Source of the DNA: an uncultured Flavobacteriaceae bacterium
GTDB lineage: Bacteria > Bacteroidota > Bacteroidia > Flavobacteriales > Flavobacteriaceae
NCBI GenBank assembly: GCA_963835675.1
Contig: CAWIGH010000005.1
Span: 271,874 to 335,873 of the forward strand
DNA length: 64,000 nt
Direction: 5' to 3'
Part shown: one piece after another, positions 1 to 64,000 of the stretch
Numbering within the stretch: position 1 is the first letter of the stretch
How the letters are laid out: each line of letters starts with the position of its first letter
Program-made: the position numbers and the translations under genes
The notes under the pieces: model-generated
Seen by the model: only the letters and a program-made list of their open reading frames with translations
Database searches by the model: none
What the model was told of the DNA's origin: nothing

Positions 1-373
1 TCGCGACTGCAGCACCTAATAATTCAAATACGATTGAAACCGTAGTTGATGTGGGCATGCCCAACGTATTGAAGAAATCGAGCAGTAGAATATCAGTGAT
101 CATGACTGCCATAAAAATGATCATGATTTCGCTAAAGTAGAACTCTCCCGGAATAAAAATGCCTTTTCGTGCGACTTCCATCAACCCGCTGGAAAAGATA
201 GCTCCGAAAGCAACACCAAGACTTGCAACGATCATTATGGTTCTAAAAGAGATGGCTTTAGAGCCAATGGCAGAATTTAAAAAATTAACTGCGTCATTGC
301 TAACGCCTACAACAAGATCTGCAATAGCAAGGGCGGCTAGCGCAATGATCATTAGAAAGTAAATATTATCCAT
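1..373 (-). CDS. Inorganic phosphate transporter (PiT family), N-terminal part, runs off the window
   Basis: Manual translation from ATG at 373: MDNIYFLMIIALAALAIADLVVGVSNDAVNFLNSAIGS...LGMPTSTT; PiT signature, directly downstream of phoU. Confidence 0.88.
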   Translation of the reverse strand, partial: MDNIYFLMIIALAALAIADLVVGVSNDAVNFLNSAIGSKAISFRTIMIVASLGVAFGAIFSSGLMEVARKGIFIPGEFYFSEIMIIFMAVMITDILLLDFFNTLGMPTSTTVSIVFELLGAAVA

Positions 374-487
374 AAAACTAATTGATGAAAGTAATAGAAA
401 AACGAATTTAAAAATTTATTTTAAATGTTTCCTATATATTAACAATTAGTTATGAAGAAATGATTTTTCTTTGTAAACCTATAGAAG

Positions 488-1157
488 TTATTTCTTTTTC
501 TTTTTATGTTTAAGCACCTCTGCATCTATATAAAAGATAATTTCTTCGGCAACATTTTTTATGAGATCGCCTACGCGCTCTAATTTTTTTACCACCGAAA
601 AAACTAGAAGCGCATCATGAATAACCTTATGATCTTTTATAATTGCTTCTTCGATAATCTTAAAAGAATTGATATTTATTTTGTCTAAAACTTTATCTTT
701 TTTAAACACCTTCCTGGCAGTTTTAACATCCTTTTCTGTATAGGCAAATGTAATGTGATCCATCATAGAATCAATAGTTTCATACATTTTATCAAACTCG
801 AGTAGCTTTTAACAAATGCGGTGCTATTTTTTTATCATTTTCAACCACATATTTTGAGATGTTAAAGGCATGATCGGCTATTCTTTCCAATTCGTAATTA
901 ATTTTCAATACAGCAATAATAAATCTAAGATCAGTAGCTACCGGATTATATAGGGCCAAAAACCTTTCGCAATCTTTTTCAATTTTTAGATCCAAGGCAT
1001 TTATATGTGTTTCTCTGTACAAAACCTCTTCTGCCAAATCACTATCGTTGTTTATAAAAGCTTCCCTTGCCTTTTGTAATTGCGATTTACATAAGGCAAG
1101 CATTTCAAGACCTGCCTCGTTAATGGCTTTTCTGTGTTGTTCTTCAATTTCTAACAT
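488..1157 (-). CDS. phoU: Phosphate signalling protein PhoU, split by one extra base near 804
   Basis: ORFs 792-1157 and 488-787 each carry a PhoU repeat (LERIADH / LERVGD); length 670 = 669+1; removing one base gives ...LKALEFDKMYET... Confidence 0.9.
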
Positions 1158-1169
1158 AACATCTATATT

Positions 1170-1985
1170 TTATCCGAAACGACCAGTAATATAGTTTTCG
1201 GTTTGTTGTTTTTCGGGATTTGTAAATATCTTTTTTGTCTTATCATACTCAATAAGGTCACCCATATAGAAAAAGGCAGTATAGTCACTAATTCTACTGG
1301 CTTGTTGCATATTATGCGTTACGATAACAATGGTGTATTTTTCTTTAAGGTTATAAATAAGATCTTCTATTTTAGCAGTAGAAATAGGGTCTAAAGAGGC
1401 AGTTGGTTCATCCATTAAGATAATTGAGGGCTCAACAGCCAATGTTCTGGCAATACACAATCGTTGTTGTTGTCCTCCGGATAAAGCAAGGGCAGATTTT
1501 TTTAGATTGTCTTTAACTTCTTCCCAAAGATCTGCTTGTCTTAAGGCTTTCTCAACTCTTTGACTGATAAATTTTTTATCTTTAATGCCTTGAATTTTTA
1601 ATCCATAGGCAACATTTTCAAAAATAGATTTAGGGAATGGATTTGGTTTTTGAAATACCATTCCAATTTCCTTGCGCAATTCTTCAACATCTACCTTTTT
1701 CTTATAAATATTATTGCCATTTATAAGTATTTTCCCTTCCATCCGGAAAGCATCTATATAGTCATTCATCCTGTTAAAGAGCCGGAGAAAAGTAGATTTT
1801 CCACAGCCTGATGGCCCAATAAAGGCCGTTACGGTATTAGGTTTAATGGTCATATTAATACCTCTAATGGCATTAAAATCATCATACCAAACTTTCACGT
1901 CGTTAACTTCAATATTCGAGGTTTTTTTATTCAAAGTATTTATAGTTTTATCTTTTACTTTGTTCTTTTTTATAGTCGTCTCCAT
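1170..1985 (-). CDS. pstB: Phosphate ABC transporter ATPase
   Basis: GPSGCGKST Walker [21 protein letters not shown]; start placed at Met 1985 just after the pstA stop. Confidence 0.96.
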
Positions 1986-1987
1986 AA

Positions 1988-2842
1988 TTATCTTAATTTC
2001 TTCTGCCATTTATTTCTAAAATATACCGCGATTCCGTTCATAACAAAAGTAATTAATAATAATATGATGATGGCAGCGGCAGCATTTTCTATAAATCCTT
2101 GTTGCGGTCTTGAGATCCAGTTGAATATTTGAATTGGCAATACAGAAAATTCATCCATCGGGTTTTGCGGGGCAAAGGGAACATAGGCCAAGGCACCAAC
2201 AACAATTAATGGTGCCGTTTCGCCTACGGCTCTTGACAAAGCTAAAATTACGCCTGTTAAGATACCTCCAGAAGCGGCTGGCAATATTTGATTCCAAATG
2301 GTTTGCCATTTCGAGGCGCCCAATGCATATGAAGCATCTTTAATAGAACTAGGAACAGCTTTGATTGCCTCTCGAGTAGCCACGATAATAATGGGTAAAA
2401 TCAATAATGATAAGGTTAAACTTCCTGCTAAGACACTTGCGCCTAGACCCATCATCCTAACAAAAACCTCAAGGCCTAACAATCCGTATATAATTGATGG
2501 GACTCCTGCCAAATTGGAAATATTAATCTCCAATAAACCTGCTAATTTATTATGTTGCCCATATTCCTCTAGATATATTCCAGCAGCCACCCCTACCGGG
2601 AAAGCAATGACGGCAGTTAATAATAAGATCCAAATACTGCCCATGAGCGCTGTATAAATACCCGATTTTTCTGCTTTTCTCGATGGTAGATCAGTGAGAA
2701 ATGCCCAGTCGATTCTATTAATACCGTCTATGAGTATATCTCCTATAAAAATAATAAGGAGTACTAATCCAATCAGTGTACAAAATATACCCCAAAATTT
2801 AAAGAGCTTATCTTTCAGCCTGTTTTTTTGAAGATTATTCAT
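1988..2842 (-). CDS. pstA: Phosphate ABC transporter permease
   Basis: [14 protein letters not shown]-like loop [18 protein letters not shown]; operon position. Confidence 0.95.
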
Positions 2843-3713
2843 ATTTTTCCTGATATTTTTTTCTAATTCTATAGCTGATGGTATTCAATAAAAAAGTAAA
2901 TACAAACAGTGTTATACCGGCAGCAAAAATGGTTCTATATTCTATCGAACCATGTTGAACATCACCCAAACTAACCTGTACTATATAGGCAGTTATGGTT
3001 TCTACGGGAACGGTCGGATCAAAAGTGAGTCTGGGTTGTTGTCCTGCAGCAATGGCAACGATCATCGTTTCGCCAATAGCCCTAGAAATTGCTAAAATTA
3101 TAGAAACAATGATACCAGACGAAGCAGCAGGAATAATTACTTTAAATGCTGTTTGTAATTTTGTAGCTCCCATACCAAAAGAAGCCTCCCTCAAAGAATT
3201 CGGAACAGCATACAAAGCGTCTTCACTCAAAGAAGACACAAATGGTATGATCATGATACCCATGACGATACCCGCAGAAAGTGAGTTAAAACCAGATAAT
3301 CCCGGAATGAATTGTTGTAAAAATGGTGTAACCACTACTAAGGCAAAAAATCCATAGACTACTGTAGGTACGGCTGCCAATAATTCCAATAATGGTTTAA
3401 TGGTTTTTCTAAAACTTTTAGGAGCATATTCACTTAAATAAATACTTATCGATAATCCGATAGGTAAAGCGACAGCAATGGCAATAAAAGAGGTCAGAAT
3501 AGTTCCTGAAAGCAAGGCTGAGATACCGTAATGTTTATCCGTAAATAAGGGCGTCCATTGTGTATCTGTAAAAAAATCTAAGATGGAAACCTCACTGAAA
3601 AATCGAAAAGCTTCTATGGCCAATACAAAAATGATTCCTACTGTAACTGCAATAGTAACCAATGCGCTGGAAAGTAACGACTTTTCTATGACAAGCTCTT
3701 TTATTTTTCGCAT
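2835..3713 (-). CDS. pstC: Phosphate ABC transporter permease
   Basis: ELLAAVPTVVYG, LREASFGMGATK, SRAIGETMIV. Confidence 0.95.
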   Translation of the reverse strand: MRKIKELVIEKSLLSSALVTIAVTVGIIFVLAIEAFRFFSEVSILDFFTDTQWTPLFTDKHYGISALLSGTILTSFIAIAVALPIGLSISIYLSEYAPKSFRKTIKPLLELLAAVPTVVYGFFALVVVTPFLQQFIPGLSGFNSLSAGIVMGIMIIPFVSSLSEDALYAVPNSLREASFGMGATKLQTAFKVIIPAASSGIIVSIILAISRAIGETMIVAIAAGQQPRLTFDPTVPVETITAYIVQVSLGDVQHGSIEYRTIFAAGITLFVFTFLLNTISYRIRKKYQEKYE

Positions 3714-3736
3714 TTAATAATTGTTTTAAATAAGGA

Positions 3737-3762
3737 AATCAGATGCCAAAAGACATCTGATT
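3737..3762 (-). terminator. Stem-loop between pstS and pstC (terminator or mRNA-stabilising hairpin)
   Basis: AATCAGATG-8nt-CATCTGATT perfect 9-bp stem. Confidence 0.6.
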
Positions 3763-3784
3763 ATACCCGTTAACCAACTTTTGC

Positions 3785-4734
3785 TTATTTGTTACTTTCA
3801 ACAAAAGCCTTAAAACTTTCTTTTGCTTTTTCATAGTTTTCTGTTGGGAGCGGTATATATCCAACATCCTTAGACAATTCTCCCGCATTATCTATGTAGA
3901 AGTTTACAAACTCCACAACTTCTGGTTGATTTAACCGAAGTGCTATTTACATAAATAAATAATGGTCTTGATAATGGTTTATAGGTACCATTGCTAACGG
4001 TTTCTAAAGTTGGCTTTACAACTTCTTCTCCATTATTTACACCAATTAATCTAAGCTTATCTTTGTTTTCTGCATAGTATGCCAAACCAAAAAATCCTAA
4101 AGAAAATTTATCCCCGGCGATTCCTTGTACCAGTACATGGTCATCTTCACTGGCGGTAAAATCACCTCTACTTGAACCACTTTTTCCTACTACGGCTTCG
4201 GTAAAATAATCGTAAGTACCTGAAGCTACACCAGGTCCGAATAAATGAATTTCTTCATTGGGCCATTCCGGACGAATTTGGTTCCATTTCATGATCTTTC
4301 CCTGAGCTGCTGGTTCCCATATTTTTTTTAATTCTTCAACATGTGAAATTGTCTACCCAATCATTTTCCGGATGCACTAATACAGCTAATCCATCGTAGG
4401 CAACTTCTAATTCTAAATATGTGATATTATTTTCTGCACAGGCCGCTATTTCTTTATCTTTTATAGGTCTTGATGCATTTGAAAGGTTTGTTTCACCTCT
4501 GGAGAATTTTTTAAATCCACCTCCGGTTCCTGAAACACCAATAGTTACCTTAACATTAGGTTGAGCAGATCTAAATTCTTCTGCTACCGCTTCAGTAATG
4601 GGGAAAACGGTACTTGAACCATCAACCTTTATGGTGCCTTCTAAAGCAACACTATCACTTTTAGAAGTTTCTTTTTTTTCTCCACAAGCCACTACGATTA
4701 GTGCCAGTGTAATAATTGTTATTAATTTTTTCAT
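3785..4734 (-). CDS. pstS: Phosphate-binding lipoprotein PstS, broken by two extra bases (~4341, ~3926)
   Basis: Lipobox [35 protein letters not shown]; length 950 = 948+2; correcting two single-base insertions restores a 315-aa ORF ending ...AFVESNK*. Confidence 0.9.
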
Positions 4735-4758
4735 TCTTTACTATTCGTTTTTATGGTG

Positions 4759-4838
4759 CAAATTAACGGCTCTAATGTTACCAGAAGGTTACCAAATAAT
4801 GAAGAAATTGCGAGTAGAAGGTTATGATTGTGTTAACA
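4759..4838 (-). promoter_or_regulatory. pstS promoter with Pho-box-like 11-bp-period repeats
   Basis: GTTACCA 4777, GTTACCA 4788, GTTATGA 4821 and GTTAACA 4832, all in 11-bp register; -7-like TTAATTTG (minus strand) at 4759-4766. Confidence 0.65.
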
Positions 4839-4923
4839 GAATGAACTTGTATAAGATGAGAACCAGTTTAACCGGCTCACGACTACCAATTCAACAATTA
4901 TTAGAGAAGGCGTATGAAGTATA

Positions 4924-4974
4924 CCCGCCTGCCACTATAAATATTTATTGAGGCGGGCAGGGGCGTTGTTGTGC
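4924..4974 (-). repeat. Terminal attC-like half-site S0 containing a 38-bp nested REP-like insert (4924-4961)
   Basis: Host TATA|GGCGTT-GTTGTGC; insert CCCG-CCTGCC-ACT-[ATAAATATTTATTGAGGCG]-GGCAGG, also present at 12582 and 18013. Confidence 0.7.
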
Positions 4975-5033
4975 TTTCGTGCTTTTCTCATCCTTTTCAT
5001 TTATGAAACGAACAGATGTTTATCAATATCTAA

Positions 5034-5441
5034 TTATTCTTTATCAAACCCATCAACAATGACTCCTCCCATAGATGCAGGAAAACCGAGTATTATTATT
5101 CTTTTCAAGGCAATTATGGGTTCGTCTAAAATTGGCATTCTGTTAAGTGCAAATAGAACAATAAAAACGATAATAAGGGCAATTCCATAATCAATAATGA
5201 TTCGTAAAACGAAATGGGATAATCTGTGCTTTATTTGTCCTTGAAATATTCCTTGAATAGAGTATAAACTTATAAATAATAACGATAAAAAAACTAGTAC
5301 TATTACATTAAGTAATGGTAACGTTTCGCTAAGTCTCCAAGATTCTTCTGAGAATGCTACAGGAACAGTCAATGCAGAGGACCCAACTATTACCTGAACA
5401 ATATCTTCTGTGTTGATAGATTTTTTGAAAGATTTAATCAT
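5034..5441 (-). CDS. DUF2391 / TIGR02587-like membrane protein (cassette C16)
   Basis: EDIVQVIVGSSALTVPVAFSEESW...FPASMGG; hydrophobic helices. Confidence 0.75.
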   Translation of the reverse strand: MIKSFKKSINTEDIVQVIVGSSALTVPVAFSEESWRLSETLPLLNVIVLVFLSLLFISLYSIQGIFQGQIKHRLSHFVLRIIIDYGIALIIVFIVLFALNRMPILDEPIIALKRIIILGFPASMGGVIVDGFDKE

Positions 5442-5539
5442 TTTTATTTATACAATTTACGCAACTGTTTGTATTAAACATTTAATATTTCTTGCATGAA
5501 GCCCAATGGTTTGTAAGTGGTTAGTTTCGGAAAATCCGA

Positions 5540-5560
5540 CTTGCCACGCCAAAGGCGTGG
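5540..5560 (+). repeat. 21-nt REP-like unit (leader + hairpin)
   Basis: CTTG-CCACGCC-AAA-GGCGTGG in the loop of the AAAATCC/GGATTTT sub-hairpin. Confidence 0.75.
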
Positions 5561-5659
5561 TGGATTTTCCGACGTAGGGGCAAGTTAATTAATTCATGTG
5601 ACACGAGCAACGCGAACTGGCGCAAGCAATTTCCTGCGCGTAAATTAAGTAGCAATTAA

Positions 5660-5698
5660 CCTGCCTGCCGGTTTACCCGCCTCTGGAGGGCAGGCAGG
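5660..5698 (+). repeat. 39-bp nested REP-like composite, identical to 8877-8915
   Basis: CCTGCCTGCCGG-[TTTA-CCCGCC-TCT-GGAGGG]-CAGGCAGG inserted at AA|TTATA. Confidence 0.85.
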
Positions 5699-5765
5699 TT
5701 ATACACGTTGTCGGCAGTAGTACTTATAATTATTTAAATTTATACAACCAAGCAATAGCATTTTG

Positions 5766-7838
5766 TTACTTTAATTTCATCAATAAGTATGAAAATGTCA
5801 TAGCACTAGATTTTGCACTTTGTTCATTTGTCGATGAGCCTCCATGACCGCCTTCAATGTTTTCATAGTAATAGATAGGATGTCCCATATCAATCATTTT
5901 AGCTGCCATTTTTCTTGCATGGCCGGGATGAACGCGGTCATCACGAGTAGACGTATAAAAGTAGACTTCTGGATAATCCACATCTTTTTTTAGATTGTGA
6001 TATGGAGAGTATTTTTTAATATATTCCCATTCTTCTGGGATATCTGGATTTCCATATTCTCCCATCCAACTGGCTCCTGCAAGTAATTTATTATAGCGTT
6101 GCATATCTAACAACGGAACTTGACAAACCACTGCATTATATAGGTCAGGTCTTTGTGTAAAGGCAACGCCAACTAATAAGCCACCGTTACTGCCTCCCAT
6201 AATACCTAAATGTTTTGGTGATGTTATCTTTTTCTCAATTAAATCTTCAGCTACGGAATGGAAATCATCGAAAACATTTTGTCGCTTTTCCTTTAATCCA
6301 GCCTGATGCCATTTTGGACCAAACTCACCACCACCACGAATATTGGCAAGAACAAATACACCACCATTATCTAACCATGACGTTCCGAAAGTAGCAGAAT
6401 AAAATGGTTCTTGCGAGATTTCAAATCCACCATAAGCGTAAAGTAAGGTCGCGTTATTTCCGTCGGCCTTCATGGTTTTAGATGATACCATAAAATAGGG
6501 TATGAGTGTTCCGTCTTTTGATTTTGACATGAACTGATTGACTTTATATTTGTCACCGTCAAAATACGTTGTAAGCGATTTAAAAGGTTTTAGTGTATTA
6601 GTGTCTGCATTTGCGATGTATAAGGTTGTTGGTGTAAGGAAGTTGTTATATGTGAAAAAATATTCATCTGATAAATCACTCAAATCCATAATAGAAATTG
6701 TTCCAAAATCGGGTGCATTTACTTTTTCACTTATCCATTTATTATTCTCATAAGAATAGATAAATAGTTCACTAATTACATTGTGAAGTAAGGTTATTAG
6801 GAGCTTGTTTTTTGTACTTGAAACCCCAGTTATACTTGATGATTCATCAGGTTGAATAATTAGTTGAATCTCTTTTTGTCCGTTTAGTAATTTAGTAAAA
6901 TTTAAACTTAGTAGTGAGCCTTGTTTATAGGTTTTATCATCTACGATCCAATCTGATTTTAATTGAATAATTAACTGGTTATTCAGCAGATTTTGAGGAG
7001 AGGCATCGCCAGGTATATCTAATTTTATTTGTTTATCGTCAACCAATATAAAATAAGAAATATCAGTCCTAGAAACGTAGCGAACAACGGTTTTATACTT
7101 TGTTGAACCGTCTCTAAATATAAATCCCGATGCTAGGATATCTTCCTTTTCGCCTTCATACAGAAGTGTCGCGTCTTTTAATAATGTTCCTCTTTCCCAT
7201 AGTTTAACTTGTCTTGGATATCCGGAAGTCGTCATGGTATTTTCACCAAAATCGGAAGATAAAATCAAGTTGTTTTTGTCCACATAACTTGCACTTCCCT
7301 TAGATTCTGGAACATAAAAACCATCGGCTATAAATGTCTTTGTATTTACATCAAATTCTTTTTTAATCGTGGCATCACCACCACCTTTTGAAAGGCTAAC
7401 AATAAATCGATCATAATCTGGATATAAACCAGTCGCACCTTTATAAACCCATTTTATATCATCAGTTTTAGACATTTCATCTAAATCTAAGAGTATTTCC
7501 CACGTTGGGTTTCCATTTATGTATTCTTTTTTTGGACTTCTTCTCCAAATACCTCTTACATGATCTTTATCTTTCCAGAAATTATAAACAAATTCACCGT
7601 AGGTTGAAGGGTAAGCAATGCGATCTTTAGAATTATATATTTCTAGAGATTTATCGTAAATGGCTTGATATTCAGCTATGCTACTTAATTTGTCTTGGGT
7701 TATTTTGTTTTGCTTCTTCACGAATTCTAATGATTTTTCGCCGTCGATGTCTTCTAACCATAGGTAAGGATCTTCTTGGGCTTGCATTGTAAATAGTGAA
7801 GTGAAAATTGCTAGAAAAAATAAAGTGTTCTTTGTCAT
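5766..7838 (-). CDS. Prolyl oligopeptidase family (S9A) serine peptidase, secreted (C15)
   Basis: Signal peptide, EDPYLWLED, GGSNGG nucleophile, DDRVHPGH, EGGHG. Confidence 0.93.
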   Translation of the reverse strand: MTKNTLFFLAIFTSLFTMQAQEDPYLWLEDIDGEKSLEFVKKQNKITQDKLSSIAEYQAIYDKSLEIYNSKDRIAYPSTYGEFVYNFWKDKDHVRGIWRRSPKKEYINGNPTWEILLDLDEMSKTDDIKWVYKGATGLYPDYDRFIVSLSKGGGDATIKKEFDVNTKTFIADGFYVPESKGSASYVDKNNLILSSDFGENTMTTSGYPRQVKLWERGTLLKDATLLYEGEKEDILASGFIFRDGSTKYKTVVRYVSRTDISYFILVDDKQIKLDIPGDASPQNLLNNQLIIQLKSDWIVDDKTYKQGSLLSLNFTKLLNGQKEIQLIIQPDESSSITGVSSTKNKLLITLLHNVISELFIYSYENNKWISEKVNAPDFGTISIMDLSDLSDEYFFTYNNFLTPTTLYIANADTNTLKPFKSLTTYFDGDKYKVNQFMSKSKDGTLIPYFMVSSKTMKADGNNATLLYAYGGFEISQEPFYSATFGTSWLDNGGVFVLANIRGGGEFGPKWHQAGLKEKRQNVFDDFHSVAEDLIEKKITSPKHLGIMGGSNGGLLVGVAFTQRPDLYNAVVCQVPLLDMQRYNKLLAGASWMGEYGNPDIPEEWEYIKKYSPYHNLKKDVDYPEVYFYTSTRDDRVHPGHARKMAAKMIDMGHPIYYYENIEGGHGGSSTNEQSAKSSAMTFSYLLMKLK

Positions 7839-7881
7839 TATTTATAATTTAGTGTTGTGTTTTTATTTTAAAGGGTATTAT

Positions 7882-7988
7882 TGCCAACGTTTGGGCTCGT
7901 ATGTTTTTCCGATGAGAAATCAAGCGGGTTAAATATACTAAACTTTGGTGTTTCACAAAACCACAATAGATTATAGCCATTGTTAGCT
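7882..7988 (-). repeat. attC-like site S2 (107 bp)
   Basis: TGCCAAC...GTATG ... TTATAgccatt-GTTAGCT; shares GAGAAATCAA.CGGGTTAAA with S3. Confidence 0.8.
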
Positions 7989-7992
7989 ATAG

Positions 7993-8736
7993 TTATTTTG
8001 AAATTAATTCATCCAATTTGGCTTTTAACTCAGGGACTGTATGTTTTATATTACGCGTTTCAGACACTTCTAACTTTATTCCATTTGAAATAAAATTTAT
8101 AATGCCATTTTTGTCTACTAATAAAATTTTTGGATAGCTCTCTGGCTTGAAAGTATTCTTTAATAGTTCCTCTTGATCTGTTATAATATCAAAATCAAAT
8201 GGTTTCCTTTTTAAGAAGTCAATTACCTTAGTTTTAGAATCGAATGTTATCGCAATGAAATTAGCATTCGAGTCATATTCAGCTTTTAGTTTATTTAGCT
8301 CTGGAATTTCCTTTAAACAAGGTGTGCAGTTGACAAACCATAAGTTGATAAATGTTACTTTTCCCTTAAGTATTTTATTATTTATTTTGATGTTAGTTAG
8401 TGTTATCAAATCTAAATCAGGCAATTCTTCGTTTTGTAAATTAAAAATTGCATCTCTCTTATAATCAACTTTTCTTAAATCCAAACTTAGTTTGACAAAA
8501 GTTATAGTTGAATCATTACGAGTGATTGTATTTCCTAATTCGTAACTAACACTCTTAGCGATAAATCCATATTTTTCAACGGAAGTCTTGTTGTAATTGT
8601 CTTTTGTTTTATTTAAAAACACTTGAATACTATCCTTGTCTGATAGTATTCTCTCAGTACCCTCGATTTGAAAATACTCTTGAGATATCAAAATTGATGT
8701 AAATAAGGCAAAACAAATGCATGCAATCTTTTTCAT
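7993..8736 (-). CDS. TlpA-family thiol-disulfide oxidoreductase (C14)
   Basis: LKGKVTFINLWFVNCTPCLKEIPELN (CxxC), YPKILLVDKNG. Confidence 0.88.
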   Translation of the reverse strand: MKKIACICFALFTSILISQEYFQIEGTERILSDKDSIQVFLNKTKDNYNKTSVEKYGFIAKSVSYELGNTITRNDSTITFVKLSLDLRKVDYKRDAIFNLQNEELPDLDLITLTNIKINNKILKGKVTFINLWFVNCTPCLKEIPELNKLKAEYDSNANFIAITFDSKTKVIDFLKRKPFDFDIITDQEELLKNTFKPESYPKILLVDKNGIINFISNGIKLEVSETRNIKHTVPELKAKLDELISK

Positions 8737-8783
8737 AATTATAGCTAACGTTAGAGCTATGGTTTCGTTGCGGGATCGTCCGT

Positions 8784-8804
8784 CCCGCCGTGCTTTGGCG
8801 TGGG
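8784..8804 (+). repeat. 21-nt REP-like unit
   Basis: CCCGCCGTGCTTTGGCGTGGG between GTCCGT and AGGAC. Confidence 0.7.
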
Positions 8805-8876
8805 AGGACTATTCCGCTGAGAAATCAAACGGGTTAAAGATATAAATATTTAAGATAGAGTAAAAGCCATGCTGAA

Positions 8877-8915
8877 CCTGCCTGCCGGTTTACCCGCCTC
8901 TGGAGGGCAGGCAGG
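8877..8915 (+). repeat. 39-bp nested REP-like composite
   Basis: Exact copy of 5660-5698, again at AA|TTATA. Confidence 0.85.
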
Positions 8916-8944
8916 TTATAGACATTGTTATAGCCAGTTATTTT

Positions 8945-9754
8945 TCATTTATTATTGTAATTTTTCCAAAATTCTTCACATCTTTCTTTTTCGGCTTGTT
9001 TTAAAATTGTAAAACCTAGTTCAATTGCTTTATAAAAATCATCACAGGCTTTCATTTTTTCTCCGACCTCATATAAAGCCAATCCACGAAGAAAGTAAGC
9101 ATTTTTATTATTTGGGTCTAACGATATTGCTTTATTACAATCAAATACTACTCCGTTCAAGTCATTTGGAAATCTAGTTCCAGCCCTGTTTACATAAACT
9201 CTTGCGTTTAAAGTGTCTTTTAATAAATATTTATCAAAATCATCTTTTGCCAGTTTGGTCATACCTGTTGCTAAATATATCCTTGCTCTATTTAAATATG
9301 ATTCAGGTTCTGGCGATTTTGATATTTCATCATCAAGAGTCTTTAAAAGATTATCGAAATCAGGTCTTGTCCAAAATCCCATAGTAGTTTTTATCCTTCC
9401 ACTACAATCGTCATCGATTAAGTCAAAAGAGACATAGTAATCTGTTAGATAAACCTTGTACTGCCCATAGCCTTTGCACATTTGCCCTTCTTTATCAATA
9501 AATTTGATTGTATCTCCTGACAATTCATATGTTGCAATAACATCTACGGTTTGGTCATTTCCAAAATCGCCTGCGATCAATCCGTTGTCTTTAAACTCAA
9601 AGCCGATTGGACCAGTTTGTCCGATCCTTACCCACTTACCAATTAGCGTATTTTCAGACTTTGTACTTGTCTTATTATTTTGCTTTTTACTAGAATTGCA
9701 GGCAAAAAAAATTCCACTTGAAAGGAGGATCAAAAAAAATAATTTTGTTTTCAT
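8945..9754 (-). CDS. TPR-containing lipoprotein (C13)
   Basis: Lipobox FFAC; TPR motifs (YLNRARIYL, AYFLRGLALY, ACDDFYKAIELG). Confidence 0.8.
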   Translation of the reverse strand: MKTKLFFLILLSSGIFFACNSSKKQNNKTSTKSENTLIGKWVRIGQTGPIGFEFKDNGLIAGDFGNDQTVDVIATYELSGDTIKFIDKEGQMCKGYGQYKVYLTDYYVSFDLIDDDCSGRIKTTMGFWTRPDFDNLLKTLDDEISKSPEPESYLNRARIYLATGMTKLAKDDFDKYLLKDTLNARVYVNRAGTRFPNDLNGVVFDCNKAISLDPNNKNAYFLRGLALYEVGEKMKACDDFYKAIELGFTILKQAEKERCEEFWKNYNNK

Positions 9755-9798
9755 CTTTATCTTTTTTTTTGTTTGACAATGCTGCTTTTTAAAATTGG

Positions 9799-9914
9799 AT
9801 ATAACATTGTTGTATAAGATTAGTTGCGTGTTTTAAGCGACTAATTTAGCAAATACAAACCGAATAGACACGAGCGTAGCGAACTGGCGTAAGCAATTAT
9901 AGCCAGTGTTAGCC
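9799..9914 (-). repeat. attC-like site S4 (116 bp)
   Basis: ATATAAC-attgttGTATAAG ... TTATAgccagt-GTTAGCC. Confidence 0.82.
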
Positions 9915-9972
9915 TATCGTTATTATGTTCAAGTTTAGTTAAAAATTCTAATTATATAGTTTATGAATGTAA

Positions 9973-10743
9973 TTACATTGTTAATGTGAGTCCGCCATCT
10001 ACAGTAAGCGTTGAGCCAGAAATATAACTGGATTCATCTGAACAAAGAAACACAATAGCATTTGCAATCTCTTCCGGGCGACCAATTCGTTGTAAATGTA
10101 CGGTAGGAAGCAGTCCTTTATCGTACAAGTCGTCACCAACAATACCTCTCAGGCGTTGGTGCATAGGTGTTTCAGTAATACCCGGACATAAAAGGTTTAC
10201 TCTAATGCCCTTAGGTCCTAATTCGGCAGAGACACTGGTCGTTAATCCAATAAGACCGTGTTTAGATGTTACATAGGCCGATCCGGTTGGAAAACCGAGA
10301 AATGAATTCACTGAGCCTATATTCACAATTGCACCACCCAAACCAAGTTTAAGCATGGCTCTGGCCTCATATTTCATGCAAAGAAATGTTCCCTTTAAGT
10401 TGATGTCAAGAACCTGATCCCAATCATCTTCAGCAAGGTCAGTTATTCCATTTAGTTTTCCTTCAATACCGGCATTATTTATTGCATAATCCAAACGGCC
10501 AAATACTTCGATAGTATGAGCGACCATTTGCTCTACGCTTTTAGCAATCGAAACATCGGTCTTGATTGCAGACGCCTTGCCACCCTTTGCTTCAATAGAA
10601 GCTACTAAGCTATCAAGTTTCTCTTTTCGACGTGCTGCGACTACTACACTTGCACCATTCGCTGCAAAAGCTTCGGCAGTAGCTCTTCCAATACCACTAC
10701 TTGCTCCAGTTATAAGTACGACTTTTTCTTTCATATTACTCAT
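9973..10743 (-). CDS. SDR-family NAD(P)-dependent oxidoreductase (C12)
   Basis: TGASSGIG, NNAG, YVTSK. Confidence 0.92.
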   Translation of the reverse strand: MSNMKEKVVLITGASSGIGRATAEAFAANGASVVVAARRKEKLDSLVASIEAKGGKASAIKTDVSIAKSVEQMVAHTIEVFGRLDYAINNAGIEGKLNGITDLAEDDWDQVLDINLKGTFLCMKYEARAMLKLGLGGAIVNIGSVNSFLGFPTGSAYVTSKHGLIGLTTSVSAELGPKGIRVNLLCPGITETPMHQRLRGIVGDDLYDKGLLPTVHLQRIGRPEEIANAIVFLCSDESSYISGSTLTVDGGLTLTM

Positions 10744-10814
10744 TTGATTTCTTTTTAATTGGTTAGTATAATTTAAAATATTTTATCGTTGGTTTTTTGG
10801 TTGGTCATAATGTT

Positions 10815-10865
10815 GGCTAACGTGTTTGTGTATGATTTCGTTGCGCCTGCCTGCCGCAGGCAGGC
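10815..10865 (-). repeat. Truncated attC-like site S5 (one arm only) ending in a 19-nt REP-like unit (10846-10864)
   Basis: GGCTAAC-gtgtttgtGTATG-atttcgttgcg-[CCTG-CCTGCC-GCA-GGCAGG]; no TTATA...GTT arm follows. Confidence 0.72.
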
Positions 10866-10870
10866 TTTCG

Positions 10871-11206
10871 TTATCTTTCACTACTTGAACTCTTTGCACT
10901 CAATTCGTTTTTCAAATCTAATTGAAGTTTTTTGTTTGCCATTAAAAGATCTTCAAGCGCTGTTATGGCCCATGATGTTTTAATGCCTAAATCAAACAAC
11001 ATTTGATCTAACTCCACATTACCGTACTGTTCTTTTAGTTTGGGGTAGGACAAAATATTTTTTTCTCTGAGTTTATAATAATTTAGTTGATAATTATTAA
11101 ATAATTCTCTTGCATCATTGATTCCATTTTTTGCTAAAAATGGTTTTAATCAATCTTCTTTGAAACCCCATAACGGTTCAGAAGCGTCACGTACAAAAAT
11201 TTCCAA
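10871..11206 (-). pseudogene. Gene remnant with an in-frame TGA (11150-11152) and no clear start
   Basis: Frame continues upstream of ORF 10871-11053: LEIFVRDASEPLWGFKED*LKPFLAKNGINDARELF... Confidence 0.55.
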
Positions 11207-11207
11207 T

Positions 11208-12344
11208 CTAAATTAACTGATATACCATTATCTTCTTTTCTTTCCCTTTAACACTTACCTCCCCCCAGGGTTTTGTTGAAATAATTGCTTTGGTTTTTTT
11301 ATAAATGGATTCACTTATTAGAATGGCATTGGAAAGATCTGAGGTCAATGCTTCTATCCTTTTTGCTGTGTTTACAACATTACCGGTAATTGCATAGGTA
11401 AGTCTATCATCAGAACCAAGGTTTCCGGCTATTATTGGACCATAATTTAATCCAATACCTATTGTAATTTTCTCCGGTAAAATATCCTTTAAGTCCTTAT
11501 TGATCTCTTCCAGCTTTTTTATCATTTCGATTGCACAATAAGCGGATGAAATTTCAGGATCTTTAATTGGTAAGGGAGCGCCAAAAGTAGCGAAAATTTC
11601 GTCACCCGTAAATTGATTTATGACTCCATTGTGCATTTTAATTACATCTGCCATCTTTGAATAATACGTATCAAGTATGCGTACTACCTCTATAGGATTC
11701 AATTTTTCCACAATCGGGGTAAATCCTCTAATATCACAAAAAAGTAGTGCCACATTCAACTTGACACCTTCCTTAATGTCTTTTTTGTTATCAGCAATAG
11801 CGTTTTTTACGATCGACTCTGGAACATATTTCACAAATAGATCTAACGTTTTTTTCTGTTTTTCTGTCAGAGAAAGAAGTTTGGTATTTGCTTGTTCGAT
11901 TTCTTTGATTCGTTTTAATTCCCTTTTTCTTGCCTTCTCCAGTCTGTTTTCGATCTTAACATTTTCAGTTATATCATTCTGAACAGCCAGCAACTGATCG
12001 AGTTCTCCATTGATATCAAATACTGGGGCAATAGACCACTCCATATAAAATTCAGTTCCATCCTTTTTGTAATTAATTGTCTTCCCTTTCCATGCTTCTC
12101 CGGTATCGAGGATTTCCCCTAAATTTCGAAAGATATTTAGGTTTGTTTTAGAGCCTTGCAGAATTCTTGGACTTTTACCGATTACTTCCTCTCTGCTCCA
12201 ACCCGTCATTTCTTCAAAAGCTTTATTGACATAAATAATATAGGGCCCGGGAGAATCAAGTTCTGTAGTAGTAATCAATATACTTTGAGTCATTGCCTCT
12301 AATAATTTGATGGTGTTATATGAATATGGTTCTGGATTGTGCAT
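11208..12344 (-). CDS. PAS-domain class III nucleotide cyclase (C11)
   Basis: PAS (YVNKAFEEMTGW, IGKSPRILQG, NYKKDG) + coiled coil + FCDIRGFT, FTGDEI, GNVVNTAKRIE. Confidence 0.88.
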   Translation of the reverse strand: MHNPEPYSYNTIKLLEAMTQSILITTTELDSPGPYIIYVNKAFEEMTGWSREEVIGKSPRILQGSKTNLNIFRNLGEILDTGEAWKGKTINYKKDGTEFYMEWSIAPVFDINGELDQLLAVQNDITENVKIENRLEKARKRELKRIKEIEQANTKLLSLTEKQKKTLDLFVKYVPESIVKNAIADNKKDIKEGVKLNVALLFCDIRGFTPIVEKLNPIEVVRILDTYYSKMADVIKMHNGVINQFTGDEIFATFGAPLPIKDPEISSAYCAIEMIKKLEEINKDLKDILPEKITIGIGLNYGPIIAGNLGSDDRLTYAITGNVVNTAKRIEALTSDLSNAILISESIYKKTKAIISTKPWGEVSVKGKEKKIMVYQLI

Positions 12345-12453
12345 TGACTGTCAACTTATAATTTTTTGAACAAATAATCCTTGTTTTATATATTGAAATA
12401 TTCCATGGGATACAACGTGTTTGTGTATGGTTTAGCTTCGCTCGTCTGTTTCG

Positions 12454-12472
12454 CCTGCCTGCCACTGGCAGG
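12454..12472 (+). repeat. 19-nt REP-like unit
   Basis: CCTG-CCTGCC-ACT-GGCAGG. Confidence 0.8.
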
Positions 12473-12553
12473 TGTTTAAGCAACTAATTTAGCAAACATT
12501 TCACAAATAGAAAATTCCAGCAGAATTTTCGAAAGTAGGCTAGAACCAAGTAA

Positions 12554-12572
12554 CTTGTCCGCCTCTGGCGGA
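12554..12572 (+). repeat. 19-nt REP-like unit
   Basis: CTTG-TCCGCC-TCT-GGCGGA at AA|TTAATTATA; homolog at 17985-18003. Confidence 0.8.
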
Positions 12573-12581
12573 TTAATTATA

Positions 12582-12619
12582 TCCGCCTGCCACTATAAAT
12601 ATTTATTGAGGCGCGCAGG
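12582..12619 (+). repeat. 38-bp nested REP-like composite
   Basis: TCCG-CCTGCC-ACT-[ATAAATATTTATTGAGGCG]-CGCAGG at TTATA|CAC. Confidence 0.8.
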
Positions 12620-12658
12620 CACGTTGTGTGCATTGGCTTTTCTATTGTCTTCTTTAAG

Positions 12659-13138
12659 TTATTTCTTTTTATCAGAAAACCAAGTATCTCTTAAAATTTT
12701 CCATTTCCCATCATCCTTTTTCCAAACCAATAAATATCTTCCACTACCAACTATTGTTCCATCGGTTTTAGACCAAATTCCTGTTCCGTCTTCCACAAGT
12801 AACTGTTCATTTCCCCATAATTTTGTGGTTTTAAAACTTGAGCCAGTTGTACCACCTTTAATCATTTTTCCAAAAACTTTAGTAATATTTTCTCTACCCA
12901 CTATAGATGGTATTATTTCGGCATCTTCCATATACATATTCCCTAAAGCAATTGAGTCTCCGTTTTTCAAATGACTTTCAAATTCCCGCAGACGTAATTC
13001 AATTTCTTTTTCAAGTTTAGAGATATTAGGTTCAGTATTTATTATCTTTTCTTCTGTTTTTTGTTCACAACCGAAAGTAAAAATCGATAATATTAAAATT
13101 AGAGATAGTCGAATTGCATTTGTTTTTAGTTTTTTCAT
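12659..13138 (-). CDS. NTF2-like / DUF4440 lipoprotein (C10)
   Basis: Lipobox TFGC; GRYLLVWKKDDGKWKILRDTW. Confidence 0.82.
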   Translation of the reverse strand: MKKLKTNAIRLSLILILSIFTFGCEQKTEEKIINTEPNISKLEKEIELRLREFESHLKNGDSIALGNMYMEDAEIIPSIVGRENITKVFGKMIKGGTTGSSFKTTKLWGNEQLLVEDGTGIWSKTDGTIVGSGRYLLVWKKDDGKWKILRDTWFSDKKK

Positions 13139-13159
13139 TGTAATTTTCGGATTAGATTG

Positions 13160-13313
13160 ATTTAACGGTTTCGGTTATGAGTAGTTGCGTGGGTTAGCAC
13201 TTAACTTTGCAAGAACGCACCAAACTGAAAATCCGTCCCGCCACGCTTTTTTAGCGTGGGAGGATTTTCAGAAGTAGGCGAGAACAAGCAATTACTTATG
13301 GCCATTGTTGGCA
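13160..13313 (-). repeat. attC-like site S7 (154 bp) with a REP-like insert at 13237-13260
   Basis: ATTTAAC-ggtttcgg-TTATGAGTAGTTGC ... GCAATTACTTATGG-ccatt-GTTGGCA. Confidence 0.85.
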
Positions 13314-13354
13314 ATAGTTTTATTTTTTAATAATATCACTTTCTCATAGAATTA

Positions 13355-14986
13355 TTAATTGTTTTCTCTGATAAGTTTGAATTCGCTTCCTTTCTTCCAT
13401 TTTGGAAAAGAATTTTCGTTGGCTAGTTTAAAACCAACTTGAAATAAAAGTTGTGCATCAAATTGAACACCACTTAACTCAGTGATGTTAGGATTGTATT
13501 CATCTGTAGGTTGATGATAAATATTTTTTCTGTAATTTTCATTCCATTGTTTGATTTTATCAATGTTTGAATTAAAACCTTCATAAGATCCTTTGGCATA
13601 AAGTGCAGGAATACCAATTTTTGCAAAATTAAAGTGATCTGATCTAAAGAAAGAACCTGCTTCAGGTTTTGGATCAGGAATTATGTAACGACCTTGGGCT
13701 ATAGCAGCTTCTTCTGCATAATCGTCTAATTCTGATTGGCCATAACCAATAACAGTGAGATCTTTCATTGGCTCTGGGCTATTAAAAGCATCCATATTAA
13801 TATTTGCCACGGTTTTTTTTGGGTTGAAAATAGGGTTTTCGGCATAAAAAGCTGAACCTAATAAACCTTGTTCTTCTCCAGTTACTGCCATAAAGACAAT
13901 AGAACGTTTTGTTACATTACTTTTCTTGAACGCTTCTGCTATAGCTAATAAGCCTGAAGTTCCAGATGCATTATCTACAGCACCATTATAAATTGAATCA
14001 CCTTCGATAGCTTTACCAATACCAAAATGATCCCAATGTGCAGAGTAAATTATAAATTCGTCTTTTCTTTCAGTACCAGGTATAAGTGCTACTACATTCT
14101 TAGAAACGTCTTTCTTAATTTTATTTTTAATGTTTACCGAAACGTTTAAATTTAACGGAATCGGTTTAAAGCTTTTATTTCTAGCTATGGTTTTATAATC
14201 TTGCTCTTTCATGGAAGAAGCATCAAACATTTTTTCAGCACTTTCACCACTTATCCATGATTCGACATTTAAAAGAGGCAAATCACTTTCTATTATTAAA
14301 TGAGCGCCACTCCCACTAGATTCTATTACATTCCATCCATAAGAAGCTGGTTCGGTATCATGAATTATAATTAGACCATCAGCACCTTGCCTAGCAGCTT
14401 CCTCAAATTTATAAGTCCAACGTCCATAATAAGTCATTTCATTACCTTTAAATAAGGTTGAATCACCAGATTTAAAACCTGGGTCATTAATTAAAACTAC
14501 AGCTGTTTTACCTTTCCAGTCGATACCTTCATAATCATTCCATCCATATTCTGGAGCAACAATTCCATAACCTGCAAAAACAAGTTCAGAATTTTCAAGA
14601 CTAACTTCAGTCACAGTTTTATTTGTCGTGGCTACAAAATCTTTTAAGAGTTTCAAATTGAAACTTCCATTTTTACCAGAAATCACCATATTTTCAGAAG
14701 GAGTTCCTGTTATTTCTATCATAGGAACATCTTGAAAAAAACTATCACCATTTCCTGGTAAAAGCCCCAGTTTCTCAAACTCATCTTTTAAATAATTCAC
14801 GGTTTTTACTTCTCCTTCAGTAAATGGTTTTCTCCCTACGAATTCATCTGATGCTAACCGTTCAATGTGATTACCAATAGTTGTTTGATCTACTTCAACT
14901 ATGTTTATTTTTAACTTTTTGTCGTTTTTACAACTGCTAAAAAGCACTGCTGCTACTGCTAAAATTTTTAAATAATTTTTTATCAT
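13355..14986 (-). CDS. M28-family metallopeptidase lipoprotein with PA-like insert (C9)
   Basis: Lipobox FSSC; AHWDH, GAVDNASG, EEQGLLGS, NMD, YHQPTD. Confidence 0.92.
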   Translation of the reverse strand: MIKNYLKILAVAAVLFSSCKNDKKLKINIVEVDQTTIGNHIERLASDEFVGRKPFTEGEVKTVNYLKDEFEKLGLLPGNGDSFFQDVPMIEITGTPSENMVISGKNGSFNLKLLKDFVATTNKTVTEVSLENSELVFAGYGIVAPEYGWNDYEGIDWKGKTAVVLINDPGFKSGDSTLFKGNEMTYYGRWTYKFEEAARQGADGLIIIHDTEPASYGWNVIESSGSGAHLIIESDLPLLNVESWISGESAEKMFDASSMKEQDYKTIARNKSFKPIPLNLNVSVNIKNKIKKDVSKNVVALIPGTERKDEFIIYSAHWDHFGIGKAIEGDSIYNGAVDNASGTSGLLAIAEAFKKSNVTKRSIVFMAVTGEEQGLLGSAFYAENPIFNPKKTVANINMDAFNSPEPMKDLTVIGYGQSELDDYAEEAAIAQGRYIIPDPKPEAGSFFRSDHFNFAKIGIPALYAKGSYEGFNSNIDKIKQWNENYRKNIYHQPTDEYNPNITELSGVQFDAQLLFQVGFKLANENSFPKWKKGSEFKLIRENN

Positions 14987-15019
14987 TTGTATTTTAAATT
15001 AAATGTGTGGTTTAATTAT

Positions 15020-15145
15020 TGCCAACGTGTTTGTGTATGGTTTACCTTTGGTGATTATTCTCCCAAGCTTGTTTTTGTTTAACATCATTTTGTTTCAAAA
15101 TTAAGCTAAAATAGATTTGTTTTTTAACTCAGTTCTTTGTTGTGG
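15020..15145 (-). repeat. Internally collapsed attC-like site S8 containing a ~94-bp palindromic insert shared with S10
   Basis: TGCCAAC-gtgtttgtGTATG ... GTTGTGG; the TTATA inner arm is missing. Confidence 0.65.
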
Positions 15146-15195
15146 GCAGTTCATTCTCACTTTATTTCGTTTAGTATAAATTCAATTAACCTTGT

Positions 15196-15618
15196 CTATT
15201 TAAGCCAACCTTTTTTAGTGGCTCTTTTACTATAGAAATAAAGAAATGTTGCTATCGCAATAACTACAATAGGAATAATAGCGTAAAATACAATTGAGGT
15301 TTTTTTAATGTCAAAAATAAGTAGCCAATAAAATTCTATAAAAAGCAAAGAAATTAATGATATTGCAAAAAATTTAGAAGCAATTTTTTTTCTCATAAAA
15401 AGCATAAAACTGCCTATCATCTCAGAAAATAAAGCAAATAAAAATACAACCATATACCAAAAAGGAATTGACTGTATTTTCTCGAATTCTTCGGTAGTTG
15501 AATATTTTTGTAGAAAATCAATTTCATAAGAACTAAAGTAAATTTCAATTATATTCCACAAAAGAGCAAAAATGGCTACGAGCCAAAAGGAAGTCGGTGG
15601 TTTAATATCTAGTCCCAT
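15196..15618 (-). CDS. Small multi-pass membrane protein, unknown function (C8)
   Basis: KPPTSFWLVAIFALLWN; four hydrophobic segments. Confidence 0.75.
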   Translation of the reverse strand: MGLDIKPPTSFWLVAIFALLWNIIEIYFSSYEIDFLQKYSTTEEFEKIQSIPFWYMVVFLFALFSEMIGSFMLFMRKKIASKFFAISLISLLFIEFYWLLIFDIKKTSIVFYAIIPIVVIAIATFLYFYSKRATKKGWLK

Positions 15619-15753
15619 AATAAAAAGATTAATTTAGTGTATCATAAAGATAACTAACTTATTGAGGATTTTGATAAAATAATATTTTCGTTAGTTAAAT
15701 TCAAGTGCTAAGCGCAACTTTTTCATTATTTTTTTATTTCTTTTAATTTAATG

Positions 15754-16548
15754 TCAGCCAAATGCAGCTCTCTTTGCGTGCTGCACGTTTGTAAAGACCT
15801 GATCGAGATAAAATTCATCTTTCAAGATGCCATTTACACGCTCTGCGATGGCATTCTCGTAGCAATGGTTTTCTTCAGTCATACTAATATCTATCTTATT
15901 TCTTTTAAGTATTTGAGTGTATACATTGCTGCAATACTGTATTCCTCTGTCTGAATGATGAATAAGTTGTTTAATATTCTTGGATTGATAAATGGCTTTA
16001 TTAAGCGCTCTAACGCATCCTTTAAGTTCTAAACTATCACTAAGGTCATAACCTACAATCTTTCTAGAATACATGTCTGTAATGAGCTCGAGATAACAAA
16101 ATCCTTTTACGGTTCTTATATAGGTAATATCAGATGCCCAAACTTGGTTAGGCCTTGTAATATCTAAATCTTTAATGATGTTTTTATACTTGTAGAACCT
16201 GTGCAACGAATTGGTTGTTCTGGCACTGTATTTCTTTCTAAGTGTTAGCATTTGATGTTTTCTAAGGACATTAAATAACGTGTCTCTACCGACTTTAAGA
16301 TTGGCTTTGGTAAACTCATCTTCCAATGATATCTTAAGTTTCCGCACGCCTTCTCGAGGAAGGGATCTGCGTCTTTTCATTACAATTTCTATAATTTGTT
16401 GTTCTAATTCTAAACGTTTATCAGCTCTAATTTTGTACTTATAATAAGCATCGCGTTTAAGTCCAAAACAATGGGTTATAGTAGATAAAGAAGCAAATCC
16501 CTTAGATTTCTCTTTGGCTTTGATTAAGGCTTTATGCTTAGCTTTTTT
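15754..16548 (-). CDS. IS3 OrfB DDE transposase, C-terminally truncated
   Basis: WASDITY, HHSDRGIQY, NAIAERVNGILK; ends prematurely ...HAKRAAFG*. Confidence 0.85.
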   Translation of the reverse strand, partial: KKAKHKALIKAKEKSKGFASLSTITHCFGLKRDAYYKYKIRADKRLELEQQIIEIVMKRRRSLPREGVRKLKISLEDEFTKANLKVGRDTLFNVLRKHQMLTLRKKYSARTTNSLHRFYKYKNIIKDLDITRPNQVWASDITYIRTVKGFCYLELITDMYSRKIVGYDLSDSLELKGCVRALNKAIYQSKNIKQLIHHSDRGIQYCSNVYTQILKRNKIDISMTEENHCYENAIAERVNGILKDEFYLDQVFTNVQHAKRAAFG

Positions 16549-16934
16549 TTTAGTTCGGCAACAGATTTGTAGCCTAGGTCTTCTGCCGCTACTTCCAGGT
16601 ATGAATCTAATACCAAGGCATCCAGATCTTTTTTTAAGAGTAGCTTTTTAAGCTGTTCAATCTCTTTTTGCAGTGCCTTAATCCGAGTTATTTCGTCTTT
16701 TGTTTCCACTTTTAATCTGGTGTTCATTAGGTCTTTACGATTGTACTTTCTAATCCATTCATTAATGGTCGTGAGAGCAATACCATAAAGTTTTCCTAAC
16801 TGATTCTTGTTTAGTTTTCCTGTACTAATTTCGTCTAAAATTTTTAATTTGAAAGGTTCGCTGTACCGTCTAATTACTTTGTCATTTTTATACATAATGT
16901 TTAAAATTATGTAGCCTTTATTCAGGACGGGTCA
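15763..16934 (-). mobile_element. IS3-family insertion sequence, 3'-truncated (only one inverted repeat)
   Basis: End reads TGACCCGTCCTGAATAAAGGCTACA on the minus strand from 16934; orfA/orfB in -1 relation; no matching IR near 15750. Confidence 0.9.
16524..16895 (-). CDS. IS3 OrfA (HTH)
   Basis: RRYSEPFKLKIL...TTINEWIRKY; A9G run at 16542-16551 contains the A-AAA-AAG -1 frameshift motif. Confidence 0.85.
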   Translation of the reverse strand: MYKNDKVIRRYSEPFKLKILDEISTGKLNKNQLGKLYGIALTTINEWIRKYNRKDLMNTRLKVETKDEITRIKALQKEIEQLKKLLLKKDLDALVLDSYLEVAAEDLGYKSVAELKKKLSIKP

Positions 16935-16941
16935 AAATTAG

Positions 16942-17071
16942 CCACAACGGTACGTATATGCTACGTGCCGTCGTGATTGAATTTAGTACCGTTAAAATTA
17001 ATCTTTTTCGTGTATAATTAAACTATCATTTTATGAACCTAAATCAGCATGGAGCATATATATTGTTGTAG
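16942..17071 (-). repeat. attC-like site S9 (130 bp)
   Basis: CCACAAC-ggtacg-TATATGCT ... AGCATATA-tatt-GTTGTAG. Confidence 0.82.
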
Positions 17072-17083
17072 GGCGTATTTATC

Positions 17084-17521
17084 TTATTTAAATTCATAAA
17101 TAACTTTGTTTTTAACAATCTTCTTTACAAATAACCAAACGAATAAAGATATTACTCCACCGATTAAAGTCCCATAAATATCTTTCCAGTCAAATACTCC
17201 ACGAGGCAAATAGGGTTGCAAAATTTCATAAAGAATATATCCAATCACAACAAAACCAATTACACGAAATACTTTCTTTCTTGGTGAGTTCAATATTGCC
17301 AACATGAAAAATATTTGAACGATTATTCCTCCCGAATTTCCGATACTATCAGCAATTCCATAATCATCAATGTTGTTTGTATAAATATATGGTCTATAAA
17401 TGTTTCTCCCGATCTCGGTCAAAAAGAAAAATAAAACTGCAATCAAGAAATAAATAATCCTTTTACTATCAATCGTTTTTATTGATGCTTTATCTGTAAA
17501 AAAGTTATTATTATTTTCCAT
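17084..17521 (-). CDS. Membrane protein with a weakly VanZ-like C-terminus (C7, gene 2)
   Basis: Four TM segments; YEILQPYLPRGVFDWKDIYG. Confidence 0.65.
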   Translation of the reverse strand: MENNNNFFTDKASIKTIDSKRIIYFLIAVLFFFLTEIGRNIYRPYIYTNNIDDYGIADSIGNSGGIIVQIFFMLAILNSPRKKVFRVIGFVVIGYILYEILQPYLPRGVFDWKDIYGTLIGGVISLFVWLFVKKIVKNKVIYEFK

Positions 17522-17563
17522 TTTTTGACTTCTAATAAACTCTTTTTAAGAATTATGAATCTC

Positions 17564-17746
17564 TTATTTTTGCTTTTCAACAACAAGGATATAATCAATT
17601 TTCGCTGTTGCCCCCATTAGTTGAAAAGTTGGACGAACATTAGGGATTATTGAAACAACTTCTCCACCAAGTTTATTTAAATATTGCTCTAATTTTTCTT
17701 GCATGTTTTCATTTTTGACCTCAATTCTATGTACTTTGTATTTCAA
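17564..17746 (-). CDS. 60-aa hypothetical protein (C7, gene 1)
   Basis: ATG start ~40 bp after the S10 core; protein-like composition. Confidence 0.65.
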   Translation of the reverse strand: MKYKVHRIEVKNENMQEKLEQYLNKLGGEVVSIIPNVRPTFQLMGATAKIDYILVVEKQK

Positions 17747-17782
17747 ATTATATATTTTATGGTTAAAGTTCTTCTATATGCC

Positions 17783-18063
17783 ATACAACGTGTTTGTATA
17801 TGGTTTAGCTTCGCTGATTATTCTCTCAAGCTTGTTTTAGTTTAGCATCATTTTGTTGCAAAATGCTGAACAAAAATCAGCTTGTTTCAATAGTTTTTTT
17901 GTGGTTAAGCAACTAATTTAGTAAACAAAAACGTGCCAGAGAAAATTCCGAAGGAATTTTCCGAATAAGCACTTGCCAAAGCAACCTGTCGGCCTTTGGC
18001 GGATTAATTATACCCGCCTGCCACTATAAATATTTATTGAAGCGGGCAGGCACGGTGTTGCCC
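17783..18063 (-). repeat. attC-like site S10 (281 bp) with ~90-bp palindromic insert (17815-17904), 19-mer (17985-18003) and 38-mer (18013-18050)
   Basis: ATACAAC-gtgtttGTATATG ... TTATA[insert]cacggt-GTTGCCC. Confidence 0.8.
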
Positions 18064-18126
18064 ATTGTAGTTTTTTTATTTTGAAAATATTTTTTTATTT
18101 TTATTTTATAATTAAAATTCTGTGTC

Positions 18127-18486
18127 ATGAGAAATCACATTTTATTTGCTCTTTTTATAATTATGTTTTCAGGTGTTATTTATTCTCAAAGTTCTAATTC
18201 AAGTATAAAAATTGGAGATGTTTTTGTTATAGGTGAAGTTTACAATAATAATTATAAACATATTAATTTCCCAAGAGCTAACTTCATTATAAAAAAAGGA
18301 GGAATTGCCAATTACAATAATGTTAAAGATAAAAAGGTCGAAGTTACGTCAATTAAAGAGAAGAAAGATGGTAGATTAATTGCTACTATTAAATTGGCTT
18401 CTAATAAATTCTTTTTTAACAGCCACAAATATGTAACTGTTGAAATTAGTGAAGCAATTAGTCAAAAAGAATTATTAAGAATTTGA
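18127..18486 (+). CDS. Secreted hypothetical protein, inverted relative to the array (inside C6)
   Basis: Signal peptide; HINFPRANFIIKKGGIANY; stop lies 2 bp from the convergent gene's stop. Confidence 0.8.
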   Translation: MRNHILFALFIIMFSGVIYSQSSNSSIKIGDVFVIGEVYNNNYKHINFPRANFIIKKGGIANYNNVKDKKVEVTSIKEKKDGRLIATIKLASNKFFFNSHKYVTVEISEAISQKELLRI

Positions 18487-18488
18487 GT

Positions 18489-19538
18489 TTATTTATTAAG
18501 TTTAATAAATTCATATGTTTTCTCACTTAAGTTTAGAATGACGTGATAACTTCCTGATTTAACCTTAATATTGTCGCCATAGAAATAGGTGTTACCAAAA
18601 GGAAATTCATCTCCTCCCCAATTAAAATTCCAATTTTCACCTTCTCTGAATTTAAGCGAACCGTCGGATAAAATGATATCTCCCTCCCAGATTGCCTTTG
18701 ATTCATTAGTTAATGTAAGAGGAAAGTTTTTGGTCCAGTTATTATGTTGAGTTGCATCTCCTACAAGCCCAATATTTGAATAAAGTAATTTAACCTTTGG
18801 ATAATAGTCTTGAATCAAGCGTTTATTAGTATTTGTTAAGTTGATGATATTATCTATGAAAATCAAACTCGTAAATTTTATACTTCTTGATGATTTTAGA
18901 GCGTTTTGAAACGTAGAACTCTCAAGTAGTTTGAGGGTACGTTTGATATCGCTATCATCAAAAAAGGTAGAATCCATATTTTGATAATCATTTAATGCAG
19001 AATAACCAAAAGTAATGCTTGGATAGGGTAAATTCAATTCATCTAAAAATGATGTGATATCTTTCCTACTGCCATTATAACCTTCCTTAATCGCTTTACC
19101 GTATGAAGAAAGGCTCTTGTTTAAATTACTCTGCTTTTGATTTTTAGGGTTGAATTTAAGGTAACCCAAAAGATATGAAATTTCAGAGTTTAAATCAGAA
19201 GGTTCTAAATCCAAGTAAAACAATAAATGCGGTAGCAATTTATTATTTATGCCTTCAGGATTCTGAACTATGTTATCTATAATTTCTATCTGTTTTGATA
19301 CTTGACGTCTAATTAGAGTAAGATTTTCTGAATCTTGGTCTATGACAGTATACATTTGTTGTAAAACAGCCTTAAATTCATCATTGGTTTTCCTTGATTC
19401 GTTCCAGTTGTTTAATTGTAGGGCAATCAAAATTCCGATTACTACAAGAAAAATTTCGCCTAAAGCATATTTAAAATACTTTCCAGTTTTGTTTTCCATG
19501 AGCAAGTTTTGGCGAATTTTTCTAAAGAATTTTATCAT
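18489..19538 (-). CDS. DUF6090-type membrane-anchored protein with C-terminal SusE/SusF-like beta domain (C6)
   Basis: MIKFFRKIRQ...KYALGEIFLVVIGILIALQLNNWN; C-terminal LKFREGENWNFNWG...SGSYHVILN. Confidence 0.75.
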   Translation of the reverse strand: MIKFFRKIRQNLLMENKTGKYFKYALGEIFLVVIGILIALQLNNWNESRKTNDEFKAVLQQMYTVIDQDSENLTLIRRQVSKQIEIIDNIVQNPEGINNKLLPHLLFYLDLEPSDLNSEISYLLGYLKFNPKNQKQSNLNKSLSSYGKAIKEGYNGSRKDITSFLDELNLPYPSITFGYSALNDYQNMDSTFFDDSDIKRTLKLLESSTFQNALKSSRSIKFTSLIFIDNIINLTNTNKRLIQDYYPKVKLLYSNIGLVGDATQHNNWTKNFPLTLTNESKAIWEGDIILSDGSLKFREGENWNFNWGGDEFPFGNTYFYGDNIKVKSGSYHVILNLSEKTYEFIKLNK

Positions 19539-19562
19539 TGGTTAGCGGTTTCTGATAATGAA

Positions 19563-19757
19563 GCACAACGGTTTAGCTATGAACAGTACGGGAGCAAACT
19601 AGCGTTTGCTTTCCGCCACGCACATAGCGAAATCTTTTTGTTTTGTTTTTTCTTTTTTTGTTTAAAGCAAAATCCCAAAGATTTTGCGGACTTCATAAAA
19701 ATACGCAAACCCTACGAATAAGCCCGAAACCCGTATTGTTTATAGGTTGTGTTATAT
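19563..19757 (-). repeat. attC-like site S11 (195 bp)
   Basis: GCACAAC...TATGAACAGTACGGG ... CCCGTATTGTTTATA-ggttgt-GTTATAT. Confidence 0.85.
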
Positions 19758-19769
19758 GGCGTTATTATT

Positions 19770-20387
19770 TTATTTCAAAAACGGTATTGCAGGTAAATAC
19801 CAACTTTGTTTTCCCTTTTTTATCCTTATATAATTTTTAAATATTAATATAAGATTATATAAATAAAGAATTCCTGTAAGAACAACATAGATTATTTCTT
19901 TATCCATTCTAAAATTGATTAAGGATAATACTATATCAAAAAGGTTAAAATCAAATTTAATATATGAACCTTTTGTTGCTACCATAAAAATGGAATATAT
20001 CAACAAAGTCCAAGTAATCTGAAAACTGATTATTTTTTTTCCATAATTGTCTACAAATTTTATTTTGTCTTTTTTCAAAATCCACATTACTAATGGGATT
20101 ATTATTCCTAATAATGGATTAAATAATAGACCTGTTAAGGCACTTAAGTTCAAAAGAGTCAGATATCCTTTATCTTCAATATCTGTCCATTCTAAAAGGT
20201 CGTCTGGAGTTACTCCAAGAGCTTGTGTTAATTTTATCAACGTATCGCCTCTCGGGATTGATTCGCCTTTTTCAATTCGTTGAACTGTTCTTAGGCTTAA
20301 TTTTGATTCTTCCGATAATTGCTCTTGAGAAAATCCTTTTCGGCTTCGTAAGTCTTTAATTTTAATTGCTAAGTTTTGATTATTCAT
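19770..20387 (-). CDS. XRE-family HTH regulator fused to a DUF4870-like membrane domain (C5)
   Basis: IKDLRSRKGFSQEQLSEESKLSLRTVQRIEKG; LGIIIPLVMW...GKKIISFQITW. Confidence 0.85.
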   Translation of the reverse strand: MNNQNLAIKIKDLRSRKGFSQEQLSEESKLSLRTVQRIEKGESIPRGDTLIKLTQALGVTPDDLLEWTDIEDKGYLTLLNLSALTGLLFNPLLGIIIPLVMWILKKDKIKFVDNYGKKIISFQITWTLLIYSIFMVATKGSYIKFDFNLFDIVLSLINFRMDKEIIYVVLTGILYLYNLILIFKNYIRIKKGKQSWYLPAIPFLK

Positions 20388-20413
20388 TTTGGACTATTTT
20401 AATGATTACTCAG

Positions 20414-20472
20414 CAAAGATATTTTTATGTTGTTCTAGTTGTTGCGTCATTATTATGTCAATCTTATGACAT
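20414..20472 (-). promoter_or_regulatory. Cassette-internal promoter and palindromic operator
   Basis: Perfect Bacteroidota -7 box TATCTTTG (minus, 20414-20421); ATGTCA-n6-TGACAT palindrome at 20455-20472. Confidence 0.65.
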
Positions 20473-20497
20473 TTCTGCCAGTGTTCGGCTTAAATGC

Positions 20498-20630
20498 AAA
20501 TAACGGTCTCGTATAACCGTCAGTTACGGGATTAAAGTTAATAATTTTCGTTTTGGCACTGACCTTAGTAATTCCGAGTGGATTCGGACGTAGTCGAATC
20601 CGCCGTAATTGCGGTTATACATTGTTGGCA
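20498..20630 (-). repeat. attC-like site S12 (133 bp)
   Basis: AAATAAC-ggtctc-GTATAACCG ... CGGTTATAC-att-GTTGGCA. Confidence 0.87.
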
Positions 20631-20670
20631 ACAGGCTTTTTATCATTTCTATAATTAGAGTTTTCAACTT

Positions 20671-21339
20671 TTAATCATTATTTGGTCTTTCAGGAATGTA
20701 AACAAGATCAATTTCGATATCATTTCCATATTTAACAATCATAGAACATAGGACAGAGACACTTTTTCCATTGTTAATAGCGGGCTTCATTATCGGCATT
20801 TTTCTAAGCACTCTCAAAATTTCAGCTTGAATGGTTACTTCCGCATCTCTGACTTTCATGCCGGTTAAATTTCCGTTTTCAGTGATTATAAAAAAGGCTT
20901 CAACCTTTTTTGGTTCTGAAAGATTTAATTCTTTCAATAAACTCAAGTTAAATTCACGCTTTACAAATGCCGCTACTTTTTCATTGAAACATTCTCTTGT
21001 TTGTTCTATTGAGAGTTCCTCACAACCATTATATACTGGGGCAATTTCTACATCTTTTAATATCATACTATTGTCAGTAGTATAATTAGCTAAACCGTCA
21101 TCGTGAGATACAATGCTACATAAACTTAATAAAGCCTGTTCCTCTATTTCTGTCATATTTCCTTGTGCCATCACTTGTTCCTGAACAGCATTTATTTTCG
21201 TTATTAAATCACTTTCTGTGTTTTTTACCGAGTTGGATTCTTCCTTACAAGAAAAGCATAATAGAACAATAAAAATGGTTGAAACGACCATTAAATTTTG
21301 TGATTTAAATTTTGTTTTACGATTAAATTTGTATTTCAT
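20671..21339 (-). CDS. Lipoprotein with a TonB C-terminal-like domain (C4)
   Basis: Lipobox CFSC; APVYNGCE, FIITENGNL, LRVLRKMPIMKPAINNGKSV. Confidence 0.7.
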   Translation of the reverse strand: MKYKFNRKTKFKSQNLMVVSTIFIVLLCFSCKEESNSVKNTESDLITKINAVQEQVMAQGNMTEIEEQALLSLCSIVSHDDGLANYTTDNSMILKDVEIAPVYNGCEELSIEQTRECFNEKVAAFVKREFNLSLLKELNLSEPKKVEAFFIITENGNLTGMKVRDAEVTIQAEILRVLRKMPIMKPAINNGKSVSVLCSMIVKYGNDIEIDLVYIPERPNND

Positions 21340-21362
21340 AATTTTTTGGTTTTTCAGCTTGT

Positions 21363-21493
21363 TGACAACGGTTTTGTGTATGAGCAGTAGCAGATTTAAG
21401 CAACTACTTTTCGGGATACAAGATAATTTAATTTAATGAAATAGCGGTTCAGGTTGACACCCAAACCGCTATTGCTTATACACGTTGTTTTGC
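21363..21493 (-). repeat. attC-like site S13 (131 bp)
   Basis: TGACAAC-8nt-GTATGAGCAGTAGC ... GCTATTGCTTATAC-5nt-GTTTTGC. Confidence 0.87.
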
Positions 21494-21532
21494 AACGTTT
21501 TTTATAAATTCTTTCTACTTATTTTTATTAAA

Positions 21533-22300
21533 TTAATCTTTATTAAAAGTTACTTTACCTGTTTCCATATCATAAAGAGCAGATATAATCATAATTTCTC
21601 CATTATCTTCCATCTTTGCCATTGTTGGTGATTGCTCTCTTATATTTTTTACAGTACGCATCGCATTGTTGTTGATAACAAGGTCTGTAAATTCAGCATT
21701 TTTGGTAGAGCGCTCACCATCGAATTCAGTTTCATTTACAGCTGGTTGTATTTCATCGATTAGGTCTGCAAGAGAGTTCATACCTAATGCTTTAGCATCA
21801 ACTTCATCAATAGTAGATTTGACTGCACCACAGGCCGTATGTCCCATTACAATGACTACTTTAGAACCAGCTACAGCAGTAGCAAATTCCATTGAGCCAA
21901 CGATATCAGCATTTTCAATATTACCTGCGACACGTGCTACGAAAATATCACCTATGCCTAAATCAAATACATCTTCTACAGGTACACGACTATCTACGCA
22001 CGAAAGAACAATAGCTTTAGGGTATTGGCCTATCATCGCTTTTCTACGTTGTGCTGAATGGTCGCGTTGGGTTAGATTATTATTTATAAAATTCTCATTA
22101 CCCTTTTTTAAACGCCCAATGATTTCTTGAGGTGTCATTTCAGCTTGTTCTTCAGCTGTTAATATACTCTCAACAACCTTTTCTTCAACAAGTTCTGTTT
22201 GTGAATTTTGTGCTGTTGGTTCTTGTTTTTTTGTTTCCTGACAAGATGTTAAAAATAATAGTGTCAAGAAAGTGGTCAATGGTAAAAATAGTTTTCTCAT
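21533..22300 (-). CDS. Beta-class carbonic anhydrase, lipoprotein (C3, gene 2)
   Basis: Lipobox LTSC; SCVDSRVP, RVAGN, GHTACGAV. Confidence 0.93.
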   Translation of the reverse strand: MRKLFLPLTTFLTLLFLTSCQETKKQEPTAQNSQTELVEEKVVESILTAEEQAEMTPQEIIGRLKKGNENFINNNLTQRDHSAQRRKAMIGQYPKAIVLSCVDSRVPVEDVFDLGIGDIFVARVAGNIENADIVGSMEFATAVAGSKVVIVMGHTACGAVKSTIDEVDAKALGMNSLADLIDEIQPAVNETEFDGERSTKNAEFTDLVINNNAMRTVKNIREQSPTMAKMEDNGEIMIISALYDMETGKVTFNKD

Positions 22301-22324
22301 ATGTTTATAGTTTAAAGTGAAAAT

Positions 22325-23023
22325 TTATAGTGTGTGGTGTAGGCTAAATTGTAATTGTCCTTTTTGCCAATTAGTGGTGGTCTGCTCCATCCATCCGAAT
22401 TGTAATCTCAAATTGTTCTTTAATGCATAACCAATACCTAAATAGGTTCTGTTTCGGTCAAAAAACTCAACATTACGCCCATTACCAATATTACGCTCTC
22501 CATTAATAAATAACTCATTATAAAATGCGAAATATGGCGTGCCTTTAGCTAAGGTTGTTCCTTTGAATGGAACATTTACGAAGAGGTTGTAACGATAGCG
22601 TGTTCTAAAATCTTGATTTTCCACCCATCTTTGTTCATAACGAAACCTATGTGTTAATAAAAGTCTTTTAAGAATTGTATTTGAGAACAAGGCTTCTTGA
22701 TATATACGATTTTCAGAAACAGGATTATCTATATCAGCACCGAACTGTCCTGTTGTAATATTGGCAAAACCAAGCGTGAATTTAACTCCTGAATCTGATG
22801 GTTTATATGTTAAACCAGACCGTAACAGTAACTGTTCCCTATCTCCGAGTCCTCGCCAATCACGGTATTGAAAATCTCCCTGAACTCCCCAATTAGATTC
22901 TTTGAAAGTTGTATTATAAAAATACATATACCAAGCCCCTAATTGATTGTTATCTGGTTCTTGGGCATTAACTTGTAATAAAGTTAGCAAACTGATAGTG
23001 AAAGGTAAAAGGATTCTTTTCAT
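22325..23023 (-). CDS. DUF2490-family outer-membrane beta-barrel (C3, gene 1)
   Basis: GAWYMYF, QLLLRSG, HRFRYEQRW, FDRNRTYLGIGY. Confidence 0.85.
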   Translation of the reverse strand: MKRILLPFTISLLTLLQVNAQEPDNNQLGAWYMYFYNTTFKESNWGVQGDFQYRDWRGLGDREQLLLRSGLTYKPSDSGVKFTLGFANITTGQFGADIDNPVSENRIYQEALFSNTILKRLLLTHRFRYEQRWVENQDFRTRYRYNLFVNVPFKGTTLAKGTPYFAFYNELFINGERNIGNGRNVEFFDRNRTYLGIGYALKNNLRLQFGWMEQTTTNWQKGQLQFSLHHTL

Positions 23024-23103
23024 ATTGTTTAATGTTATTTGATAAAATTAAAACAAAAACAATACCGTAATTATATTGAGAACCGCATTTTAATAAAAAA
23101 TTA

Positions 23104-23137
23104 ACAGTATTACTTGTTGTGTTAATAGTGTTACTTT
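23104..23137 (-). promoter_or_regulatory. Two operator-like copies resembling the TetR palindrome at 26922-26934
   Basis: ACAGTATTACTTG (10/13) at 23104 and ATAGTGTTACTTT (11/13) at 23125 versus ATAGTATTACTAT. Confidence 0.5.
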
Positions 23138-23162
23138 CAATAAAGATGATTCACGAAATCTT

Positions 23163-23314
23163 GCACAACGTTTCTGTATATGATTTGTGCGGCTTAAAAT
23201 CCGTCCCGCCACGCCTTGGCGTGGGAGGATTTTCAGCTATTCAAATCAGATATTAAATATAATAGTTTTTAAATGATGTAGGAATGCAAGCATGAATTAT
23301 ATACGTTGTTGGCA
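23163..23314 (-). repeat. attC-like site S14 (152 bp) with a REP-like insert at 23205-23225
   Basis: GCACAAC-6nt-GTATATGATTTGTGC ... GCATGAATTATATAC-3nt-GTTGGCA. Confidence 0.87.
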
Positions 23315-23322
23315 GCAGTTAT

Positions 23323-24256
23323 TTATTTATCTGTTCCAAATTCAAGTTGTCGCTCGTATTCTTTATTCATCAAAATAGCCTTTTGATTCTTGGATTAATC
23401 CATCCTCATTTATAGTCCATTCCTCAAATCCGCTAATGTTTACTTTATTTCCAGTTCCATTGGTTCCGTTATTTGTTCCAGTCAAGTGTCCAATAGAATC
23501 GTGTTTTGTCCGATTTAGTAATTAGACTATCCATTGAAACAATCATATCCGGAAAAGCATCCATAAATCCTTTAGCAACATTTGTTATTGCTTCAGTACC
23601 TTTTGCTGGTTCCCCATCATTTATCTGTAGAACGCCATCTTCAGCGAAAAAGGAGGAGACAAAATTTGGTCTTTGACTGCACCACACTTGTGCGTAACTC
23701 TTGGCAAAAACCTCCAAATCAAATTTTTTCAACTCTTCTGGTAAGGGTGTATTTGTGAATGAGATGTTAATGAATTTCCATTCACCATCTTCCTTGATTA
23801 GGGTGAAATTGTCGATGTTATTTGTCCGTGGAACACCATATGAATGTAGGGTAGCATCAGCCCAAACAAAAGCGATTTGTCCTTTATTTATAAGGATTTT
23901 GTATTCATTCACAGGTTCATAAAAGGGCTTCCGTTCTCGGTTTTTTTGTGATTCAAAATATTCGCCAATTGTGATGACGGAATTTTTCGAGACTCCATCT
24001 CGAACTATTGCACTTCCCAAGTTTGCCTTGTCTGAAATTATGGAATCCAAAGTCTGAAAGTCAGAATTACCTACAGCAAACAAGAGCTTTTCTACAAGGG
24101 CTATTAATTCTTGTTCCTCCGCATTCCAAGTATTTTCTTTTTGTGCTTCAACAACCTTTTCAGTCTATTTAGTTTTATTTGATTGGACTGACAACTAAAA
24201 AATAAGCTAGAAACAACTACAAGAGATAATATTACAATACTCAATGTTTTTTTCAT
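23323..24256 (-). CDS. Tandem NTF2/SnoaL-like lipoprotein, broken by at least three indels (C2)
   Basis: MKKTLSIVILSLVVVSSLFFSC; core ORF 23469-24083; C-terminus ...TGTNNGTNGTGNKVNISGFEEW...EYERQLEFGTDK* recovered in shifted frames. Confidence 0.72.
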
Positions 24257-24275
24257 AATTGGATTTTTTAATTGC

Positions 24276-24409
24276 TGCCAACGGTTTTGTATAAGAATAA
24301 TTGCGTGTGCAAGCCACTAACTTACTAAAAATGGAACGAACCAGAGGAAAATCCGTAGGATTTTCCGAGAAGGTAAGAAGCAAGCAATTATTTTTACACG
24401 GTGTTGGCA
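24276..24409 (-). repeat. attC-like site S15 (134 bp)
   Basis: TGCCAAC-6nt-GTATAAGAATAATTGC ... GCAATTATTTTTACAC-3nt-GTTGGCA. Confidence 0.87.
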
Positions 24410-24417
24410 CAAGTATT

Positions 24418-25242
24418 TTATAATTCATATTTCCATTTTTGAGTTTCATTGTCGAAAGCTATACTAAATCCTCTCATAGAATTGACAGGTATGTTCGTTT
24501 CTTTGTGCCTTTTTATTTCCCATTTTGAAATTTTACTAACCAGTTCTATTGCATCTTTTTGAAATTCGGTCAGAGGTTTTTTAATTGAAACCTCAAATTT
24601 GATTGGAAGATTAAAATTAGAATCTATTTCGGTTTTATATCCTCTATTGGTTGTAACAGAGATTAATTTTCCATTTTTGTCAATAAGCAGTTTTAAAAAA
24701 GAATGAGGATTTTCATAGTTCTTTTTTTTACCAAGTTTTAAAATTGAATCTACATTTGTAATTGGGTTTGGATAATTAAAGTCGTTCTCTAAAAAATAAA
24801 TATAATTTTCAATTTTAAAAGAATTCCCATTGTCAAATACTCTTTGTTCTTTTTCTGATATATTTCTTTTATCAGTTGGTTTAGAATTTGAGCAAAAATA
24901 TCCAAAAGTCAGTTTGTTGTTTCTGCGTTTAGCATAGACAAGCCAATTTTCGCCAATTTCCACATTCCAATCACATGAAGTCCAAATTCCAGTATAATCT
25001 CCTTCAGAATTTAAAGTAAATTCCAATGTTGTAGGTTCGTTGCTTTTTTTATAATGTTTTAAAATATCAAAGGTAATTTTGTAAGTAAGAGAATCAGATG
25101 AATATACTTTAGAAACAGCTTTTCCTTCAAAGACATATTCAGCTGAAAAAAATTCAAGTGCAGGTTTTGGAACATCACAAACACAAGAAAATGCTCTTGT
25201 GAAAACTAGTGTTAAAATTAATGTAGCAATGATTTTTTTCAT
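24418..25242 (-). CDS. Secreted hypothetical protein with a Cys-containing NTR/TIMP-like N-terminus (C1, first cassette)
   Basis: Signal peptide then SCVCDVP...AEYVFEGKA...WTSCDW...YFCSNS. Confidence 0.72.
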   Translation of the reverse strand: MKKIIATLILTLVFTRAFSCVCDVPKPALEFFSAEYVFEGKAVSKVYSSDSLTYKITFDILKHYKKSNEPTTLEFTLNSEGDYTGIWTSCDWNVEIGENWLVYAKRRNNKLTFGYFCSNSKPTDKRNISEKEQRVFDNGNSFKIENYIYFLENDFNYPNPITNVDSILKLGKKKNYENPHSFLKLLIDKNGKLISVTTNRGYKTEIDSNFNLPIKFEVSIKKPLTEFQKDAIELVSKISKWEIKRHKETNIPVNSMRGFSIAFDNETQKWKYEL

Positions 25243-25247
25243 ATTTG

Positions 25248-25323
25248 TGCCAACTCGTTATATGTGGAACTAATATACACATTATCCCTATTTTTTTCCG
25301 GATAAGAGGAAATTTTGTTATCC
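25248..25323 (-). other. attI-like head site of the array
   Basis: Lone core (minus strand CATATAACGA-GTTGGCA) with no partner inverted arm upstream; TTATCC/GGATAA hexamers at 25282, 25300 and 25318. Confidence 0.6.
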
Positions 25324-25472
25324 TTTTTGGGAATTAAATATTGCTATTACTAAAACGGTTACTCATGAACCATTTTACCTTTGGTTTGGCTCAACAACCG
25401 GCCTAAGCGAAAGCCTATTTCGGACAAGTAGGTGAGTGGTGTGTTTATATTTATAAATCAATGCCTTAAAAC

Positions 25473-25498
25473 AAAAAGGAGCGCTCAAAAAGCGCTCC
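25473..25498 (-). terminator. Intrinsic terminator of the porin gene
   Basis: GGAGCGCT-5nt-AGCGCTCC followed by a T5 tract on the minus strand. Confidence 0.8.
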
Positions 25499-25526
25499 CC
25501 AATTAAAAGTTATTAAACAGATCTGT

Positions 25527-26720
25527 TTAAAAATGAATATCAAATTGTAACCTGTACATTACTTCATTAGTGCCACCATCTATCGATAAATAACTAATAT
25601 CAGACTGCACTTTTAATTTATGCCCAACGATATATTTAGAGACACCCAAGGTGTATTGATTTTCTGCATCATTACCGGTAACGATCTTGTCTAATTCAAT
25701 ATTTGTATATCGACCGGAAATCTCCCAGTCATTATTAAATAAATAACCGGTTTGTAGATTTAATCCCCGACCAACTTGTACCTCATCTCCTGTAAGCGAT
25801 CCATTAGAATTTTTTGCATAAGGATCTTCAGCATCTCTGTCTGCATATTCTGCCATAAATGAAAAGCCTTTATACTTAAACATCGCATCAATAAACAAAG
25901 TATTAATATTGGTTTGGTAAAATCCTACATCATTCGTCATATAAGAGCCTTGGTTACTTCTGTTTTTAACGGCATTATTATTGTGGTCGTAAGTAACAGC
26001 AAGCGAATTTGGGTTTTTCTTCACGCTTTAAATCACTTCCAGAATAATCGCCATTGCTTGTAAATCTCCCAATGGAAGAAATTCTAAACGGCCGGTATAT
26101 TGATGCCCTCCTATGTTTCCACTGGTAATGTTTCTTCCCTCACCTTGAGCAATAGAGAATATTTCTCTCATAACAAAATGTATCAGATAAGTTAGAAATG
26201 TGTCTTAGTTGTATCCCCATATCACGATCAATATTAAAACGACTGTTTAATAGAGAACGATCTACTTGCTGAAGATTTCCCGATGAGATTACCCGTTCAA
26301 TGTTGCCTGGTAATTTTGTTTGCCCAAACCATAGTTCGAAATTTTCGGAAAAATTATATTTTATAACAGCATCTAAAATATATCTTGGGGCATTGCTGGT
26401 AAATTCGGAAGCTCCGGAGATATCCCGGTTTGAAAGTCCTAACTCCATTTTATATTTAAGTTTCGGAGAAAAAGCATATCCATCAAATTTTAAACGTGCT
26501 CTTCTTACTAAAAAGTTAGACTCACCGATTTACCGGCCCTTCTTCAAAATTTGCCAACGGCTAAAAATTGCATCCGAGCAGCAATTTTCATGGTATAGGT
26601 ACTATCCTTTCCCACCAGGTTAAAAAGGCCTTTGCCAAATTGAGGCGCATTTGTTTCCTGTGCGCTCATAGTGATGAACGTAAATAAAAATAAGGTGATA
26701 AGTGTTGCTTTAAATTTCAT
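25527..26720 (-). CDS. Phosphate-selective porin (OprO/OprP-like), fragmented by several indels
   Basis: MKFKATLITLFLFTFITMSAQ signal; FLVRRARLKFDG, LLNSRFNIDRDMG, C-terminal RLQFDIHF; shares Pho-box-like repeats with pstS. Confidence 0.8.
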
Positions 26721-26742
26721 GTGTTAATCATTTTTGTTGGTG

Positions 26743-26789
26743 CAAATAAAGTAACTGTATGTTAACTGAATGTTAAGCACGGGTAAACA
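26743..26789 (-). promoter_or_regulatory. Porin promoter with Pho-box-like 11-bp repeats
   Basis: AGTAACT 26750, GTTAACT 26761, GTTAAGC 26772, GTAAACA 26783; same GGTGCAAAT element and 18-bp offset as at pstS. Confidence 0.65.
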
Positions 26790-26910
26790 AATAGATAAGA
26801 TTTAGGTCATAATAATATGCTAAAGCCAATTTTTAAAGGGCTTAATCAATCTAAATTTATGGATAAATTCATCCATTTTCAAGACAATTTAAAAAAAATT
26901 AAAATAAAAC

Positions 26911-26942
26911 TTGCAAAAACGATAGTAATACTATTATATTTG
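26911..26942 (+). promoter_or_regulatory. Primary-sigma promoter with a palindromic operator
   Basis: TTG at 26911, TATATTTG at 26935-26942, ATAGTA-A-TACTAT at 26922-26934. Confidence 0.75.
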
Positions 26943-26962
26943 CAAGCTTTATAAGTAAAACT

Positions 26963-27631
26963 GTGAAAAACCTACATATTAATATCAACGTAAGTGACGC
27001 ATTGTATCTAAAAAATCCTGAATCGTCAGAATTGGGTAAAAGTATACTTAGCAATAGTATTTTATTGATAAACGAGCTGGGGTTTGAAACGTTTACTTTT
27101 AAAAAATTAGGAGAAAAAATGACTTCTCCAGAAAGTAGTATCTATAGGTATTTTGAAAATAAGCATATGCTTTTGTTGTATTTAACATGTTGGTATTGGA
27201 ACTGGTTAGAATATAAAATAGCCTTTGCAACAGCCAATATAGCATCACCATCGGTAAGGTTAGAAAAGGCATTGAATATTATTACGCAGAAAGTAACAGA
27301 AGACAGTAATTATACCCATATCAACGAAATACTTTTAAACGAAATAGTAATTTCTGAATCTATAAAAGCTTTTTATACCAAAGAAGTGGATAATGAAAAT
27401 GAAAAAGGTTTTTTTAAGGTATACATTAAATTGATAGACAGGGTAAGCGAAATGGTGCTGGATATGAATCCCTCATATAAATTTCCACATATGCTAATGT
27501 CTTCCGTCATAGAAGGTGTACATCAACAACGCTTTTTTGCAAAACATTTCCCAGTATTAATAGATGATAAAAAAAATGAAGACGTTGTGTCTTCTTTTTA
27601 TAACGATTTAGTTTTTAAAACAATTCAATAA
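26963..27631 (+). CDS. TetR/AcrR-family regulator
   Basis: GFETFTFKKLGEKMTSPESSIYRYFENK HTH. Confidence 0.88.
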   Translation: MKNLHININVSDALYLKNPESSELGKSILSNSILLINELGFETFTFKKLGEKMTSPESSIYRYFENKHMLLLYLTCWYWNWLEYKIAFATANIASPSVRLEKALNIITQKVTEDSNYTHINEILLNEIVISESIKAFYTKEVDNENEKGFFKVYIKLIDRVSEMVLDMNPSYKFPHMLMSSVIEGVHQQRFFAKHFPVLIDDKKNEDVVSSFYNDLVFKTIQ

Positions 27632-27637
27632 TAAATT

Positions 27638-29491
27638 ATGAAAAAATTATTTGATTTTACCCACTTCAAAGGAGATATGTTTGGCGGCATTACCGCTGGT
27701 ATTGTTGCATTACCATTTGCATTAGCCTTTGGGGTTAGCTCTGGTCTCGGACCAAGCGCCGGTCTATACGGAGCTATTTTTGTAAGTTTCTTTGCAGCAC
27801 TTTTTGGGGGTACAAACACCCAAATCTCCGGCCCAACAGCGCCAATGACTGCCGTAAGTATGGTGGTAATTGCAGGAATGGTTGCTGCTTTTGATGGTGA
27901 TGTATCTAAAGCATTACCGGCTATCTTAACGGTTTTTCTATTAGCAGGATTAATGCAAGTCGGGCTAGGATTTATAGGTCTTGGAAAATATATTAAATAT
28001 ATACCCTATCCTGTTGTTTCCGGGTTTATGACGGCTATTGGTGTTATTATACTAGTTACTCAGATATTACCCTCAGTTGGTTATTACCCTAAAGAAGATA
28101 CAGAATTTGTAACTCAATTTAAACCGCAGGCCGAAGAAATAATTTTAAATAATATCTTAAAAGAAGAAGCAGGTGAAGGTATTTTAGTGTTGGAAGACTT
28201 TCAAGAAACAGTAAATAGGGCAGAAAATATTTCACAAGAACAAATTTTAAAAGAATCTCAAACCTTGGCGAGTAAAGAAGCATCCGGGGTTTTAGGCGCT
28301 TTAAAAGTTTTGCCACGGGCATTGAGTAATATCAATTGGCTGGAATTGCTTTTAGCTTTGGGCACGATCATTATTATTTATGGATTTAAACGAATAACAA
28401 AAGCGGTGCCGAGTACTTTAGTGGCCTTATTGGTAATGTCTGGTATTGCCATTGGCTTTAAATTAAATTACAGACCTATTGAAGAAATACCAAGCGGATT
28501 GCCCATACCAAATTTAGAAATTTTTACCAGTTTTAGTCTGGGTAGTATCACCCCGTATATTTTTACAGCGCTAACCTTGGCACTTTTAGGAGCTATTGAC
28601 TCTTTGTTAACCTCTGTGGTTGCCGATAATATGACAAAAACAAAACACCAACCTAATAAAGAACTCATAGGTCAGGGAATTGGAAATAGTATTGGAGCAA
28701 TATTTGGAGGTATCCCGGGAGCCGGAGCTACCATTAGAACGGTTGTAAATATTAATGCTGGTGGAAAAACCCGATTATCAGGTATGATGGCTGGTGTTTT
28801 ATTGTTGGTTATTCTATTGGCATTAGGGCCCGTAGCATCTCAAATTCCGGCAGCTGTTTTAGCAGGTATTTTAATTACAGTTGGTATTGGGGTTATGGAT
28901 TATAAAGGCTTAAAAGCGATTCCAGATATGCCTCGTGCAGAAGTTATTATTATGATTACCGTATTGGTTTTATCATCGGTATGGAATTTAGTATATGCCG
29001 TAGGTATTGGATTAGTAATTGCTTCATTAATGTTTATGAAAAAGATTGGAGATGTAACAGCCGAACATTCAAGTGTAGAATCGTTTGATAGATCAAAAGC
29101 CTGGCCCGATGAAGTTGATTTTCCCGAAAATTTAAAAGATAAAGTGTTTATTAAGCACATTAGAGGCCCATTATTCTTTGGTTCTACAAGTTATTTTCAA
29201 CAATTAGTGAATCAAATTCCCGATTCAACAACTACGATTATTATACGAATGGGAAGAATGCAATACATAGATCAGTCTGGTTTATATGCATTGGAAGATG
29301 TTTTGGTAGATTTAGTGAATGCAGGTAAAAAAGTATTGCTGGTTAAAATCGTAAATCAACCAAGGTATATGATGGAAAGTATTGATATCATACCAGATCT
29401 AATACCCGAAGACCAAATTTTTGAAAATTTCAGAGATTGTTTGGCATGGGTTAAAGAAGATGTTAAGACTGGAAGTTTAAAGTTAAAATAG
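27638..29491 (+). CDS. SulP/SLC26-family anion (likely bicarbonate) transporter with STAS domain
   Basis: GDMFGGITAGIVALP, GPTAP, NKELIGQG, GPLFFG, YIDQSG. Confidence 0.92.
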   Translation: MKKLFDFTHFKGDMFGGITAGIVALPFALAFGVSSGLGPSAGLYGAIFVSFFAALFGGTNTQISGPTAPMTAVSMVVIAGMVAAFDGDVSKALPAILTVFLLAGLMQVGLGFIGLGKYIKYIPYPVVSGFMTAIGVIILVTQILPSVGYYPKEDTEFVTQFKPQAEEIILNNILKEEAGEGILVLEDFQETVNRAENISQEQILKESQTLASKEASGVLGALKVLPRALSNINWLELLLALGTIIIIYGFKRITKAVPSTLVALLVMSGIAIGFKLNYRPIEEIPSGLPIPNLEIFTSFSLGSITPYIFTALTLALLGAIDSLLTSVVADNMTKTKHQPNKELIGQGIGNSIGAIFGGIPGAGATIRTVVNINAGGKTRLSGMMAGVLLLVILLALGPVASQIPAAVLAGILITVGIGVMDYKGLKAIPDMPRAEVIIMITVLVLSSVWNLVYAVGIGLVIASLMFMKKIGDVTAEHSSVESFDRSKAWPDEVDFPENLKDKVFIKHIRGPLFFGSTSYFQQLVNQIPDSTTTIIIRMGRMQYIDQSGLYALEDVLVDLVNAGKKVLLVKIVNQPRYMMESIDIIPDLIPEDQIFENFRDCLAWVKEDVKTGSLKLK

Positions 29492-29553
29492 AAGTTCTAA
29501 CAGTACAAATCCGATCATTTAAAAAAATAATTAACATTTAAAATAATAAAAAA

Positions 29554-30171
29554 ATGAAAGTACATACAAAGATCACACAAGCAAATTTAACACCACAATT
29601 GGCACATGAAATTTTAGTGGAAGGGAATGACCGTTTTGTAAAAAACGTGAAAGCGCAAAGAAACTTACAACAACAAGTGTTGGATACAAGTAAAGGACAA
29701 TACCCTTTTGCCGTAATACTAAGTTGTATAGATTCAAGGGTGCCTGCAGAACTTGTTTTTGACCAGGGGATAGGCGATATTTTTAGTGCAAGAGTTGCAG
29801 GAAATATTGTGAATGAAGATGTTTTAGGCTCCATGGAGTATGCCTGTAAAGTAGCGGGTTCTAAAATCGTAGTTGTGTTGGGTCATACAGGTTGTGGTGC
29901 GGTAACAGCAGCATGCAATCATGTTGAAATGGGCAATATAACTGCCTTGTTAAATAAAATACAACCAGCGGTTAAAAAAATTAAACCTAAAAGTAATACG
30001 TATACTGAAAAAGAAATTGAAGAGGTTGCCTCTTTAAATGTAAAATTAACGATAGAAAGAATTAGAAAAGAGAGTCCTATTTTAAATGAACTGGAAAAAA
30101 ACAATGAAATTGAAATTGTTGGTGCCAAATACAATTTAAAAACGGGTAAGGTTACATTTTTTGAAAGATGA
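29554..30171 (+). CDS. Beta-class carbonic anhydrase (cytoplasmic)
   Basis: SCIDSRVP, RVAGN, GHTGCGAV; no signal peptide. Confidence 0.93.
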   Translation: MKVHTKITQANLTPQLAHEILVEGNDRFVKNVKAQRNLQQQVLDTSKGQYPFAVILSCIDSRVPAELVFDQGIGDIFSARVAGNIVNEDVLGSMEYACKVAGSKIVVVLGHTGCGAVTAACNHVEMGNITALLNKIQPAVKKIKPKSNTYTEKEIEEVASLNVKLTIERIRKESPILNELEKNNEIEIVGAKYNLKTGKVTFFER

Positions 30172-30884
30172 TAAAAACGCATCTATTTGATAAAAGCCTT
30201 TTTCTATTATTGTTTCTTTTACCTGTTTCTATTTTTGCACAGCAAGAAAAAACAGGCAACTGGTTAATGTATTTCGGTACGAATAAAGTGAGTGATAAAT
30301 TCAGTATTCATACCGAAATACAATACAGAAACCATACCCTAACGCCAAATAATACAGAACAATTATTGTTGCGAACAGGTTTGAATTATCATTTTTCCGA
30401 TAAAGCATTCGCAACAGTAGGATACGCATATATTCCTTCTTATATTTTTGAATCAGAACAAAAAGCTCCCGAAATTGAAGAGCATCGTATTTGGCAACAG
30501 TTTATTTTAACAAATAAAATTGGAAGAGTAAAATTTGAACATAGGTATAGAATAGAACAGCGATTCATAAACCAAGAGTATAAAAACAGATTTCGTTATC
30601 GTCTAATGCTATTTGTACCATTAAATAAGCCAACAATTGAAAAGGGAAGTCTGTTTTTAGGACTCTACGACGAGGTTTTTATGAACTCAAAAGAGACTTT
30701 TTTTGACCGAAACAGATTATATGGAGCAATAGGATATCAGTTTAACAAAAATATAAGTGCACAGGCCGGTATGATGCATCAACAAGTGAATGATTTTGGG
30801 AAATGGTATTTACAAGTTGCTTTAGTTTTTAATACCGATTTAAGAAAGGTAGATAAACTAAATAGAAATGAACTCAATCATTAA
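30168..30884 (+). CDS. DUF2490-family outer-membrane protein
   Basis: GNWLMYFG, QLLLRTG, HRYRIEQRF, FDRNRLY. Confidence 0.85.
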   Translation: MIKTHLFDKSLFLLLFLLPVSIFAQQEKTGNWLMYFGTNKVSDKFSIHTEIQYRNHTLTPNNTEQLLLRTGLNYHFSDKAFATVGYAYIPSYIFESEQKAPEIEEHRIWQQFILTNKIGRVKFEHRYRIEQRFINQEYKNRFRYRLMLFVPLNKPTIEKGSLFLGLYDEVFMNSKETFFDRNRLYGAIGYQFNKNISAQAGMMHQQVNDFGKWYLQVALVFNTDLRKVDKLNRNELNH

Positions 30885-30959
30885 TGATTTACTATTAATT
30901 GAGTTTCTATAGAAATAAATATAATCACAAAAATTCATTTTTACAATTAAAAGAAAATA

Positions 30960-32429
30960 ATGCTTAAAAATTTCTTAGGGAATAGTCCTAAATGGTACAA
31001 ATACACAATAATAGGTTTTTTAATTTTTAATATAATATCTTATTTTGCGCTGGGCACATCAATAACTTCATGGATATTTATTGCTGAATTTATTTTTACG
31101 CTTGCAATGGCATTAAAATGTTATCCATTAATATCAGGTGGTTTATTGGCAATTCAAGCGCTGGCTTTAAAGCTTACAACTCCAAAAAATGCGTATCATG
31201 AAGTAGAACAGAACCTTGAAGTCATATTGCTATTAATGTTTATGGTAGCAGCCATTTACTTTATGAAACCCTTACTGATGTTTATTTTCAGTAAGGTTTT
31301 TACTAAGGTTAAATCAAAATTAGCATTGTCACTTTTATTTGTAATTCTTTCGGCCGTTCTTTCTGCGTTTTTAGATGCTTTAACGGTTACGGCTGTTTTA
31401 ATTAGTGTTGGCGTTGGTTTTTATGGTGTATATCATAAAATTCATTCAAGTGACCTTGATCTAGATATGGATGGAACGTTAGATCGAAAACAATTAAGTG
31501 GTGAAACCCTTGAACAATTTCGTAGCTTTCTAAGAAGCCTAATTATGCACGGAGTGGTTGGTACTGCTCTTGGTGGTGTAATGACATTAGTGGGCGAACC
31601 TCAAAACTTATTAATTGGCGAAAAAATGGGTTGGAACTTTATAGAGTTTTTTATGCAAATGAAGATTATAACCATCCCGGTTTTCTTTGCAGGATTATTA
31701 ACAACAATATTTCTTGAAAAAACTAAATTATTTGATTTTGGGGCGAAATTACCTGAAGTTGTTCGTACTATAATTGAGAATTATACCACACTAGAAGATG
31801 AAAAGCGTACTGAAAAAGAAAAGCACAGATTAATAGTGCAAGCTGTTGCTATGGTATTCTTAATTATAGGATTAGCATTGCACCTTGCACCTGTAGGATT
31901 TATAGGGTTAGCATTGATTATTTTTCAAACAGCATTTATGGGTATTACTGATGAGCATCATATTGGCCCGGCTTTTGAAGAAGCATTACCTTTTACCGCT
32001 TTATTAGTTGTGTTTTTTGTAATTGTAGCAATGATTCACGACCAACATTTGTTCAATCCAATTATAGAATATGCACTTTCTATGGAGCCTTCTACCCAAC
32101 CAGTAATGTTCTATATTGCAAATGGCATTTTATCTGCTATTAGCGATAATGTTTTCGTGGCCACTGTTTATATAAATGAAATTCAAGTGGCTTTTAATGC
32201 TGGTGAATTAACACGCTTGCAATATGAAAAATTAGCTATTGCTATTAATACGGGTACAAATTTACCGAGTGTCGCTACACCAAATGGACAAGCAGCATTT
32301 TTATTTTTATTAACGTCATCATTAGCACCTTTGATTAATCTATCTTATGGGAAAATGGTAAAAATGGCATTTCCTTATGCAATAGTATTAGGTGGAGTAG
32401 GTCTGCTATGTGTTATGTATTTGTTGTAA
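30960..32429 (+). CDS. nhaB: Na+/H+ antiporter NhaB
   Basis: [59 protein letters not shown]. Confidence 0.9.
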
Positions 32430-32516
32430 AGCATTTAATGTTAATTGCGGATTTTGAATTTTAGTTTAGGTGATGAGAAAAAAATGTACATTGCGAAGTC
32501 ATAAATTAAAAGATAA

Positions 32517-33854
32517 ATGAACTGGCAACAATTACTCTCATTAAAACGTTTTGGAGACACAGAAAAAAGAATTCGAAAAGATCAAAATGAGACGAGAATT
32601 GGTTTTGAAGTTGATTATGACCGAATTATATTTTCCGATTCCTTTAGAAGTCTGCAAGATAAAACGCAGGTAGTACCGCTTTCAAAAACTGATTTTGTTC
32701 ATACAAGATTAACACACAGTTTAGAAGTTTCTGTTGTTGGACGTTCCTTAGGAAGAATTGTAGGAGCTGAGATCATAAAAAAGTATCCTGAATTAAAAGA
32801 ATTAGGCTATCATGCAAATGATTTTGGGGCCATTGTAGCAAGTGCATGCCTGGCCCATGATATTGGAAATCCCCCTTTTGGCCATAGCGGTGAAAAAGCC
32901 ATAGGAGAATTTTTTAAATCGGGTAACGGAATAAAATATCAAAGTAAATTATCTGATAAGCAATGGCAGGATCTTATTGATTTTGAAGGGAATGCCAATG
33001 GCTTCAGGATCCTCACAGAAAGCAGAAAAGGTATTGAGGGTGGTTTGAGAATGTCTTATGCAACGCTAGGTGCTTTTATGAAATACCCAAAAGAGTCTTT
33101 GCCTAAAAGACCTACGAGTCATATTAATGATAAGAAATACGGATTTTTTCAATCTGAAAAAGCAGTATTTGAGGATGTTGCGAATAATTTAGGTTTAAAA
33201 AAGATTAGAAAAGATGATATTTCTTTTGCGCGTCATCCATTGGCTTTTTTAGTCGAGGCGGCCGATGATATTTGTTATACTATTATTGACTTTGAAGATG
33301 GCATTAACCTTGGCCTGATAGAAGAAGAATTCGCACTCGAATACCTGATCAATTTAGTTCGAGATACCATTAATACCGAAAAATACTATCAATTAACTAC
33401 CAAACAAGACCGACTAGGTTACTTAAGGGCACTGGCCATTGGCAATTTGATCAATGAAGCCGCTAAGGTCTTTTTAGAAAATGAAAGCAAGATATTATCT
33501 GGAGATTATCATATATCATTATTGGATAAATGCAGATATGAAGCCCAGATTAATGATATTATTAAAATTAGTATAGATAAGGTTTATCGCAGTAAAGAAG
33601 TTATAGAAAAGGAGATATCGGGGTATAGGGTATTGGCAGATCTACTTGATGTATTTATAATTGCAGTTAATAACTCGCATGATGGCGCAGCATCGAATTA
33701 CGATACCTTAGTAATGAATCTGCTCCCGAAAAAATATCAAAATTTGGATAATAATTTATATCAAAGAATTTTATCGGTTTGTAATTTTATTGCAGGTATG
33801 TCAGACGGGGCAGCGATATTATTACATAAAAAGATAAATGGGATTGCACTTTAA
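32517..33854 (+). CDS. dgt: dNTP triphosphohydrolase (dGTPase)
   Basis: SLQDKTQV, HTRLTHSLEV, LAHDIGNPPFGHSGE, EAADDICY. Confidence 0.93.
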   Translation: MNWQQLLSLKRFGDTEKRIRKDQNETRIGFEVDYDRIIFSDSFRSLQDKTQVVPLSKTDFVHTRLTHSLEVSVVGRSLGRIVGAEIIKKYPELKELGYHANDFGAIVASACLAHDIGNPPFGHSGEKAIGEFFKSGNGIKYQSKLSDKQWQDLIDFEGNANGFRILTESRKGIEGGLRMSYATLGAFMKYPKESLPKRPTSHINDKKYGFFQSEKAVFEDVANNLGLKKIRKDDISFARHPLAFLVEAADDICYTIIDFEDGINLGLIEEEFALEYLINLVRDTINTEKYYQLTTKQDRLGYLRALAIGNLINEAAKVFLENESKILSGDYHISLLDKCRYEAQINDIIKISIDKVYRSKEVIEKEISGYRVLADLLDVFIIAVNNSHDGAASNYDTLVMNLLPKKYQNLDNNLYQRILSVCNFIAGMSDGAAILLHKKINGIAL

Positions 33855-33866
33855 AATTGATATTCT

Positions 33867-35069
33867 TTAGAAAACATATAGGATGCCGATACCCAAAAGC
33901 TGTTTTAACTGAACCCGGGCCCCGAGCGTTTCCAACTCACCGTCATTATTAATATCGTCTTTAAATTTAATGTCGTCGTCATAAATAAGATGTGCGCCAA
34001 CATTCGCCTTAATAAAATCATTAATGGTTAGAAAAAAATTGAGATCCCATTTAATATCAATATTTCCATACTTATTTAAATAATCAGAATACAAACTTAG
34101 ATCGTTGGTCATCATCACATTTTTAAAAAGTTCTTTATCCCAGGAAGTTTGAACCAGACTACCAAATTCGAGCCTCGACCGTTCTCCATTTTTTACACCA
34201 AAGGCACCGCTATTCGATAAAATGGCATCATGTACAAAAGTCGATTTTAAGGTAACTGGAGATAAATAAATCGTAAAATTATCGGGTTTGAGATCATAAT
34301 AAGCACCGGCACCTAAAAAGAGATAAGCCGGCGCAAAAAATCTGGAAATTGGGGTACTCGTATCAGGATATTTAAAACCATCTGTAAACTGCGTATTAAA
34401 ATTAAATCTGGCAGAGTAATACCAATTGCTTAAGGTATCTTTTCTATAACCGAAAGTTGAATTTACCTGCAGCTTATCATCGGTTTTTCTAAGGCCGATG
34501 TCTTGTTGTTGGTTAAGACCATACCGGGCAAAAATTTCATTTTTCCAAACCGTATGTATTTTTTTATACTCTCTTACCAATGATACTTTTATTAATCCCG
34601 AAATAGAATTATTACCCCCGGCATTCCAATTTACAAAGGCTGCTTCACTAATATCTAATCCAATACTATTTTTGTTCTTCCACCAAACAGGATCTTCGGC
34701 AAACTTGGCAGGTTTAATATTTAACTGTTTAATGGGGTTCAATATTTTTAGGGTATCAATGATCAAACGCCTTTTGGCATAGACTAGATTTTTAGCCTTG
34801 GGAATTGGGATATAGCCGGTATCTTTAGTAATCGAATTTACACGCATCCGAAAACGGGGACTATATTCGGTTTTGCCCGTAAGAGAATCATAACGAATGA
34901 CATAAAAAGGACGTAATAATGAGTCTTGCATCACTAAAACAGAATCCATTTTCTTAATGGTTAATGTAGTATCTAAAACCTTGGTAACTTGTATGCTATC
35001 AGTTACTTGAGAAAATGAATAAGTAAAATAGAATATTAATAAAAAAACGGTAAATACCTTTTTTTTCAT
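33867..35069 (-). CDS. DUF3078-family outer-membrane protein
   Basis: SEAAFVNWNAGGNNS, RKTDD, FAPAYLFLG, QLKQLLGIG. Confidence 0.82.
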   Translation of the reverse strand: MKKKVFTVFLLIFYFTYSFSQVTDSIQVTKVLDTTLTIKKMDSVLVMQDSLLRPFYVIRYDSLTGKTEYSPRFRMRVNSITKDTGYIPIPKAKNLVYAKRRLIIDTLKILNPIKQLNIKPAKFAEDPVWWKNKNSIGLDISEAAFVNWNAGGNNSISGLIKVSLVREYKKIHTVWKNEIFARYGLNQQQDIGLRKTDDKLQVNSTFGYRKDTLSNWYYSARFNFNTQFTDGFKYPDTSTPISRFFAPAYLFLGAGAYYDLKPDNFTIYLSPVTLKSTFVHDAILSNSGAFGVKNGERSRLEFGSLVQTSWDKELFKNVMMTNDLSLYSDYLNKYGNIDIKWDLNFFLTINDFIKANVGAHLIYDDDIKFKDDINNDGELETLGARVQLKQLLGIGILYVF

Positions 35070-35078
35070 ATGCTAAAA

Positions 35079-36855
35079 TTAAGCCCACGAAGATATTAAT
35101 TTTTTTATATTTTGAAAATCCAGGTCAATTGAAGTGAATAATTCAGCTGTTTTTCCATGTTCAATAAATTTGTCGGGAATTCCCAATCTTTTGATCGACT
35201 TATTTTGATAATGATGGTCTTGTGAAAACTCAAGCACAGCACTTCCGAATCCTCCAATAAGTGAACCATCCTCAATGGTTATTATTTTATTGAATTTTTT
35301 AAAGATGTGATGTAATAGTTCTTCATCTAATGGTTTTACAAAACGCATGTTATAATGAGCTATCCGTTCACTATTTTCAATTTCTTCACATAATTTAATT
35401 ATGGTATTCCCGATACTGCCTATGCTCAAAATCGCAATATCATCACCCTCCTTTATAATGTCACCTTTACCAATTTCCATTTTTGAAAAAGGAACACGCC
35501 AATGTTGTTTCACACCTATACCTCTGGGGTATCGAATGGCTATGGGATTTTCTATACCCAGCTGAACCGTATACATCATATTTCTAAGCTCAATTTCATT
35601 AAGCGGGGCAAATACGATCATATTGGGAATACAGCGCAAATAAGAAATGTCAAAAACCCCATGATGGGTAGCGCCGTCCTCACCTACCAATCCTGCACGG
35701 TCAAGGCAGAAAATGACGGGTAGTTTCTGTAAAGCAACATCATGAATTACCTGATCGTAAGCGCGTTGTAAAAATGTAGAATAGATGTTGCAAAAAGGTA
35801 TTAAACCTTGAGTGGCCATACCTGCAGCCAAAGTAACCGCATGTTGTTCGGCGATGCCGACATCGAATGCCCTGTCGGGAATTTCATCAATCATAAATTT
35901 CATAGAACTCCCTGTTGGCATAGCCGGGGTAATACCAACAATCTTCTTATTTTTCTTTGCCAATTCAACAAGGGTCAATCCAAATACGTCCTGGTATTTT
36001 GCAGGCTGCTTTATGGTGGCAGCTGGAATTAAGTCTCCTGTTTTTGCATCAAATTTACCGGGAGCATGATATTTAACCTGATCTTGTTCTGCCTTTGTGT
36101 AATCCTTTGCCCTTCGTTGTTATAATATGCAAAAAACGCGGACCCTTAACAGATTTTAATCGGGTTAATTCGGCTAATAGTGTCTTTATATCATGTCCAT
36201 CGATAGGGCCTGAGTAATCGAAATTCAATGCTTCTATTATATTTTTTTTTCGAACCCTTTTATCAGTCTTTATGTTCGTTAAGTAATTTTTTAAAGCTCC
36301 TACGCTTGGGTCTATACCCATGGCATTATCATTTAAAATGATCAATAAGTTGGCCTCAGAAACTCCTGCATGGTTTAAGCCTTCGAATGCCATACCGCTT
36401 GCAATACTGGCATCGCCAATAACCGCAATGTGATTTTTGTTTATATCACCTTTAATGTTTGATGCTATAGCCATACCCAAAGCGGCTGATATGGATGTTG
36501 AAGAATGGCCAACCCCGAAAGGATCATATATACTCTCTTCTCGTTTTGGAAAACCTGATATGCCTCCTAATCGCCTGTTGGTATCAAAAATATTTTTTCT
36601 TCCTGTGAGGATCTTATGGCCATAGGCCTGATGACCTACATCCCACACCAAAAGGTCGTTAGGTGTATCAAAAACATAATGCAAGGCAATAGTTAGTTCA
36701 ACAACACCTAAACTCGCTCCCAAATGCCCTTCTTTTACAGAGACAATATCAATGATAAATTCGCGCAATTCTTTCGCTAGTTGCGGGAGTTTTTCAGGTT
36801 CCAATTGGCGCAGGTCTTTTGGATCAGAAATATGGTCTAAAAGTTTATCAGGCAT
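35079..36855 (-). CDS. dxs: 1-deoxy-D-xylulose-5-phosphate synthase, split by one extra base near 36097
   Basis: GHLGASLG, WDVGHQAY, GDASIASG, DVGIAEQHAV; length 1777 = 1776+1; TACATTTG -7 box at 36860-36867 supports the 36855 start. Confidence 0.92.
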
Positions 36856-36979
36856 AATGCAAATGTACGAGTTGAAAATGACATGAATCATATAAATTTT
36901 AAAGGCGAAAATTATTTTCAACTCATAAAAAAGTTTATAGATTTATTTCTGAAATTGTATTTTTACTAAAAAAATAGCT

Positions 36980-37429
36980 ATGCTAAATCCATTTGATGAT
37001 GTCTATTTTATGAAGCGCGCACTCCAGGAGGCAGAAACGGCATTCGAAAAGAATGAAGTACCTATTGGTGCCGTAGTTGTTATCAATAATAAGATCATTG
37101 CAAGAGGACATAACCTTACAGAAACCCTGAATGATGTAACGGCACATGCAGAAATGCAGGCTTTCACGGCGGCTTCAGACTTTTTGGGAGGAAAATACCT
37201 TAAAGGGTGTACTTTATATGTTACCCTGGAACCCTGTCAAATGTGTGCAGGTGCCAGTTACTGGGCCCAACTGGGAAAAATTGTATATGGTGCTAGGGAT
37301 GAGCAAAGAGGTTTTATACATTATAAAACGCAACTACATCCTAAAACAAAGGTCCTTGGAGGCATATTAGAAGATGAGTGCAGTGAGCTACTTACCCGAT
37401 TTTTTATACAAAAACGAAATTTGAACTGA
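36980..37429 (+). CDS. tadA: Nucleoside/tRNA adenosine deaminase
   Basis: TAHAEM, TLEPCQMCAGA. Confidence 0.72.
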   Translation: MLNPFDDVYFMKRALQEAETAFEKNEVPIGAVVVINNKIIARGHNLTETLNDVTAHAEMQAFTAASDFLGGKYLKGCTLYVTLEPCQMCAGASYWAQLGKIVYGARDEQRGFIHYKTQLHPKTKVLGGILEDECSELLTRFFIQKRNLN

Positions 37430-37446
37430 TAAAAGTTTCAAATATT

Positions 37447-37508
37447 GTCATTCCTGCGAAGGCAGGAATCTATTTGCTGACGAGTCTGAATTCCTGCCTT
37501 CGCAGGAA
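37447..37508. repeat. Inverted REP doublet (REPIN-like)
   Basis: GTCATTCCTGCGAAGGCAGGAATC ... AATTCCTGCCTTCGCAGGAA between convergent genes. Confidence 0.75.
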
Positions 37509-37597
37509 ATCAAAGATTCGATGAAGTCAATGACATAAAAAATATCAATAATATTTATGTTAGCACCGGTGCTTTTCGATAAAAAGTAGAATTTAAA

Positions 37598-37837
37598 TTA
37601 GAGATCTTTTTGATTGATCTTAAAAGGATTTTTACTCTTAGGATCAATTACATATTTTTTATATTTCCCCTTTCTATATCGGTAATAGATAAATAGAGGC
37701 ATCAATATAAAAGATAAAAATAAAATACCAAGGCCCATTACAATTTGATATTTCGGGTGATCAATATATTGAAGGTAGAGTCCCGTGACCATACTCCCGA
37801 GAAAAATAAAAAACAATATTTTTAACAATAGTTTCAT
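37598..37837 (-). CDS. Small two-TM membrane protein
   Basis: Two hydrophobic helices and a basic tail. Confidence 0.72.
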   Translation of the reverse strand: MKLLLKILFFIFLGSMVTGLYLQYIDHPKYQIVMGLGILFLSFILMPLFIYYRYRKGKYKKYVIDPKSKNPFKINQKDL

Positions 37838-37891
37838 TTGTTTAAAAATAATTTAACGCAGCTAAACTACAAAAAGTTATACCTTTAAAAC

Positions 37892-38890
37892 ATGAAATTA
37901 ATAAAACTAGTTTTATTTTCAATGTTGATAGGCATAATGCCTTATTATGGATGTAAATCAGTTAAAGAAACAACTATGATACCGATAAGATCTAAAAAAA
38001 TAGTGATTGCTCATCGAGGTGCCTCTGGTTATTTGCCTGAGCACACCATGGAGGCGAAGGCCATGGCCTATGCGATGGATGCCGATTTCATCGAACAAGA
38101 TCTTGTATTATCAAAAGACGATATTCCCATCGTAATTCACGATATACATTTAGAAACAGTCACAGATGTAGCAACAATATTTCCGGAAAGGAAAAGAAAA
38201 GATGGACGATTTTATGTTATCGATTTTACCTACGATGAACTTCAGACATTAAATGTTACTGAGAGATTTGACCCGGTAACAAAAAAAGCAGTTTTTCCGA
38301 AGCGATATCCTTTATGGAAATCAAAATTTAAGTTACATTCTTTACAAGAAGAAATTGAACTCATTCAAGGGTTAAATAAAAGTACAGGTAAACAGATAGG
38401 GATCTATCCCGAAATTAAAGAACCAAAATTTCATTTGAAAGAAGGCAAGGATATCTCCAAGATTGTTTTAAAAATATTATCTGAATATGGTTATAGATCG
38501 AAGGGTGATTATTGCATCTTACAATGTTTTGATGCCCAAGAGTTAAAACGTATAAGGAAGGAATTGAAATCAGACCTGATCTTATTGCAATTGATCGAAT
38601 TTAAAAAAGATGAAAAATATTTGAAAGATTATGCAAAATATGCTGATGGTTTGGGGCCGTGGTATAAGCAAATTTTAGATGGCAAAGACAGTAATGGACA
38701 TTGGCAATACTCAGATCTTGTAAAAAAAGCACATGATCTAGGTTTATTTGTACATGCTTATACCTTCCGTGAAGATGATCTCGATGGATTTAATTCGTTC
38801 GAGGAGTTAATTGATTTTGGTTTTAAAAAATTAGAATTAGATGGTGTTTTTACCGACTTTCCCGATAAGGCCGTTACTTTTAGGAAGTAG
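37892..38890 (+). CDS. glpQ: Glycerophosphodiester phosphodiesterase
   Basis: IAHRGASGYLPEHT, IEQDLVLSKD, IYPEIKEP, DGVFTDFPD. Confidence 0.92.
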   Translation: MKLIKLVLFSMLIGIMPYYGCKSVKETTMIPIRSKKIVIAHRGASGYLPEHTMEAKAMAYAMDADFIEQDLVLSKDDIPIVIHDIHLETVTDVATIFPERKRKDGRFYVIDFTYDELQTLNVTERFDPVTKKAVFPKRYPLWKSKFKLHSLQEEIELIQGLNKSTGKQIGIYPEIKEPKFHLKEGKDISKIVLKILSEYGYRSKGDYCILQCFDAQELKRIRKELKSDLILLQLIEFKKDEKYLKDYAKYADGLGPWYKQILDGKDSNGHWQYSDLVKKAHDLGLFVHAYTFREDDLDGFNSFEELIDFGFKKLELDGVFTDFPDKAVTFRK

Positions 38891-40670
38891 AAACCTGTAA
38901 TAATTTTTGTCGATATGCCGTAAGTAATCTCGATTTTGAGATATAACCGTAGTACTTACCTTTTTTGATGACAGGCAGATTCCATGCGCCACTTGTTTTA
39001 AATTTTTTCATTATACTACTCATAGTGTCCTTTTCAAAAATAATAATGTCGGCATCGGCATGCATTAGATTCTTTACCATTACTTTATCATAGAGCTTTG
39101 TATCGAACATTATATCTCTGATATCATCTAACCTGATCACACCCAGAAATTCATTATTGTCATTCACAACTGGAAAATGATTTCGCGATGATTTCGCGAC
39201 GGCATTCTTTAGAATTTCTCCTAACTTCATATCAGGAGAAAGTAAAATAAAATTGGTTTCAATTACTTTATCGATTTCCATCATCATCAGCACATTTTTA
39301 TCCTTATTATGAGTGATAAGTTCTCCTCTTTTGGCCAATTCGAGGGTGTAAATAGAATGAGAAACAAAATATCTGGTTATTGAAAAAGAAATGGCCGTTA
39401 CGAGCATTAAAGGAACAAATAGTTCATAACCACCTGTTATCTCTGCGATCAAAAAGATAGCTGTTAAAGGAGCGTGTAATACGCCAGCCATTAGCCCTGT
39501 CATCCCAAGTAAAGTAAAATTAGATTCGGAAACATGAAAACCTAAACCAATATTATTAATAACCTTGGCAAATAAATTACCAAGTGTACTACCCATAACA
39601 AGTGTAGGTATAAAGATACCGCCTACGCCACCGGCAGCAAAGGTCGTTGTCATAGCGATGGCTTTAAAAATGGCAATTCCTGCGAGTAGGCCCATTACAA
39701 CCCAAATATTATCTGTGTATTCATCAAAAGGTGTTGTGCCAAGTGCAGCAAGATGATCTCCGTGCAAAAGATTGTTGATAATACCATAGCCTTCACCATA
39801 TAAAGGCGGAATAAAATATAACATAACCCCAATAGCCATGCTGCCAATTACCAGTCTTTTTAGCGGATTTTTAAATTGTTTAAAAAATCGGTTTATCGCA
39901 AAAAAGATCTTTGAAAAATAGACAGACGCAAACCCGGTACCAATACCGAGTGCCGCATAAAATAAAATGTCTTTAATGACGAACTTATCTTGAATATCAT
40001 AAGAAAACAAGACATCTGTTCCTAAAAAGAAATAAGAGGTAACCACCGCAGAAACCGATGCTAATAATAGCGGAATCAACGAAGCAAAAGCGATATCAAG
40101 GCTAAAAATTTCGACTGCAAAAATAATGGCCGCAATAGGAGCTTTGAACATTGATGACATGGCACCTGCTGTTGCGCAACCGATCAATAACATTCGGGTT
40201 TTGGTATTCATGTGGAAAAGCTGTGCCACATTAGAGCCTATAGCCGCCCCTGTGCTTACCGCCGGTCCTTGTAACCCAACAGAACCACCAAATCCTGCCG
40301 TAATTGGAGCAGTAATAAGTGAGGCATAGATCTTATAACGCTCAATAATACCGTTGCGTTTTGAAATAGAAAATAAAGTGGACGGAATTCCGTGATGCAT
40401 TTCCCGTTTGATAAAATACTTCTTGATGAAATACACCAGTAATAAGCCTATAAACGGAAATATAAAGTAAAGGCTATTGTGAAATTTAAATATATATTCC
40501 CCTTCTAAAAGCTCCTGAATAAAATGCGTAAAATTTTTCAGGATCAAAGTACCAATACCTGCCAAAAAACCTACCAAGATGCTTAATATATAAATAAACC
40601 TTCTTTCAGGGATATATTTATATCTCCAAATCAAAATTTTACGTAAAATATCCTTTGATTTTATAGGCAT
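38880..40670 (-). CDS. ClC-family chloride channel protein with CBS pair
   Basis: HGIP, GGSVGLQGP, GGVGGIFIP, C-terminal CBS domains. Confidence 0.9.
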   Translation of the reverse strand: MPIKSKDILRKILIWRYKYIPERRFIYILSILVGFLAGIGTLILKNFTHFIQELLEGEYIFKFHNSLYFIFPFIGLLLVYFIKKYFIKREMHHGIPSTLFSISKRNGIIERYKIYASLITAPITAGFGGSVGLQGPAVSTGAAIGSNVAQLFHMNTKTRMLLIGCATAGAMSSMFKAPIAAIIFAVEIFSLDIAFASLIPLLLASVSAVVTSYFFLGTDVLFSYDIQDKFVIKDILFYAALGIGTGFASVYFSKIFFAINRFFKQFKNPLKRLVIGSMAIGVMLYFIPPLYGEGYGIINNLLHGDHLAALGTTPFDEYTDNIWVVMGLLAGIAIFKAIAMTTTFAAGGVGGIFIPTLVMGSTLGNLFAKVINNIGLGFHVSESNFTLLGMTGLMAGVLHAPLTAIFLIAEITGGYELFVPLMLVTAISFSITRYFVSHSIYTLELAKRGELITHNKDKNVLMMMEIDKVIETNFILLSPDMKLGEILKNAVAKSSRNHFPVVNDNNEFLGVIRLDDIRDIMFDTKLYDKVMVKNLMHADADIIIFEKDTMSSIMKKFKTSGAWNLPVIKKGKYYGYISKSRLLTAYRQKLLQVSTS

Positions 40671-40693
40671 TCTTTAGCGAACAAATACTTTGC

Positions 40694-42454
40694 TTAGGGT
40701 TTGGGTTTTATATTTAATTTTAAATTCAATTCTTCTAATTGCGCTTTATCAATAGGTGATGGAGCATCGATCATAATATCTCGCCCGGAATTGTTTTTCG
40801 GGAAAGCAATAAAATCGCGAATGGTTTCCTGTCCGCCTAGAATAGCCACTAACCTGTCTAATCCAAAGGCGATACCACCATGAGGGGGAGCACCATATTC
40901 AAAGGCATTCATTAAAAATCCGAATTGGGCTTTGGCTTGTTCCTTAGTAAAACCTAAATGGTCGAACATTAAGGATTGTGTTTTTTTATCATGAATTCTA
41001 ATCGAACCACCTCCAATTTCATTGCCGTTCAATACAAGATCATAAGCATTCGCCCTTACCTTTCCCGGATCTGTATCTAGCAATCGCATATCTTCAGGTT
41101 TTGGTGATGTAAAAGGATGGTGCATGGCATGATAACGCTTTGTATCTTCATCCCATTCCAGCAAAGGGAAATCTGTAACCCAAAGCGGTGCGAATTCTTT
41201 CGGATTTCGTAAACCCAAACGTGTTGCCATTTCCATGCGCAGGGCGCTTAGCTGTGTTCTAACTTTATCCCTTTCACCCGATAACACACAAATAAGGTCT
41301 CCCGATTTAGCTCCGGTTATTTTCGCCCATTCTGAGAGATCCTTTTGATCATAGAATTTATCTACCGATGATTTATAAGTACCGTCATCATTACAACGAA
41401 CATATACCATTCCTAAAGCACCTATTTGAGGGCGCTTGATCCAGTCGGTTAACTTGTCGATATCCTTTCTGGTAAATGAGTTGGCACCGGGCACTGCAAT
41501 ACCTACTACCAATTCTGCCTGATTGAAAACATTAAAATCTTTATGTTGTGCCGCTTCGTTTAATTCTCCAAACTCCATTCCAAAACGAATATCGGGCTTG
41601 TCATTACCATACTTTTTCATAGCTTCATCAAAGCTCATTCGAGGAAATTTAGAAACTTCTACACCGTTAATTTCTTTTAATAAATGACGTGTTAATCCTT
41701 CAAATGCATTTAAAATATCCTCTTGTTCAACAAAGGCCATTTCGCAATCTATTTGTGTAAATTCAGGTTGCCTGTCAGCCCTTAGGTCTTCATCCCTGAA
41801 ACATTTTACCAATTGAAAATATTTGTCCATTCCACCTACCATCAATAACTGCTTAAAAGTTTGGGGAGATTGAGGCAGGGCATAAAATTGACCTTCGTTC
41901 ATCCTTGATGGTACTACGAAATCGCGGGCACCTTCGGGTGTTGATTTTATCAAATAGGGCGTTTCTACTTCAATAAAACCTTCTTTTGACAGATAATATC
42001 GAACTTCTTGTGCTACTTTATGACGGAAAATCAACTTTTCCTTTACCGGATTTCTGCGGATATCTAAATATCGATATTTCATTCTGAGTTCCTCACCGCC
42101 ATCTGTTTCATCTTCAATGGTAAAAGGCGGAAGCAAAGATTTATTTAAGATTTCAAGTTCCGAAACCAGAATTTCAATTTCCCCGGTGGGGATATTCGGA
42201 TTTTTAGAGGTGCGTTCTATAACCGTACCTTTCACCTGAATTACAAATTCACGTCCCAGTTTTTGCGCTTGTTCCAACAAGGTTTTTGAAGAACGATCTT
42301 CATCAAAGATCAATTGGGTAATTCCATATCTATCACGAAGGTCTACCCAGATCATAAATCCTTTATCACGCACTTTCTGAACCCATCCGGCAAGAGTAAC
42401 TTCTTTATTTATATGTGATGCTTTTAATTCACCACAGTTGTGACTTCTGTACAT
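40694..42454 (-). CDS. aspS: Aspartate-tRNA ligase
   Basis: [48 protein letters not shown]. Confidence 0.97.
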
Positions 42455-42601
42455 TTCTTTCTTAAAAATTAAGCTGTAAATTTAATGAAATACTATGTAC
42501 ATTAAATCATTTCTGTTTTATTTTTGATTATTAGCCTAAACACGGGCAATATTGCTATCCTATTTGTCGACTTATCCTTAATTTTTCTTTAAATTTAACA
42601 T

Positions 42602-44377
42602 ATGGATCCCAAAAAACTCTTTTCTGAACTAAAAAGGCGAAAAGTCTATGGGGTAGCAATTTCTTATGGAATTACCGCATGGGTGTTGGCTCAAATTGCT
42701 GGTTTGGTGACTAGTAGTTTTGAGGCTCCTCCATGGGTAATGAAAATGATAATTATAGCCCTTATAATTGGCTTACCAATAGCGGTCATTCTTGCATGGG
42801 TTTATGATATGACCCCGCAAGGTATCATAAAAACAAAACCCGAAGCGCTTGAAAATAATCAGACCCAAAAGAGTAAGAAATCAATTATTTGGAGTTTATT
42901 TTTAAGTGCCATCATAATCATAAGCTTTGTGACTATAGGTAGTTGGTGGGCTTTAAATATTTACAAATCAACAGATGCAAAAGCTACGAAATCCTTGGCT
43001 ATACTACCTTTAAGAGATTTTACCCAAGATGATAGTAGAGATTATTTAGCAGACGGATTACATTCTAATTTGATAACGCAAGTATCAAAAATAAGTTCGC
43101 TAAGAACAATTCCGCCAAGGTCTACATTGCAATATAAAAACTCTGAAAAAGCGATATCTGAAATTGCCAAAGAATTAGGCGTAGATGTAATTATGGAAAC
43201 CGATATCATGAAATTTGGAGATACGGTTCAATTAAATATTAAATTGATACAGGCATTTCCCAAAGAACGAACTATTTGGGGGCATCTTTTTGAAAAGCCT
43301 ATGAGTGATATATATGCATTGTATAATGACGTTTCTCAACAAATTGCCAAGGAGCTGGGTATTTCTTTAACCGAACAAGAGAAATCGGTTTTATCAACAG
43401 CCAGGAAAGTTGACCCGGAAGCATATCTAGCCTATATTAAAGGAGTGTCTTCTTGGAGTAAGGCAACAAGGAAAGATATTGATCAGTCATTAAAATATTT
43501 TCAGCTGGCTATGCAAATTGACCCTGAATATGCTGCGGCCTATGCTGGTGTTGGATTGGTTTGGATTGGAAGAATGCAACATGGTTTTTATCCTGGTATT
43601 GAAATTATTCCAAAACTCGATTCCCTAATGTCAAAAGCATTGGAATTAGACAATTCATTATCGGAAGTTCATTATAGTATTGCGTTATATAACACTTGGG
43701 TGAAATGGGATTGGGAACGTGCCGGAGTAGCCTTTAAAAGAACAATTGAGCTTAACCCTAACTATGCCGATGTTCGAGCATTTTATTCCCATTATCTATA
43801 TATTATTGGCAAGCCCGACCAAGCCTTAGAACAAATAAACAAAGCACTGGAACTTGACCCTGTTAGCCCTTTAATTCAGGCTATTTATGGTATGGCTCTA
43901 AATTTCAGTCGGAATTTCGAAGAAGTTATTGAACTTCTAAATAAAACATTGAGGAACACTCCTAATGATCCTATAGCACTTGGGGCATTACGTTCTGCAT
44001 ATCATAATAATAAAGAATTTGATAAAGCCTATGAGATTTTTATCAGATCCTATGAGGTCATAAATGATGCAGAAGCGGTATTGTTCCTGAGAAAAGGTTA
44101 TGCTAATGGGGGCTATCCTGGTGCGCTTAATAGTTTAGCCAAGTTGCTCATTGACCGGTCTTCTTCTGCTACAACATATGTAACGCCATGGAGAATTGGT
44201 ACGCTCTATACACGGGCGGGAAATAACGATCTGGCCATTAATTATCTATATGCGGCTTATAACGAACACGATTCGAATATGCCCTATATCAATATTGATC
44301 CAATATTTGACGATCTAAAAAACTATCCGGAATTCAGAAATTTAATTGCTAAGATGAATTTTCCAAATTCTGATTAA
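42602..44377 (+). CDS. Membrane-anchored TolB-like/TPR protein without a catalytic domain
   Basis: FSELKRRKVY N-terminus, SLAILPL...DYLADGLH, TPR repeats, IDPIFDDL. Confidence 0.8.
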   Translation: MDPKKLFSELKRRKVYGVAISYGITAWVLAQIAGLVTSSFEAPPWVMKMIIIALIIGLPIAVILAWVYDMTPQGIIKTKPEALENNQTQKSKKSIIWSLFLSAIIIISFVTIGSWWALNIYKSTDAKATKSLAILPLRDFTQDDSRDYLADGLHSNLITQVSKISSLRTIPPRSTLQYKNSEKAISEIAKELGVDVIMETDIMKFGDTVQLNIKLIQAFPKERTIWGHLFEKPMSDIYALYNDVSQQIAKELGISLTEQEKSVLSTARKVDPEAYLAYIKGVSSWSKATRKDIDQSLKYFQLAMQIDPEYAAAYAGVGLVWIGRMQHGFYPGIEIIPKLDSLMSKALELDNSLSEVHYSIALYNTWVKWDWERAGVAFKRTIELNPNYADVRAFYSHYLYIIGKPDQALEQINKALELDPVSPLIQAIYGMALNFSRNFEEVIELLNKTLRNTPNDPIALGALRSAYHNNKEFDKAYEIFIRSYEVINDAEAVLFLRKGYANGGYPGALNSLAKLLIDRSSSATTYVTPWRIGTLYTRAGNNDLAINYLYAAYNEHDSNMPYINIDPIFDDLKNYPEFRNLIAKMNFPNSD

Positions 44378-44420
44378 ATAAATTCTAACTTTACATTTTT
44401 TGAAAAGTCATTAACATAAT

Positions 44421-45092
44421 ATGTCAAAACTATATATTGTTCCAACACCTATAGGAAATCTGGAAGACATGACCTTGCGTGCCATTAAAGTATTGCAGGA
44501 AGTAGATTTGATCCTTGCAGAAGACACACGTACCTCTGGTAAACTATTGAAGCATTTTGAAATTGCTACCCCTATGCAAAGCCACCATATGCATAATGAA
44601 CATAAAATGGTTGATAGGATCGTTGAGCGATTAAAAAGCGGAGAAAATATAGCCCTCATTTCAGATGCAGGCACTCCGGCGATTTCCGACCCCGGCTTTT
44701 TATTAACCCGTGCCTGTGTTGAAAATGAAATCGAGGTGGATTGCTTACCAGGAGCTACCGCTTTTGTTCCGGCACTTGTCAATAGTGGTTTCCCAAATGA
44801 CAAATTTGTTTTTGAGGGATTTCTTCCTATAAAAAAAGGCAGACAAACCCGGCTTCAATTTTTAGCAGAAGAATCCCGAACGATGATCTTTTATGAATCG
44901 CCGCATAAACTGATCAAAACATTAACGCAATTTTCTGAATATTTTGGTCAAGACAGAAAAGTGTCTGTATCTCGTGAAATGACAAAGCTATATGAAGAAA
45001 CCATAAGAGGTACAGTAAAGGAACTTTTAAGTCATTTTGAAAACAAGACGCCTAAAGGTGAGTTTGTGATAGTTATGGAAGGAAAGAAATAA
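44421..45092 (+). CDS. rsmI: 16S rRNA C1402 2'-O-methyltransferase
   Basis: PTPIGNLED, AEDTR, SDAGTPAISDPG, FYESPHK. Confidence 0.95.
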   Translation: MSKLYIVPTPIGNLEDMTLRAIKVLQEVDLILAEDTRTSGKLLKHFEIATPMQSHHMHNEHKMVDRIVERLKSGENIALISDAGTPAISDPGFLLTRACVENEIEVDCLPGATAFVPALVNSGFPNDKFVFEGFLPIKKGRQTRLQFLAEESRTMIFYESPHKLIKTLTQFSEYFGQDRKVSVSREMTKLYEETIRGTVKELLSHFENKTPKGEFVIVMEGKK

Positions 45093-45123
45093 AGAAGTAT
45101 TAAGTAAATTCAAGCACTAAATA

Positions 45124-45714
45124 TCACCCATGCTTCCCTATATTCCACCCATGTTTGCCCAAGTATTGCTCACCACTTTCAACAGCACCATTTTCAATGG
45201 AAGTACCCATAGAATCGTTCCACCGGTTCAAGTATCCAAATAAAGCGATGACCCCTAACATTTCCACAATTTCGCCTTCATTCCAATATTCATACAATCG
45301 ATTTTTAATCGTTTCATCAACGGCGTTGGGTACAGTAGAAGCTGCCAAAGAAAAATCCAGCGCAGCACGTTCTGCTTCATTAAAAGCAGGGTGTGTTCTG
45401 TATTCCCAAATATTATCAAGTTGTTCCTGTTCGGCCCCATAACGCTCTGCGGCCCTAATAGCATGCGCCTGGCAATATCGGCAACCGGTAGCGTTACTGC
45501 TTACCCAGGCAATCATTCGTTTAAGGGCTGAAGTAACGCGTCCTTCATTGGCCATGACGGCCTTATTCAAATTAATAAAGGCCTTACTTATGGCCGGACG
45601 ATGTTGCATGGTAAGCACTGAATTCGGGCAAAAACCAAGGGTTTCATTAAAGAATTCTGCTAATTTTTTTGTTTCTAAATTATGATCTGGAGAAAGAGGC
45701 TTTACTAAGGGCAT
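45124..45714 (-). CDS. Carboxymuconolactone decarboxylase/AhpD-family protein
   Basis: GCRYCQAH, FNEAERAAL, FGYLNRWN. Confidence 0.85.
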   Translation of the reverse strand: MPLVKPLSPDHNLETKKLAEFFNETLGFCPNSVLTMQHRPAISKAFINLNKAVMANEGRVTSALKRMIAWVSSNATGCRYCQAHAIRAAERYGAEQEQLDNIWEYRTHPAFNEAERAALDFSLAASTVPNAVDETIKNRLYEYWNEGEIVEMLGVIALFGYLNRWNDSMGTSIENGAVESGEQYLGKHGWNIGKHG

Positions 45715-45772
45715 ATTACTATAAAATTAATTAATTTTGCGGTTTCAAATTAAACAAATAAATAAGTCTATT

Positions 45773-46192
45773 ATGATAAATATAGTAAAAACTACATGGA
45801 AAGGAAAAATGCTTTTTGAATCTACCAATCAAGGAGGAAATTTTTTGATCGATGCCGACAAAGAAGTCGGGGGTGAGGGGAAAGGATTAAGGCCAAAAGC
45901 ATTGATGTTATCTTCATTGGCCGGTTGCTCCGGATTGGACGTTGTATCCCTTTTAAAAAAGATGCGAGCCGAAGTTAAAGATTTTAATATAGAAATAGAA
46001 GCAGAACTTACCGATGAGCATCCGAAATTTTATAAAAAAGTAAAGGTGATCTACAATTTTTATGATAGCGAATTTAAAAAAGATAAAATAGAAAAATCTG
46101 TAAATCTATCTGAAGAACGCTATTGTGGAGTGATGCACATGTTTAAACAATTTGCCGAAGTTACTACCGAAATAAAATACCATACTTTATAA
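45773..46192 (+). CDS. OsmC-family protein
   Basis: RPKALMLSSLAGCSG, ERYCGV; TAATTTTG -7 box at 45732-45739 favours ATG 45773. Confidence 0.88.
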   Translation: MINIVKTTWKGKMLFESTNQGGNFLIDADKEVGGEGKGLRPKALMLSSLAGCSGLDVVSLLKKMRAEVKDFNIEIEAELTDEHPKFYKKVKVIYNFYDSEFKKDKIEKSVNLSEERYCGVMHMFKQFAEVTTEIKYHTL

Positions 46193-46193
46193 T

Positions 46194-47894
46194 ATGCGCT
46201 GGACGCTTAAGCCAAAACCTTCTCAAGATAAAGTTTTAGAACTGGCTACTGAACTTTCAGTAGACCAGAATATAGCGTCCTTATTATTACAGCGTGGCAT
46301 TGAAACTTACCGGGAAGCCAAAGCTTTTTTCAGGCCTGTATTAGACGATTTACATGATCCGTTTTTAATGCAAGACATGCATAAGGCGGTTGCACGTATA
46401 AACAAGGCCATTGCAAACAATGAGAATATTTTGGTCTATGGCGATTATGATGTTGATGGTACAACGGCCGTTTCATTAGTCTCTTCGTATTTAAAATCGC
46501 ATTATGGCAATGTTGCCACTTATATACCAGATCGATATGAAGAAGGTTATGGTATTTCATTTAAAGGAATTGATTTTGCTGAAGACAATAACTTTTCACT
46601 GATTATAGCCCTCGATTGTGGGATCAAGGCTATTGATAAGGTAGATTACGCTATTAAAAAAGGCATAGATTTTATAATTTGTGATCATCACAGGCCTGGA
46701 GATGAACTTCCAAACGCAGTGGCCGTTTTAGACCCAAAACGCGATGATTGCCAATATCCTTACGATGAACTTTGTGGTTGTGGCGTTGGATTTAAACTAG
46801 TGCAAGCCTTGGCTTCAGAACACAAGCAAACGATTGAAGATCTTTTACCTTATTTAGATCTGGTGGCGACGGCCATTGCGGCTGATATTGTTCCGATGAC
46901 AGGAGAGAATAGAATATTGGCCTATTATGGATTAGAACAGATCAATACCAATCCGAGAGCCGGTATAAAGGCAATTATCCATCAGATAAAAAAAGACATC
47001 TTAAATATTACCGATGTTGTTTTTATCATTGCGCCCCGAATCAATGCGGCAGGAAGAATGAAACACGGCAGTTATGCTGTAGAATTACTCACCGAAGAGA
47101 ATTTTGACATTGCCCAACAAATGGCCGCTGAGATCGAGATCTTTAATACCGATAGAAGGAATTTAGATGCCCTAATTACTAACGAGGCTTTAGTTCAAAT
47201 TGAAGGTCAAAAAGAAGAAGGCAATGCCACCACCGTCGTTTACCAGGCGGATTGGCATAAGGGGGTGATTGGAATTGTAGCTTCCCGTTTGATAGAAACC
47301 TATTACAGGCCGACCTTGGTTTTTACTAAAAATAATAATAAACTGGCAGCTTCTGCGCGTTCGGTTTCCGGATTTGATGTGTATAATGCGCTTGATGCTT
47401 GTTCAATGTTCATCGAACAATTTGGAGGGCATAAATATGCAGCAGGGCTAACTTTATTAGAAGAGAACTACGAAAATTTCAAACAAAAATTTGAAGAGGT
47501 AGTTAAAGAAACTATACCTGATGAATTATTACATCCCGAAATAAAAATTGACCAGGAGATCGAACTTTCTGAGATTACGCCAAAATTTTATAGAGTGTTA
47601 AAATTATTCGGGCCTTTCGGGCCAAAGAATATGAAACCTTGTTTTAAAGCAAGTGGCGTAAGAGATACGGGTTATAGTCGTAAAGTAGGGAGCGATGAAA
47701 GCCATCTGAAATTAAATATTATAGCTAAGGATGGCAACACGAAGTTTGACGGAATTGGCTTTGGTTTGGGAGAATGGCATGAAAAAATCAAAGACGGGAA
47801 TCTTTTCAATATTGTATTTACCATCGACGAAAATTATTGGAATGGGAATACAACCTTGCAATTAAATGTGAAGGATATTAAATTAGCTGATTAA
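46194..47894 (+). CDS. recJ: ssDNA exonuclease RecJ
   Basis: YGDYDVDG, DCG, DHH, APRINAAGR, FGGHKYAAG. Confidence 0.96.
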   Translation: MRWTLKPKPSQDKVLELATELSVDQNIASLLLQRGIETYREAKAFFRPVLDDLHDPFLMQDMHKAVARINKAIANNENILVYGDYDVDGTTAVSLVSSYLKSHYGNVATYIPDRYEEGYGISFKGIDFAEDNNFSLIIALDCGIKAIDKVDYAIKKGIDFIICDHHRPGDELPNAVAVLDPKRDDCQYPYDELCGCGVGFKLVQALASEHKQTIEDLLPYLDLVATAIAADIVPMTGENRILAYYGLEQINTNPRAGIKAIIHQIKKDILNITDVVFIIAPRINAAGRMKHGSYAVELLTEENFDIAQQMAAEIEIFNTDRRNLDALITNEALVQIEGQKEEGNATTVVYQADWHKGVIGIVASRLIETYYRPTLVFTKNNNKLAASARSVSGFDVYNALDACSMFIEQFGGHKYAAGLTLLEENYENFKQKFEEVVKETIPDELLHPEIKIDQEIELSEITPKFYRVLKLFGPFGPKNMKPCFKASGVRDTGYSRKVGSDESHLKLNIIAKDGNTKFDGIGFGLGEWHEKIKDGNLFNIVFTIDENYWNGNTTLQLNVKDIKLAD

Positions 47895-47906
47895 TCCTTT
47901 TGTGGG

Positions 47907-48557
47907 TTAGGCTTTTTTTAACTTTGAAATTGTAGCCATCGGATCTTTACTTTTGAATACAAAACTACCGGCAACCAATACATCAGCTCCTGCAGTGACT
48001 AGTTTAGGACAATTTTCATCGTTTACGCCGCCGTCAATTTCAATGACAGCTTTAGAACCCGATTTTTCGATAAGATCTTTTAATTGGATCACTTTTTTAT
48101 AAGTATTCTCAATAAAACTTTGTCCGCCAAAACCGGGATTCACGCTCATGATGAGCACCAGGTCTAAATTAACAATGATATCTTCTAAAACAGCAATAGG
48201 CGTGTGGGGATTCAACGAAACACCGGCCTGCATTCCTTCTGCTTTGATCGCCTGAACCGTTCTGTGTAAATGCGTACAAGCTTCATAATGAACCGTCAAA
48301 ATATCGGCCCCAGCTTTTTTAAAGTCCGAAATATAACGGTCGGGATCTACGATCATTAGATGTACATCCATCACTTTTTTGGCATGTTTCTTAATGGCTT
48401 TCATCACAGGAATACCAAAAGAGATATTAGGCACAAATACCCCATCCATCACATCAATATGAAACCAGTCGGCCTCACTATTGTTTACCATTTCAATATC
48501 GCGTTGTAAATTGGCAAAATCTGCCGCCAACATGGAAGGAGCTATCAGGTGACTCAT
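47907..48557 (-). CDS. rpe: Ribulose-phosphate 3-epimerase
   Basis: HIDVMDGVFVPN, DVHLMI, MSVNPGFGGQ, IDGG. Confidence 0.96.
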   Translation of the reverse strand: MSHLIAPSMLAADFANLQRDIEMVNNSEADWFHIDVMDGVFVPNISFGIPVMKAIKKHAKKVMDVHLMIVDPDRYISDFKKAGADILTVHYEACTHLHRTVQAIKAEGMQAGVSLNPHTPIAVLEDIIVNLDLVLIMSVNPGFGGQSFIENTYKKVIQLKDLIEKSGSKAVIEIDGGVNDENCPKLVTAGADVLVAGSFVFKSKDPMATISKLKKA

Positions 48558-48592
48558 GTATATTTTTTTACAAAAATAATATTATAAAACAG

Positions 48593-48619
48593 AAAACTCT
48601 CAACATTGTTGAGAGTTTT
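48593..48619 (-). terminator. Intrinsic terminator after rpoD
   Basis: AAAACTCTCAAC-ATT-GTTGAGAGTTTT. Confidence 0.8.
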
Positions 48620-48644
48620 CAATTCATTTATCAAATTTTAAAGA

Positions 48645-49508
48645 TTATCCTAAATAGGTTCTTAAAATTTTACTTCTTGAAGTATGTTTTAATCTTCTAA
48701 TGGCTTTTTCTTTGATCTGACGTACTCTTTCACGCGTAAGATCGAAAGTTTCACCAATTTCTTCTAAGGTCATTGGGTGTGCATCACCTAAACCAAAGTA
48801 TAATGAAACTACGTCTGCCTCTCTGGGCGTAAGCGTTTCTAAAGCTCGCTCGATCTCTACTTTTAAAGATTCGTGCAACAAGCTTCTGTCTGGATTTGGA
48901 GATTCTCCAGATCGTAATACATCATAAAGATTAGAATCTTCACCTTCAATTAATGGGGCATCCATAGAGACGTGACGGCCAGAATTTTTTAAAGATTCTT
49001 TTACATCATTAATCGTCATGTCTAATTCTTTGGCGATCTCTTCAGCAGAAGGAGGCCTTTCATTTTCTTGCTCTAAACGAGCATAGGTTTTATTTATCTT
49101 ATTGATCGATCCGATTTTGTTTAATGGCAATCTCACAATTCTCGATTGTTCTGCCAATGCTTGTAAGATAGATTGACGAATCCACCAAACAGCATAAGAT
49201 ATAAATTTAAAACCTCTTGTTTCATCAAAACGTTTAGCAGCTTTAATTAAACCAAGATTACCTTCATTAATAAGATCTGGTAATGTTAATCCTTGATTTT
49301 GATACTGCTTGGCCACAGATACTACGAAACGTAAATTAGCTTTTGTTAAACGTTCTAAAGCCACTTGATCTCCAGCTTTGATACGTTGTGCTAATTCTAC
49401 TTCCATATCAGCAGTAATTAGATCTACTTTACCAATTTCTTGTAAATATTTGTCTAATGATGCTGTTTCGCGGTTAGTAACCTGTTTTGTTATTTTAAGT
49501 TGTCTCAT
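48645..49508 (-). CDS. rpoD: Primary sigma-70 factor (short Bacteroidota type)
   Basis: [46 protein letters not shown]; 287 aa. Confidence 0.92.
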
Positions 49509-49770
49509 TTATTCAATTTAAATTAATACCCTATTTTTTGCTACGTACTTATATATACGGTATATGGTTACAAAATGTTACAAAATGTTTAAGAATTATT
49601 GTAATTGAGGTTCAATAACTAAAAAAAAATGAAGTATATTCATTCATTGAAACTATGAATTCTTTGTTTAAAATAGCGTTATACTAACAGTTGCAAATCT
49701 AAAACTGGCACAACTGATTTAAATCACTGTATAACAGAAAATTAGTCATCAATTATTGATTTCAATTTAA

Positions 49771-50442
49771 ATGGGAAATAACATTAACTTATTTATTTTA
49801 ATATCGTTTAGTTTTATAGTTTACTTCATAATAAGTTATGCATCTAAAATTTTAAAGGTTCAAAATGTAGCATCGGCCATATCGATCAAGAATGGATTAA
49901 TGCTCATTAACATCAAGCACCTAATTGGTATTATTTTATTTGGAATTATATTTTATCTAATGGCCCCACAATACCGCACCCTTTTGGTCATTCAAGAGTT
50001 TCCAGGTTTAATCCTTTTATTATTATTTTTAGTCACTGTTTTTACCTCCGCGGTGCTTGCAGCCAAATCAGCCAAAGACAAAAATATTTTTCAATCAGAA
50101 ACAATCCAGCTCTCTATTAATAATAAGTCCCTTTATTTTATTATTCGTATTGTTTTTTTGTTTTCTTATGAATTCTTTTTCAGAGGGGTATTGTTTTTTT
50201 CATTATTGGAAATGCATGGACTTTTTATAGCTATTACGATGACGACATTACTATATGTTTTGATACATATTTTTGATACAAGAACAGAAATCATAGGCGC
50301 TATTCCTTTTGGAATTATTTTATGTCTCTTTAGCTATTTCACTCATAGTATTTGGATGGCATTTATTATTCATATGACTTTATCTGCAGTGTACGAACTC
50401 TCAATACTTAAACAATTATCTCATAATATAAAATTACCATGA
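49771..50442 (+). CDS. CPBP/Abi-family intramembrane protein
   Basis: YEFFFRG, YVLIH, AFIIH; multiple TM helices. Confidence 0.75.
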   Translation: MGNNINLFILISFSFIVYFIISYASKILKVQNVASAISIKNGLMLINIKHLIGIILFGIIFYLMAPQYRTLLVIQEFPGLILLLLFLVTVFTSAVLAAKSAKDKNIFQSETIQLSINNKSLYFIIRIVFLFSYEFFFRGVLFFSLLEMHGLFIAITMTTLLYVLIHIFDTRTEIIGAIPFGIILCLFSYFTHSIWMAFIIHMTLSAVYELSILKQLSHNIKLP

Positions 50443-51416
50443 AAGTATTTTTAACCGGAGCCACCGGATATATAGGTCACCAATTGGCGATCGAATTGGC
50501 AAACCAGAATTATGAGGTAATAGCTCTTGTGAGAGATTTGAAATCAAATAATGTTCCTAAGCACAACAATGTGATTCCTGTTAAAGGGGATATATGTAAT
50601 TATGAATCGGTTAACAAAGCCATTCAGAACTGTGATTATGTATTTCATACGGCTGCCTTTACCGATCTAAAGAGTAATAAGCTTGATAATTTTTATAATA
50701 ATAATGTTACAGGAACTCATAATGTCTTAAGAGCTTCCCTAGAAAATAATATTAAAAAAGTAATTCATACAAGCACCTTGTCAGTATTTGGCCCATCATT
50801 ATTTCAAGTACCAATTACCGAAAATCAGCCTAGAATGACATCATATGCTAATGATTATGAATTGACGAAGAAAATGTCTGAAGATCTGGTCTTAAAATTT
50901 GTAAAGAAAGGACTATCAAGTTCTATCTTAAATGTTACAAGAGTTTATGGCCCAGGACTTAATACACATTCTAATGGTGTGAATAAAATTATCTCTAAAA
51001 TTATGAACGATAGTGTGTTCTTGGTACCCTCTAATCTGAAGATTGAAGCGAATTATGTTTATATTGATGATGTCGTTAATGCACAAATACTCGCTTTGAA
51101 ACATGGCATTTCTGGAGAAAAATATATCATTGGCGGAGAAAATATAGATTATGATGGTTTATTTGAAAAGATCATAAATCTCTCTAATAGCAACATTTCG
51201 ATTTTTAAAATTAACTATAACTTTATCAAAAGTGCTTTTGCTTTAAAAGCAAATCTTAACTCAGTATTAGGAATGAACGGTTCAATTACACCTAAAGTTT
51301 TAGATTCATTATTTACACATAGAAGTGCTTCATCAGCAAAAGCTATTTCTTTATTAGATTACAAAATAACACCTTTAGATAAGGGCATAGAAAAAACTAT
51401 TAAGTTTTTAACATAA
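50439..51416 (+). CDS. NAD-dependent epimerase/dehydratase (DFR/3-beta-HSD-like)
   Basis: TGATGYIG, FHTAA, YELTK. Confidence 0.85.
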   Translation: MKVFLTGATGYIGHQLAIELANQNYEVIALVRDLKSNNVPKHNNVIPVKGDICNYESVNKAIQNCDYVFHTAAFTDLKSNKLDNFYNNNVTGTHNVLRASLENNIKKVIHTSTLSVFGPSLFQVPITENQPRMTSYANDYELTKKMSEDLVLKFVKKGLSSSILNVTRVYGPGLNTHSNGVNKIISKIMNDSVFLVPSNLKIEANYVYIDDVVNAQILALKHGISGEKYIIGGENIDYDGLFEKIINLSNSNISIFKINYNFIKSAFALKANLNSVLGMNGSITPKVLDSLFTHRSASSAKAISLLDYKITPLDKGIEKTIKFLT

Positions 51417-51421
51417 GAATT

Positions 51422-52216
51422 ATGGAAAAACAGTATACACTTTTAACAGGAGCCAGTCAAGGATTAGGCAAAGCGATGACCTTTGAACTTGCGCAAAGAG
51501 GTGAAAATCTTATGTTGGTGGCCTTGCCAGAATCTGGTTTAGAAGATCTCTCAAGTTTTATTAAGCAAAACTATGCTGTTGATGTTCATTATTTAGAAAT
51601 AGATCTTAGCGAAACGGGAAGTTATTATGAAATATTAGGATATATAGAAAAATTTAATATTCAATTAAAATATATCATTAATAATGCAGGAGTTCTCAGT
51701 CGGGGGTTATTTGAAGAACTAGACGATCGATTCATTCATGATCAGATTATGGTTAATGTTACAGCTCCAACAATGCTAATAAGACTTCTTTTAAATAATC
51801 TTAAAAGAAATTCACCTGCCGGAATTTTAAATGTGAGCAGTTTGGCAAGTTTTTTTCCGCTTCCCAAAAAACAAGTGTATTGCGCTTCAAAAGCTTATTT
51901 AAGTTCGTTTTCCAAGAGCCTGAGAAAAGAACTGAAAAAAGACAATATTTCAGTGAGTGTGGTTAGTCCGGGTAGTTTAAACACGACAACTAAATTATGC
52001 TGTCAAAATAAAAAACTAGGCTGGTTAAATAGACAATCGGTGTTAGATCCGGAAAGCGTAGCCAAAATAGCAATTGATGGAATGCTTACTGGAAAGAAAG
52101 AAATAATACCGGGATTTATCAATAATTGTTTTGTAAAAATTGATAAGATATTACCGGAATATATTGAGGATAGATTGACGAATAATGAAATAAAAAAAAT
52201 TGAATCTTTAAGCTGA
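51422..52216 (+). CDS. SDR-family oxidoreductase
   Basis: TGASQGLG, NNAG, YCASK. Confidence 0.88.
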   Translation: MEKQYTLLTGASQGLGKAMTFELAQRGENLMLVALPESGLEDLSSFIKQNYAVDVHYLEIDLSETGSYYEILGYIEKFNIQLKYIINNAGVLSRGLFEELDDRFIHDQIMVNVTAPTMLIRLLLNNLKRNSPAGILNVSSLASFFPLPKKQVYCASKAYLSSFSKSLRKELKKDNISVSVVSPGSLNTTTKLCCQNKKLGWLNRQSVLDPESVAKIAIDGMLTGKKEIIPGFINNCFVKIDKILPEYIEDRLTNNEIKKIESLS

Positions 52217-52252
52217 ATTCTATTGTAACTCGCTGGATAATTCTAGAAAAAT

Positions 52253-52285
52253 AAAAAAGCCTATCAATTGTTGATAGGCTTTTTT
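52253..52285. terminator. Bidirectional terminator between the SDR gene and pnp
   Basis: AAAAAAGCCTATCAA-TTG-TTGATAGGCTTTTTT. Confidence 0.85.
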
Positions 52286-52303
52286 CAAATTATAAGAAAA
52301 GAA

Positions 52304-54562
52304 TTAATCTTCTTTTTTATCTTCTCTTGGTTTTCTATCGTCTCTGCGATTATCTCGCCCACGATTGTCTCTTCCTCTATTATCTCTTCCACGACTATCT
52401 CTTCCTCTGCTATCATTGCTTCTTGGAGGTCTTTCTACAAATCCTTCTGGTTTTGGTAATAAAGCCTTACGAGATACTTTTTCTTTACGTGTTCTTGGAT
52501 CTTGTCCGAAATATTTTACGTCAAAAACATCTCCCATTTTCACCACATCGCTTACATTTTCCGTTCGTTCCCAAGCCAGTTCACTAACATGCAATAAAAC
52601 TTCGTTTCCTGGAGCATCCATATATTCTACAACAGCACCGAAATCTAACATTTTAATAACTTTTACTTCGTAAACGCTACCAACTACTGGTTTAAACATT
52701 AAAGAATCTATTTTTGCTAAAACAGCATCAATACCTTCCTGTCCTGTACCCAAGATCTCAACGATACCTTCTTCAGTAATAGGATCCTCATTAATAACTA
52801 TAGTACATCCAGTTGCTTTCTGTAACTCTTGAATTACTTTTCCACCGGGACCAATTAAGGCTCCAATAAATTCATTCGGAATTGTTCGCGTTACCATTTT
52901 TGGTGCATGCGATTTCACATCTGCATTTGGTTGAGCAATTGTATCTGTAATTTTTTCTAAGATATGTAAACGGCCATTTCGTGCTTGTTTTAGTGCATTC
53001 ACTAAAATTTCATACGATAAGCCTTTAATTTTAATATCCATTTGGCAAGCTGTTATACCGTCTGCCGTACCTGTAACTTTAAAGTCCATATCTCCTAAAT
53101 GATCTTCATCACCAAGGATATCACTTAATACCGCATAGCGATCTCCATCAGAAATTAATCCCATAGCAATACCGGAAACAGGTTTTTTCATTTGAACACC
53201 CGCATCCATCAGTGCCATAGTTCCGGCACATACCGTTGCCATAGAAGATGAACCGTTAGATTCCAACACTTCAGAAACAACTCTTACAGTATAAGGACAA
53301 TCCGCAGGAATCATTCCTTTTAAAGCACGTTGTGCTAAATTACCATGACCTACTTCACGCCGCGACGTCCCTCTTAATGGACGTGCTTCTCCTGTACAAA
53401 AAGGAGGAAAGTTATAATGTAAATAAAATGTTTCCTCACCTTCGTAGGATGGCATATCTATTTTATTAGCTTCTCTAGATGTTCCTAAAGTAACAGTAGC
53501 TAAAGCTTGCGTTTCTCCTCTAGTAAAAATTGCAGAACCATGAGTTGATGGTAAGTAATCTATTTCACACCAAATTGGCCTAATCTCATCAGTTTTTCTT
53601 CCATCTAATCGTAAACCTTCACTTAATGTTAATTCACGAACAGCTTCTTTTTCTGCTTTGCTGTAATAACCTCCTACAAGATGACCAAATTCTTCCATCT
53701 CTTCTTCCGTAAATGAAGCAATAACTTCTTCTTTAACTTGAGAAAAAGCCGCACTGCGTTCTTCTTTAGACGTTCCCTGTTTTGCTATTGCATAACATTT
53801 GTCGTAGGTTAAATCGTGTATTCTTTTTGCTAAGTCTTCATTTTCTTCTGCAGTTTCATATTCACGAACCTCTTTTTTACCGAAGGCTTTTGCTAATCGC
53901 AATTGAGCAGCAATCTGAACTTTTATGGCTTCATGGGCAAATTTAATCGCATCTGCCATCTCCTCTTCAGAAATTTCATCCATTTCACCTTCAACCATCA
54001 TTACTGAATCTGCTGAAGCTCCGATCATCATTTCGATATCTGACTCTTCTAATTGTGAACGGGTTGGGTTAATAATAAATTCACCATTAACTCTACCTAC
54101 ACGTGCTTCAGAAATGGCACATTCGAATGGGAAGTCGCTTAATTGAATTGCCGCAGAAGCTGCTAATCCTGCCATTGCTTCTGGCATTACGTCTTCATCA
54201 TGAGACATTAACTGAATCATCACTTGTGTTTCAGCATGATAATCTTTTGGAAATAATGGACGTAGAACACGGTCTACTAATCGCATTGTTAATACTTCAC
54301 CGTCACTTGGTCTTGCTTCTCTTTTAAAGAAACCACCAGGATAACGTCCTGAAGCTGCAAATTTTTCTCTGTAGTCTACCGTTAATGGTAAAAAATCTAC
54401 ATCACTTTGTTTGTAATTGGAAACAACAGTACACAATAACATACATTTTCCGGATTGAACAACAACCGACCCGTGGGCTTGCTTTGCTAATTTTCCGGTT
54501 TCAATTGAGATGGTTCTTCCATCTCCTAAATCGATAATTTCGGTATAAACCTTAGGTATCAT
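52304..54562 (-). CDS. pnp: Polyribonucleotide nucleotidyltransferase
   Basis: [35 protein letters not shown] and S1 domains; RGRD(N/S) repeat tail. Confidence 0.97.
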
Positions 54563-54685
54563 AAATAATTTTTTAATTAAACAATTGGTTTTTAGTCGTT
54601 GTGTTGTGTGTTAACCAATGAAAAGTCTAAAAGGCTTTTTTATTTTTCCGCTTTAGCGGAATTATTTAAATAAGTAGGATAATAT

Positions 54686-54714
54686 AAAAAAGAGAGGCAA
54701 TGCGCCTCTCTTTT
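54686..54714 (-). terminator. rpsO terminator
   Basis: AGAGAGGC-aatgc-GCCTCTCT with a T-tract on the minus strand. Confidence 0.8.
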
Positions 54715-54716
54715 GA

Positions 54717-54986
54717 TTATTTTCTTAATCCTAATTCTTTAACAATTTCACGATATCTTAAAATATCTGTTTTCATTAAATAGTCTAGTAAACTTCTTCG
54801 TTTACCAACTAATTTTACTAGGGAACGCTCTGTATTAAAATCTTTACGATTCTTTTTTAAGTGTTCTGTTAAGTGGTTAATTCTATAGGTAAATAAGGCT
54901 ATTTGTCCTTCAGATGAACCAGTGTCTTTTACAGATTTTCCATGTTTTTTGAAAATCTCGGCTTTTTTTTCAGCTGCTAAATACAT
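54717..54986 (-). CDS. rpsO: 30S ribosomal protein S15
   Basis: DTGSSEGQIALFT, GKRRSLLDYL; TATATTTG at 55041-55048. Confidence 0.97.
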   Translation of the reverse strand: MYLAAEKKAEIFKKHGKSVKDTGSSEGQIALFTYRINHLTEHLKKNRKDFNTERSLVKLVGKRRSLLDYLMKTDILRYREIVKELGLRK

Positions 54987-55176
54987 GCTAACATTAAATT
55001 TTAATTAATAATTTTTATGTACTGATATTCTATCAGGCGGCAAATATAAAACTATTATTTTGATTAGCAATATATTGTATAGTTCAGTTTTAGAATTATT
55101 GAAATAATAATGACACTTTTTTAAACCTTTTAGAGAATGGAAAGTCATAGGTACATAAACTTTTAAAATTTATAAA

Positions 55177-56031
55177 ATGAAAGGACAAAAACTAAAAATT
55201 GGAATGATTGCTTTGGCACTATTTGGATTAGTACTAAGCAGCTGTAATGATAGCGCTATTATCGAAGATGATTTAAATGTAGAAGCTATAGATTTAAAAG
55301 CAGCAGAAAGTGAAGCAGAAGTCGATCAGGTTTCTGAGGAGACAAGTAGCATTATTGAAGAAGCGTTTTTAATGCAAGAACACCCCGAAACAAAAACACA
55401 TCCTATAACAGATCGTTATTTACCGGACTGCGTTACGATAACGGTAGTCATTGTTCAAAATATGAAAACGGTTACTATAGATTTTGGTGATGGATGTGAA
55501 TTGCGTAATGGAAATTTTGTTAGTGGGAAAATTCTATTGGAATATGACAACGATCCTGAAGCGGCTTCAAGAATGATTACTTATGCCTTTGAAAACTTTT
55601 ATTTTAACCTTAAAAAGGTTGAAGGTGGTGGATCTATTTTAAGAGAAAGATCAAATGAGAATGGGAATCCTCAATCTACTAAAACATTTGATATTACCGT
55701 TACCTGGCCTGATGGATTGTTTGCCAATAAAGAAGGTCAAAAAGTAAGAGAATGGATAGAGGGATATGATACACATGCCTGGGGAGATAATGTATTTTTA
55801 ATTACGGGACGCTGGAAATTCGTCAAGAAAAACGGTACAGAACTTACAGCTTCCATTATAGAAGCCTTACGAAGAGAATTGGCTTGTAAATTCATTGTAA
55901 GTGGAATTATTGAATTGAGTAAGAATGATAACAATGCTGTATTGAATTATGGAGATGGTGAATGTGATGACCTGGCAACCGTTAGCATTAACGGTGGGGA
56001 AGAAAGAGAAATTCATTTAAGTAATTTCTAA
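55177..56031 (+). CDS. Hypothetical lipoprotein
   Basis: Lipobox LSSC; TIDFGDGC, YGDGECD. Confidence 0.8.
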   Translation: MKGQKLKIGMIALALFGLVLSSCNDSAIIEDDLNVEAIDLKAAESEAEVDQVSEETSSIIEEAFLMQEHPETKTHPITDRYLPDCVTITVVIVQNMKTVTIDFGDGCELRNGNFVSGKILLEYDNDPEAASRMITYAFENFYFNLKKVEGGGSILRERSNENGNPQSTKTFDITVTWPDGLFANKEGQKVREWIEGYDTHAWGDNVFLITGRWKFVKKNGTELTASIIEALRRELACKFIVSGIIELSKNDNNAVLNYGDGECDDLATVSINGGEEREIHLSNF

Positions 56032-56043
56032 AATGAAAAGAGC

Positions 56044-56078
56044 AAAAAAAAAGAGCGGTTCAACCGCTCTTTTTTTTT
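56044..56078. terminator. Bidirectional terminator
   Basis: A-tract-GAGCGGTT-C-AACCGCTC-T-tract. Confidence 0.85.
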
Positions 56079-56937
56079 ATGACCTTATCGGTATATTTTG
56101 AATGAGATCAATATATAAATTGATCTGTTTTTTAAGATCTTTTCTTTCAATAATCTTATCCAGGAATCCATGTTCTAAAACAAATTCAGACCGTTGAAAT
56201 CCTTCGGGCAGATCCTTGCCAGTTGTATCTTTAACAACCCTGGGCCCTGCAAAGGCTACAAGCGCGTTTGGCTCTGCGAAATTCACATCACCTAACATGG
56301 CATAAGAGGCCGTCGTACCACCTGTTGTAGGATCTGTACACAGTGAAATATAAGGAATACCAGCTTCTGAAAGCTGTGCTAATTTTGCCGATGTCTTTAC
56401 CAGTTGCATTAACGATAAAGATGCCTCTTGCATGCGGGCACCACCGGATTTAGAGACCATTAAAAAAGGAACTTTATTCTTTATTGAATAATCTATTGCC
56501 CTGGCAATTTTTTCGCCAACAACGCTACCCATAGATCCACCGATAAAAGCAAAATCCATCGCCGCTACCACTAAATCCTTACCTAATGATTTTCCAACAG
56601 CCGTTCTTACGGCGTCTTTTAATTTTGTCTTATCCATCGCCTCTTTAAGCCGATCGGTATACTTTTTAGTATCAACAAAATTTAAAGGATCTTTAGAAAC
56701 AATATTGGCATTAAGCTCTTTGTATTTATTATCGTCGAATAAAATTTCGAAATACTCGTTACTGCCAATCCTTACGTGATATCCGTCTTCCGGACTTACA
56801 TAATAATTCTCTTTCAACTCCTCAGTATCGACAATTTTACCACTAGGGGTTTTATACCACAGACCTTTCGGAACATCTTTCTTGTCTTCGGTAGCCGTTT
56901 GAATTCCTTTATCTTTACGCTTAAACCAGGATGACAT
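56077..56937 (-). CDS. accD: Acetyl-CoA carboxylase carboxyltransferase beta subunit
   Basis: [33 protein letters not shown]. Confidence 0.96.
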
Positions 56938-57043
56938 AAACTATATAATTTGGGCAAGCAAGTTAATAAAAAATAAAGAAGCTTTATAAAAACTTAATTA
57001 AGAAATAATATGTATCTCAAAACCTTATCAATAAACAGTCTGA

Positions 57044-58111
57044 TTATAAAGTGTTTACATTGTTTAGATCTTCAAAAGCCTGTTTTATTCTTGAGATAAA
57101 AGTTAATTCACCTTCTCTAAGCCATTTTCTAGGATCGTAATACTTTTTATTTGGTAGATCATCACCTTCAGGGTTACCTATTTGACTTTGTAAATAGGCT
57201 GTTTTATCTGCCATATAATCTCTAATACCGGTCATGAAACCATATTGAAGATCGGTATCAATATTCATTTTAATAACGCCATAACCAATAGCTTCTCTAA
57301 TTTCTTCAACAGTAGAACCAGAACCACCATGGAAAACAAAATCTATAGGATTATGGCCTGTTTTAAACTTTTTTTGAACATATTCTTGAGAATTTTTAAG
57401 AATCTTAGGTGTCAATTTTACATTTCCGGGCTTATAAACACCATGAACATTACCGAAAGCTGCTGCTATGGTAAATCTATCGCTCACTTTTTTTAATTCT
57501 TCATAAGCATAAGCAACTTCTTCGGGTTGTGTATAGAGCTTTGAACTATCTACATCGGTATTGTCTACACCGTCTTCTTCACCACCTGTAATACCAAGTT
57601 CAATTTCAAGGGTCATCCCCATTTTACTCATTCGCTTCAAATATTTTTTACAAATTTCAATATTTTCTTCAATGGGTTCTTCAGAAAGATCGATCATGTG
57701 TGAACTATATAGGGGTTTGCCTGTTTCAGCAAAATGCTTTTCACCGGCATCCAATAAACCATCTATCCATGGTAATAGCTTTTTAGCGCAATGGTCGGTA
57801 TGTAAAATTACAGGAACCCCATAGGCCTCGGCCAATAAATGAACATGTTTTGCACCTGCAACTGCTCCTGCAATAGCCGCTTTTTCATTTTCATTAGATA
57901 ATCCTTTACCTGCATTAAAATGAGCGCCACCATTAGAAAATTGGATGATTACAGGGGCGTTTAATGCTGCTGCTGCTTCTAAAACACCATTTATGGTATT
58001 AGAGCCAGTAACATTGGCAGCAGGCAAGGCAAAGTTTTTCGCTTTAGCCAGTTTAAAAATTTCTTGTACTTGATCGCCAGTAGCAACACCGGGTTTTATA
58101 TTATGAGCCAT
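57044..58111 (-). CDS. fbaA: Class II fructose-bisphosphate aldolase
   Basis: HTDHCAKK, HMIDLSEE, FGNVHGVY, FHGGSG. Confidence 0.96.
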   Translation of the reverse strand: MAHNIKPGVATGDQVQEIFKLAKAKNFALPAANVTGSNTINGVLEAAAALNAPVIIQFSNGGAHFNAGKGLSNENEKAAIAGAVAGAKHVHLLAEAYGVPVILHTDHCAKKLLPWIDGLLDAGEKHFAETGKPLYSSHMIDLSEEPIEENIEICKKYLKRMSKMGMTLEIELGITGGEEDGVDNTDVDSSKLYTQPEEVAYAYEELKKVSDRFTIAAAFGNVHGVYKPGNVKLTPKILKNSQEYVQKKFKTGHNPIDFVFHGGSGSTVEEIREAIGYGVIKMNIDTDLQYGFMTGIRDYMADKTAYLQSQIGNPEGDDLPNKKYYDPRKWLREGELTFISRIKQAFEDLNNVNTL

Positions 58112-58219
58112 ATCTTTTAGTATAATGTTAATAAGCCTTAAAATTACTAAAAATAAATGTTATGGATTCATAAAATAAGCGAAATCGTTATCGTTAAATA
58201 TATCTTTAAGAATAGGATT

Positions 58220-60757
58220 TTAGAAGGGATAATTTATGCCTATATTATATACGGCATGTCCAAAATTATAATTCTGGAACCATTTGTTTGAAGATGACAA
58301 ATAAGGTTCATAGGTTTTAAACCCGATATCAAATCGAAATACTAGAAATCCGAAGTCATAACGTATACCAAATCCCGAACCAATAGCAATATCTTTTATT
58401 GAAGATAATCCTTTGAATTTTCCTTTGTCTGAAGTTACTGCTGAATTTGTAATATCCCAAATATTTCCTGCGTCAACAAAAAAGGCGCTGTAAATACTGT
58501 TGATAACCTTAAATCTGTATTCAAAATTTGTGGTAATTTTAAAATTACCTGTATTAAATTCCAGAGAACTATCTTCAGAACCCGGACCTAAGTCAAAAGT
58601 TCGCCAGGCCCTGATATCGTTGGAACCTCCTGCTCTATAACTTCTGCTGAAAGGTATTGCATCAGAATTACCAAAAGGTATTGCGATACCGATAAAACTC
58701 CGATGAACAAAAGAAGTATTAGAGTTGATGGCCCAATATTTTCTGTATTCAAATTCGGTTTTTAAGTATTGGGCTACAGGCAGGCCAAATAGTTTTCTTC
58801 TACTACCATCTGTTGGTTTTTTAATAAATGTTGATGTAATACTGCCAGAAGATATAATTCTACCGGTAAAGCTAGAAAAACTATTATCGCTAAAACCCTC
58901 TCTATTGGTATAATTAAAGGTATAAGACAAAACAGGTACAAGTACATCTTCAATTAAAATTTCCCTTCGCTCGTCAACTTCTTGTACGACTAAAAATTCT
59001 GTTTCATTAGTTGTTTCGTAATTTCCATCGAGTATTAATTTAATATATTCCTCTGAATAAAGGGGATTTAAATCACCATCCTCATTAAACCAGATAATGT
59101 CTTGAGTGTCCGAGGGTACGATTATTTTTGAAACTTCGTTCAATTTTTCATATTCAGATTTGAAAATCGTAAAATAATTGTCAATATTCTGATTTTTAAT
59201 GTATTGCACATTTAACAATTCAAATTTATGATCAGTTGTTGTTTTGCTTCTCCAGGTATAATTAATTCCTCCCGTTATATTTTGACGGTCTAAACCGATA
59301 TTACGCTGAAAATTTAAGGCCAAACCGATGTTTGTTTTTGGTGTCATCCTTTTTGGGATCAATCTTTTTGTGTTGGCAGGAAATAAAATGCGTGGTATTT
59401 TAAGAGTGGCACTAGAGCCAATTTCATAGGCATTAAAGAATTTTGAATTATCAGAAAAATCTTTATCCGTGTTTAAAAAAGAGCCTTGAAATGACAGCTC
59501 CAATACTTCTGCTCCTTTAAAAATATTTCTGTTTAGCATCGAAAACTTACCAAGAATACCAAATGGTTTAATATTCGAAGTTGTTACTTCGGTGTCAAAA
59601 CCTATAGTATAATTTTTAAGTGGTGTTAGGTAAATATTTGCGGTTAAGGATTCGTCTTCATTATCTATATATTTGATATCTACCGAAGGCCTGAAATTTT
59701 GAAGATCTCTTAAATATCTTCTGGTGAGGTCTCTTTCTGAATCTCTGTAAATACTATCAGGTTGAATAACTATTGCGTTGGCCAAATATTTTGGGTTATA
59801 TCTTAATTTATCAACGGCATAAAAAGTGTAGCCTTTATAGTACACCGAATCTCGTTGGGGTTGATTTTTTGTATTGAATGAAAAATCGGTAAAAACATTT
59901 ACATTTTTAACTTTTCTAATTTTAAACGGTGCGGTATAGATGCTATCATTGGTTTCTATAATTCTGTCGGGTATCTTTAATAAAATATTTTTTTGATGCG
60001 AGGTGGTCAATGAATCGATCCAAAACTCAATGATGTTCTTTCCAAAATAATAAATACCTGAATTTCTATATAAATTAACAAGGCGATTTTCTTCTTTCTC
60101 CAAATTGGTATATTCTATTTGCTTACCTTTTATAACAAAAGATTTTTTCTTGTTTTTTTTATAGATCGAATCTAATATTGGTGATTGAATGGAAGCGTTT
60201 ATGGTATCTATAAAATAAGGATCGTAGGTTTTAACTAAATAATCTACGACAACTTTTTTATTTTCTTTATTGTTTTCTTTATAAGTGACCTCTGCATCAA
60301 AATAACCCTTGCTTTGGTAATATTTGTTCAAAGATTTTACCGAGCGTTTAATTTCTGTACTATCAGATATAACAGGAGGATTACCATTTCTAAGAAACCA
60401 GCCATTTAATCCCTTATATGTTTTGCCGATAGCATTTACTTGTTTTTCGGAAAATATTTTGGTAAGTTTTTTTTCGGTTTTAGGATTTTCTTCTAACCAC
60501 TCTTCAAATCGAGTTTCGTATTCTGGATTACCCATATTATAGATATGTAATGAAAAGGGCAAACCAAGGACTTTTTGATTTGGTTGTTGTCTTAAATAAC
60601 TAGCAATTTCCTGATTAGAAGTGGTCTTTTCATTAACAATGATTCTATTCTTTTCTAATAAATAATTACCATCTGTAACTCGTTTAGTTGCATCACATGA
60701 AAATATAACAATAAGAAATAAAATAAATACTGTTATTTTAGCAAAATAGTAAGGCAA
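58220..60757 (-). CDS. Omp85/BamA-TamA-family outer-membrane protein (lipoprotein, TamL-like)
   Basis: Lipobox IFSC; POTRA-like region, AGGSNDIRAW, C-terminal GINYPF. Confidence 0.85.
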   Translation of the reverse strand: MPYYFAKITVFILFLIVIFSCDATKRVTDGNYLLEKNRIIVNEKTTSNQEIASYLRQQPNQKVLGLPFSLHIYNMGNPEYETRFEEWLEENPKTEKKLTKIFSEKQVNAIGKTYKGLNGWFLRNGNPPVISDSTEIKRSVKSLNKYYQSKGYFDAEVTYKENNKENKKVVVDYLVKTYDPYFIDTINASIQSPILDSIYKKNKKKSFVIKGKQIEYTNLEKEENRLVNLYRNSGIYYFGKNIIEFWIDSLTTSHQKNILLKIPDRIIETNDSIYTAPFKIRKVKNVNVFTDFSFNTKNQPQRDSVYYKGYTFYAVDKLRYNPKYLANAIVIQPDSIYRDSERDLTRRYLRDLQNFRPSVDIKYIDNEDESLTANIYLTPLKNYTIGFDTEVTTSNIKPFGILGKFSMLNRNIFKGAEVLELSFQGSFLNTDKDFSDNSKFFNAYEIGSSATLKIPRILFPANTKRLIPKRMTPKTNIGLALNFQRNIGLDRQNITGGINYTWRSKTTTDHKFELLNVQYIKNQNIDNYFTIFKSEYEKLNEVSKIIVPSDTQDIIWFNEDGDLNPLYSEEYIKLILDGNYETTNETEFLVVQEVDERREILIEDVLVPVLSYTFNYTNREGFSDNSFSSFTGRIISSGSITSTFIKKPTDGSRRKLFGLPVAQYLKTEFEYRKYWAINSNTSFVHRSFIGIAIPFGNSDAIPFSRSYRAGGSNDIRAWRTFDLGPGSEDSSLEFNTGNFKITTNFEYRFKVINSIYSAFFVDAGNIWDITNSAVTSDKGKFKGLSSIKDIAIGSGFGIRYDFGFLVFRFDIGFKTYEPYLSSSNKWFQNYNFGHAVYNIGINYPF

Positions 60758-60868
60758 TGCAGTTCTGGTTTTAAGTAAACGAAAATATTAAATACTACTT
60801 TAATTATGCTGCAATTAACAACAAATGTTGAAATTAACAGATGATTGATTCAAATTTAATACTAATTA

Positions 60869-61594
60869 ATGTTAAGCAAAAATCAAATTAAATTTATAAC
60901 GAGTTTACAGCAAAAAAAGTACCGTTTTCAAAATCGGTTATTTATTGCGGAAGGCGTAAAAGTAGTTAACGAGTTGATCAACTCGAGCTTTGAACTCGAA
61001 AAATTATATTGTACTGAAGATCATGGTTTATCATTAGGGAATTATGAACCGGAGATAATAACAGAAAAGGAACTCTTAAAGATCAGTGGTTTATCAACTC
61101 CGAATAAAGTGCTGGGTTTATTTAAAATTCCTTCTGTTCCTAAAATTAAAATGGAAGGATTGATATTGGCACTTGATGATATAAATGATCCTGGAAACCT
61201 GGGAACAATTATAAGATTGTGTGATTGGTTTGGTGTCCAATCTTTAGTTTGTTCGAAAAACACTGTTGATTGTTTTAACCCTAAAGTTGTTCAGGCTACC
61301 ATGGGTTCCTTAGCAAGGGTTCTCATTAGTTATGTCGATCTTGATGAATTTTTGAGAGAAACCTCACTGCCTATTTATGGTGCAACTATGGATGGCGAAA
61401 ACATTTCTTCTGTATCCTTAGAAAAAAATGCCATATTAATTATGGGAAATGAATCGCACGGCTTATCTAATGAAATAGAGGCATTGGTAACCAAGAAAAT
61501 TACCATACCAAAATTTACTAAGTCAAGAGATATTGATAGTTTAAACGTAGCGACTGCTACGGCTATTATTTTGAATGAATTTAGAAGAACTTAA
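60869..61594 (+). CDS. TrmH/SpoU-family RNA methyltransferase
   Basis: DPGNLGTIIR, MGNESHG, SLNVATA. Confidence 0.92.
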   Translation: MLSKNQIKFITSLQQKKYRFQNRLFIAEGVKVVNELINSSFELEKLYCTEDHGLSLGNYEPEIITEKELLKISGLSTPNKVLGLFKIPSVPKIKMEGLILALDDINDPGNLGTIIRLCDWFGVQSLVCSKNTVDCFNPKVVQATMGSLARVLISYVDLDEFLRETSLPIYGATMDGENISSVSLEKNAILIMGNESHGLSNEIEALVTKKITIPKFTKSRDIDSLNVATATAIILNEFRRT

Positions 61595-61596
61595 AA

Positions 61597-62322
61597 TTAT
61601 TCAAAAGTAAAATTGATAAATACACCTCTGGTTCCAAAATAATTTATGGGCAATGTCCATGGACTTGAAGGGAGATTATCAGGTACTATTTCATTATTTA
61701 TTGCAAAGATCCCTCGTATGGAAGGTGAAAATTTAAAGTAATATAAATAGAGATCGACCCCAACACCCACTTCGTACATAAAGTTGTTGGTTTTCATTCT
61801 AAATTGCCCTTCAAAATTATCATTAACATTATTTTGATTACTAGAGAAATTATAATCATAAGACACTCCTCCAATAAGGAAAGCCCGCATATTATCTAAC
61901 CTATTTGTGCTAAACTTTAATAATAATGGCATTCTTAAATAAGTGCCCGGAACTTCCCGTATACTTTCATTTTCTGGAATAAATCCGTTGGTCGTGTCGA
62001 AAGTCAATGTTTTGGTGTTACTTGATAATCCTGGTTCAAAACGCAGATTGATATTATCGTGCAATTTATAATCGATTATAAGCCCAATATTAAAACCAAT
62101 AGCCTCTTCAACCAATAAAAAATCGGGGGCATTTGTATTTAAAAAATCAGGGTCATTATAACTTACCTTAAAGCTTTTTTTATTTAAACCTAAATAATAG
62201 CCAAAGTGTAATTGTTTCTTATCGAAATTAGGAAGATATTCAATTCTGTCTTTTTTTTGAGCAACCATCGAGCTGCTAAACAAAATCATTAAACTAACTA
62301 TACACAAAAAAAATCGTTTCAT
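61597..62322 (-). CDS. porT: PorT/SprT-family T9SS outer-membrane protein
   Basis: FDKKQLHFGYYLGLN, LRFEPG, PLLLKFS; conserved position next to ubiE. Confidence 0.82.
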   Translation of the reverse strand: MKRFFLCIVSLMILFSSSMVAQKKDRIEYLPNFDKKQLHFGYYLGLNKKSFKVSYNDPDFLNTNAPDFLLVEEAIGFNIGLIIDYKLHDNINLRFEPGLSSNTKTLTFDTTNGFIPENESIREVPGTYLRMPLLLKFSTNRLDNMRAFLIGGVSYDYNFSSNQNNVNDNFEGQFRMKTNNFMYEVGVGVDLYLYYFKFSPSIRGIFAINNEIVPDNLPSSPWTLPINYFGTRGVFINFTFE

Positions 62323-62326
62323 CTGT

Positions 62327-63058
62327 TTATTTTGTTGCTGTATAAATGGAGGCGGCTCCAAAGGTTAAAGGTTTGTTAGTTGCATTATTAAACCCATTTT
62401 TCTCCAAAATATTGTTGAACATTTTTCCATAAGGAAAAGCAGCTGCAGATTCCGGCAGATATGTATATGCCTTTTTATCTTTAGAGAACAATTTTCCTAT
62501 AGTTGGAATGATATATTTCGAATAAAAATTGAATAATTTTTTAATAAGATAATTATCGGGCTGTGACGTTTCAAGTACGACAAAAATGCCATTTGGTTTT
62601 AGAACCCTATAAATTTCTTGTAATCCTTTATCGAGATCTTCAAAATTTCGGACTCCAAAACCTACGGTAATGGCATCAAAGCTATTATCCTCAAAAGGTA
62701 AATTTTCAGAATCGCCCAATACCATTTCGATTAAATTATCAAGATTTTTTTTCTTGATCTTTTCGATCCCGATGTCCAACATTCCTTTCGACAGGTCTAA
62801 TCCTACTATTTTTTTTGGATTCAATTTTGATAACATGATAGCAAAATCACCAGTTCCGGTGGCTATATCCAAAATCGTTTCCGGATTTTTTTCTTTGACA
62901 ATTTGTACAACTTTTTTTCGCCATTTTATATCAATTCCCAAGGTCATCACACGATTTAAAAAATCATAATTATGTGAAACGTTATCGAACATCTCAGAAA
63001 CTTGCTCTTTTTTACTGAGCGCAGAATTTTTATATGGCGTAACTTTTGTACTCATCAA
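62327..63058 (-). CDS. ubiE: Demethylmenaquinone methyltransferase (UbiE/MenG)
   Basis: [25 protein letters not shown]. Confidence 0.93.
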
Positions 63059-63213
63059 AAATATTTGGGCAAAGATACATATTCAGGTTAATTATCAATC
63101 TATGAGAGGGTTTTTAATAAATTAAATTAATATAATTAGCTAAACACTTGACAACGCCTATATTGATATTGTATATTTGCACTCATTTTTTCTAAACCAG
63201 AACATAAAATCCT

Positions 63214-64000
63214 ATGAAATTATCACATTTTAGATACGAATTACCGGAAGAATTATTAGCTGAATATCCTTCTGAGCAAAGAGATGAAGCGCGTTTAATG
63301 GTGCTTGACAGACAAACACAAACCATTGAACATAAATTATTTAAAGATCTAGTTGACTATTTCGATGAGGGAGATGTTATGATTTTTAATAATACAAAAG
63401 TATTTCCGGCACGACTCTATGGGAACAAGGAAAAAACTGGTGCAAGAATAGAAGTTTTTTTATTACGTGAATTGAATGCCGAAAGTAGGTTATGGGATGT
63501 TTTGGTTGATCCGGCCCGTAAAATAAGAATTGGTAATAAATTATTTTTTGGCGAAAATGAAGACCTCGTTGCAGAGGTTATAGATAATACTACTTCAAGA
63601 GGAAGAACCTTAAGGTTTTTATTCGATGGAAGCTATGAGGCATTTAGAAAAAAGTTAAAAGAACTCGGACAAACACCTTTACCGAAATATATTAAAAGGG
63701 ATGTCGAACCTTTAGATTTTGAAAGATATCAAACTATTTATGCGAAGCATGAAGGTGCTGTTGCAGCTCCAACAGCCGGCTTGCATTTTTCTAAACATTT
63801 ATTAAAAAAATTAGAAATAAAAGGAATTGATCTTGCAGAAATAACATTACATGTTGGTTTAGGAACATTTCAACCCGTAGAAGTTGAAGACCTGTCTAAA
63901 CATAAAATGGATTCGGAGGAAATCAATATTCCCGAAAAGGCAGTTAATTCGGTAAACAATGCACTGGAAAATAAGAAAAGAGTTTGCGCTATTGGAACTA
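63214..64000 (+). CDS. queA: S-adenosylmethionine:tRNA ribosyltransferase-isomerase, runs off the window
   Basis: Manual translation [19 protein letters not shown]...[11 protein letters not shown]...[21 protein letters not shown]...LHVGLGTF; TATATTTG at 63172-63179. Confidence 0.95.

Follow-up and report, generated by a model that had tools for sequence, protein, structure and literature searches.

The window analysed here, 64,000 nucleotides of a contig from an uncultured Flavobacteriaceae bacterium, contains a 20-kb stretch in which about 16 mobile gene cassettes form a real integron-like array. We judge it very likely (probability about 0.85) that this array, now decayed and with its recombinase deleted, belongs to an integron-like system of gene capture that is widespread in Flavobacteriaceae. 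Between positions 4838 and 25285 lie 16 hairpin sites bounded by AAC and GTT, together with one head site, and each of the 16 stands after one minus-strand gene or gene pair. For most cassettes the gap from stop codon to AAC is 8–63 nt and that from GTT to ATG is 9–75 nt, and the arrangement of sites and genes is far above chance level. The first-pass annotation of this DNA had described the units, their strand, the bounds of the sites and the spacings, all of which are borne out here; the sites it had listed as S1–S15 are real, but the count now stands at 16 plus the head site.

The simple sites are 99–146 nt long, while composite sites, which contain GC-rich inserts, span 183–273 nt. All are on the minus strand; their plus-strand coordinates, counted AAC through GTT, are S1 (4838–4970, the last site of the array), S2 (5505–5709, an AAT variant), S3 (7886–7984), S4 (8747–8929), S5 (9803–9910), S6 (10819 to about 10880, truncated and without its R'' arm), S7 (12414–12625), S8 (13164–13309), S9 (15024–15141, with one degenerate arm), S10 (16946–17067), S11 (17787–18059), S12 (19567–19753), S13 (20502–20626), S14 (21367–21489), S15 (23167–23310) and S16 (24280–24405). 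The last of these is a simple attC-like site with a hairpin fold that scores 116 bits with our covariance model R1. The right half of S1 is 85–91% identical to S7, S11 and one site on a second contig, C1, and its R' GTT is fused to native DNA upstream of pstS (GTGTTAA|C at 4833–4840).

The cassette region (4971..25251, minus strand) carries a diverse set of genes, as assigned from the ORF list and Pfam scans. In the sense direction these are hyp274 (24418–25242), a SnoaL-like gene (23469–24083), a DUF2490 gene and a beta-carbonic anhydrase gene that form one two-gene cassette (22325–23023 and 21533–22300), hyp222 (20671–21339), HTH-DUF4870 (19770–20387), DUF6090 (18489–19538), VanZ (17084–17521), hyp140 (15196–15618), an M28 peptidase (13355–14986), DUF4440 (12659–13138), a PAS-adenylate cyclase (11208–12344), an SDR (9973–10743), a TPR protein (8945–9754), a redoxin (7993–8736), an S9 prolyl oligopeptidase (5766–7838) and, last, DUF2391 (5034–5441), all on the minus strand. 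A plus-strand ORF in the ORF list (18127–18486) adjoins the DUF6090 gene.

The head of the array reveals that it was not integrase-less from the start, as it retains the 3' remnant of a recombinase gene by which it was once headed (25286..25350, minus strand). This remnant consists of about the last 17 codons and the stop, and corresponds to the 3' end of an intact recombinase gene on C1, directly behind which lies a second array; the rest of the window's gene is deleted. The homology extends across the gene end and the site downstream of it (window 25243–25350 against C1:376562–376669, 92% identical) and breaks off at GAGTTG. Immediately after the remnant sits an attI-like docking site (25252..25285, minus strand) that reads TAATGTGTATATTAGTTCCACATATAACGA G|TT on the sense strand, is identical to the DNA that follows the C1 recombinase's stop codon, and includes a near-consensus Bacteroidetes -7 box, TATATTAG, which is a candidate promoter. 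The docking motif TATATTTG-N4-5-ATATAAC-NA-GTT is kept across genera after the recombinase stop, and in many genera it contains a TAnnTTTG-like box, a predicted promoter. The recombinase gene is co-oriented with the cassettes rather than divergent from them.

Outside the array, the native flanking genes are pstS on the left (3888..4734, minus strand; Pfam PBP_like_2, read in two frames) and a fragmented phosphate-selective porin O/P gene on the right (25527..26448, minus strand; a weak match to Pfam Porin_O_P). The porin gene is 85% identical at the nucleotide level to a gene in the relative G016, where it lies about 120 bp from pstS. A comparison of gene order, which the first-pass annotation had proposed, shows an empty site, with pstS and the porin gene contiguous, in two close relatives, G016 and G022, in place of the fixed order that the first-pass annotation had named as counter-evidence. 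Homology to the DNA upstream of pstS in another relative, G017, stops at window position 4839; a 15-kb insert at the same pstS junction in G017 was considered as a sister array and ruled out, as it is different and without sites.

The array shows several signs of decay. An IS3-family insertion sequence between S9 and S10 (15754..16895, minus strand; Pfam HTH_Tnp_1 in orfA and rve in orfB) is an intruder and no cassette, and a copy that is 88% identical is found in the relative G004. A decayed stretch that includes the truncated S6 (10744..11207, minus strand) is without an intact gene, and the ORF list contains no cassette-sized ORF within it. Given that the array's own recombinase is lost and that an insertion sequence, a truncated site and decayed stretches are present, the array is probably frozen.

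The intact C1 gene encodes an Xer-like tyrosine recombinase that keeps the catalytic R-K-H-R-H-Y set. Its score with the integron integrase model TIGR02249 is 193 bits against a cut-off of 265, model positions 180–238 are unmatched, and in an alignment to VchIntIA (2a3v) about 69 IntI residues correspond to about 26 in the array enzyme. The array recombinase is thus without the IntI-specific domain near patch III, which in integrons reads folded attC, and is not an integron integrase. XerA, XerC and XerD are closest to it, and the best matches are to XerA (146 bits; Foldseek E 4e-16). In relatives the recombinase is 391 residues long, with an extra N-terminal domain of about 95 residues for which Pfam returns no match; a Foldseek search with the full-length model returns tyrosine recombinases only and nothing on this domain. 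The C1 copy, which is 319 residues long and the only array-linked recombinase in this genome, lacks it. Further, lower-scoring tyrosine recombinases are encoded at two other loci of the same genome, and these are presumably the Xer paralogues. The AAC/GTT cores, the cassette flank rule and the bottom-strand folding described below are hallmarks of integrons, and they would also be expected if the array were a classical integron remnant (CALIN) with true attC sites, its canonical IntI lost or located elsewhere and the Xer-like gene a bystander. We regard that origin as highly improbable and largely refuted, as no protein in the genome, which is 97% complete, reaches the IntI cut-off and the best-scoring one is the array-linked Xer-like gene itself, as an Xer-like gene and a conserved docking site head arrays in dozens of genera, and as integron surveys report almost nothing in Bacteroidetes.

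The sequences flanking the sites point to how the cassettes would move. The 7 nt after a GTT and the 7 nt before the next AAC are complementary at 5.2 of 7 positions, compared with 2.3 of 7 for a site's own two flanks; we interpret this complementarity across each gene as the footprint of putative circular cassettes. The boundary of a cassette at G|TT is likewise borne out, since the flank after R' pairs with the next cassette's own R'', and GGCACAA, the flank of S16, agrees with the attI flank's reverse complement at 7 of 7 positions. The anatomy of the sites is of the attC type, with R'' and R' cores in an imperfect palindrome, a central spacer that is unpaired, and a variable loop as well as an L stem. 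The AAC and GTT cores are invariant (80 of 80 sites), and the stems covary: compensatory changes occur in 10 of 12 stem pairs, 96.9% of cells are paired versus 83% in shuffles, double changes number 137 versus 27 in shuffles, and slid controls are only 24–42% paired. Furthermore, the bottom strand, which is antisense to the cassettes, folds more stably at 95 of the 101 sites (-2.4 kcal/mol on average, p = 4e-17).

Some details of the fold depart from what is seen in integrons. The unpaired spacer is 3–4 nt on the R'' side and 5–7 nt on the R' side, lengths unlike those of canonical attC sites, and the occasional extra base lies on the arm opposite to that which carries the extrahelical bases of canonical attC. 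For these reasons strand choice could differ from that in integrons. The non-canonical spacer geometry also bears on whether the same layout is worked by another chemistry, in which the enzyme's substrate is duplex DNA at the cores, namely the inverted R boxes around each gene or site, in the manner of Xer at dif. An enzyme closest to XerA, XerC and XerD that is without the IntI insert contacting extrahelical bases would suit such a chemistry, as would the finding that shared cassettes keep both R-box flanks and not clearly either site body. However, there is strong covariation in stems that lie 12 bp or more inward of the cores, where a duplex core site would require none, and one strand folds better in nearly all sites; we therefore consider action on duplex cores unlikely, at perhaps a minor share of the probability, and prefer recombination of folded sites.

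To place the sites in the genome we used end-HMMs and the covariance model R1, which was built mostly from other genera; a regular-expression scan was dropped as too permissive. R1, a scan of the kind the first-pass annotation had suggested, finds 30 sites in the 3.3-Mb genome, and its 11 matches in the window cover 11 of the 16 sites there. All but two of the 30 (C4:345029, and C1:1086316 at a contig end) fall in six clusters, each of one orientation. The sites are palindromic intergenic repeats, some with nested GC-rich hairpin inserts, as might be expected of MITE- or REP-like palindromes or shared terminators unrelated to cassette mobility; the earlier reading had named dispersal independent of gene boundaries, with target-site duplications, as the mark of MITEs. 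Instead, the sites cluster at gene boundaries, strictly downstream of one recombinase family, with no target-site duplications and with inverted flank complementarity across each gene, and their invariant cores and covarying stems leave this explanation highly improbable. MITEs, plain terminators and a canonical IntI integron were all rejected.

The link between recombinase and sites holds across the family. Three congeners with recombinases 57–60% identical have arrays of unrelated cassettes downstream, and orthologs are present in 38 of 150 sampled Flavobacteriaceae genera, about a quarter; more than 573 stretches of genome contigs from many genera contain the recombinase, as confirmed by tblastn. 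Sense-oriented matches to site ends number 236 downstream of the orthologs versus 4 upstream, and sites are present in 29 of the 33 recombinase loci having at least 1 kb downstream. Contigs frequently break just behind the gene (of 58 loci, 25 end no more than 1 kb past it), which the arrays downstream would explain. In two complete genomes, arrays of about 77–80 kb with roughly 90–130 sites follow the recombinase. One cassette is shared with Subsaximicrobium at 88% nucleotide identity, and the homology begins at GTT and ends at AAC. Among 8 cassettes common to several genomes, neither adjoining site body is clearly co-inherited with the gene (flank identities of 58–66%, with inconsistent local-alignment z-scores), and it is only the attI junction that indicates which site travels with which gene. 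Homologs of the recombinase at 37–47% identity occur in about 20 other families of the class Bacteroidia; one distant homolog, L118, is Cryomorphaceae-like and yields no Bacteroides rAID names.

An intact element consists of an Xer-like recombinase gene, an attI-like site (...ATATAAC-NA-G|TT) 20–45 nt after its stop that carries a putative Bacteroidetes-type -7 promoter box, and a co-oriented row of cassettes, each beginning with TTnnnnnn and a short leader, followed by the gene, nnnnnnAAC, the hairpin body and a final G. From these features we infer a recombination chemistry. Excision would release the cassettes as circles, with pairing of the two flanks closing an R stem of 9–12 bp; the strand antisense to the genes would fold into the recombination substrate, and the recombinase may, like IntI, exchange strands at G|TT, with attI or a further site as partner. 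The cassettes would be expressed from the putative attI promoter together with read-through. On balance, we lean towards the broader proposal that Bacteroidota have their own IntI-independent lineage of integron-type capture, in which an Xer-like enzyme with a novel N-terminal domain recombines folded sites of about 125 nt at G|TT and accumulates up to about 100 cassettes in marine Flavobacteriaceae, with rAID-1 as one specialised branch. If true, cassette capture does not require the IntI-specific domain, and the biogenesis of rAID arrays in gut Bacteroidales gains a concrete mechanism that is directly testable. In about a quarter of Flavobacteriaceae genera, a cassette grammar reaching super-integron size is linked to an Xer-like enzyme of simpler make, which brings to light, among marine bacteria, a large and unannotated reservoir of mobile accessory genes and offers a second, independent pair of recombinase and site for cassette-based genetic tools.

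Integrons, which are regarded as defined by the IntI-specific domain, are considered near-absent from Bacteroidota. The earlier proposal of a Bacteroidota counterpart of attC, with its gene-site-gene layout, AAC/GTT cores and foldable L-type stem, is supported by the flank pairing, covariation and strand bias and by the linkage of recombinase and docking site to the sites across many genera; the identification of integron cassettes is qualified by a partner enzyme that is not an integron integrase. Integrons and the flavobacterial system share a recombinase, a docking site and a one-directional cassette array that can reach super-integron size; in both, the sites combine AAC...GTT cores with a spacer that is unpaired, a variable loop and a stem of L type, the R' flank belongs to the next cassette, and the bottom strand folds better. 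Even the co-orientation has a parallel, as sedentary chromosomal integrons include an 'inverted integrase' group in which intI and the cassettes share one direction (Cury et al. 2016, PMC4889954). The system described here differs in that its recombinase is without the IntI additional domain, falls short of the IntI cut-off and bears a further domain at its N-terminus, and in that its sites, of about 125 nt and kept in sequence across genera, have a 3–4 versus 5–7 nt spacer and an R stem of up to 9–12 bp. The window array resembles a CALIN (cluster of attC sites lacking an integron integrase) in its decay and in having no intact recombinase gene nearby; CALINs are defined by at least two matches to the IntegronFinder attC model without an IntI in range. 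Unlike them, the window array retains a recombinase-gene stub and a docking site. Xer/dif systems (XerA, XerC/D) provide the best sequence and fold matches to the recombinase, but Xer resolves chromosome dimers at a single dif site while the array recombinase heads cassette arrays.

Among systems already described, the nearest is rAID-1 (recombinase-associated acquired interbacterial defence) of gut Bacteroidales, which is probably related to the flavobacterial one. Its defining recombinase is a 5' XerD-like enzyme more than 44% identical to BF9343_RS08045, its conserved repetitive intergenic motifs were called 'reminiscent of integrons', and its mechanism is unresolved (Ross et al. 2019, preprint 10.1101/471110; PMC12247911). 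A literature search found no paper describing the flavobacterial arrays. Calling the system under-described, as the first-pass annotation did, is fair, although 'unknown in the phylum' would be wrong given rAID-1. By description, the two are alike in host phylum and in having an XerD-like tyrosine recombinase at the 5' end, with an array of short co-directional genes behind it, and at least two co-directional downstream genes with repetitive intergenic motifs are found here as well. They differ in that rAID-1 is known only in Bacteroidales, with arrays of at most 31 genes and a cargo of orphan T6SS immunity genes; here the relatives are Flavobacteriaceae, their arrays reach about 80 kb, and Pfam finds no orphan-immunity cargo in an array that instead carries peptidases, an SDR, a redoxin, a cyclase, a carbonic anhydrase, DUFs and unknowns. 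The flavobacterial arrays are further distinguished from rAID-1 by their documented folded-site anatomy, covariation and attI junction.

In the window, a row of minus-strand genes with unrelated functions lies between the phosphate-uptake operon, which starts with pstS (3888-4734) followed by pstCAB and phoU, and a fragmented phosphate porin gene (25527-26448), as judged from the ORF list and Pfam. The cargo comprises S9 and M28 peptidases, redoxin, TPR, SDR, PAS-adenylate cyclase, VanZ, DUF6090, HTH-DUF4870, beta-carbonic anhydrase with DUF2490, SnoaL-like and hypothetical proteins. Two decayed stretches break this row, and so does an IS3 element (15754-16895). The DUF2490 and beta-carbonic anhydrase cassette (21533-23023) carries the same two families as a resident SulP-carbonic anhydrase-DUF2490 operon (27638-30884) about 7 kb away on the opposite strand. 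The only sizeable plus-strand ORF of the array (18127-18486; 119 aa, with a signal-peptide-like start) falls within one cassette, flanked by site S11 and the DUF6090 gene. Around the array, phoU (488-1157), pstS and the porin gene each consist of two adjacent ORFs or fragments, and are either pseudogenes or the product of frameshift errors in the assembly.

Almost every array gene is followed by a palindromic site (n = 16 in the window), which on the gene-sense strand reads nnnnnnAAC, 3-4 nt (AAYG), a stem (G)TATAA..., a variable middle, ...TTATA(C), 5-7 nt (AAACC) and GTTnnnnnn. Simple sites measure 99-146 nt and composite sites with GC-rich hairpin inserts 183-273 nt; in most cassettes 8-63 nt separate the stop codon from the AAC, and 9-75 nt lie between the GTT and the next ATG. 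The layout described in the first-pass annotation, with unrelated minus-strand genes, a palindromic site after nearly each and short spacings, proved accurate. The 7 nt past each GTT are complementary to the 7 nt ahead of the next AAC (mean 5.2/7, four junctions perfect), while the two flanks of one and the same site reach 2.3/7, near chance. Such complementarity across the cassette is a rule known from integron cassettes, it recurs in every other genus examined, and it is expected if gene and flanks once formed a circle with paired flanks; cassettes would thus move as circular intermediates. A GC-rich hairpin unit of 54 nt (AACCTGCCTGCCGG...GGCAGGCAGGTT) is nested in S2 (unit at 5658-5711) and in S4 (unit at 8875-8928) and recurs at 393136-393187 of contig C1 of the source genome, the copies being 96% identical. 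Similar GC-rich units occur in S1, S7, S11, S8 and S15, and BLAST places them inside cassette sites only, as if a small element targeted these sites.

A whole-genome end-HMM scan returned a second site cluster on C1, directly behind the genome's best IntI-like match (C1:375665-376624). This gene encodes a 319-aa recombinase, P0001; 33 nt past its stop comes ...TAATGTGTATATTAGTTCCACATATAACGA-GTT, and cassettes follow in the same orientation. Window positions 25243-25350 share 92% identity with the last ~50 nt of this gene and its docking sequence, the homology ending at GAGTTG, where the first cassettes diverge. At the head of the window array there are therefore a docking site and what is left of a deleted recombinase gene. 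Many genera keep a docking motif of the form TATATTTG-N4-5-(G/C)ATATAAC-NA-GTT past the recombinase stop. TATATTTG agrees with the -7 promoter consensus of Bacteroidetes, TAnnTTTG; this match suggests a putative cassette promoter, and the docking-site box would then drive the cassettes behind it.

The recombinase is a simple tyrosine recombinase. It scores highest against XerA in NCBIfam (204 bits), followed by IntI TIGR02249 (193, cut-off 265), XerC (181) and XerD (176). Among solved structures XerA again leads (146 bits), with VchIntIA matched in two pieces (118 bits); in the VchIntIA alignment ~26 residues stand in place of the ~69-residue IntI-specific insert. An AlphaFold model (pLDDT 81) matches XerA best and IntI next. 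Orthologs in relatives are 391 aa long and have a ~95-residue N-terminal extension containing a ~80-residue beta/alpha domain, confidently folded in the model, for which Pfam gave no match. P0001 is the genome's only copy (G000:C1:375665-376624 = L009:5665-6624) and lacks ~72 N-terminal residues found in all 391-aa orthologs; no remnant of the domain was found elsewhere in the source genome. A divergent small gene (114 aa, Cys-rich start) lies upstream of P0001.

The linkage between recombinase and array holds well beyond this genome. In three congeners, whose recombinases are 57-60% identical, arrays built on the same sites follow the gene, with unrelated cassettes and chromosomal contexts. 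At the 58 loci for which the upstream flank spans 10 kb (family loci among L028-L107), site-end matches number 236 downstream in sense orientation, 4 upstream and 0 in the opposite orientation, and sites are present at 29 of the 33 loci having at least 1 kb downstream. As many as 25/58 loci stop less than 1 kb past the recombinase gene, which suggests that cassette repeats break assemblies; they appear to do so in short-read data, leaving arrays under-represented in drafts. A single-copy ortholog occurs in 38 of 150 Flavobacteriaceae genera (one genome per genus), and in two complete genomes it is followed by arrays spanning ~77 and ~80 kb and holding roughly 90-130 model matches; ortholog-free genomes keep 13-23 sites, mostly clustered where listed. 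Among species genomes, more than 573 stretches were confirmed by tblastn, with Lutibacter, Polaribacter, Tenacibaculum, Psychroserpens, Algibacter, Lacinutrix and many others represented. Homologs 37-47% identical, N-terminal domain included, are found in about 20 other Bacteroidia families, with a site just downstream at two of these loci.

The structure alignment comprised 80 sites drawn from more than 30 genomes. Neither core, AAC or GTT, varies in it, and compensatory double changes occur at 10 of the 12 inner stem pairs (one pair is GC in 34 sites, AU in 32 and CG in 10). Paired cells reach 96.9% vs 83% in shuffles, a value attained by 0/500 shuffles, with 137 double-change cells observed vs 27 shuffled; in slid controls the paired share is 24-42%. 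In 95/101 sites (mean 2.4 kcal/mol, p = 4e-17), and in 15/15 window sites folded, the strand antisense to the gene gives the more stable fold. This bias fits a substrate formed by folding of the bottom strand, the arrangement known from integrons, and exchange on the folded strand would take place at G|TT. The sites depart from canonical attC geometry, with a spacer of 3-4 nt on the R'' side against 5-7 nt on the R' side and an occasional extra base on the other arm. In many sites the "variable" middle is conserved across genera and contains the inner hairpin GAAAATCC-TCGC-GGATTTTC as well as a TTTGCTAAATTAG motif; its conservation hints at an extra function, for example protein binding or a small RNA.

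If the sites were dispersed MITE copies, they should be scattered. Scanning the 3.3-Mb source genome with the covariance model gave 30 sites, 28 of them within six co-oriented clusters and none resembling dispersed MITE copies, which makes this very unlikely. Nor is the array fixed in close relatives: pstS and the porin gene lie only ~120-320 bp apart in G016, the closest relative (PstC 98% identical), and in G022, so the 20.7-kb array is a presence/absence polymorphism. Native-DNA homology at the array's far end stops at GTGTTAA|C, where the last site's R' is joined to chromosomal TT, a junction that looks like a secondary-site insertion. At the same pstS-upstream junction relative G017 has a different insert, 15 kb long and free of cassette sites (L110, reverse complement 2281-17731), and the junction may be a hotspot for insertions in general. 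A cassette from another cluster of the source genome shares 88% DNA identity with a Subsaximicrobium cassette, the homology starting exactly at GTT and stopping at AAC; comparison of shared cassettes gave no answer as to which adjoining site body is inherited with the gene.

The integron-like reading of the first-pass annotation is thus supported by what was observed in site anatomy, recombinase linkage, stem covariation, strand bias, relatives' empty sites and cassette boundaries, and the window holds a probably frozen array belonging to an integron-like system with a non-IntI recombinase. The flavobacterial sites have the flank-pairing rule and better-folding bottom strand in common with integrons, whereas the recombinase falls below the TIGR02249 cut-off and is without the full IntI-specific insert. 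Integron surveys list for Bacteroidetes integrase-only elements (In0) and one Salinibacter integron, nothing else, and integron reviews that name Bacteroidota do so only in the broad sense of GTDB. Literature searches combining integrons with Flavobacteriaceae genera yielded no description of these arrays and, as far as we found, the system is undescribed for the family. In the rAID-1 arrays of gut Bacteroidales, co-directional orphan immunity genes, with "repetitive intergenic sequences reminiscent of integrons", come after a XerD-like recombinase; these arrays were said to be restricted to Bacteroidales (Ross et al. 2019, 10.1101/471110); their biogenesis was still without explanation in 2025 (PMC12247911). 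Host, cargo and scale all differ, but the architecture is alike and, judged on this, the flavobacterial system is probably a relative of rAID-1.

What the first reader, a model, noticed from the sequence alone, without database searches (positions are those of the whole stretch)
4968..25254. Each unit's start core is complementary to its own end core: the footprint of circular cassette intermediates
Seen (hand-aligned). For each unit I compared the core at its start with the reverse complement of the core at its end. C1 25245-25254 TTGTGCCAAC vs 24403 GTTGGCACAA: 10/10. C2: 10/10 (TGCTGCCAAC). C14: 13/14. C9: 12/13. C4 and C13: 11/13. C7: 10/12. C8 and C12: 7/7. The mean 7-bp match is about 6.1/7 across 15 testable units, versus about 4.4/7 when the two ends of each contiguous site are compared (S7 and S12 only 3/7). 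Only C10 fails (4/7). Established: integron recombination crosses at G|TT, so each array site is a hybrid whose last 6 bp come from the next cassette. Inference: these units were inserted as discrete circles by G|TT crossover.
Basis: partly seen in the sequence, partly recalled or inferred. Interest (0 to 1): 0.9.

Follow-up and report, generated by a model that had tools for sequence, protein, structure and literature searches.

The report
Integron-like cassette array, complementary ends
Sixteen genes in a marine flavobacterial chromosome each carry matching sequences at their two ends, as expected if each was spliced in at a fixed three-base point; the system works like an integron, but the recombinase beside such arrays lacks the segment that defines integron integrases.

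Summary
With sites placed by a fixed rule, each unit's start core matches the reverse complement of its own end core at 6.06/7. The two ends of a contiguous site match at 4.31/7 and unrelated pairs at 4.30/7 (permutation p about 3e-6).

It also holds elsewhere. In 13 algorithmically detected arrays from 9 other genomes the values are 5.9/9 against 2.9/9 (p = 7e-37). It holds for the first cassette after the recombinase in 48 further genomes.

The paired stretch is 13 bp and has a conserved bottom-strand G·T wobble at position 11. Four copies of one attI-like head are identical up to GAG|TTG and then diverge into different cassettes.

Three qualifications apply:
- This is not a canonical integron. 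The genome has no IntI, and the associated recombinase, on another contig, is Xer-like and lacks the IntI-specific segment.
- Linkage to the hairpin body is also lost at the AAC triplet. Homologous genes keep both cores but sit next to different hairpins in 5 of 6 pairs. A G|TT-only crossover does not explain this.
- No circles were observed.

For integrons the rule is textbook. In this flavobacterial, rAID-like system it is new mechanistic evidence.

The parts
25254..25350 (-). attI-like head of the array. It includes a remnant of the last 60 nt plus the stop codon of the recombinase gene (25288-25350). It ends in ...CACATATAACGAG, and the crossover TT follows at 25253-25252.
   Evidence: About 95% identical to the sequence that follows and overlaps the 3' end of the recombinase gene at G000:C1 (L029:4555-4661). 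Homology stops right after GAG|TTG. The genome holds exactly two copies. The head consensus is conserved across about 45 recombinase loci from many genera.
24282..25253 (-). Cassette C1: a 274-aa ORF with no Pfam hit, plus hairpin site S1 (body 24283-24402).
   Evidence: Start core against own end core 12/13; 13/13 if the bottom-strand wobble is counted. S1 folds as a long imperfect hairpin.
23169..24281 (-). Cassette C2: SnoaL-like ORF plus site S2.
   Evidence: 12/13 cassette-wise against 6/13 site-wise. Pfam hit.
21369..23168 (-). Cassette C3: two genes (DUF2490 and a beta-carbonic anhydrase) plus site S3.
   Evidence: 10/13 with the 3-nt spacer rule. Pfam hits.
20504..21368 (-). Cassette C4: a 222-aa ORF plus site S4. 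This hairpin family recurs in many genera.
   Evidence: 11/13. The S4 body gives 84-93% hits in several genera.
19569..20503 (-). Cassette C5: HTH-DUF4870 ORF plus site S5.
   Evidence: 9/13 here. The homologue in G158 (L129) keeps 11/13, so the start core in the window has decayed by an indel.
17789..19568 (-). Cassette C6: a 349-aa ORF, an opposite-strand ORF at 18127-18486, and a long composite site S6 (267-nt body).
   Evidence: 7/13, weak. The body carries nested GC-rich hairpin modules.
16948..17788 (-). Cassette C7: a small ORF and a VanZ-like ORF plus site S7.
   Evidence: 11/13.
15027..16947 (-). Cassette C8, interrupted by an IS3-family insertion sequence (ORFs 16524-16895 and 15754-16380). 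Site S8 has lost its 5' inner arm.
   Evidence: Core 7/7, 10/13 overall. Pfam hits HTH_Tnp_1 and rve. The IS is multi-copy in relatives. S8 folds poorly.
13166..15025 (-). Cassette C9: M28 peptidase plus site S9.
   Evidence: 12/13. All four non-Watson-Crick positions of the S9 inner stem are G·T on the + strand.
12416..13165 (-). Cassette C10: DUF4440 ORF plus composite site S10.
   Evidence: The one clear failure: 4/7 and 6/13.
10821..12415 (-). Cassette C11: PAS-adenylate/guanylate cyclase plus a short, degenerate site S11 (48-nt body).
   Evidence: 5/7 and 7/13.
9805..10820 (-). Cassette C12: short-chain dehydrogenase plus site S12.
   Evidence: Core 7/7, 9/13 overall.
8749..9804 (-). Cassette C13: TPR protein plus site S13.
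   Evidence: 11/13. The homologue in G166 (86% identical) aligns up to the AAC and no further.
7888..8748 (-). Cassette C14: thioredoxin/AhpC-like ORF plus site S14.
   Evidence: 12/13.
5507..7887 (-). Cassette C15: S9 prolyl oligopeptidase plus site S15. Both of its triplets are mutated (GAC for AAC, ATT for GTT).
   Evidence: 10/13, or 12/13 with wobble. The mutated triplets can be read directly.
4767..5506 (-). Cassette C16: DUF2391 ORF plus the last site S16. The array ends against pstS.
   Evidence: 7/13. The flank is the pstSCAB-phoU operon.

Best explanation
Window 4767-25350 (genes on the minus strand) is a 16-cassette array of the integron-like gene-cassette system of marine Flavobacteriaceae.

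Sites. Between genes lie hairpin sites 62-281 nt long, counted from outer core to outer core. Each is bounded by an invariant AAC on the gene side and an invariant GTT on the far side. The inner stem is separated from the triplets by an asymmetric spacer, about 3 nt on the AAC side and about 6 nt on the GTT side. The strand that folds is the + strand of the window, the bottom strand relative to the genes.

The pattern. The 10 nt outside each triplet do not pair within a site. They pair with the core at the other end of the neighbouring gene, giving a 13-bp stem with a fixed bottom-strand G·T wobble at position 11. This pattern is expected if units are exchanged by a site-specific crossover inside or next to the invariant triplet of a folded single strand, as integron cassettes are at G|TT. 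A free circle would then rebuild a perfect stem.

The recombinase. It is inferred, from conserved adjacency in more than 45 genomes, to be a Xer-like tyrosine recombinase without the IntI-specific segment. This genome encodes it once, on another contig (C1:375665-376621). There it sits directly upstream of, and pointing the same way as, an identical attI-like head and a second, smaller array.

This array. It keeps the head and the last 60 nt of that gene but not the gene itself. It is therefore an orphan array that could be served only in trans. It is partly decayed: an IS3 insertion, two mutated triplets, and several weakened stems.

Shown:
- the complementarity and its statistics;
- the triplet-bounded break in linkage;
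- the shared head with different first cassettes;
- the strand bias;
- the absence of IntI.

Inferred:
- the exact cleavage bond;
- circular intermediates;
- which enzyme acts.
For: - Permutation tests in the window.
- Replication in 13 arrays of 9 genomes and in 48 recombinase-proximal first cassettes.
- At position 11 the pair is C against T in 77 of 83 cassettes.
- With strand-neutral detection, inner stems carry 289 A·C against 83 G·T on the gene-sense strand, so the wobbles fall on the bottom strand.
- Bottom strands of the 16 window sites fold slightly better in total, -380 against -359 kcal/mol.
- Four heads are identical up to GAG|TTG and then diverge.
- Linkage to the body ends at the triplet.
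- A compensatory A>C / T>G change at stem position 7 occurs in homologous cassettes of three genomes.
- The cassettes carry diverse, unrelated genes, all but one co-directional.
- Recombinase scores: XerA 204 bits, IntI 193 (cut-off 265), XerC 181.
- 18 residues of the recombinase stand where VchIntIA has 61.
- The recombinase lies next to arrays in relatives.
Against: - No excised circle or rearranged array was observed.
- The crossover cannot be placed within GTT, because all cassettes share it.
- Linkage also breaks at AAC, and genes swap downstream hairpins. A G|TT-only crossover does not predict this.
- Hybrid sites in arrays have no outer stem beyond 3 bp, so how excision substrates fold is open.
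- The genome's own recombinase (319 aa) lacks the roughly 75-aa N-terminal domain that most family members have, so its activity is uncertain.
- Recombinase function rests on association only.
Confidence: 0.75

Rival explanations
1. Two-sided modular exchange. Both invariant triplets are crossover points. The unit 'GTT-core, gene, core-AAC' and the hairpin body then assort independently. A gene can leave with either neighbouring hairpin, and either circle rebuilds the same perfect outer stem. This refines the best explanation rather than replacing it.
For: - Among 616 site pairs with at least 90% identical bodies, identity drops to background immediately outside both triplets.
- In 5 of 6 homologous cassette pairs the gene and both cores are conserved, but the bodies on both sides belong to other families. 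Homology is bounded exactly by GTT and AAC.
- The homologue of window cassette C13 aligns up to the AAC and then stops.
Against: - Only six informative pairs.
- The wobble bias says the top strand folds worse, so AA|C events on that strand should be rare.
- In integrons, top-strand events invert the cassette (PMC5027507).
- Conversion of hairpin bodies to the local type by some other route is not excluded.
Confidence: 0.35
2. This is an ordinary integron remnant (CALIN) whose canonical IntI is simply missing from the assembly or was lost. The Xer-like gene beside related arrays would then be a bystander.
For: - The genome is 96.9% complete.
- The site grammar (AAC...GTT, outer and inner stems, hybrid sites) is that of attC.
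Against: - No match reaches the IntI cut-off. The best is the Xer-like gene at 193 bits against 265.
- The head overlaps the 3' end of that very gene, in this genome and in about 45 others.
- Spacer geometry and the absence of extrahelical bases differ from attC (PMC5027507).
- IntegronFinder 2.0 reports almost no integrons in Bacteroidetes (PMC9024848).
Confidence: 0.03
3. Duplex recombination as at Xer/dif sites or pdif modules. Genes would be bracketed by inverted double-stranded sites, with no folded single strand involved.
For: - The recombinase is Xer-like.
- Genes are flanked by inverted repeats, as pdif modules are.
Against: - The outer cores vary freely in sequence but co-vary to stay complementary, including a compensatory change.
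- Non-Watson-Crick positions are G·T on one strand only.
- There is no 11-6-11 dif-like core.
- All of this points to selection on a folded single strand.
Confidence: 0.05
4. The complementarity is chance, or it reflects the terminal inverted repeats of small transposons.
For: None beyond the bare existence of inverted repeats.
Against: - Permutation p about 3e-6 in the window, and p = 7e-37 and 5e-12 in independent sets.
- The repeats differ between units, so no transposase could recognise them by sequence.
Confidence: 0.01

Closest known systems
Integrons (IntI, attI, attC cassettes), especially sedentary chromosomal integrons with a co-oriented ('inverted') integrase, and their integrase-less arrays (CALIN)
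   Same: - A fixed recombinase gene is followed by an attI-like site and a one-directional array of unrelated, mostly single-gene cassettes.
- Sites are imperfect hairpins with an outer (R) and an inner (L) stem and invariant AAC/GTT triplets.
- The bottom strand is the one built to fold.
- Array sites are hybrids, so a cassette's start pairs with its own end. This is the textbook consequence of the crossover between G and TT (PMC8876359, PMC5027507).
   Different: - The recombinase lacks the IntI-specific segment: 18 residues where VchIntIA has 61. It scores below the IntI cut-off.
- The outer stem is 13 bp, freely variable, with a fixed G·T wobble, not the 7-bp RYYYAAC consensus.
- The spacer is about 6 x 3 nt instead of 5-6 on each arm, and no extrahelical bases lie in the first 12 bp of the inner stem.
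- Bodies are about 115-270 nt and contain nested hairpins.
- The gene and the downstream hairpin are separable.
- The phylum is held to be nearly integron-free (PMC9024848).
rAID-1 (recombinase-associated acquired interbacterial defence) clusters of Bacteroidales (Ross et al. 2019; bioRxiv 10.1101/471110)
   Same: - Bacteroidota.
[quoted passage not shown]
   Different: - The paper describes only motif enrichment. It gives no hairpin sites, crossover point or cassette boundaries.
- Its cargo is immunity genes. Here the cargo is peptidases, a dehydrogenase, a carbonic anhydrase, a cyclase and others.
- Homology of the two recombinases could not be tested here.
Xer/dif recombination and pdif modules of Acinetobacter plasmids
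   Same: A Xer-type tyrosine recombinase, with gene modules bracketed by inverted sites.
   Different: - No dif-like 28-bp duplex core.
- The sites are long hairpins with strand-specific wobbles.
- The arrays are headed by a dedicated recombinase gene.

Membership tests
Integron (IntI/attI/attC) | Integrase of the IntI family carrying the IntI-specific additional segment (I2 helix region) | tested here: not met
   The best TIGR02249 score in the own genome is 193 bits against a cut-off of 265, in two stretches that skip profile positions 180-238. P0066 residues 282-299 stand for VchIntIA residues 185-245.
Integron (IntI/attI/attC) | Cassette sites are imperfect hairpins with R and L boxes and conserved AAC/GTT triplets | tested here: met
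   Seen in the 16 window sites and in more than 140 sites in relatives.
Integron (IntI/attI/attC) | Crossover at G|TT, so array sites are hybrids and a cassette's start pairs with its own end | tested here: met
   Resolution is limited to the triplet.
Integron (IntI/attI/attC) | Extrahelical bases in the L box on the arm opposite the triplet, and a spacer of 5-6 nt on each arm (PMC5027507) | tested here: not met
   Ungapped 12-14-bp inner stems start next to spacers of about 3 nt (AAC side) and about 6 nt (GTT side). Strand asymmetry is carried by the spacer and by G·T wobbles instead.
Integron (IntI/attI/attC) | The cassette is the gene plus its downstream attC, inherited as one unit | tested here: not met
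   In 5 of 6 homologous pairs the downstream hairpin body belongs to another family. Linkage is lost outside the AAC triplet.
Integron (IntI/attI/attC) | An attI next to the integrase gene, where cassettes are inserted | tested here: met
   A conserved head lies directly after or overlapping the recombinase stop codon. Different first cassettes join it at the same GTT.
CALIN (cluster of attC sites lacking an integrase nearby) | At least two cassette sites with no integrase within a few kb | tested here: met
   No recombinase gene was found among the ORFs of the array and its flanks that were scanned (window 488-29491), and the recombinase search of the whole genome placed none in the window's range. 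The only family recombinase is on contig C1. The sites are non-canonical, so the label applies by analogy.
rAID-1 (Ross et al. 2019) | A 5' XerD-like recombinase at least 44% identical to B. fragilis BF9343_RS08045 | not testable with these tools
   The reference protein could not be fetched. The criterion is quoted from the paper.
rAID-1 (Ross et al. 2019) | Two or more co-directional downstream genes of low G+C, with repetitive intergenic sequences | tested here: met
   Met at the C1 locus and in relatives. The window array is 32.9% G+C against 34.8% for the genome, a small difference. The window array itself has no recombinase.
rAID-1 (Ross et al. 2019) | Cargo is interbacterial immunity genes | tested here: not met
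   The cargo is peptidases M28 and S9, an SDR, a beta-carbonic anhydrase, a PAS-cyclase, TPR and thioredoxin-like proteins and others.
Xer/dif or pdif modules | Duplex 11-6-11 dif-like core sites bracketing the modules | tested here: not met
   The sites are long hairpins with variable, co-varying outer cores.

The most novel reading that the evidence does not exclude
Gene modules and hairpin bodies are independent building blocks that exchange at both invariant triplets, GTT and AAC. A gene flanked by its two complementary cores could then leave with either neighbouring hairpin and adopt the local hairpin type of a new host. This would be a two-sided cassette grammar run by a Xer-like enzyme without the IntI insertion. 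It would be either an independent invention of the integron principle or a picture of its ancestral state.
Probability: 0.3. Interest if true: 0.85.

Novelty: new variant of a known kind. Interest (0 to 1): 0.62.

Why it matters
For classical integrons, start-to-end complementarity of cassettes is the decades-old argument that fixed the crossover at G|TT. As an integron fact it is not new.

What matters is where it is seen. The array belongs to a system widespread in marine Flavobacteriaceae: 489 recombinase relatives among species-representative genomes. Standard integron finders would probably miss it, although I could not run one here. Its recombinase lacks the segment held to be essential for recognising folded attC sites.

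The pattern is direct sequence evidence that this system also recombines folded single strands at a fixed triplet. It gives exact, testable junction predictions. It also exposes two departures from integrons: a 13-bp free-sequence stem with a fixed wobble, and separability of the gene from its hairpin. Both bear on how integrases evolved from Xer recombinases and on how cassettes are made.

Tried and rejected
- Rfam: no family matched anywhere in the window. attC is not in that library.
- An IntI profile search over 151 genera of the family at E <= 1e-40 rang nowhere, including the controls. It is uninformative and I do not use it as evidence of absence.
- Homologues of the M28 peptidase of C9 in four genomes were not in clean cassette contexts and gave no boundary test.
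- A loose hairpin scan (10 of 12 pairs) was too noisy, so I tightened the criteria.
- I tried to settle which neighbouring hairpin travels with a gene by comparing homologous cassettes. The first sets gave only 2-3 pairs. A wider search showed that neither hairpin is reliably linked. This became a finding rather than an answer.
- The inverted-site orientation (gene plus upstream hairpin) was considered and rejected as the sole rule. The head lies on the GTT side next to the recombinase in all loci, and upstream bodies differ too.
- A strict genome-wide hairpin scan found no third array in this genome, and the head exists in exactly two copies.
Full report
**What is there.** Window 4767-25350 holds genes almost all on the minus strand, separated by structured spacers. 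The genes are unrelated to one another. They include a SnoaL-like protein, DUF2490 with a beta-carbonic anhydrase, an HTH-DUF4870 protein, a VanZ-like protein, an M28 peptidase, DUF4440, a PAS-cyclase, a short-chain dehydrogenase, a TPR protein, a thioredoxin-like protein, an S9 peptidase and DUF2391. An IS3-family element sits inside the eighth unit. The block lies between a broken porin gene and the pstSCAB-phoU operon. Read on the gene-sense strand, every spacer begins ...N10-AAC, then about 3 nt, then an inner stem arm. It ends with the other stem arm, about 6 nt, then GTT-N10. Most sites fold as long imperfect hairpins with branched middles.

**The observation.**
- I compared the 7 nt at each unit's start with the reverse complement of its own end. 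With my first site placement this gave 5.81/7, against 4.44/7 for the two ends of a contiguous site and 4.40/7 for all other pairings (p about 1e-5).
- Three sites had been placed with no spacer. I moved them to the 3-nt spacer rule that relatives show. The values became 6.06, 4.31 and 4.30, with p about 3e-6.
- Over positions 4-13 the values are 6.88, 3.62 and 3.38 out of 10.
C5, C6, C11 and C16 are weak.

**Independent replication.** BLAST of the array against 60 relatives showed that the hairpin bodies recur, clustered, in many genomes of the genus and family. I fetched such clusters. I detected sites with a rule that uses only the triplets, the spacers and the inner stem, never the outer cores.
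- In 13 arrays from 9 genomes the gene-flanking cores match at 5.89/9, contiguous sites at 2.87/9 and other pairs at 2.95/9 (p = 7e-37).
- Per position, pairing runs from 4 to 13, with one exception. Position 11 is C on the end core and T on the reverse-complemented start core in 77 of 83 cassettes. That is a G·T wobble on the bottom strand and a C·A mismatch on the top strand.
- With strand-neutral detection, the inner stems carry 289 A·C against 83 G·T on the gene-sense strand.
- The sites are therefore built to fold on the strand opposite the genes, as attC sites are (PMC5027507).

**The recombinase and the head.**
- The genome has no protein reaching the IntI cut-off.
- The best candidate is at C1:375665-376621 (P0001, 319 aa). 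It scores XerA 204 bits, IntI 193 (cut-off 265), XerC 181 and XerD 176.
- In a full-length relative, 18 residues stand where VchIntIA has 61, so the IntI-specific segment is absent. The protein aligns colinearly with XerA.
- Thirty-five nt after its stop codon lies ...CACATATAACGAG|TTG, followed by a cassette whose end core matches its own start 10/10.
- The window's array starts with the same head, about 95% identical over about 97 nt. This includes the last 60 nt of the recombinase reading frame. Upstream of that there is only the porin terminator.
- Two metagenomic relatives of the recombinase have the same head. All four heads are identical up to GAG|TTG and then continue into four different cassettes.
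- Among 80 recombinase loci from named Flavobacteriaceae genera, the head consensus ...TTATCCNG...CATATAACNA|GTT is conserved.
- In 48 loci with enough sequence, the first cassette's start pairs with its own end (mode 9/10, the mismatch being position 11), against 3.4/10 for shuffled partners (p = 5e-12).
- The window array is thus an orphan copy of a recombinase-headed element. The genome's own recombinase lacks the roughly 75-aa N-terminal domain that most family members have.

**Where the exchange happens.** Among 616 pairs of sites whose bodies are at least 90% identical, half of them from different genomes, identity is about 1.0 up to the base before GTT. It is at background from the first base after GTT. 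Together with the heads, this places a crossover in or next to the triplet. The bond G|TT itself is taken by analogy from integrons (PMC8876359, PMC5027507), because every cassette shares GTT.

The same profile shows an equally sharp drop outside the AAC triplet. I then looked for homologous cassettes in different genomes. In six informative pairs the gene and both outer cores are conserved. In the cassette found in three genomes there is a compensatory A>C / T>G change at stem position 7. In five of the six pairs the hairpin bodies on both sides belong to other families (identity 0.61-0.70, which is background). Homology starts at GTT and stops at AAC. One pair keeps an identical downstream body. 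Window cassette C13 and its 86% homologue in G166 also align up to the AAC and then stop. A crossover at G|TT alone never separates a gene from its downstream site, so something more happens. It may be a second exchange point at the AAC triplet, or replacement of hairpin bodies by the local type. I cannot tell which.

**Decay of this array.**
- Stems in recombinase-proximal cassettes of relatives are near perfect. Here the mean is 6.9/10.
- C5's start core has an indel relative to its homologue in G158, which still pairs 11/13.
- Site S15 has GAC and ATT in place of the triplets.
- S8 lacks an inner arm, and an IS3 element interrupts C8.
- This fits an array that no longer turns over often.

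**What is known.**
- For integrons the hybrid-site rule is textbook.
- IntegronFinder 2.0 found almost nothing in Bacteroidetes (PMC9024848).
- Full-text searches for integron or attC together with Flavobacteriaceae or Flavobacteriales found no description of such arrays.
- The nearest published relative is rAID-1 of gut Bacteroidales. It has a 5' XerD-like recombinase, co-directional genes and repeats 'reminiscent of integrons', described by motif enrichment only.
- Earlier notes of this scan describe the same flavobacterial system in other genomes. I treated them as leads and re-derived the points I use.

**Limits.**
- The enzyme-site link is by association.
- The swap of hairpins rests on six pairs.
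- The relation to the rAID-1 recombinase was not testable.

Noticed in passing
window 15754-16895: An IS3-family insertion sequence (HTH_Tnp_1 ORF plus an rve ORF, probably joined by a frameshift) lies inside cassette C8. Copies 81-88% identical are multi-copy in same-genus genomes and often sit at contig ends.
   Followed up: partly
window 488-1157, 3888-4734, 25527-26720: phoU, pstS and the porin upstream of the array are each split into two or more frames. These are either real pseudogenes or indel errors of the assembly.
   Followed up: no
window 4890-4969, 12548-12627, 17979-18058; also 5658-5711 and 8875-8928: GC-rich hairpin modules (for example GCCTGCCCGC...TATTTATAGTGGCAGGCGGG and CCTGCCTGCC...GGCAGGCAGG) are nested inside several hairpin bodies (S6, S10, S16; S13, S15). 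They are inserted right after the first bases of the inner stem and look like small mobile hairpins that target the sites.
   Followed up: no
window 15023-15101 and 17786-17864: A 79-nt module, 90% identical, forms the 3' part of sites S8 and S6, which belong to unrelated genes.
   Followed up: no
window 18127-18486 (+): The only sizeable ORF on the opposite strand within the array (119 aa, no Pfam hit). It lies inside C6. Homologues at 73-77% exist in G166 and G008.
   Followed up: partly
L129 (G158:C18) about 2737-2812: In the G158 homologue of cassette C5, the end core reads ...CGCCATATAAT and is followed directly by unrelated GC-rich sequence up to the contig end. This may be an element inserted exactly at the triplet. 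In integrons, group IIC introns target attC sites.
   Followed up: no
L029 (G000:C1) 3666-4625; L046, L047: The recombinase locus sits at a conserved chromosomal place downstream of thrS-infC-rpmI-rplT, both in this genome and in metagenomic relatives. This lineage has a short 319-321-aa form lacking the N-terminal domain, conserved down to 83% identity (P0002-P0004).
   Followed up: partly
L033 cassettes 2, 11, 19; window C6 start (19569-19557): The outer-core pair GTTGTGCTTCATTA / ATAACGAAAGCACAAC recurs on unrelated genes, so outer cores also come in families.
   Followed up: no
L036, L037, L048, L050 and other recombinase loci: In many draft genomes the contig ends within about 100 nt after the recombinase stop codon. 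These arrays break assemblies and are probably under-counted.
   Followed up: no
L043 (G001:C13) 7565-8371: In G001 a 41%-identical recombinase lies divergent from the neighbouring array, the classical integron layout, not co-oriented with it as elsewhere.
   Followed up: no

Follow-up and report, generated by a model that had tools for sequence, protein, structure and literature searches.

What are the short GC-rich hairpins that interrupt the recombination sites of a gene cassette array in an uncultured Flavobacteriaceae bacterium, and how did they come to lie there? The array is found in a stretch of 64 000 nt, called the window in what follows. An initial annotation read the hairpins as a REP-like parasite that targets recombination sites while these are single-stranded and folded. 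We describe the array and its hairpin units, compare filled with empty sites, follow the units through this genome and others, and weigh the explanations.

The array is integron-like and occupies 4.76-25.35 kb of the window, with 16 attC-like sites and cassette genes all on the minus strand. GCYAAC and GTTRGC delimit the sites, whose arms pair in folds; inverted core sites (RYYYAAC ... GTTRRRY) bound an imperfect palindrome of ~60-150 nt or more, as in attC. The ORF map has the layout of an attC array, with tandem, mostly single, co-oriented promoterless ORFs and one site after each, interrupted by one IS. In 12 of 15 sites the better fold is that of the plus strand, which is antisense to the cassettes and carries 2-3 extra bases in its 5′ arm, whereas the canonical bottom strand has them in the opposite arm. 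In canonical attC (VCR, aadA sites) the extra-helical bases are on the R′′-L′′ arm of the bottom strand. The recombinase gene is deleted down to its last 20 codons, and within the window only this remnant is kept, with no adjacent IntI bearing the IntI-specific additional domain. Contig C1 of the same genome carries an intact twin array, of which the window array is the integrase-deleted twin. The tyrosine recombinase of the C1 twin scores 193 bits against TIGR02249 (cut-off 265), the match being split into two stretches, and is nearer to XerA/XerC-like structures than to VchIntI4.

Exact string search located 13 units of 19-39 nt in 8 of the 16 sites (Table 1), the number first annotated; ten start where they had been placed and the three 38-mers 1 nt later. 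The units are one family, in which a CCTG-like tetranucleotide is followed by a GC-rich hairpin. Stems are of type A (CCTGCC/GGCAGG), B (TCCGCC/GGCGGA) or C (CCACGCC/GGCGTGG), while the 38-mer and the 39-mer are composites. Both the tetranucleotide-plus-hairpin build and the nesting described at the outset are supported. The A core is the 20-nt palindrome CCTGCCTGCCGGCAGGCAGG, (CCTG)2CC.GG(CAGG)2. End tags are CCTG, CTTG or CCCG, with TTTA for the nested unit; CGTC stands at a unit end only where the target supplies CG. The unit at 10846, originally taken as leader plus stem, is better described as a symmetric 9-bp hairpin. Unit GC content is 50-80% against 34% for the genome, and every unit folds by itself (-2.7 to -12.4 kcal/mol, DNA parameters). 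Deleting units leaves the pairing between attC arms unchanged: in the three sites with arms paired in the MFE structure it goes from 11 to 11, 13 to 13 and 11 to 10 pairs.

Table 1. Hairpin units, attC-like sites and array head in the window
Feature	Position	Strand	Location or content
38-mer CCGCCTGCC-ACTATAAATATTTATTGA-GGCGGGCAGG	4925-4962	+	between L′ (..GTATAC) and spacer/R′ of s4760
C-type CTTG-CCACGCC-AAA-GGCGTGG	5540-5560	+	apical loop of host hairpin GGAAAATCC/GGATTTTCC
39-mer, arms CCTGCCTGCC/GGCAGGCAGG around GGTTTACCCGCCTCTGGAG	5660-5698	+	directly 5′ of L′ TTATAC
C-type CCCG-CCGTGC-TTTG-GCGTGG	8784-8803	+	within host hairpin GCGGGATCGTCC/GGACTATTCCGC
39-mer, identical to 5660-5698	8877-8915	+	directly 5′ of L′ TTATAG
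A-type palindrome GCCTGCCTG-CCG-CAGGCAGGC	10846-10864	.	links attC left arm straight to cassette leader CTTTCGTTAT
A-type CCTG-CCTGCC-ACT-GGCAGG	12454-12472	+	s12408, left half
B-type CTTG-TCCGCC-TCT-GGCGGA	12554-12572	+	between AAGTAA and TTAATTATAT
38-mer	12583-12620	+	between L′ (TTATAT) and spacer CACGTTG
C-type CCCG-CCACGC-TTTTTTA-GCGTGG	13237-13259	+	loop empty in 11 homologous sites
B-type CCTG-TCGGCC-TTT-GGCGGA	17985-18003	+	position empty in 8 homologous sites of relatives
38-mer	18014-18051	+	position empty in 8 homologous sites of relatives and own C1:387.9 kb
C-type CCCG-CCACGCC-TT-GGCGTGG	23205-23224	+	in loop of AAAATCC/GGATTTT
s4760, attC-like, last site of array	4761-4974	+	one unit
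s5460, attC-like	5459-5715	+	two units
s8745, attC-like	8743-8935	+	two units
s10812, truncated attC-like	10815-10875	+	left arm alone, fused via A unit
s12408, attC-like	12410-12631	+	three units
s13158, attC-like	13160-13312	+	one unit
s17780, attC-like	17783-18063	+	two units and AT-rich palindromic module of ~95 nt
s23160, attC-like	23163-23313	+	one unit
Span with eight unit-free attC-like sites	7882-24408	+	
Unit-free sites 1-4	7882-7987, 9799-9914, 15020-15147, 16942-17074	+	
Unit-free sites 5-8	19563-19760, 20498-20629, 21363-21493, 24276-24408	+	
Array head	25243-25350	-	attI-like sequence and last 20 codons of tyrosine recombinase; 92% identical to C1:376562-376669

Comparison with uninserted alleles shows that the units are insertions added to the eight sites. 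In s13158 a loop is longer by 23 nt than its counterpart in 10 sites of relatives and at C1:384.5 kb of its own genome, where the sequence is AAAATCCGCGAGGATTTTC; homologues are empty in 10-11 cases from several genera, on backbones ~85-90% identical to that of the filled site. Site s17780 reads CCAAAGCAA, 19 nt, TTAATTATAC, 38 nt, ACGGTG, where eight sites of relatives have CCAAAGCAATTAATTATACACGTTG, and the genome's own site at C1:387.9 kb holds unit B without the 38-mer. At C1:382213 an A unit stands where relatives read GTTGTGC directly followed by TTTCGTTAT. The loop GGAAAATCC-GTA-GGATTTTCC at 24345 is an empty target. Measured against empty sites of the same genome and of relatives, filled/empty junctions are exact and no target bases are duplicated, as had been observed before. 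The arrays of three relatives (G036, G057 and G002) gave ~30 attC arm matches and zero GC-rich hairpins. In a congener (G016) units B, C and A recur, together with a 38-mer that is partly deleted; the s23160 loop is filled by variants there and at C1:380.9 kb. Since they are shared with the congener, B and the C unit of the s23160 family are not recent. Site s10812 looks as if a deletion had joined two A units. Common descent, or possibly copying from attC to attC, accounts for several of the copies, so the 13 copies represent fewer than 13 independent events.

The 3.3 Mb genome was scanned for perfect GC-rich hairpins (stem ≥6 bp, ≥75% GC, loop 2-8 nt), giving 98 matches, 10 of them within the 5.4 kb of non-coding DNA of the array. 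Density per kb was 1.84 there, 0.71 in the second array, 0.082 in other non-coding DNA and 0.015 in coding DNA. The ~22-fold difference between the window array and other non-coding DNA bears out the predicted enrichment at attC-like sites; elsewhere in the window there is one such hairpin, terminator-like, at 25478, in agreement with the earlier remark that no clear copy lies outside the array. The asymmetric copies, roughly 20 in this genome (window, C1 array and C3:262 kb), all have one polarity, and a hand count from printed sequences places same-polarity copies at ≥12 distinct positions. The uniform orientation first described thus holds on the cassette-antisense strand of this genome but is not absolute, one 39-mer being reversed in the congener. 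The 10-mer arm occurs ~31 times in the genome, which puts copy number in the tens. Beyond attC, loops of REP-like hairpins contain the A core, which also neighbours both rRNA operons and precedes tRNA genes; an Rfam search of the non-attC loci returned rRNA and tRNA only. Empty and filled REP-like hairpins occur side by side, the former reading AACCTCTCGACTGCG then CTCGAGGTGACA and the latter the same with CCTGCCTGCCGGACAGGCTGG at the junction. At C4:104100 there is an AT-mutated 39-mer, an old decayed copy.

The identical 20-mer is present in 36 of 401 Bacteroidota genomes (9%; 0 for a reversed control pattern), in at least 120 contigs from many phyla, and in 35 stretches from ~30 viral contigs. 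Forms like the 39-mer (L033, L118) and B-like hairpins with a CAGG/CAAG tail (L106, L133) also occur. Taken over every GC-rich hairpin at the cross-phylum loci, the CCTG tag showed no general enrichment; it holds for TCCGCC-type hairpins only. A flanking stem of ≥6 bp encloses 18% of 100 copies, compared with 6.1% of random positions, which included coding DNA; because 82% of the cross-phylum copies have no obvious host palindrome around them, hairpin targeting is a tendency and not a rule. One phage tRNA-Met (an ARAGORN call) carries the 20-mer as a long variable arm. Four bacterial tRNA insertions, on the other hand, resolved into tRNA 5′-fragment-like sequences upstream of intact tRNAs, not intact genes. 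Since phage contigs, many phyla and other parts of this genome also have copies, the units are not a parasite of attC alone. The repeat family is very small and apparently undescribed: the 20-mer was found in no paper, and literature searches for comparable elements gave only REP work and mitochondrial palindromes.

The explanation that we favour, and regard as rather probable, is that trans-mobilised mini-palindromes enter, or survive at, unpaired positions of folding DNA, copying from attC to attC probably adding more. The units would be REP-like mini-elements that lack autonomy and depend on an enzyme acting in trans, one that may since have vanished from this genome. Fixation would occur where the folded DNA is unpaired: in hairpin loops, where L′ meets the central spacer, and at the foot of the variable arm. 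This would be either because folded single-stranded DNA is the substrate or because a self-contained hairpin is harmless only there. Uniform polarity on the cassette-antisense strand speaks for a strand-specific step. Three factors probably combine in the 9-22-fold excess of the two arrays: foldable targets are numerous; copies pass secondarily from attC to attC via conserved flanks, such as AAAATCCG...GGATTTTCAG and AAGCAA...TTAATTATAC...ACGTTG; and selection is relaxed where the array lost its recombinase. Against this explanation, the search described below found no mobilising enzyme, single events could account for copies alike in position and backbone (B, the 38-mer, the 39-mer at L′), copying between sites keeps orientation automatically, and the 39-mer of the congener is reversed. 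A wider version we put forward tentatively, giving it somewhat less than an even chance. It holds that CCTG-tagged hairpins of 19-21 nt are pan-bacterial, phage-borne and among the smallest mobile DNAs, and that they enter folded single-stranded DNA strand-specifically wherever nucleotides are unpaired (attC bottom strands, REP-like loops, D and variable loops in tRNA genes). Cassette arrays, being dense in foldable DNA, would then be natural traps that record this activity, and the hairpins would remodel or delete recombination sites.

Possible, if on the unlikely side, is that a single primary insertion or a few were followed by transposase-free spread within arrays, by gene conversion or template switching at replication through the short, conserved backbone flanks and by duplication of attC onto new cassettes. 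The contexts of the copies speak for this. Unit B always lies between AAGCAA and TTAATTATA, at the same backbone position in different sites; the 38-mer always lies between TTATAY and CACG; and TTATAG/C is always 3′ of the 39-mer, with 54 nt 96% identical between the stretches at 5658 and 8875. The C units of s13158 and s23160, alike in both arms and different in the loop, are both within AAAATCCG...GGATTTTCAG, s10812 resembles a deletion between two A units, and orientation would be kept without further assumption. However, such spread leaves unexplained the units at different positions (five or more for A and the 39-mer), those in unrelated host palindromes, beside rRNA and upstream of tRNA genes, and the cross-phylum copies, and its first insertion must come by another route.

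We consider improbable the model with which the analysis began, in which a REP-like parasite specialised on attC is moved on single-stranded DNA by a Y1/HUH enzyme (TnpA-REP/RAYT) that reads the leader tetranucleotide and hairpin. Insertion, build, 22-fold array enrichment and uniform polarity all fit, and small palindromes of other kinds are regular insertion sites for some REP families (PMC3733652, Di Nocera et al. 2013). The restriction to attC does not survive the units in REP-like loops, rRNA and tRNA flanks, many phyla and phages. Y1 is common in the phylum (290 of 401 genomes) and slightly more so among 20-mer carriers (32/36, against 258/365 without the 20-mer), but the association is weak and has clear exceptions, one genome (G067) having 12 copies and no Y1. 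The expected Y1/HUH transposase gene flanked by the same hairpins was absent from the present genome (96.9% complete), where PF01797 had 0 matches and controls were positive. Clustering of ORFs within 1.2 kb of the 20-mer at 120 loci gave no recurrent protein family. The hunt for a unit-flanked gene yielded no transposase, only a small GIY-YIG gene at C1:511.6 kb, flanked by hairpin arrays with nested A units. This nuclease was rejected as the mover, since its homologues in relatives are ringed by host REP-like palindromes and almost never by CCTGCC units, and since the congener, also invaded, is without a homologue. Nor did any of the loci studied contain a convincing long cassette bounded by 10-mer arms (an ‘empty shell’), the interior between the arms at C3:381.8-386.5 kb being ordinary genes.

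The comparison with REP/BIME/REPIN and their RAYT (TnpA-REP, Y1 HUH) is nonetheless close in part (PMC3733652; Bertels & Rainey 2011, PMC3116915). Shared are the imperfect palindromes of 20-40 nt with stem-loop ability, the end tetranucleotide, the dispersed non-coding location and, at the GIY-YIG locus, a REPtron-like layout of arrays flanking a small nuclease gene. REPs carry GTAG or CGTC at one end (PMC3733652), whereas the tag here is CCTG, CTTG or CCCG; they number hundreds of extragenic copies within a species or genus and have a cognate RAYT, usually REP-flanked, whereas here there are tens of copies, an identical 20-mer across phyla and phages, no RAYT/Y1 gene, and units in recombination sites and tRNA(-like) sequence. 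Nor were the terminal inverted repeats and target-site duplication of MITEs seen, there being no duplicated bases and no longer 10-mer-bounded element at the loci studied.

Other systems are alike in behaviour. The small dispersed repeats (SDR) of Nostocaceae, from Elhai et al. 2008, are reportedly precise insertions of ~21-27 nt, often nested within each other or within different repeats. They share with the units tiny size, precision, nesting and lack of target duplication, but this is a likeness by behaviour only: the sequences and phylum are other ones, and the A unit crosses phyla where SDR keep to a single group of cyanobacteria. To our knowledge SDR make no target duplication, have no known enzyme and have no reported link to integron sites. 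Yeast mitochondrial GC clusters and Rickettsia palindromic elements (RPEs) are mini-insertions tolerated in structured RNA genes and even coding genes; we know of no enzyme for either. These too are GC-rich or palindromic mini-insertions in AT-rich genomes, but sizes (100-150 bp for RPEs), sequences and lineages differ, and they are not known to be related to the units. The IS1111-attC group and group IIC-attC introns insert into attC in one orientation by exploiting the conserved foldable site; they are autonomous, ~1.3-2 kb long, with a DEDD transposase or a ribozyme and reverse transcriptase, and use one defined insertion point. The units share insertion into foldable attC in one orientation, but at 19-39 nt they encode nothing, occupy at least five site positions and are not restricted to attC. 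IS1111 targeting is reviewed in PMC11187229.

That the hairpins are selected cassette modules (intrinsic terminators, RNA stabilisers or modulators of attC folding and recombination) is very unlikely. GC stems within an A-tract/T-tract host hairpin (AAAATCC...GGATTTT) do resemble bidirectional terminators, and units contribute 3-12 kcal/mol to the folded site. Yet a terminator function is unsupported: only 2 of 13 units, both antisense to genes, fit the pattern, and the region has 15 terminator-like sites against 10 ± 4 in shuffles, no excess. Related arrays moreover work without units, old copies decay toward AT, and units occur in non-transcribed-looking contexts and tRNA(-like) sequence (the phage tRNA-Met and several 5′-fragment-like stretches). 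Least credible is that the GC-rich segments belonged to these attC sites from the start and that the ‘empty’ sites are deletion derivatives: the congener does also have B and the C unit of the s23160 family, but the empty state is the rule among the homologues, base-exact deletions would be needed many times, 50-80% GC is foreign to this genome, and identical units lie in unrelated DNA.

Mobility is hard to prove for elements so small, and this locus provides clean filled/empty pairs for insertions of 19-39 nt. Integron-type recombination sites are open to colonisation and restructuring by mini-palindromes, and invaded sites will be missed or mis-sized by attC models and cassette-detection tools that learned from ‘clean’ ones. 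That polarity is uniform in sites folding as single strands offers a testable clue to how a repeat family found across phyla and phages is inserted. If the units alter folding near the L′/spacer junction, cassette mobility may be tuned or silenced by them.

The window, C5:271874-335873, lies in a genome of 3.3 Mb, 34% GC and seven contigs. Its cassette array comprises 16 attC-like sites within window 4.76-24.4 kb, set between single ORFs that are all encoded on the minus strand. On the plus strand the site consensus starts GCYAAC-GKKTT-TGTRTATGR and ends TTATAS-MCRTT-GTTRGC. No tyrosine recombinase gene was found in the window. The recombinase remnant at the array head, matched to the intact array on contig C1 (see table), leads us to regard the window array as an integrase-deleted twin of the C1 array. 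Cassette sense is the minus strand, and the plus strand is the counterpart of the ‘bottom’ strand; it folds more stably than the minus strand in 12 of 15 sites. There are differences from classical integrons: the C1 protein falls under the IntI cut-off and is more like XerA/XerC than VchIntI4, and the bulged bases sit on the opposite arm from those of canonical attC bottom strands. At all 16 sites (e.g. window 21363-21493), the gene-antisense strand has two to three extra unpaired bases adjoining the GCYAAC core. A two-ORF insertion sequence breaks the array at window 15754-16951, with ~80% identical copies in several congeners, including four in genome G012.

Array landmarks, the empty hairpin target and the unit positions in use within attC-like sites (L' and R', parts of the site)
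Feature	Location	Details
Array head	window 25243-25350	92% identical to C1:376562-376669; last 20 codons of the recombinase and attI-like sequence just downstream
Intact recombinase	C1:375665-376624	at the head of another array (~20 sites), whose cassettes share its strand
Empty hairpin target		GGAAAATCC-GTA-GGATTTTCC
Unit position 1	after GTTGCG of left arm	
Unit position 2	apical loop of GGAAAATCC hairpin	
Unit position 3	immediately ahead of L'	
Unit position 4	L'/spacer junction	
Unit position 5	immediately past R'	in leader of next cassette

All 13 GC-rich units listed in the initial annotation are present, spread over 8 of the 16 sites. Their GC content is 50-80% and each folds on its own; their in-silico removal leaves pairing between the two arms of a site unaffected. 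The consensus build is C-Y-Y-G followed by a hairpin with a stem ending in ...GCC / GGC..., with the tetranucleotide part of the inserted DNA (one insertion is exactly CCTGTCGGCCTTTGGCGGA). In type A the ‘leader’ is one more CCTG repeat of the palindrome (CCTG)2CC.GG(CAGG)2, hereafter the 20-mer, and the unit at 10846 is symmetric. The 39-mer is an A palindrome with its centre occupied by a B-like hairpin, TTTA-CCCGCC-TCT-GGAGGG, and the 38-mer an A/B-like stem enclosing an AT-rich loop. Perfect GC-rich hairpins are scarce genome-wide (98 matches in total). Cassette sites are strongly enriched in them, with 1.84 per kb in non-coding DNA of the window array and 0.71 in the C1 array, against 0.082 in other non-coding DNA and 0.015 in coding DNA; matches elsewhere are mostly rRNA, tRNA or ordinary terminators.

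Comparison of filled with empty sites shows that the units are insertions. Unit removal gives back the backbone consensus AAGCAATTAnTTATAC-ACGTTGTTRGC. At site s13158 (sites are named by window position) the loop reads AAAATCCGCGAGGATTTTC in 10 homologous sites of relatives from several genera and at C1:384.5 kb of the same genome; the window copy has 23 nt more. At s17780, eight homologues run directly from CCAAAGCAA to TTAATTATAC to ACGTTG, and the window adds a 19-nt B unit at the first of these junctions and the 38-mer at the second; at C1:387.9 kb B is present and the 38-mer absent. The cassette leader of relatives is GTTGTGC joined to TTTCGTTAT, and an A unit is inserted at this join at C1:382213 and in the congener G016. 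The earlier observation that no target duplications occur holds in the filled/empty comparisons, where junctions are exact and zero target bases are duplicated. GC-rich hairpins were absent from the arrays of three relatives (~30 arm matches). Because G016 has several of the same units, some insertions are older than the split from it; others are younger, e.g. that at s13158, given its many empty homologues. Counts of independent insertions are estimates. A second kind of attC-site insertion is an AT-rich palindromic module of ~95 nt (AAGCTTGTTTTAGTTTAGCATCATTTTGTTGCAAAATGCTGAAC...), found in three sites, each time in the left arm (window 15023-15101 and 17786-17900; C1:385.8 kb), and missing from the homologous sites of relatives.

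Five unit positions within a site are in use. Asymmetric copies in the window, the C1 array and a lone site at C3:262 kb all have the tag 5' on the cassette-antisense strand, a uniformity spanning at least 12 distinct positions by our own count from printed sequences. The single polarity first reported therefore stands for every asymmetric copy in the window but is not absolute, as one exception was seen, a reversed 39-mer in G016. At C4:104100-104300 there is a decayed 39-mer with the left flank of s8745 (..GCTATGCTGAA..) and a left arm that now reads ACTAACTACC, an old copy drifting toward AT.

The units are not the attC-site specialists that had been proposed. CCTGCCTGCC is the fourth commonest GC-rich 10-mer of the genome (31 occurrences, 6 in the window array), and outside the arrays the 20-mer lies in REP-like hairpin loops, beside both 16S genes and in tRNA-fragment-like sequence upstream of tRNAs. 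Tandem REP-like hairpins at C1:511 kb include an empty form, AACCTCTCGACTGCG abutting CTCGAGGTGACA, and beside it forms carrying CCTGCCTGCCGGACAGGCTGG, CCCGATAGTTATCGGGA or a doubly nested unit. The exact 20-mer occurs in at least 120 contigs from Patescibacteria, Omnitrophota, Planctomycetota, Bacteroidota, Proteobacteria and others, where chance would give ~1 match in that multi-phylum collection; named genomes carrying it, among the matches listed, include Flavobacteriaceae genera. Within Bacteroidota it was found in 36 of 401 genomes, spread over 33 of 179 genera and with copy numbers of up to 20, and the reversed control pattern in none. About 30 viral contigs carry it, in 35 stretches, and other phyla also hold 39-mer-like and B-like units. 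Across phyla, 18% of copies are enclosed by a host stem of 6 bp or more, versus 6% of random positions; the copies usually abut one arm. In viral contig IMGVR_UViG_3300033148_008720 (locus L185, 2239-2330), ARAGORN calls a tRNA-Met of 92 nt in which the exact 20-nt palindrome forms the long variable arm. At loci L162 and L192 the palindrome occupies tRNA-like variable-loop and D-loop positions, with no ARAGORN call. Of the GC-rich islands and recurrent GC-rich 10-mers of this genome, a large share falls within the first 130 kb of C1 (C1:1-130000), a stretch that could be foreign or a contaminant introduced by binning (the stated contamination is 2.4%).

The Y1/HUH (RAYT) transposase suggested as mover has no gene in this genome; across the phylum, association of Y1 with the 20-mer is weak, and no gene recurring next to the element was found. 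A GIY-YIG nuclease was rejected as the mover, its link being to host REP-like palindromes and not to CCTG units. At L003 (C1:510900-512300) a small GIY-YIG gene has arrays of REP-like hairpins (CCTCTCGAC-TGCG-CTCGAGGTGACA) on both flanks, a layout similar to that of a REPtron except that the GIY-YIG gene replaces RAYT. This motif has 25 copies in the genome, five of them at L003. In relatives, 17 of 30 homologous GIY-YIG genes have it nearby (L197-L225; up to nine copies in 3.3 kb). Two further small GIY-YIG genes (C3:465200-466100; C4:418400-418700, 450400-450700) lie between repeated tRNA-Pro-like 5' fragments and the intact tRNA. The fragment junctions carry GC-rich hairpins, among them the 20-mer or a variant of it.

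A terminator function of the units was not supported. We propose that the unit is a non-autonomous mini-element, which would be moved in trans and fixed at nucleotides left unpaired when DNA folds; the uniform polarity suggests a strand-specific step. Inside arrays, homology-assisted copying from site to site would add copies, since flanks and positions are shared and identical arms enclose different loops. Site s10812 (window 10815-10875) is truncated: it keeps an attC left arm, which an A-type palindrome connects to the cassette leader CTTTCGTTAT. This junction of unit and leader recurs at C1:382213 and in G016. The site looks like a deletion between two unit copies, and this fusion of left arm to leader suggests that units also promote deletions. 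With its recombinase lost, the window array may be under relaxed selection; its unit density exceeds that of the C1 array.

Follow-up and report, generated by a model that had tools for sequence, protein, structure and literature searches.

Cassette arrays with strand-asymmetric hairpin sites and a linked Xer-like recombinase in Flavobacteriaceae: a probable integron-like system

The DNA stretch analysed here (the window; 64,000 nt, in whose numbering array positions and strands are given) carries a cassette array of about 16 sites, spanning 4760 to 24412 (Table 1). These sites belong to a family-wide set that pairs asymmetrically on its two strands, covaries in its stems, contains the breakpoints of duplicated cassettes at an AAC core and is linked to the gene of a tyrosine recombinase. 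We put at roughly 70% the probability that they are the attC equivalents of an integron-like cassette system of the Bacteroidota, in which bottom-strand hairpins would be recombined by an Xer-like enzyme and the strand would be chosen by wobble pairs and a bulge. The sites lie on the plus strand and the cassette genes on the minus strand, the sole exception among the cassette ORFs being a short plus-strand ORF (18127-18486) without a Pfam match. By Pfam, the cassette ORFs encode a peptidase M28, VanZ-like, HTH/DUF4870, beta-carbonic anhydrase, DUF2490 and SnoaL-like proteins and several unknowns. Local GC skew tracks the gene strand; the assembly consists of contigs.

Table 1. Features of the cassette array in the window, with the scores, folds and wobble counts of its sites.
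Feature	Positions	Strand	R1 model (bits)	Fold, plus/minus (kcal/mol)	G-T in L stem	Remarks
S7	13158..13320	+	95.2	-28.0/-26.1	4	bottom-strand reading TTTAAC / GGTTTC / L stem ... L stem / ATT / GTTGGCA
S8	15015..15101	+				5' half-site only (CCAAC GTGTTTGTGTATGG...); 90% identity to 5' half of S10
S9	16938..17076	+	62.3	-17.1/-13.7	1	
S10	17781..18066	+		-42.2/-45.1		long, with inserted modules; nhmmer match
S11	19558..19765	+		-32.3/-30.3	2	fold and R1 model; 3' core is GTT at 19751, matching the 5' box of S12
S12	20496..20636	+	82.4	-20.3/-17.4	1	GTATAACCG-T-CAGT subfamily; one bulged T, AAC arm
S13	21360..21497	+	102.7	-17.1/-17.3	2	strands equal
S14	23160..23320	+	94.6	-26.8/-24.4	3	
S15	24273..24412	+	93.2	-22.3/-20.0	1	z -3.7
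Distal part, same array	4760..12636	+				sites 4760-4978, 5490-5722, 7878-7992, 8737-8936, 9796-9917, 12408-12636; half-site near 10800-10870
Array head: attI and last 20 codons of recombinase gene	25243..25350	-				top strand ...CACATATAACGAG/TTGGCAC
Cassette ORFs	13355..25242	-				each followed by its site

The inner loop of S7 carries an inserted GC-rich hairpin, and the rest of S8 has been lost beside an IS3-type insertion with rve and HTH_Tnp_1 ORFs at 15754-16895. Both cores of the site at 5490-5722 are mutated (AAT and GTC); all other complete sites of the window have AAC and GTT. An Rfam scan of the window matched no family.

An earlier, sequence-only reading had counted 14 G-T wobbles, two A-C mismatches and one mismatch of another type in the terminal stems of S7, S9 and S11 to S15. 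A strand-symmetric alignment of both L-stem arms, in which G-T and A-C are scored equally, returns exactly these numbers, the A-C mismatches falling in S13 and S15 (one each) and the other type in S9. Both these counts and the pairs of 150 related sites place the wobbles on the bottom strand with respect to the cassette genes, which in the window is the plus strand. The related sites come from a survey with a covariance model built from the window sites, which replaced simple two-arm regular expressions that were too loose in this AT-rich genome. The model finds the same site, about 135-137 nt long, in 166 of 201 genomes of Flavobacteriaceae (165 of the 200 sampled genera of the family), with copies numbering in the hundreds per genome, often at contig ends, and with arrays of up to about 80 kb and about 100 sites in which orientation is uniform (284/284 sites).

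In 150 sites from seven genomes the modelled pairs comprise 2015 Watson-Crick, 332 G-T and 5 A-C pairs, and these wobble counts are not independent events, because the conserved G-T pairs partly reflect common descent and were already present in the sites used to train the model. The wobbles recur at L-stem pairs 7 (108/150) and 12 (139/150), at the first spacer pair (G-T in 145/150) and at the second (G-T or T-G in 115/150), and the AAC/GTT pairs are invariant in 150/150 sites but for 2 T-G. The stem pairing is under selection; 98.4% of cells are paired, compared with 79.8% in shuffles, and eight of the 13 L pairs have changes on both sides. A mutational bias was considered as the source of the G-T excess and rejected: the wobbles occupy fixed conserved positions, and control segments have no asymmetry.

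The sequence-only reading had also stated that the plus strand folds much better. With both strands folded under DNA parameters, the plus strand is indeed the more stable one in six of the seven sites, but "much better" overstates the effect, because the gain is only about 2 kcal/mol (8%; mean plus-minus difference -2.1 kcal/mol) and both strands fold. Among the 14 complete window sites the plus strand is better in 12 (means -26.7 vs -24.7 kcal/mol), S10 being the only site with a better minus-strand fold; in S9 the minimum free energy (MFE) structure of the minus strand lacks the long hairpin. In the 150 related sites the bottom strand is stabler in 143, by a mean of -3.08 kcal/mol, compared with +0.59 kcal/mol for adjacent stretches outside the sites, matched in strand and length, so that composition does not account for the asymmetry. 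For the core arms alone the strands differ by only about 1 kcal/mol. Ordinary attC sites have a bottom strand stabler by 2.12 kcal/mol (Nivina 2016, PMC5027507), and they share with our sites the means, namely G enrichment and an excess of G:T pairs (3.45 bottom vs 1.09 top per MFE structure here; 1.24 vs 0.39 in that study). Since both the G-T bias and the stabler bottom strand are published for ordinary attC, neither is a mark of distinctness; the novelty here lies in the geometry and the recombinase.

Canonical attC sites have spacers of 5-6 nt, and their extrahelical bases face the AAC arm (Nivina 2016, PMC5027507); the non-canonical geometry claimed for the window sites is borne out. The longer R'-side spacer of the earlier reading survives in that the AAC arm is always longer by 2-3 nt, but the 8 vs 5 nt given for S7 and S13 become 6 vs 3, because adjacent GG/CC or GT/AC pairs belong to the stem. 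After maximal pairing the spacers measure 6 vs 3 nt in S12, S14 and S15, 5 vs 3 in S9 and 7 vs 5 in S11, and the 6/3 arrangement, with the three opposite positions mostly wobble-paired, is found in 137 of 150 sites. The opposite spacer has 3 nt, in contrast to 5 in integron attC, and wobble-pairs with three nt of the 6-nt spacer, the other three bulging out. Likewise, an extrahelical base is not obligatory: of the seven sites only S12 has a single L-stem bulge. Two extrahelical bases on the 5' arm of S15, found in a hand alignment, were discarded, the MFE fold and the model alignment both showing an uninterrupted stem that contains one A-C and one G-T. An extra L-stem base, always single and on the AAC arm, occurs in 31 of the 150 sites, and the 3' L-stem arm is free of inserted bases in all 150. 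The two or three L''-proximal extrahelical bases that integron attC sites have opposite AAC are missing here, where occasional extras lie on the AAC arm; a further difference is the two conserved G-T positions of the L stem.

The cut box was located from duplicated cassettes, because complementary cassette ends are uninformative on this point. In 908 duplicated-cassette pairs identity is 93% for the site downstream of the gene and 73% for the one upstream (745 vs 158); the gene travels together with its downstream site, and identity breaks within C-A-A-C-G, at the AAC core. Partner sites have differing spacers directly after AACG, which argues against a classical two-strand exchange over a homologous overlap. 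The breakpoints and the downstream-site linkage are as expected for a bottom-strand exchange of the integron type. With tyrosine recombinases, the strand that is cleaved is the one whose bound arm is 5' of the spacer. The coding (top) strand, which like a canonical bottom strand has its extra nucleotides opposite its own AAC, was considered as the substrate and rejected: the breakpoints lie at the other box, and both cleavage polarity and the wobbles favouring the bottom strand speak against it.

A related but distinct tyrosine recombinase had been predicted, and such a gene is present. Its product, P0001, is Xer-like and scores 193 bits in two pieces against TIGR02249 (cut-off 265); VchIntIA residues 196-244 have no counterpart in it, and its closest solved relatives are 4a8e and 5hxy (Xer, archaeal XerA), with which it shares the catalytic motifs and the two-domain core. 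In 26 of 27 genomes the recombinase gene stands co-oriented at the array head and the array begins just downstream of it. This recombinase-then-array layout recurs in named Algibacter, Gilvibacter, Algoriphagus and Chitinophagales loci; outside the family, P0001 homologues of 35-44% identity have downstream sites, with a weak site match in one Bacteroidales MAG. A second locus of the same genome (C1) has the recombinase at its 5' end and co-oriented genes downstream, and the head of the window array shares 92% identity over 108 nt with that locus (3' end of its recombinase gene plus attI). The remnant in the window comprises residues 300-319 (tblastn; 25291-25350), and the rest of the gene is absent. 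Orthologues carry an N-terminal domain of about 70-95 aa, which the genome's only recombinase copy lacks. The window array, whose own recombinase is lost, is probably no longer active. With at least two arrayed sites and no integrase gene nearby, it is a CALIN in form only, because its sites depart from canonical attC.

Among described systems, integrons and the rAID-1 arrays of Bacteroidales come closest. Shared with integron attC are the imperfect palindrome after an ORF, the AAC/GTT cores, the apparent crossover at the bottom-strand AAC, the complementary cassette ends, the attI beside the recombinase gene and the 6-nt spacer on the putatively cleaved arm; arrays of about 100 cassettes with very similar sites are shared with sedentary chromosomal integrons (the 'inverted integrase' layout). 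The recombinase differs from IntI in falling below the IntI cut-offs, in lacking the 196-244 insertion, in the unrelated N-terminal domain of its orthologues and in being co-oriented with the cassettes. The Bacteroidota are regarded as nearly integron-free (IntegronFinder 2.0). The rAID-1 arrays, from the same phylum, consist of a 5' XerD-like recombinase, co-oriented short genes of low G+C content and repeated intergenic motifs 'reminiscent of integrons' (bioRxiv 10.1101/471110; PMC12247911). The C1 locus and the 26 of 27 genomes share the recombinase at the 5' end with at least two co-oriented downstream genes, a layout of which the window retains only the tail of the recombinase gene. By definition, rAID-1 arrays have a recombinase with >44% identity to B. 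fragilis BF9343_RS08045 and cassettes that encode orphan immunity proteins. By Pfam, the window cassettes encode varied enzymes and unknowns, several ORFs having no match. The rAID papers (bioRxiv 10.1101/471110; PMC12247911) offer neither a site structure nor a crossover point or strand model, and describe biogenesis as unsettled. Xer/dif and archaeal XerA, which share the catalytic motifs and the two-domain core, differ in using one short duplex site per replicon for dimer resolution, without cassette arrays, long hairpin sites or strand-asymmetric pairing.

Other readings of the sites have to be weighed. The inverted repeats could be paired binding sites within double-stranded cores of an Xer-like recombinase, the hairpin never forming. 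Enzymes of the Xer/XerA type do act on duplex sites, the attI resembles a simple duplex core and the folds of both strands have similar z-scores. We nevertheless consider this unlikely: G-T and A-C are indistinguishable in a duplex, yet they stand at 332:5, with wobbles covarying as G-T and T-G; the stems covary over at least 13 bp although the arms are about 100 nt apart; the crossover-adjacent spacers are unlike between partner sites; and a 3-nt difference in arm length would be meaningless in a duplex.

It is very improbable that the sites are ordinary IntI-dependent attC and the array a CALIN left by a classical integron, even though the AAC/GTT cores, the ORF-plus-site grammar, the complementary cassette ends and the bottom-strand excess of G-T pairs, as in Nivina 2016, would all fit. 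Neither this genome nor any of the 201 family genomes, of which 166 carry sites, yielded an IntI (TIGR02249 above cut-off), a different recombinase is consistently linked, and the 6/3 spacers and missing opposite-arm extrahelical bases do not suit attC. A structure acting at the RNA level (terminator, processing site or antisense RNA) would account for G-U pairs, which are typical of structured RNAs, and for sites directly after stop codons; but the wobble strand is antisense to the cassette mRNAs, which would have C-A mismatches, no Rfam family matches, the stems are not followed by T-runs, and cassette breakpoints fall within the site core, so that we give this explanation hardly any weight. 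Slighter still are the chances of a REP- or MITE-like selfish repeat spreading by itself between genes, unrelated to the recombinase. Copy numbers in the hundreds per genome, frequent positions at contig ends and the smaller GC-rich hairpins nested in some sites would suit such an element; its opponents are the uniform orientation within arrays, the single site per cassette, the duplication of genes with their downstream site and the start of arrays at the recombinase gene.

In the integron-like system that we favour, a cassette would be an ORF followed by its site, and the non-coding strand, which in the window is plus, would fold into a hairpin. In this hairpin an R box with (N)CAAC paired to GTTG(N) would be followed by three spacer positions, mostly wobble-paired (G-T, G-T or T-G, then T-A), by three pyrimidines bulging from the AAC arm alone, and by an L stem of at least 13 bp in which two G-T wobbles are conserved. 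The coding strand has a C-A mismatch in place of every wobble, which would weaken the recombinase-proximal part of its hairpin. The Xer-like tyrosine recombinase, encoded in co-orientation at the array head with the attI beside its stop codon, would exchange strands at AA/C of the bottom-strand 5' box. Because the enzyme lacks the IntI insertion, by which extrahelical bases are read, and the sites lack such bases on the opposite arm, we propose that the wobbles together with the one-sided bulge determine which strand is used. As a counterpoint, the extra nucleotides of the favoured strand lie on the AAC arm, which is the geometry of the non-recombined top strand in true integrons. Single-strand recombination, the identity of the cleaved strand and the part played by the wobbles are inferences, the first of them drawn from wobble asymmetry, breakpoints, cleavage polarity and unlike spacers.

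In the integron view, what enables single-strand, strand-selective cassette recombination is a domain peculiar to IntI, together with the extrahelical bases in attC. The arrays described here have the cassette grammar, the AAC crossover and the bottom-strand bias at very large scale without that domain or those bases. The chances seem about even that they represent a phylum-wide Bacteroidota analogue of integrons, with an Xer-like enzyme lacking the IntI insertion, folded single-stranded sites and strand choice by conserved, covarying G-T pairs and a 3-nt bulge on the cleaved arm instead of by extrahelical bases; such an analogue could be an independent or an ancestral solution to hairpin-site recombination. 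IntegronFinder-type tools probably overlook arrays of this kind. If confirmed, hairpin-site recombination would not be unique to IntI, the rules of strand selection would be open to simple mutational tests, and the rAID-1 arrays of gut Bacteroidales would gain a concrete site model and their missing mechanism.

The window carries one array of approximately 16 related sites of 105-286 nt (~4760-25254), flanked by the pst operon on one side and a TetR/SulP pair on the other, with nearly all ORFs between the sites on the minus strand. On the plus strand, which is the bottom strand relative to the cassette genes, each site opens with (N)CAAC-G(G/T)T... and closes with ...(A/G)(T/G)T-GTTG(N). Consecutive sites have complementary boxes, the 3' box of one matching the 5' box of its successor (GTTGGCAGCAG of S14, for example, and TGCTGCCAAC of S15). 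In several sites short GC-rich hairpins have been inserted in the loops (e.g. CCGTCCCGCCACGC...GCGTGGGAGG and CCCGCCTGCC...GGCGGGCAGG), which lengthens the sites and adds folding energy. The array is interrupted by an IS3-type element and, at its distal end, adjoins a split pstS; one site looks dead, as would befit a decaying array (see table).

Features in and next to the window array
Feature	Window position	Observation
IS3-type element	orfA 16524-16895, orfB 15754-16380 (region 15015-17076)	Interrupts the array; occupies the expected place of the S8 3' half
Dead-looking site	5490-5722	Both core triplets altered, AAC to AAT and GTT to GTC
GC-rich loop hairpins	13230-13262, 23200-23232, 8780-8810, 5540-5572; also 4920-4962, 12585-12620, 18010-18048	
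Split pstS	3888-4734	Two ORFs (PBP_like_2 halves)
Recombinase-gene remnant with attI	25243-25350 (minus strand)	
Terminator-like GC hairpin	near 25470-25510	Just upstream of the recombinase-gene remnant

The sequence-only reading held that these sites are built to fold on one strand, with a spacer geometry of their own. When the two arms of each site were aligned and G-T and A-C mismatches scored alike, its counts for the L stems were reproduced exactly: 14 G-T, 2 A-C and 1 other, with four G-T in S7, three in S14, two each in S11 and S13 and one each in S9, S12 and S15. With DNA parameters the plus strand indeed folds better in six of these seven sites (mean -2.1 kcal/mol) and is the more stable one in 12 of the 14 complete window sites, the exceptions being S13, in which the strands are equal, and S10, in which the order is reversed. 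However, "much better" overstates a difference of only ~8%, since both strands of the window sites do fold. The spacer on the AAC arm (the 5' arm of the bottom strand) is longer by 2-3 nt in every site, as had been proposed, but the 8 versus 5 nt originally read become 6 versus 3 once two adjacent pairs join the stem. An extrahelical base is likewise not obligatory: among the seven sites, S12 alone has a bulged stem base.

The same site is widespread in the family. A covariance model of the AAC/GTT triplets and the 13-bp L stem, trained on ten window sites, recovered additional small arrays in this genome and matches in 166 of 201 genomes (165 of the 200 genera), which score as high as the training sites, are of uniform length (133-140 nt) and in many cases lie at contig ends. 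Applied to 405 kb of array sequence from seven genomes, it found 292 sites (284 by nhmmer), all co-oriented within an array. Across the 16 modelled pairs of the 150 best of these sites there are 2015 Watson-Crick pairs, 332 G-T and 5 A-C, and 98.4% of cells are paired, compared with 79.8% in shuffles; eight of the 13 L-stem pairs show changes on both sides. G-T is conserved at L-stem pairs 7 (108/150) and 12 (139/150), while neighbouring pairs covary. Spacers measure 6 and 3 nt in 137 sites, and the three positions opposite the 6-nt spacer are G-T (145/150), G-T or T-G (115/150) and T-A or T-G (113/150); as these positions pair, a 3-nt pyrimidine bulge is left on the AAC arm. An extra L-stem base is rare (31/150) and sits on the AAC arm. 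In 143 of the 150 sites the bottom strand is the more stable one, by 3.08 kcal/mol (14%), compared with +0.59 kcal/mol in neighbouring control segments matched for strand and length, and bottom-strand minimum free energy structures contain 3.45 G:T pairs against 1.09 for the top strand. The strand asymmetry is real and far beyond chance.

Such a bias is already a published property of attC, the site class of true integrons, in which the G-enriched bottom strand gains 2.12 kcal/mol (7.6%) in stability over the top strand and forms 1.24 versus 0.39 G:T pairs (Nivina et al. 2016, PMC5027507). It is therefore common to both systems, stronger in the flavobacterial sites and in the same ratio. In contrast, the canonical attC geometry, with spacers of five to six bases per arm and extrahelical bases near L'', i.e. 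on the bottom-strand arm opposite AAC (Nivina et al. 2016), is absent here; the occasional extra stem base is on the AAC arm.

Duplicated cassettes, which are numerous in the arrays of relatives, bear on which box and which strand is cut. In 908 homologous cassette pairs the copies share 93% identity at the site downstream of the gene and 73% at the upstream one (745 vs 158), which indicates that each gene travels together with the site that follows it, as it would in an integron. Where copies lie in different contexts, identity begins or ends within C-A-A-C-G, the bottom-strand 5' box. Tyrosine recombinases cut that strand whose bound arm lies 5' of the spacer, and these breakpoints thus place the cut in the bottom strand, at R'|spacer, again as in integrons. 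The spacers directly behind AACG differ between partner sites, as one-strand exchange would explain better than classical exchange over a homologous overlap. Taken together, breakpoints, cleavage polarity, unlike spacers and wobble asymmetry point to the folded bottom strand as the probable substrate. One relative holds a single ~80-kb array with ~97 sites (L012-L016, G155 C1:160001-246000), in which many cassettes recur at different positions as sets of 98-100% identical copies; this points to recent recombination there.

No integron integrase (IntI) scored above the model cut-off in this genome (96.9% complete) or in the 201 family genomes. Integrons are nearly absent from Bacteroidetes according to IntegronFinder 2.0. 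Within the window array no recombinase gene was found. The best match to the IntI model, and the genome's only array recombinase, is P0001, an Xer-like tyrosine recombinase of 319 aa (L009 3666-4625 = G000 C1:375665-376624), whose gene directly precedes, in the orientation of the cassettes, a second array made up of the same sites. The protein scores 204 bits against a XerA-type model and 193 bits, in two pieces, against the IntI model (cut-off 265). Its residues 31-219 align to 9-195 of the integrase VchIntIA and 224-297 to 245-318, so that VchIntIA residues 196-244 have no counterpart. In the VchIntIA-VCR structure (MacDonald et al. 2006) this segment reportedly contains the residues that grip the extrahelical bases. 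Orthologues, at ~393 aa, possess an extra N-terminal domain without Pfam match; P0001 lacks these conserved ~70-95 aa (motif W-S/T-x-x-x-K-x-W-Y-x-x-N), no remnant of which was found upstream of its gene, and its catalytic motifs look intact.

In 26 of the 27 genomes in which both could be placed, the orthologue lies at the same array end in the same relative orientation, as it does in named loci of Algibacter, Gilvibacter, Polaribacter, Jejudonia, Algoriphagus and a Chitinophagales MAG, and the attI core AAC|TCGTTTATATG is retained in a locus from another class. MAGs labelled as Calditrichales, as Gemmatimonadota and as an Undinarchaeales archaeon contain homologues as well (L058, L066, L069-L071); the Calditrichales locus has the opposite arrangement, with its sites upstream of the recombinase gene. 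The remnant at the head of the window array matches the final 20 codons of the recombinase gene plus attI (...CACATATAACGAG|TTG) at the C1 locus with 92% identity; nothing else of the gene is left. Judged by this match, the window array is one that has kept its head and lost its enzyme.

The rAID-1 arrays of Bacteroidales share this architecture: co-oriented genes behind an XerD-like recombinase, with repeats between the genes that the authors call "reminiscent of integrons"; the biogenesis of these arrays they regard as still unresolved (bioRxiv 10.1101/471110; PMC12247911). Within the literature searched, no description of the flavobacterial arrays or their site structure was found. What sets the present system apart is the bulged 6/3 geometry, together with the conserved wobbles and a recombinase that lacks the insertion; the G-T bias itself was known in principle. 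The proposal of single-strand hairpin recombination by a related but distinct recombinase is supported, in that an Xer-like enzyme without the IntI insertion is linked to the sites; its single-strand part is what we infer. The flavobacterial system works like an integron, yet departs from attC/IntI in three defining respects: spacer geometry, extrahelical bases and the IntI insertion.
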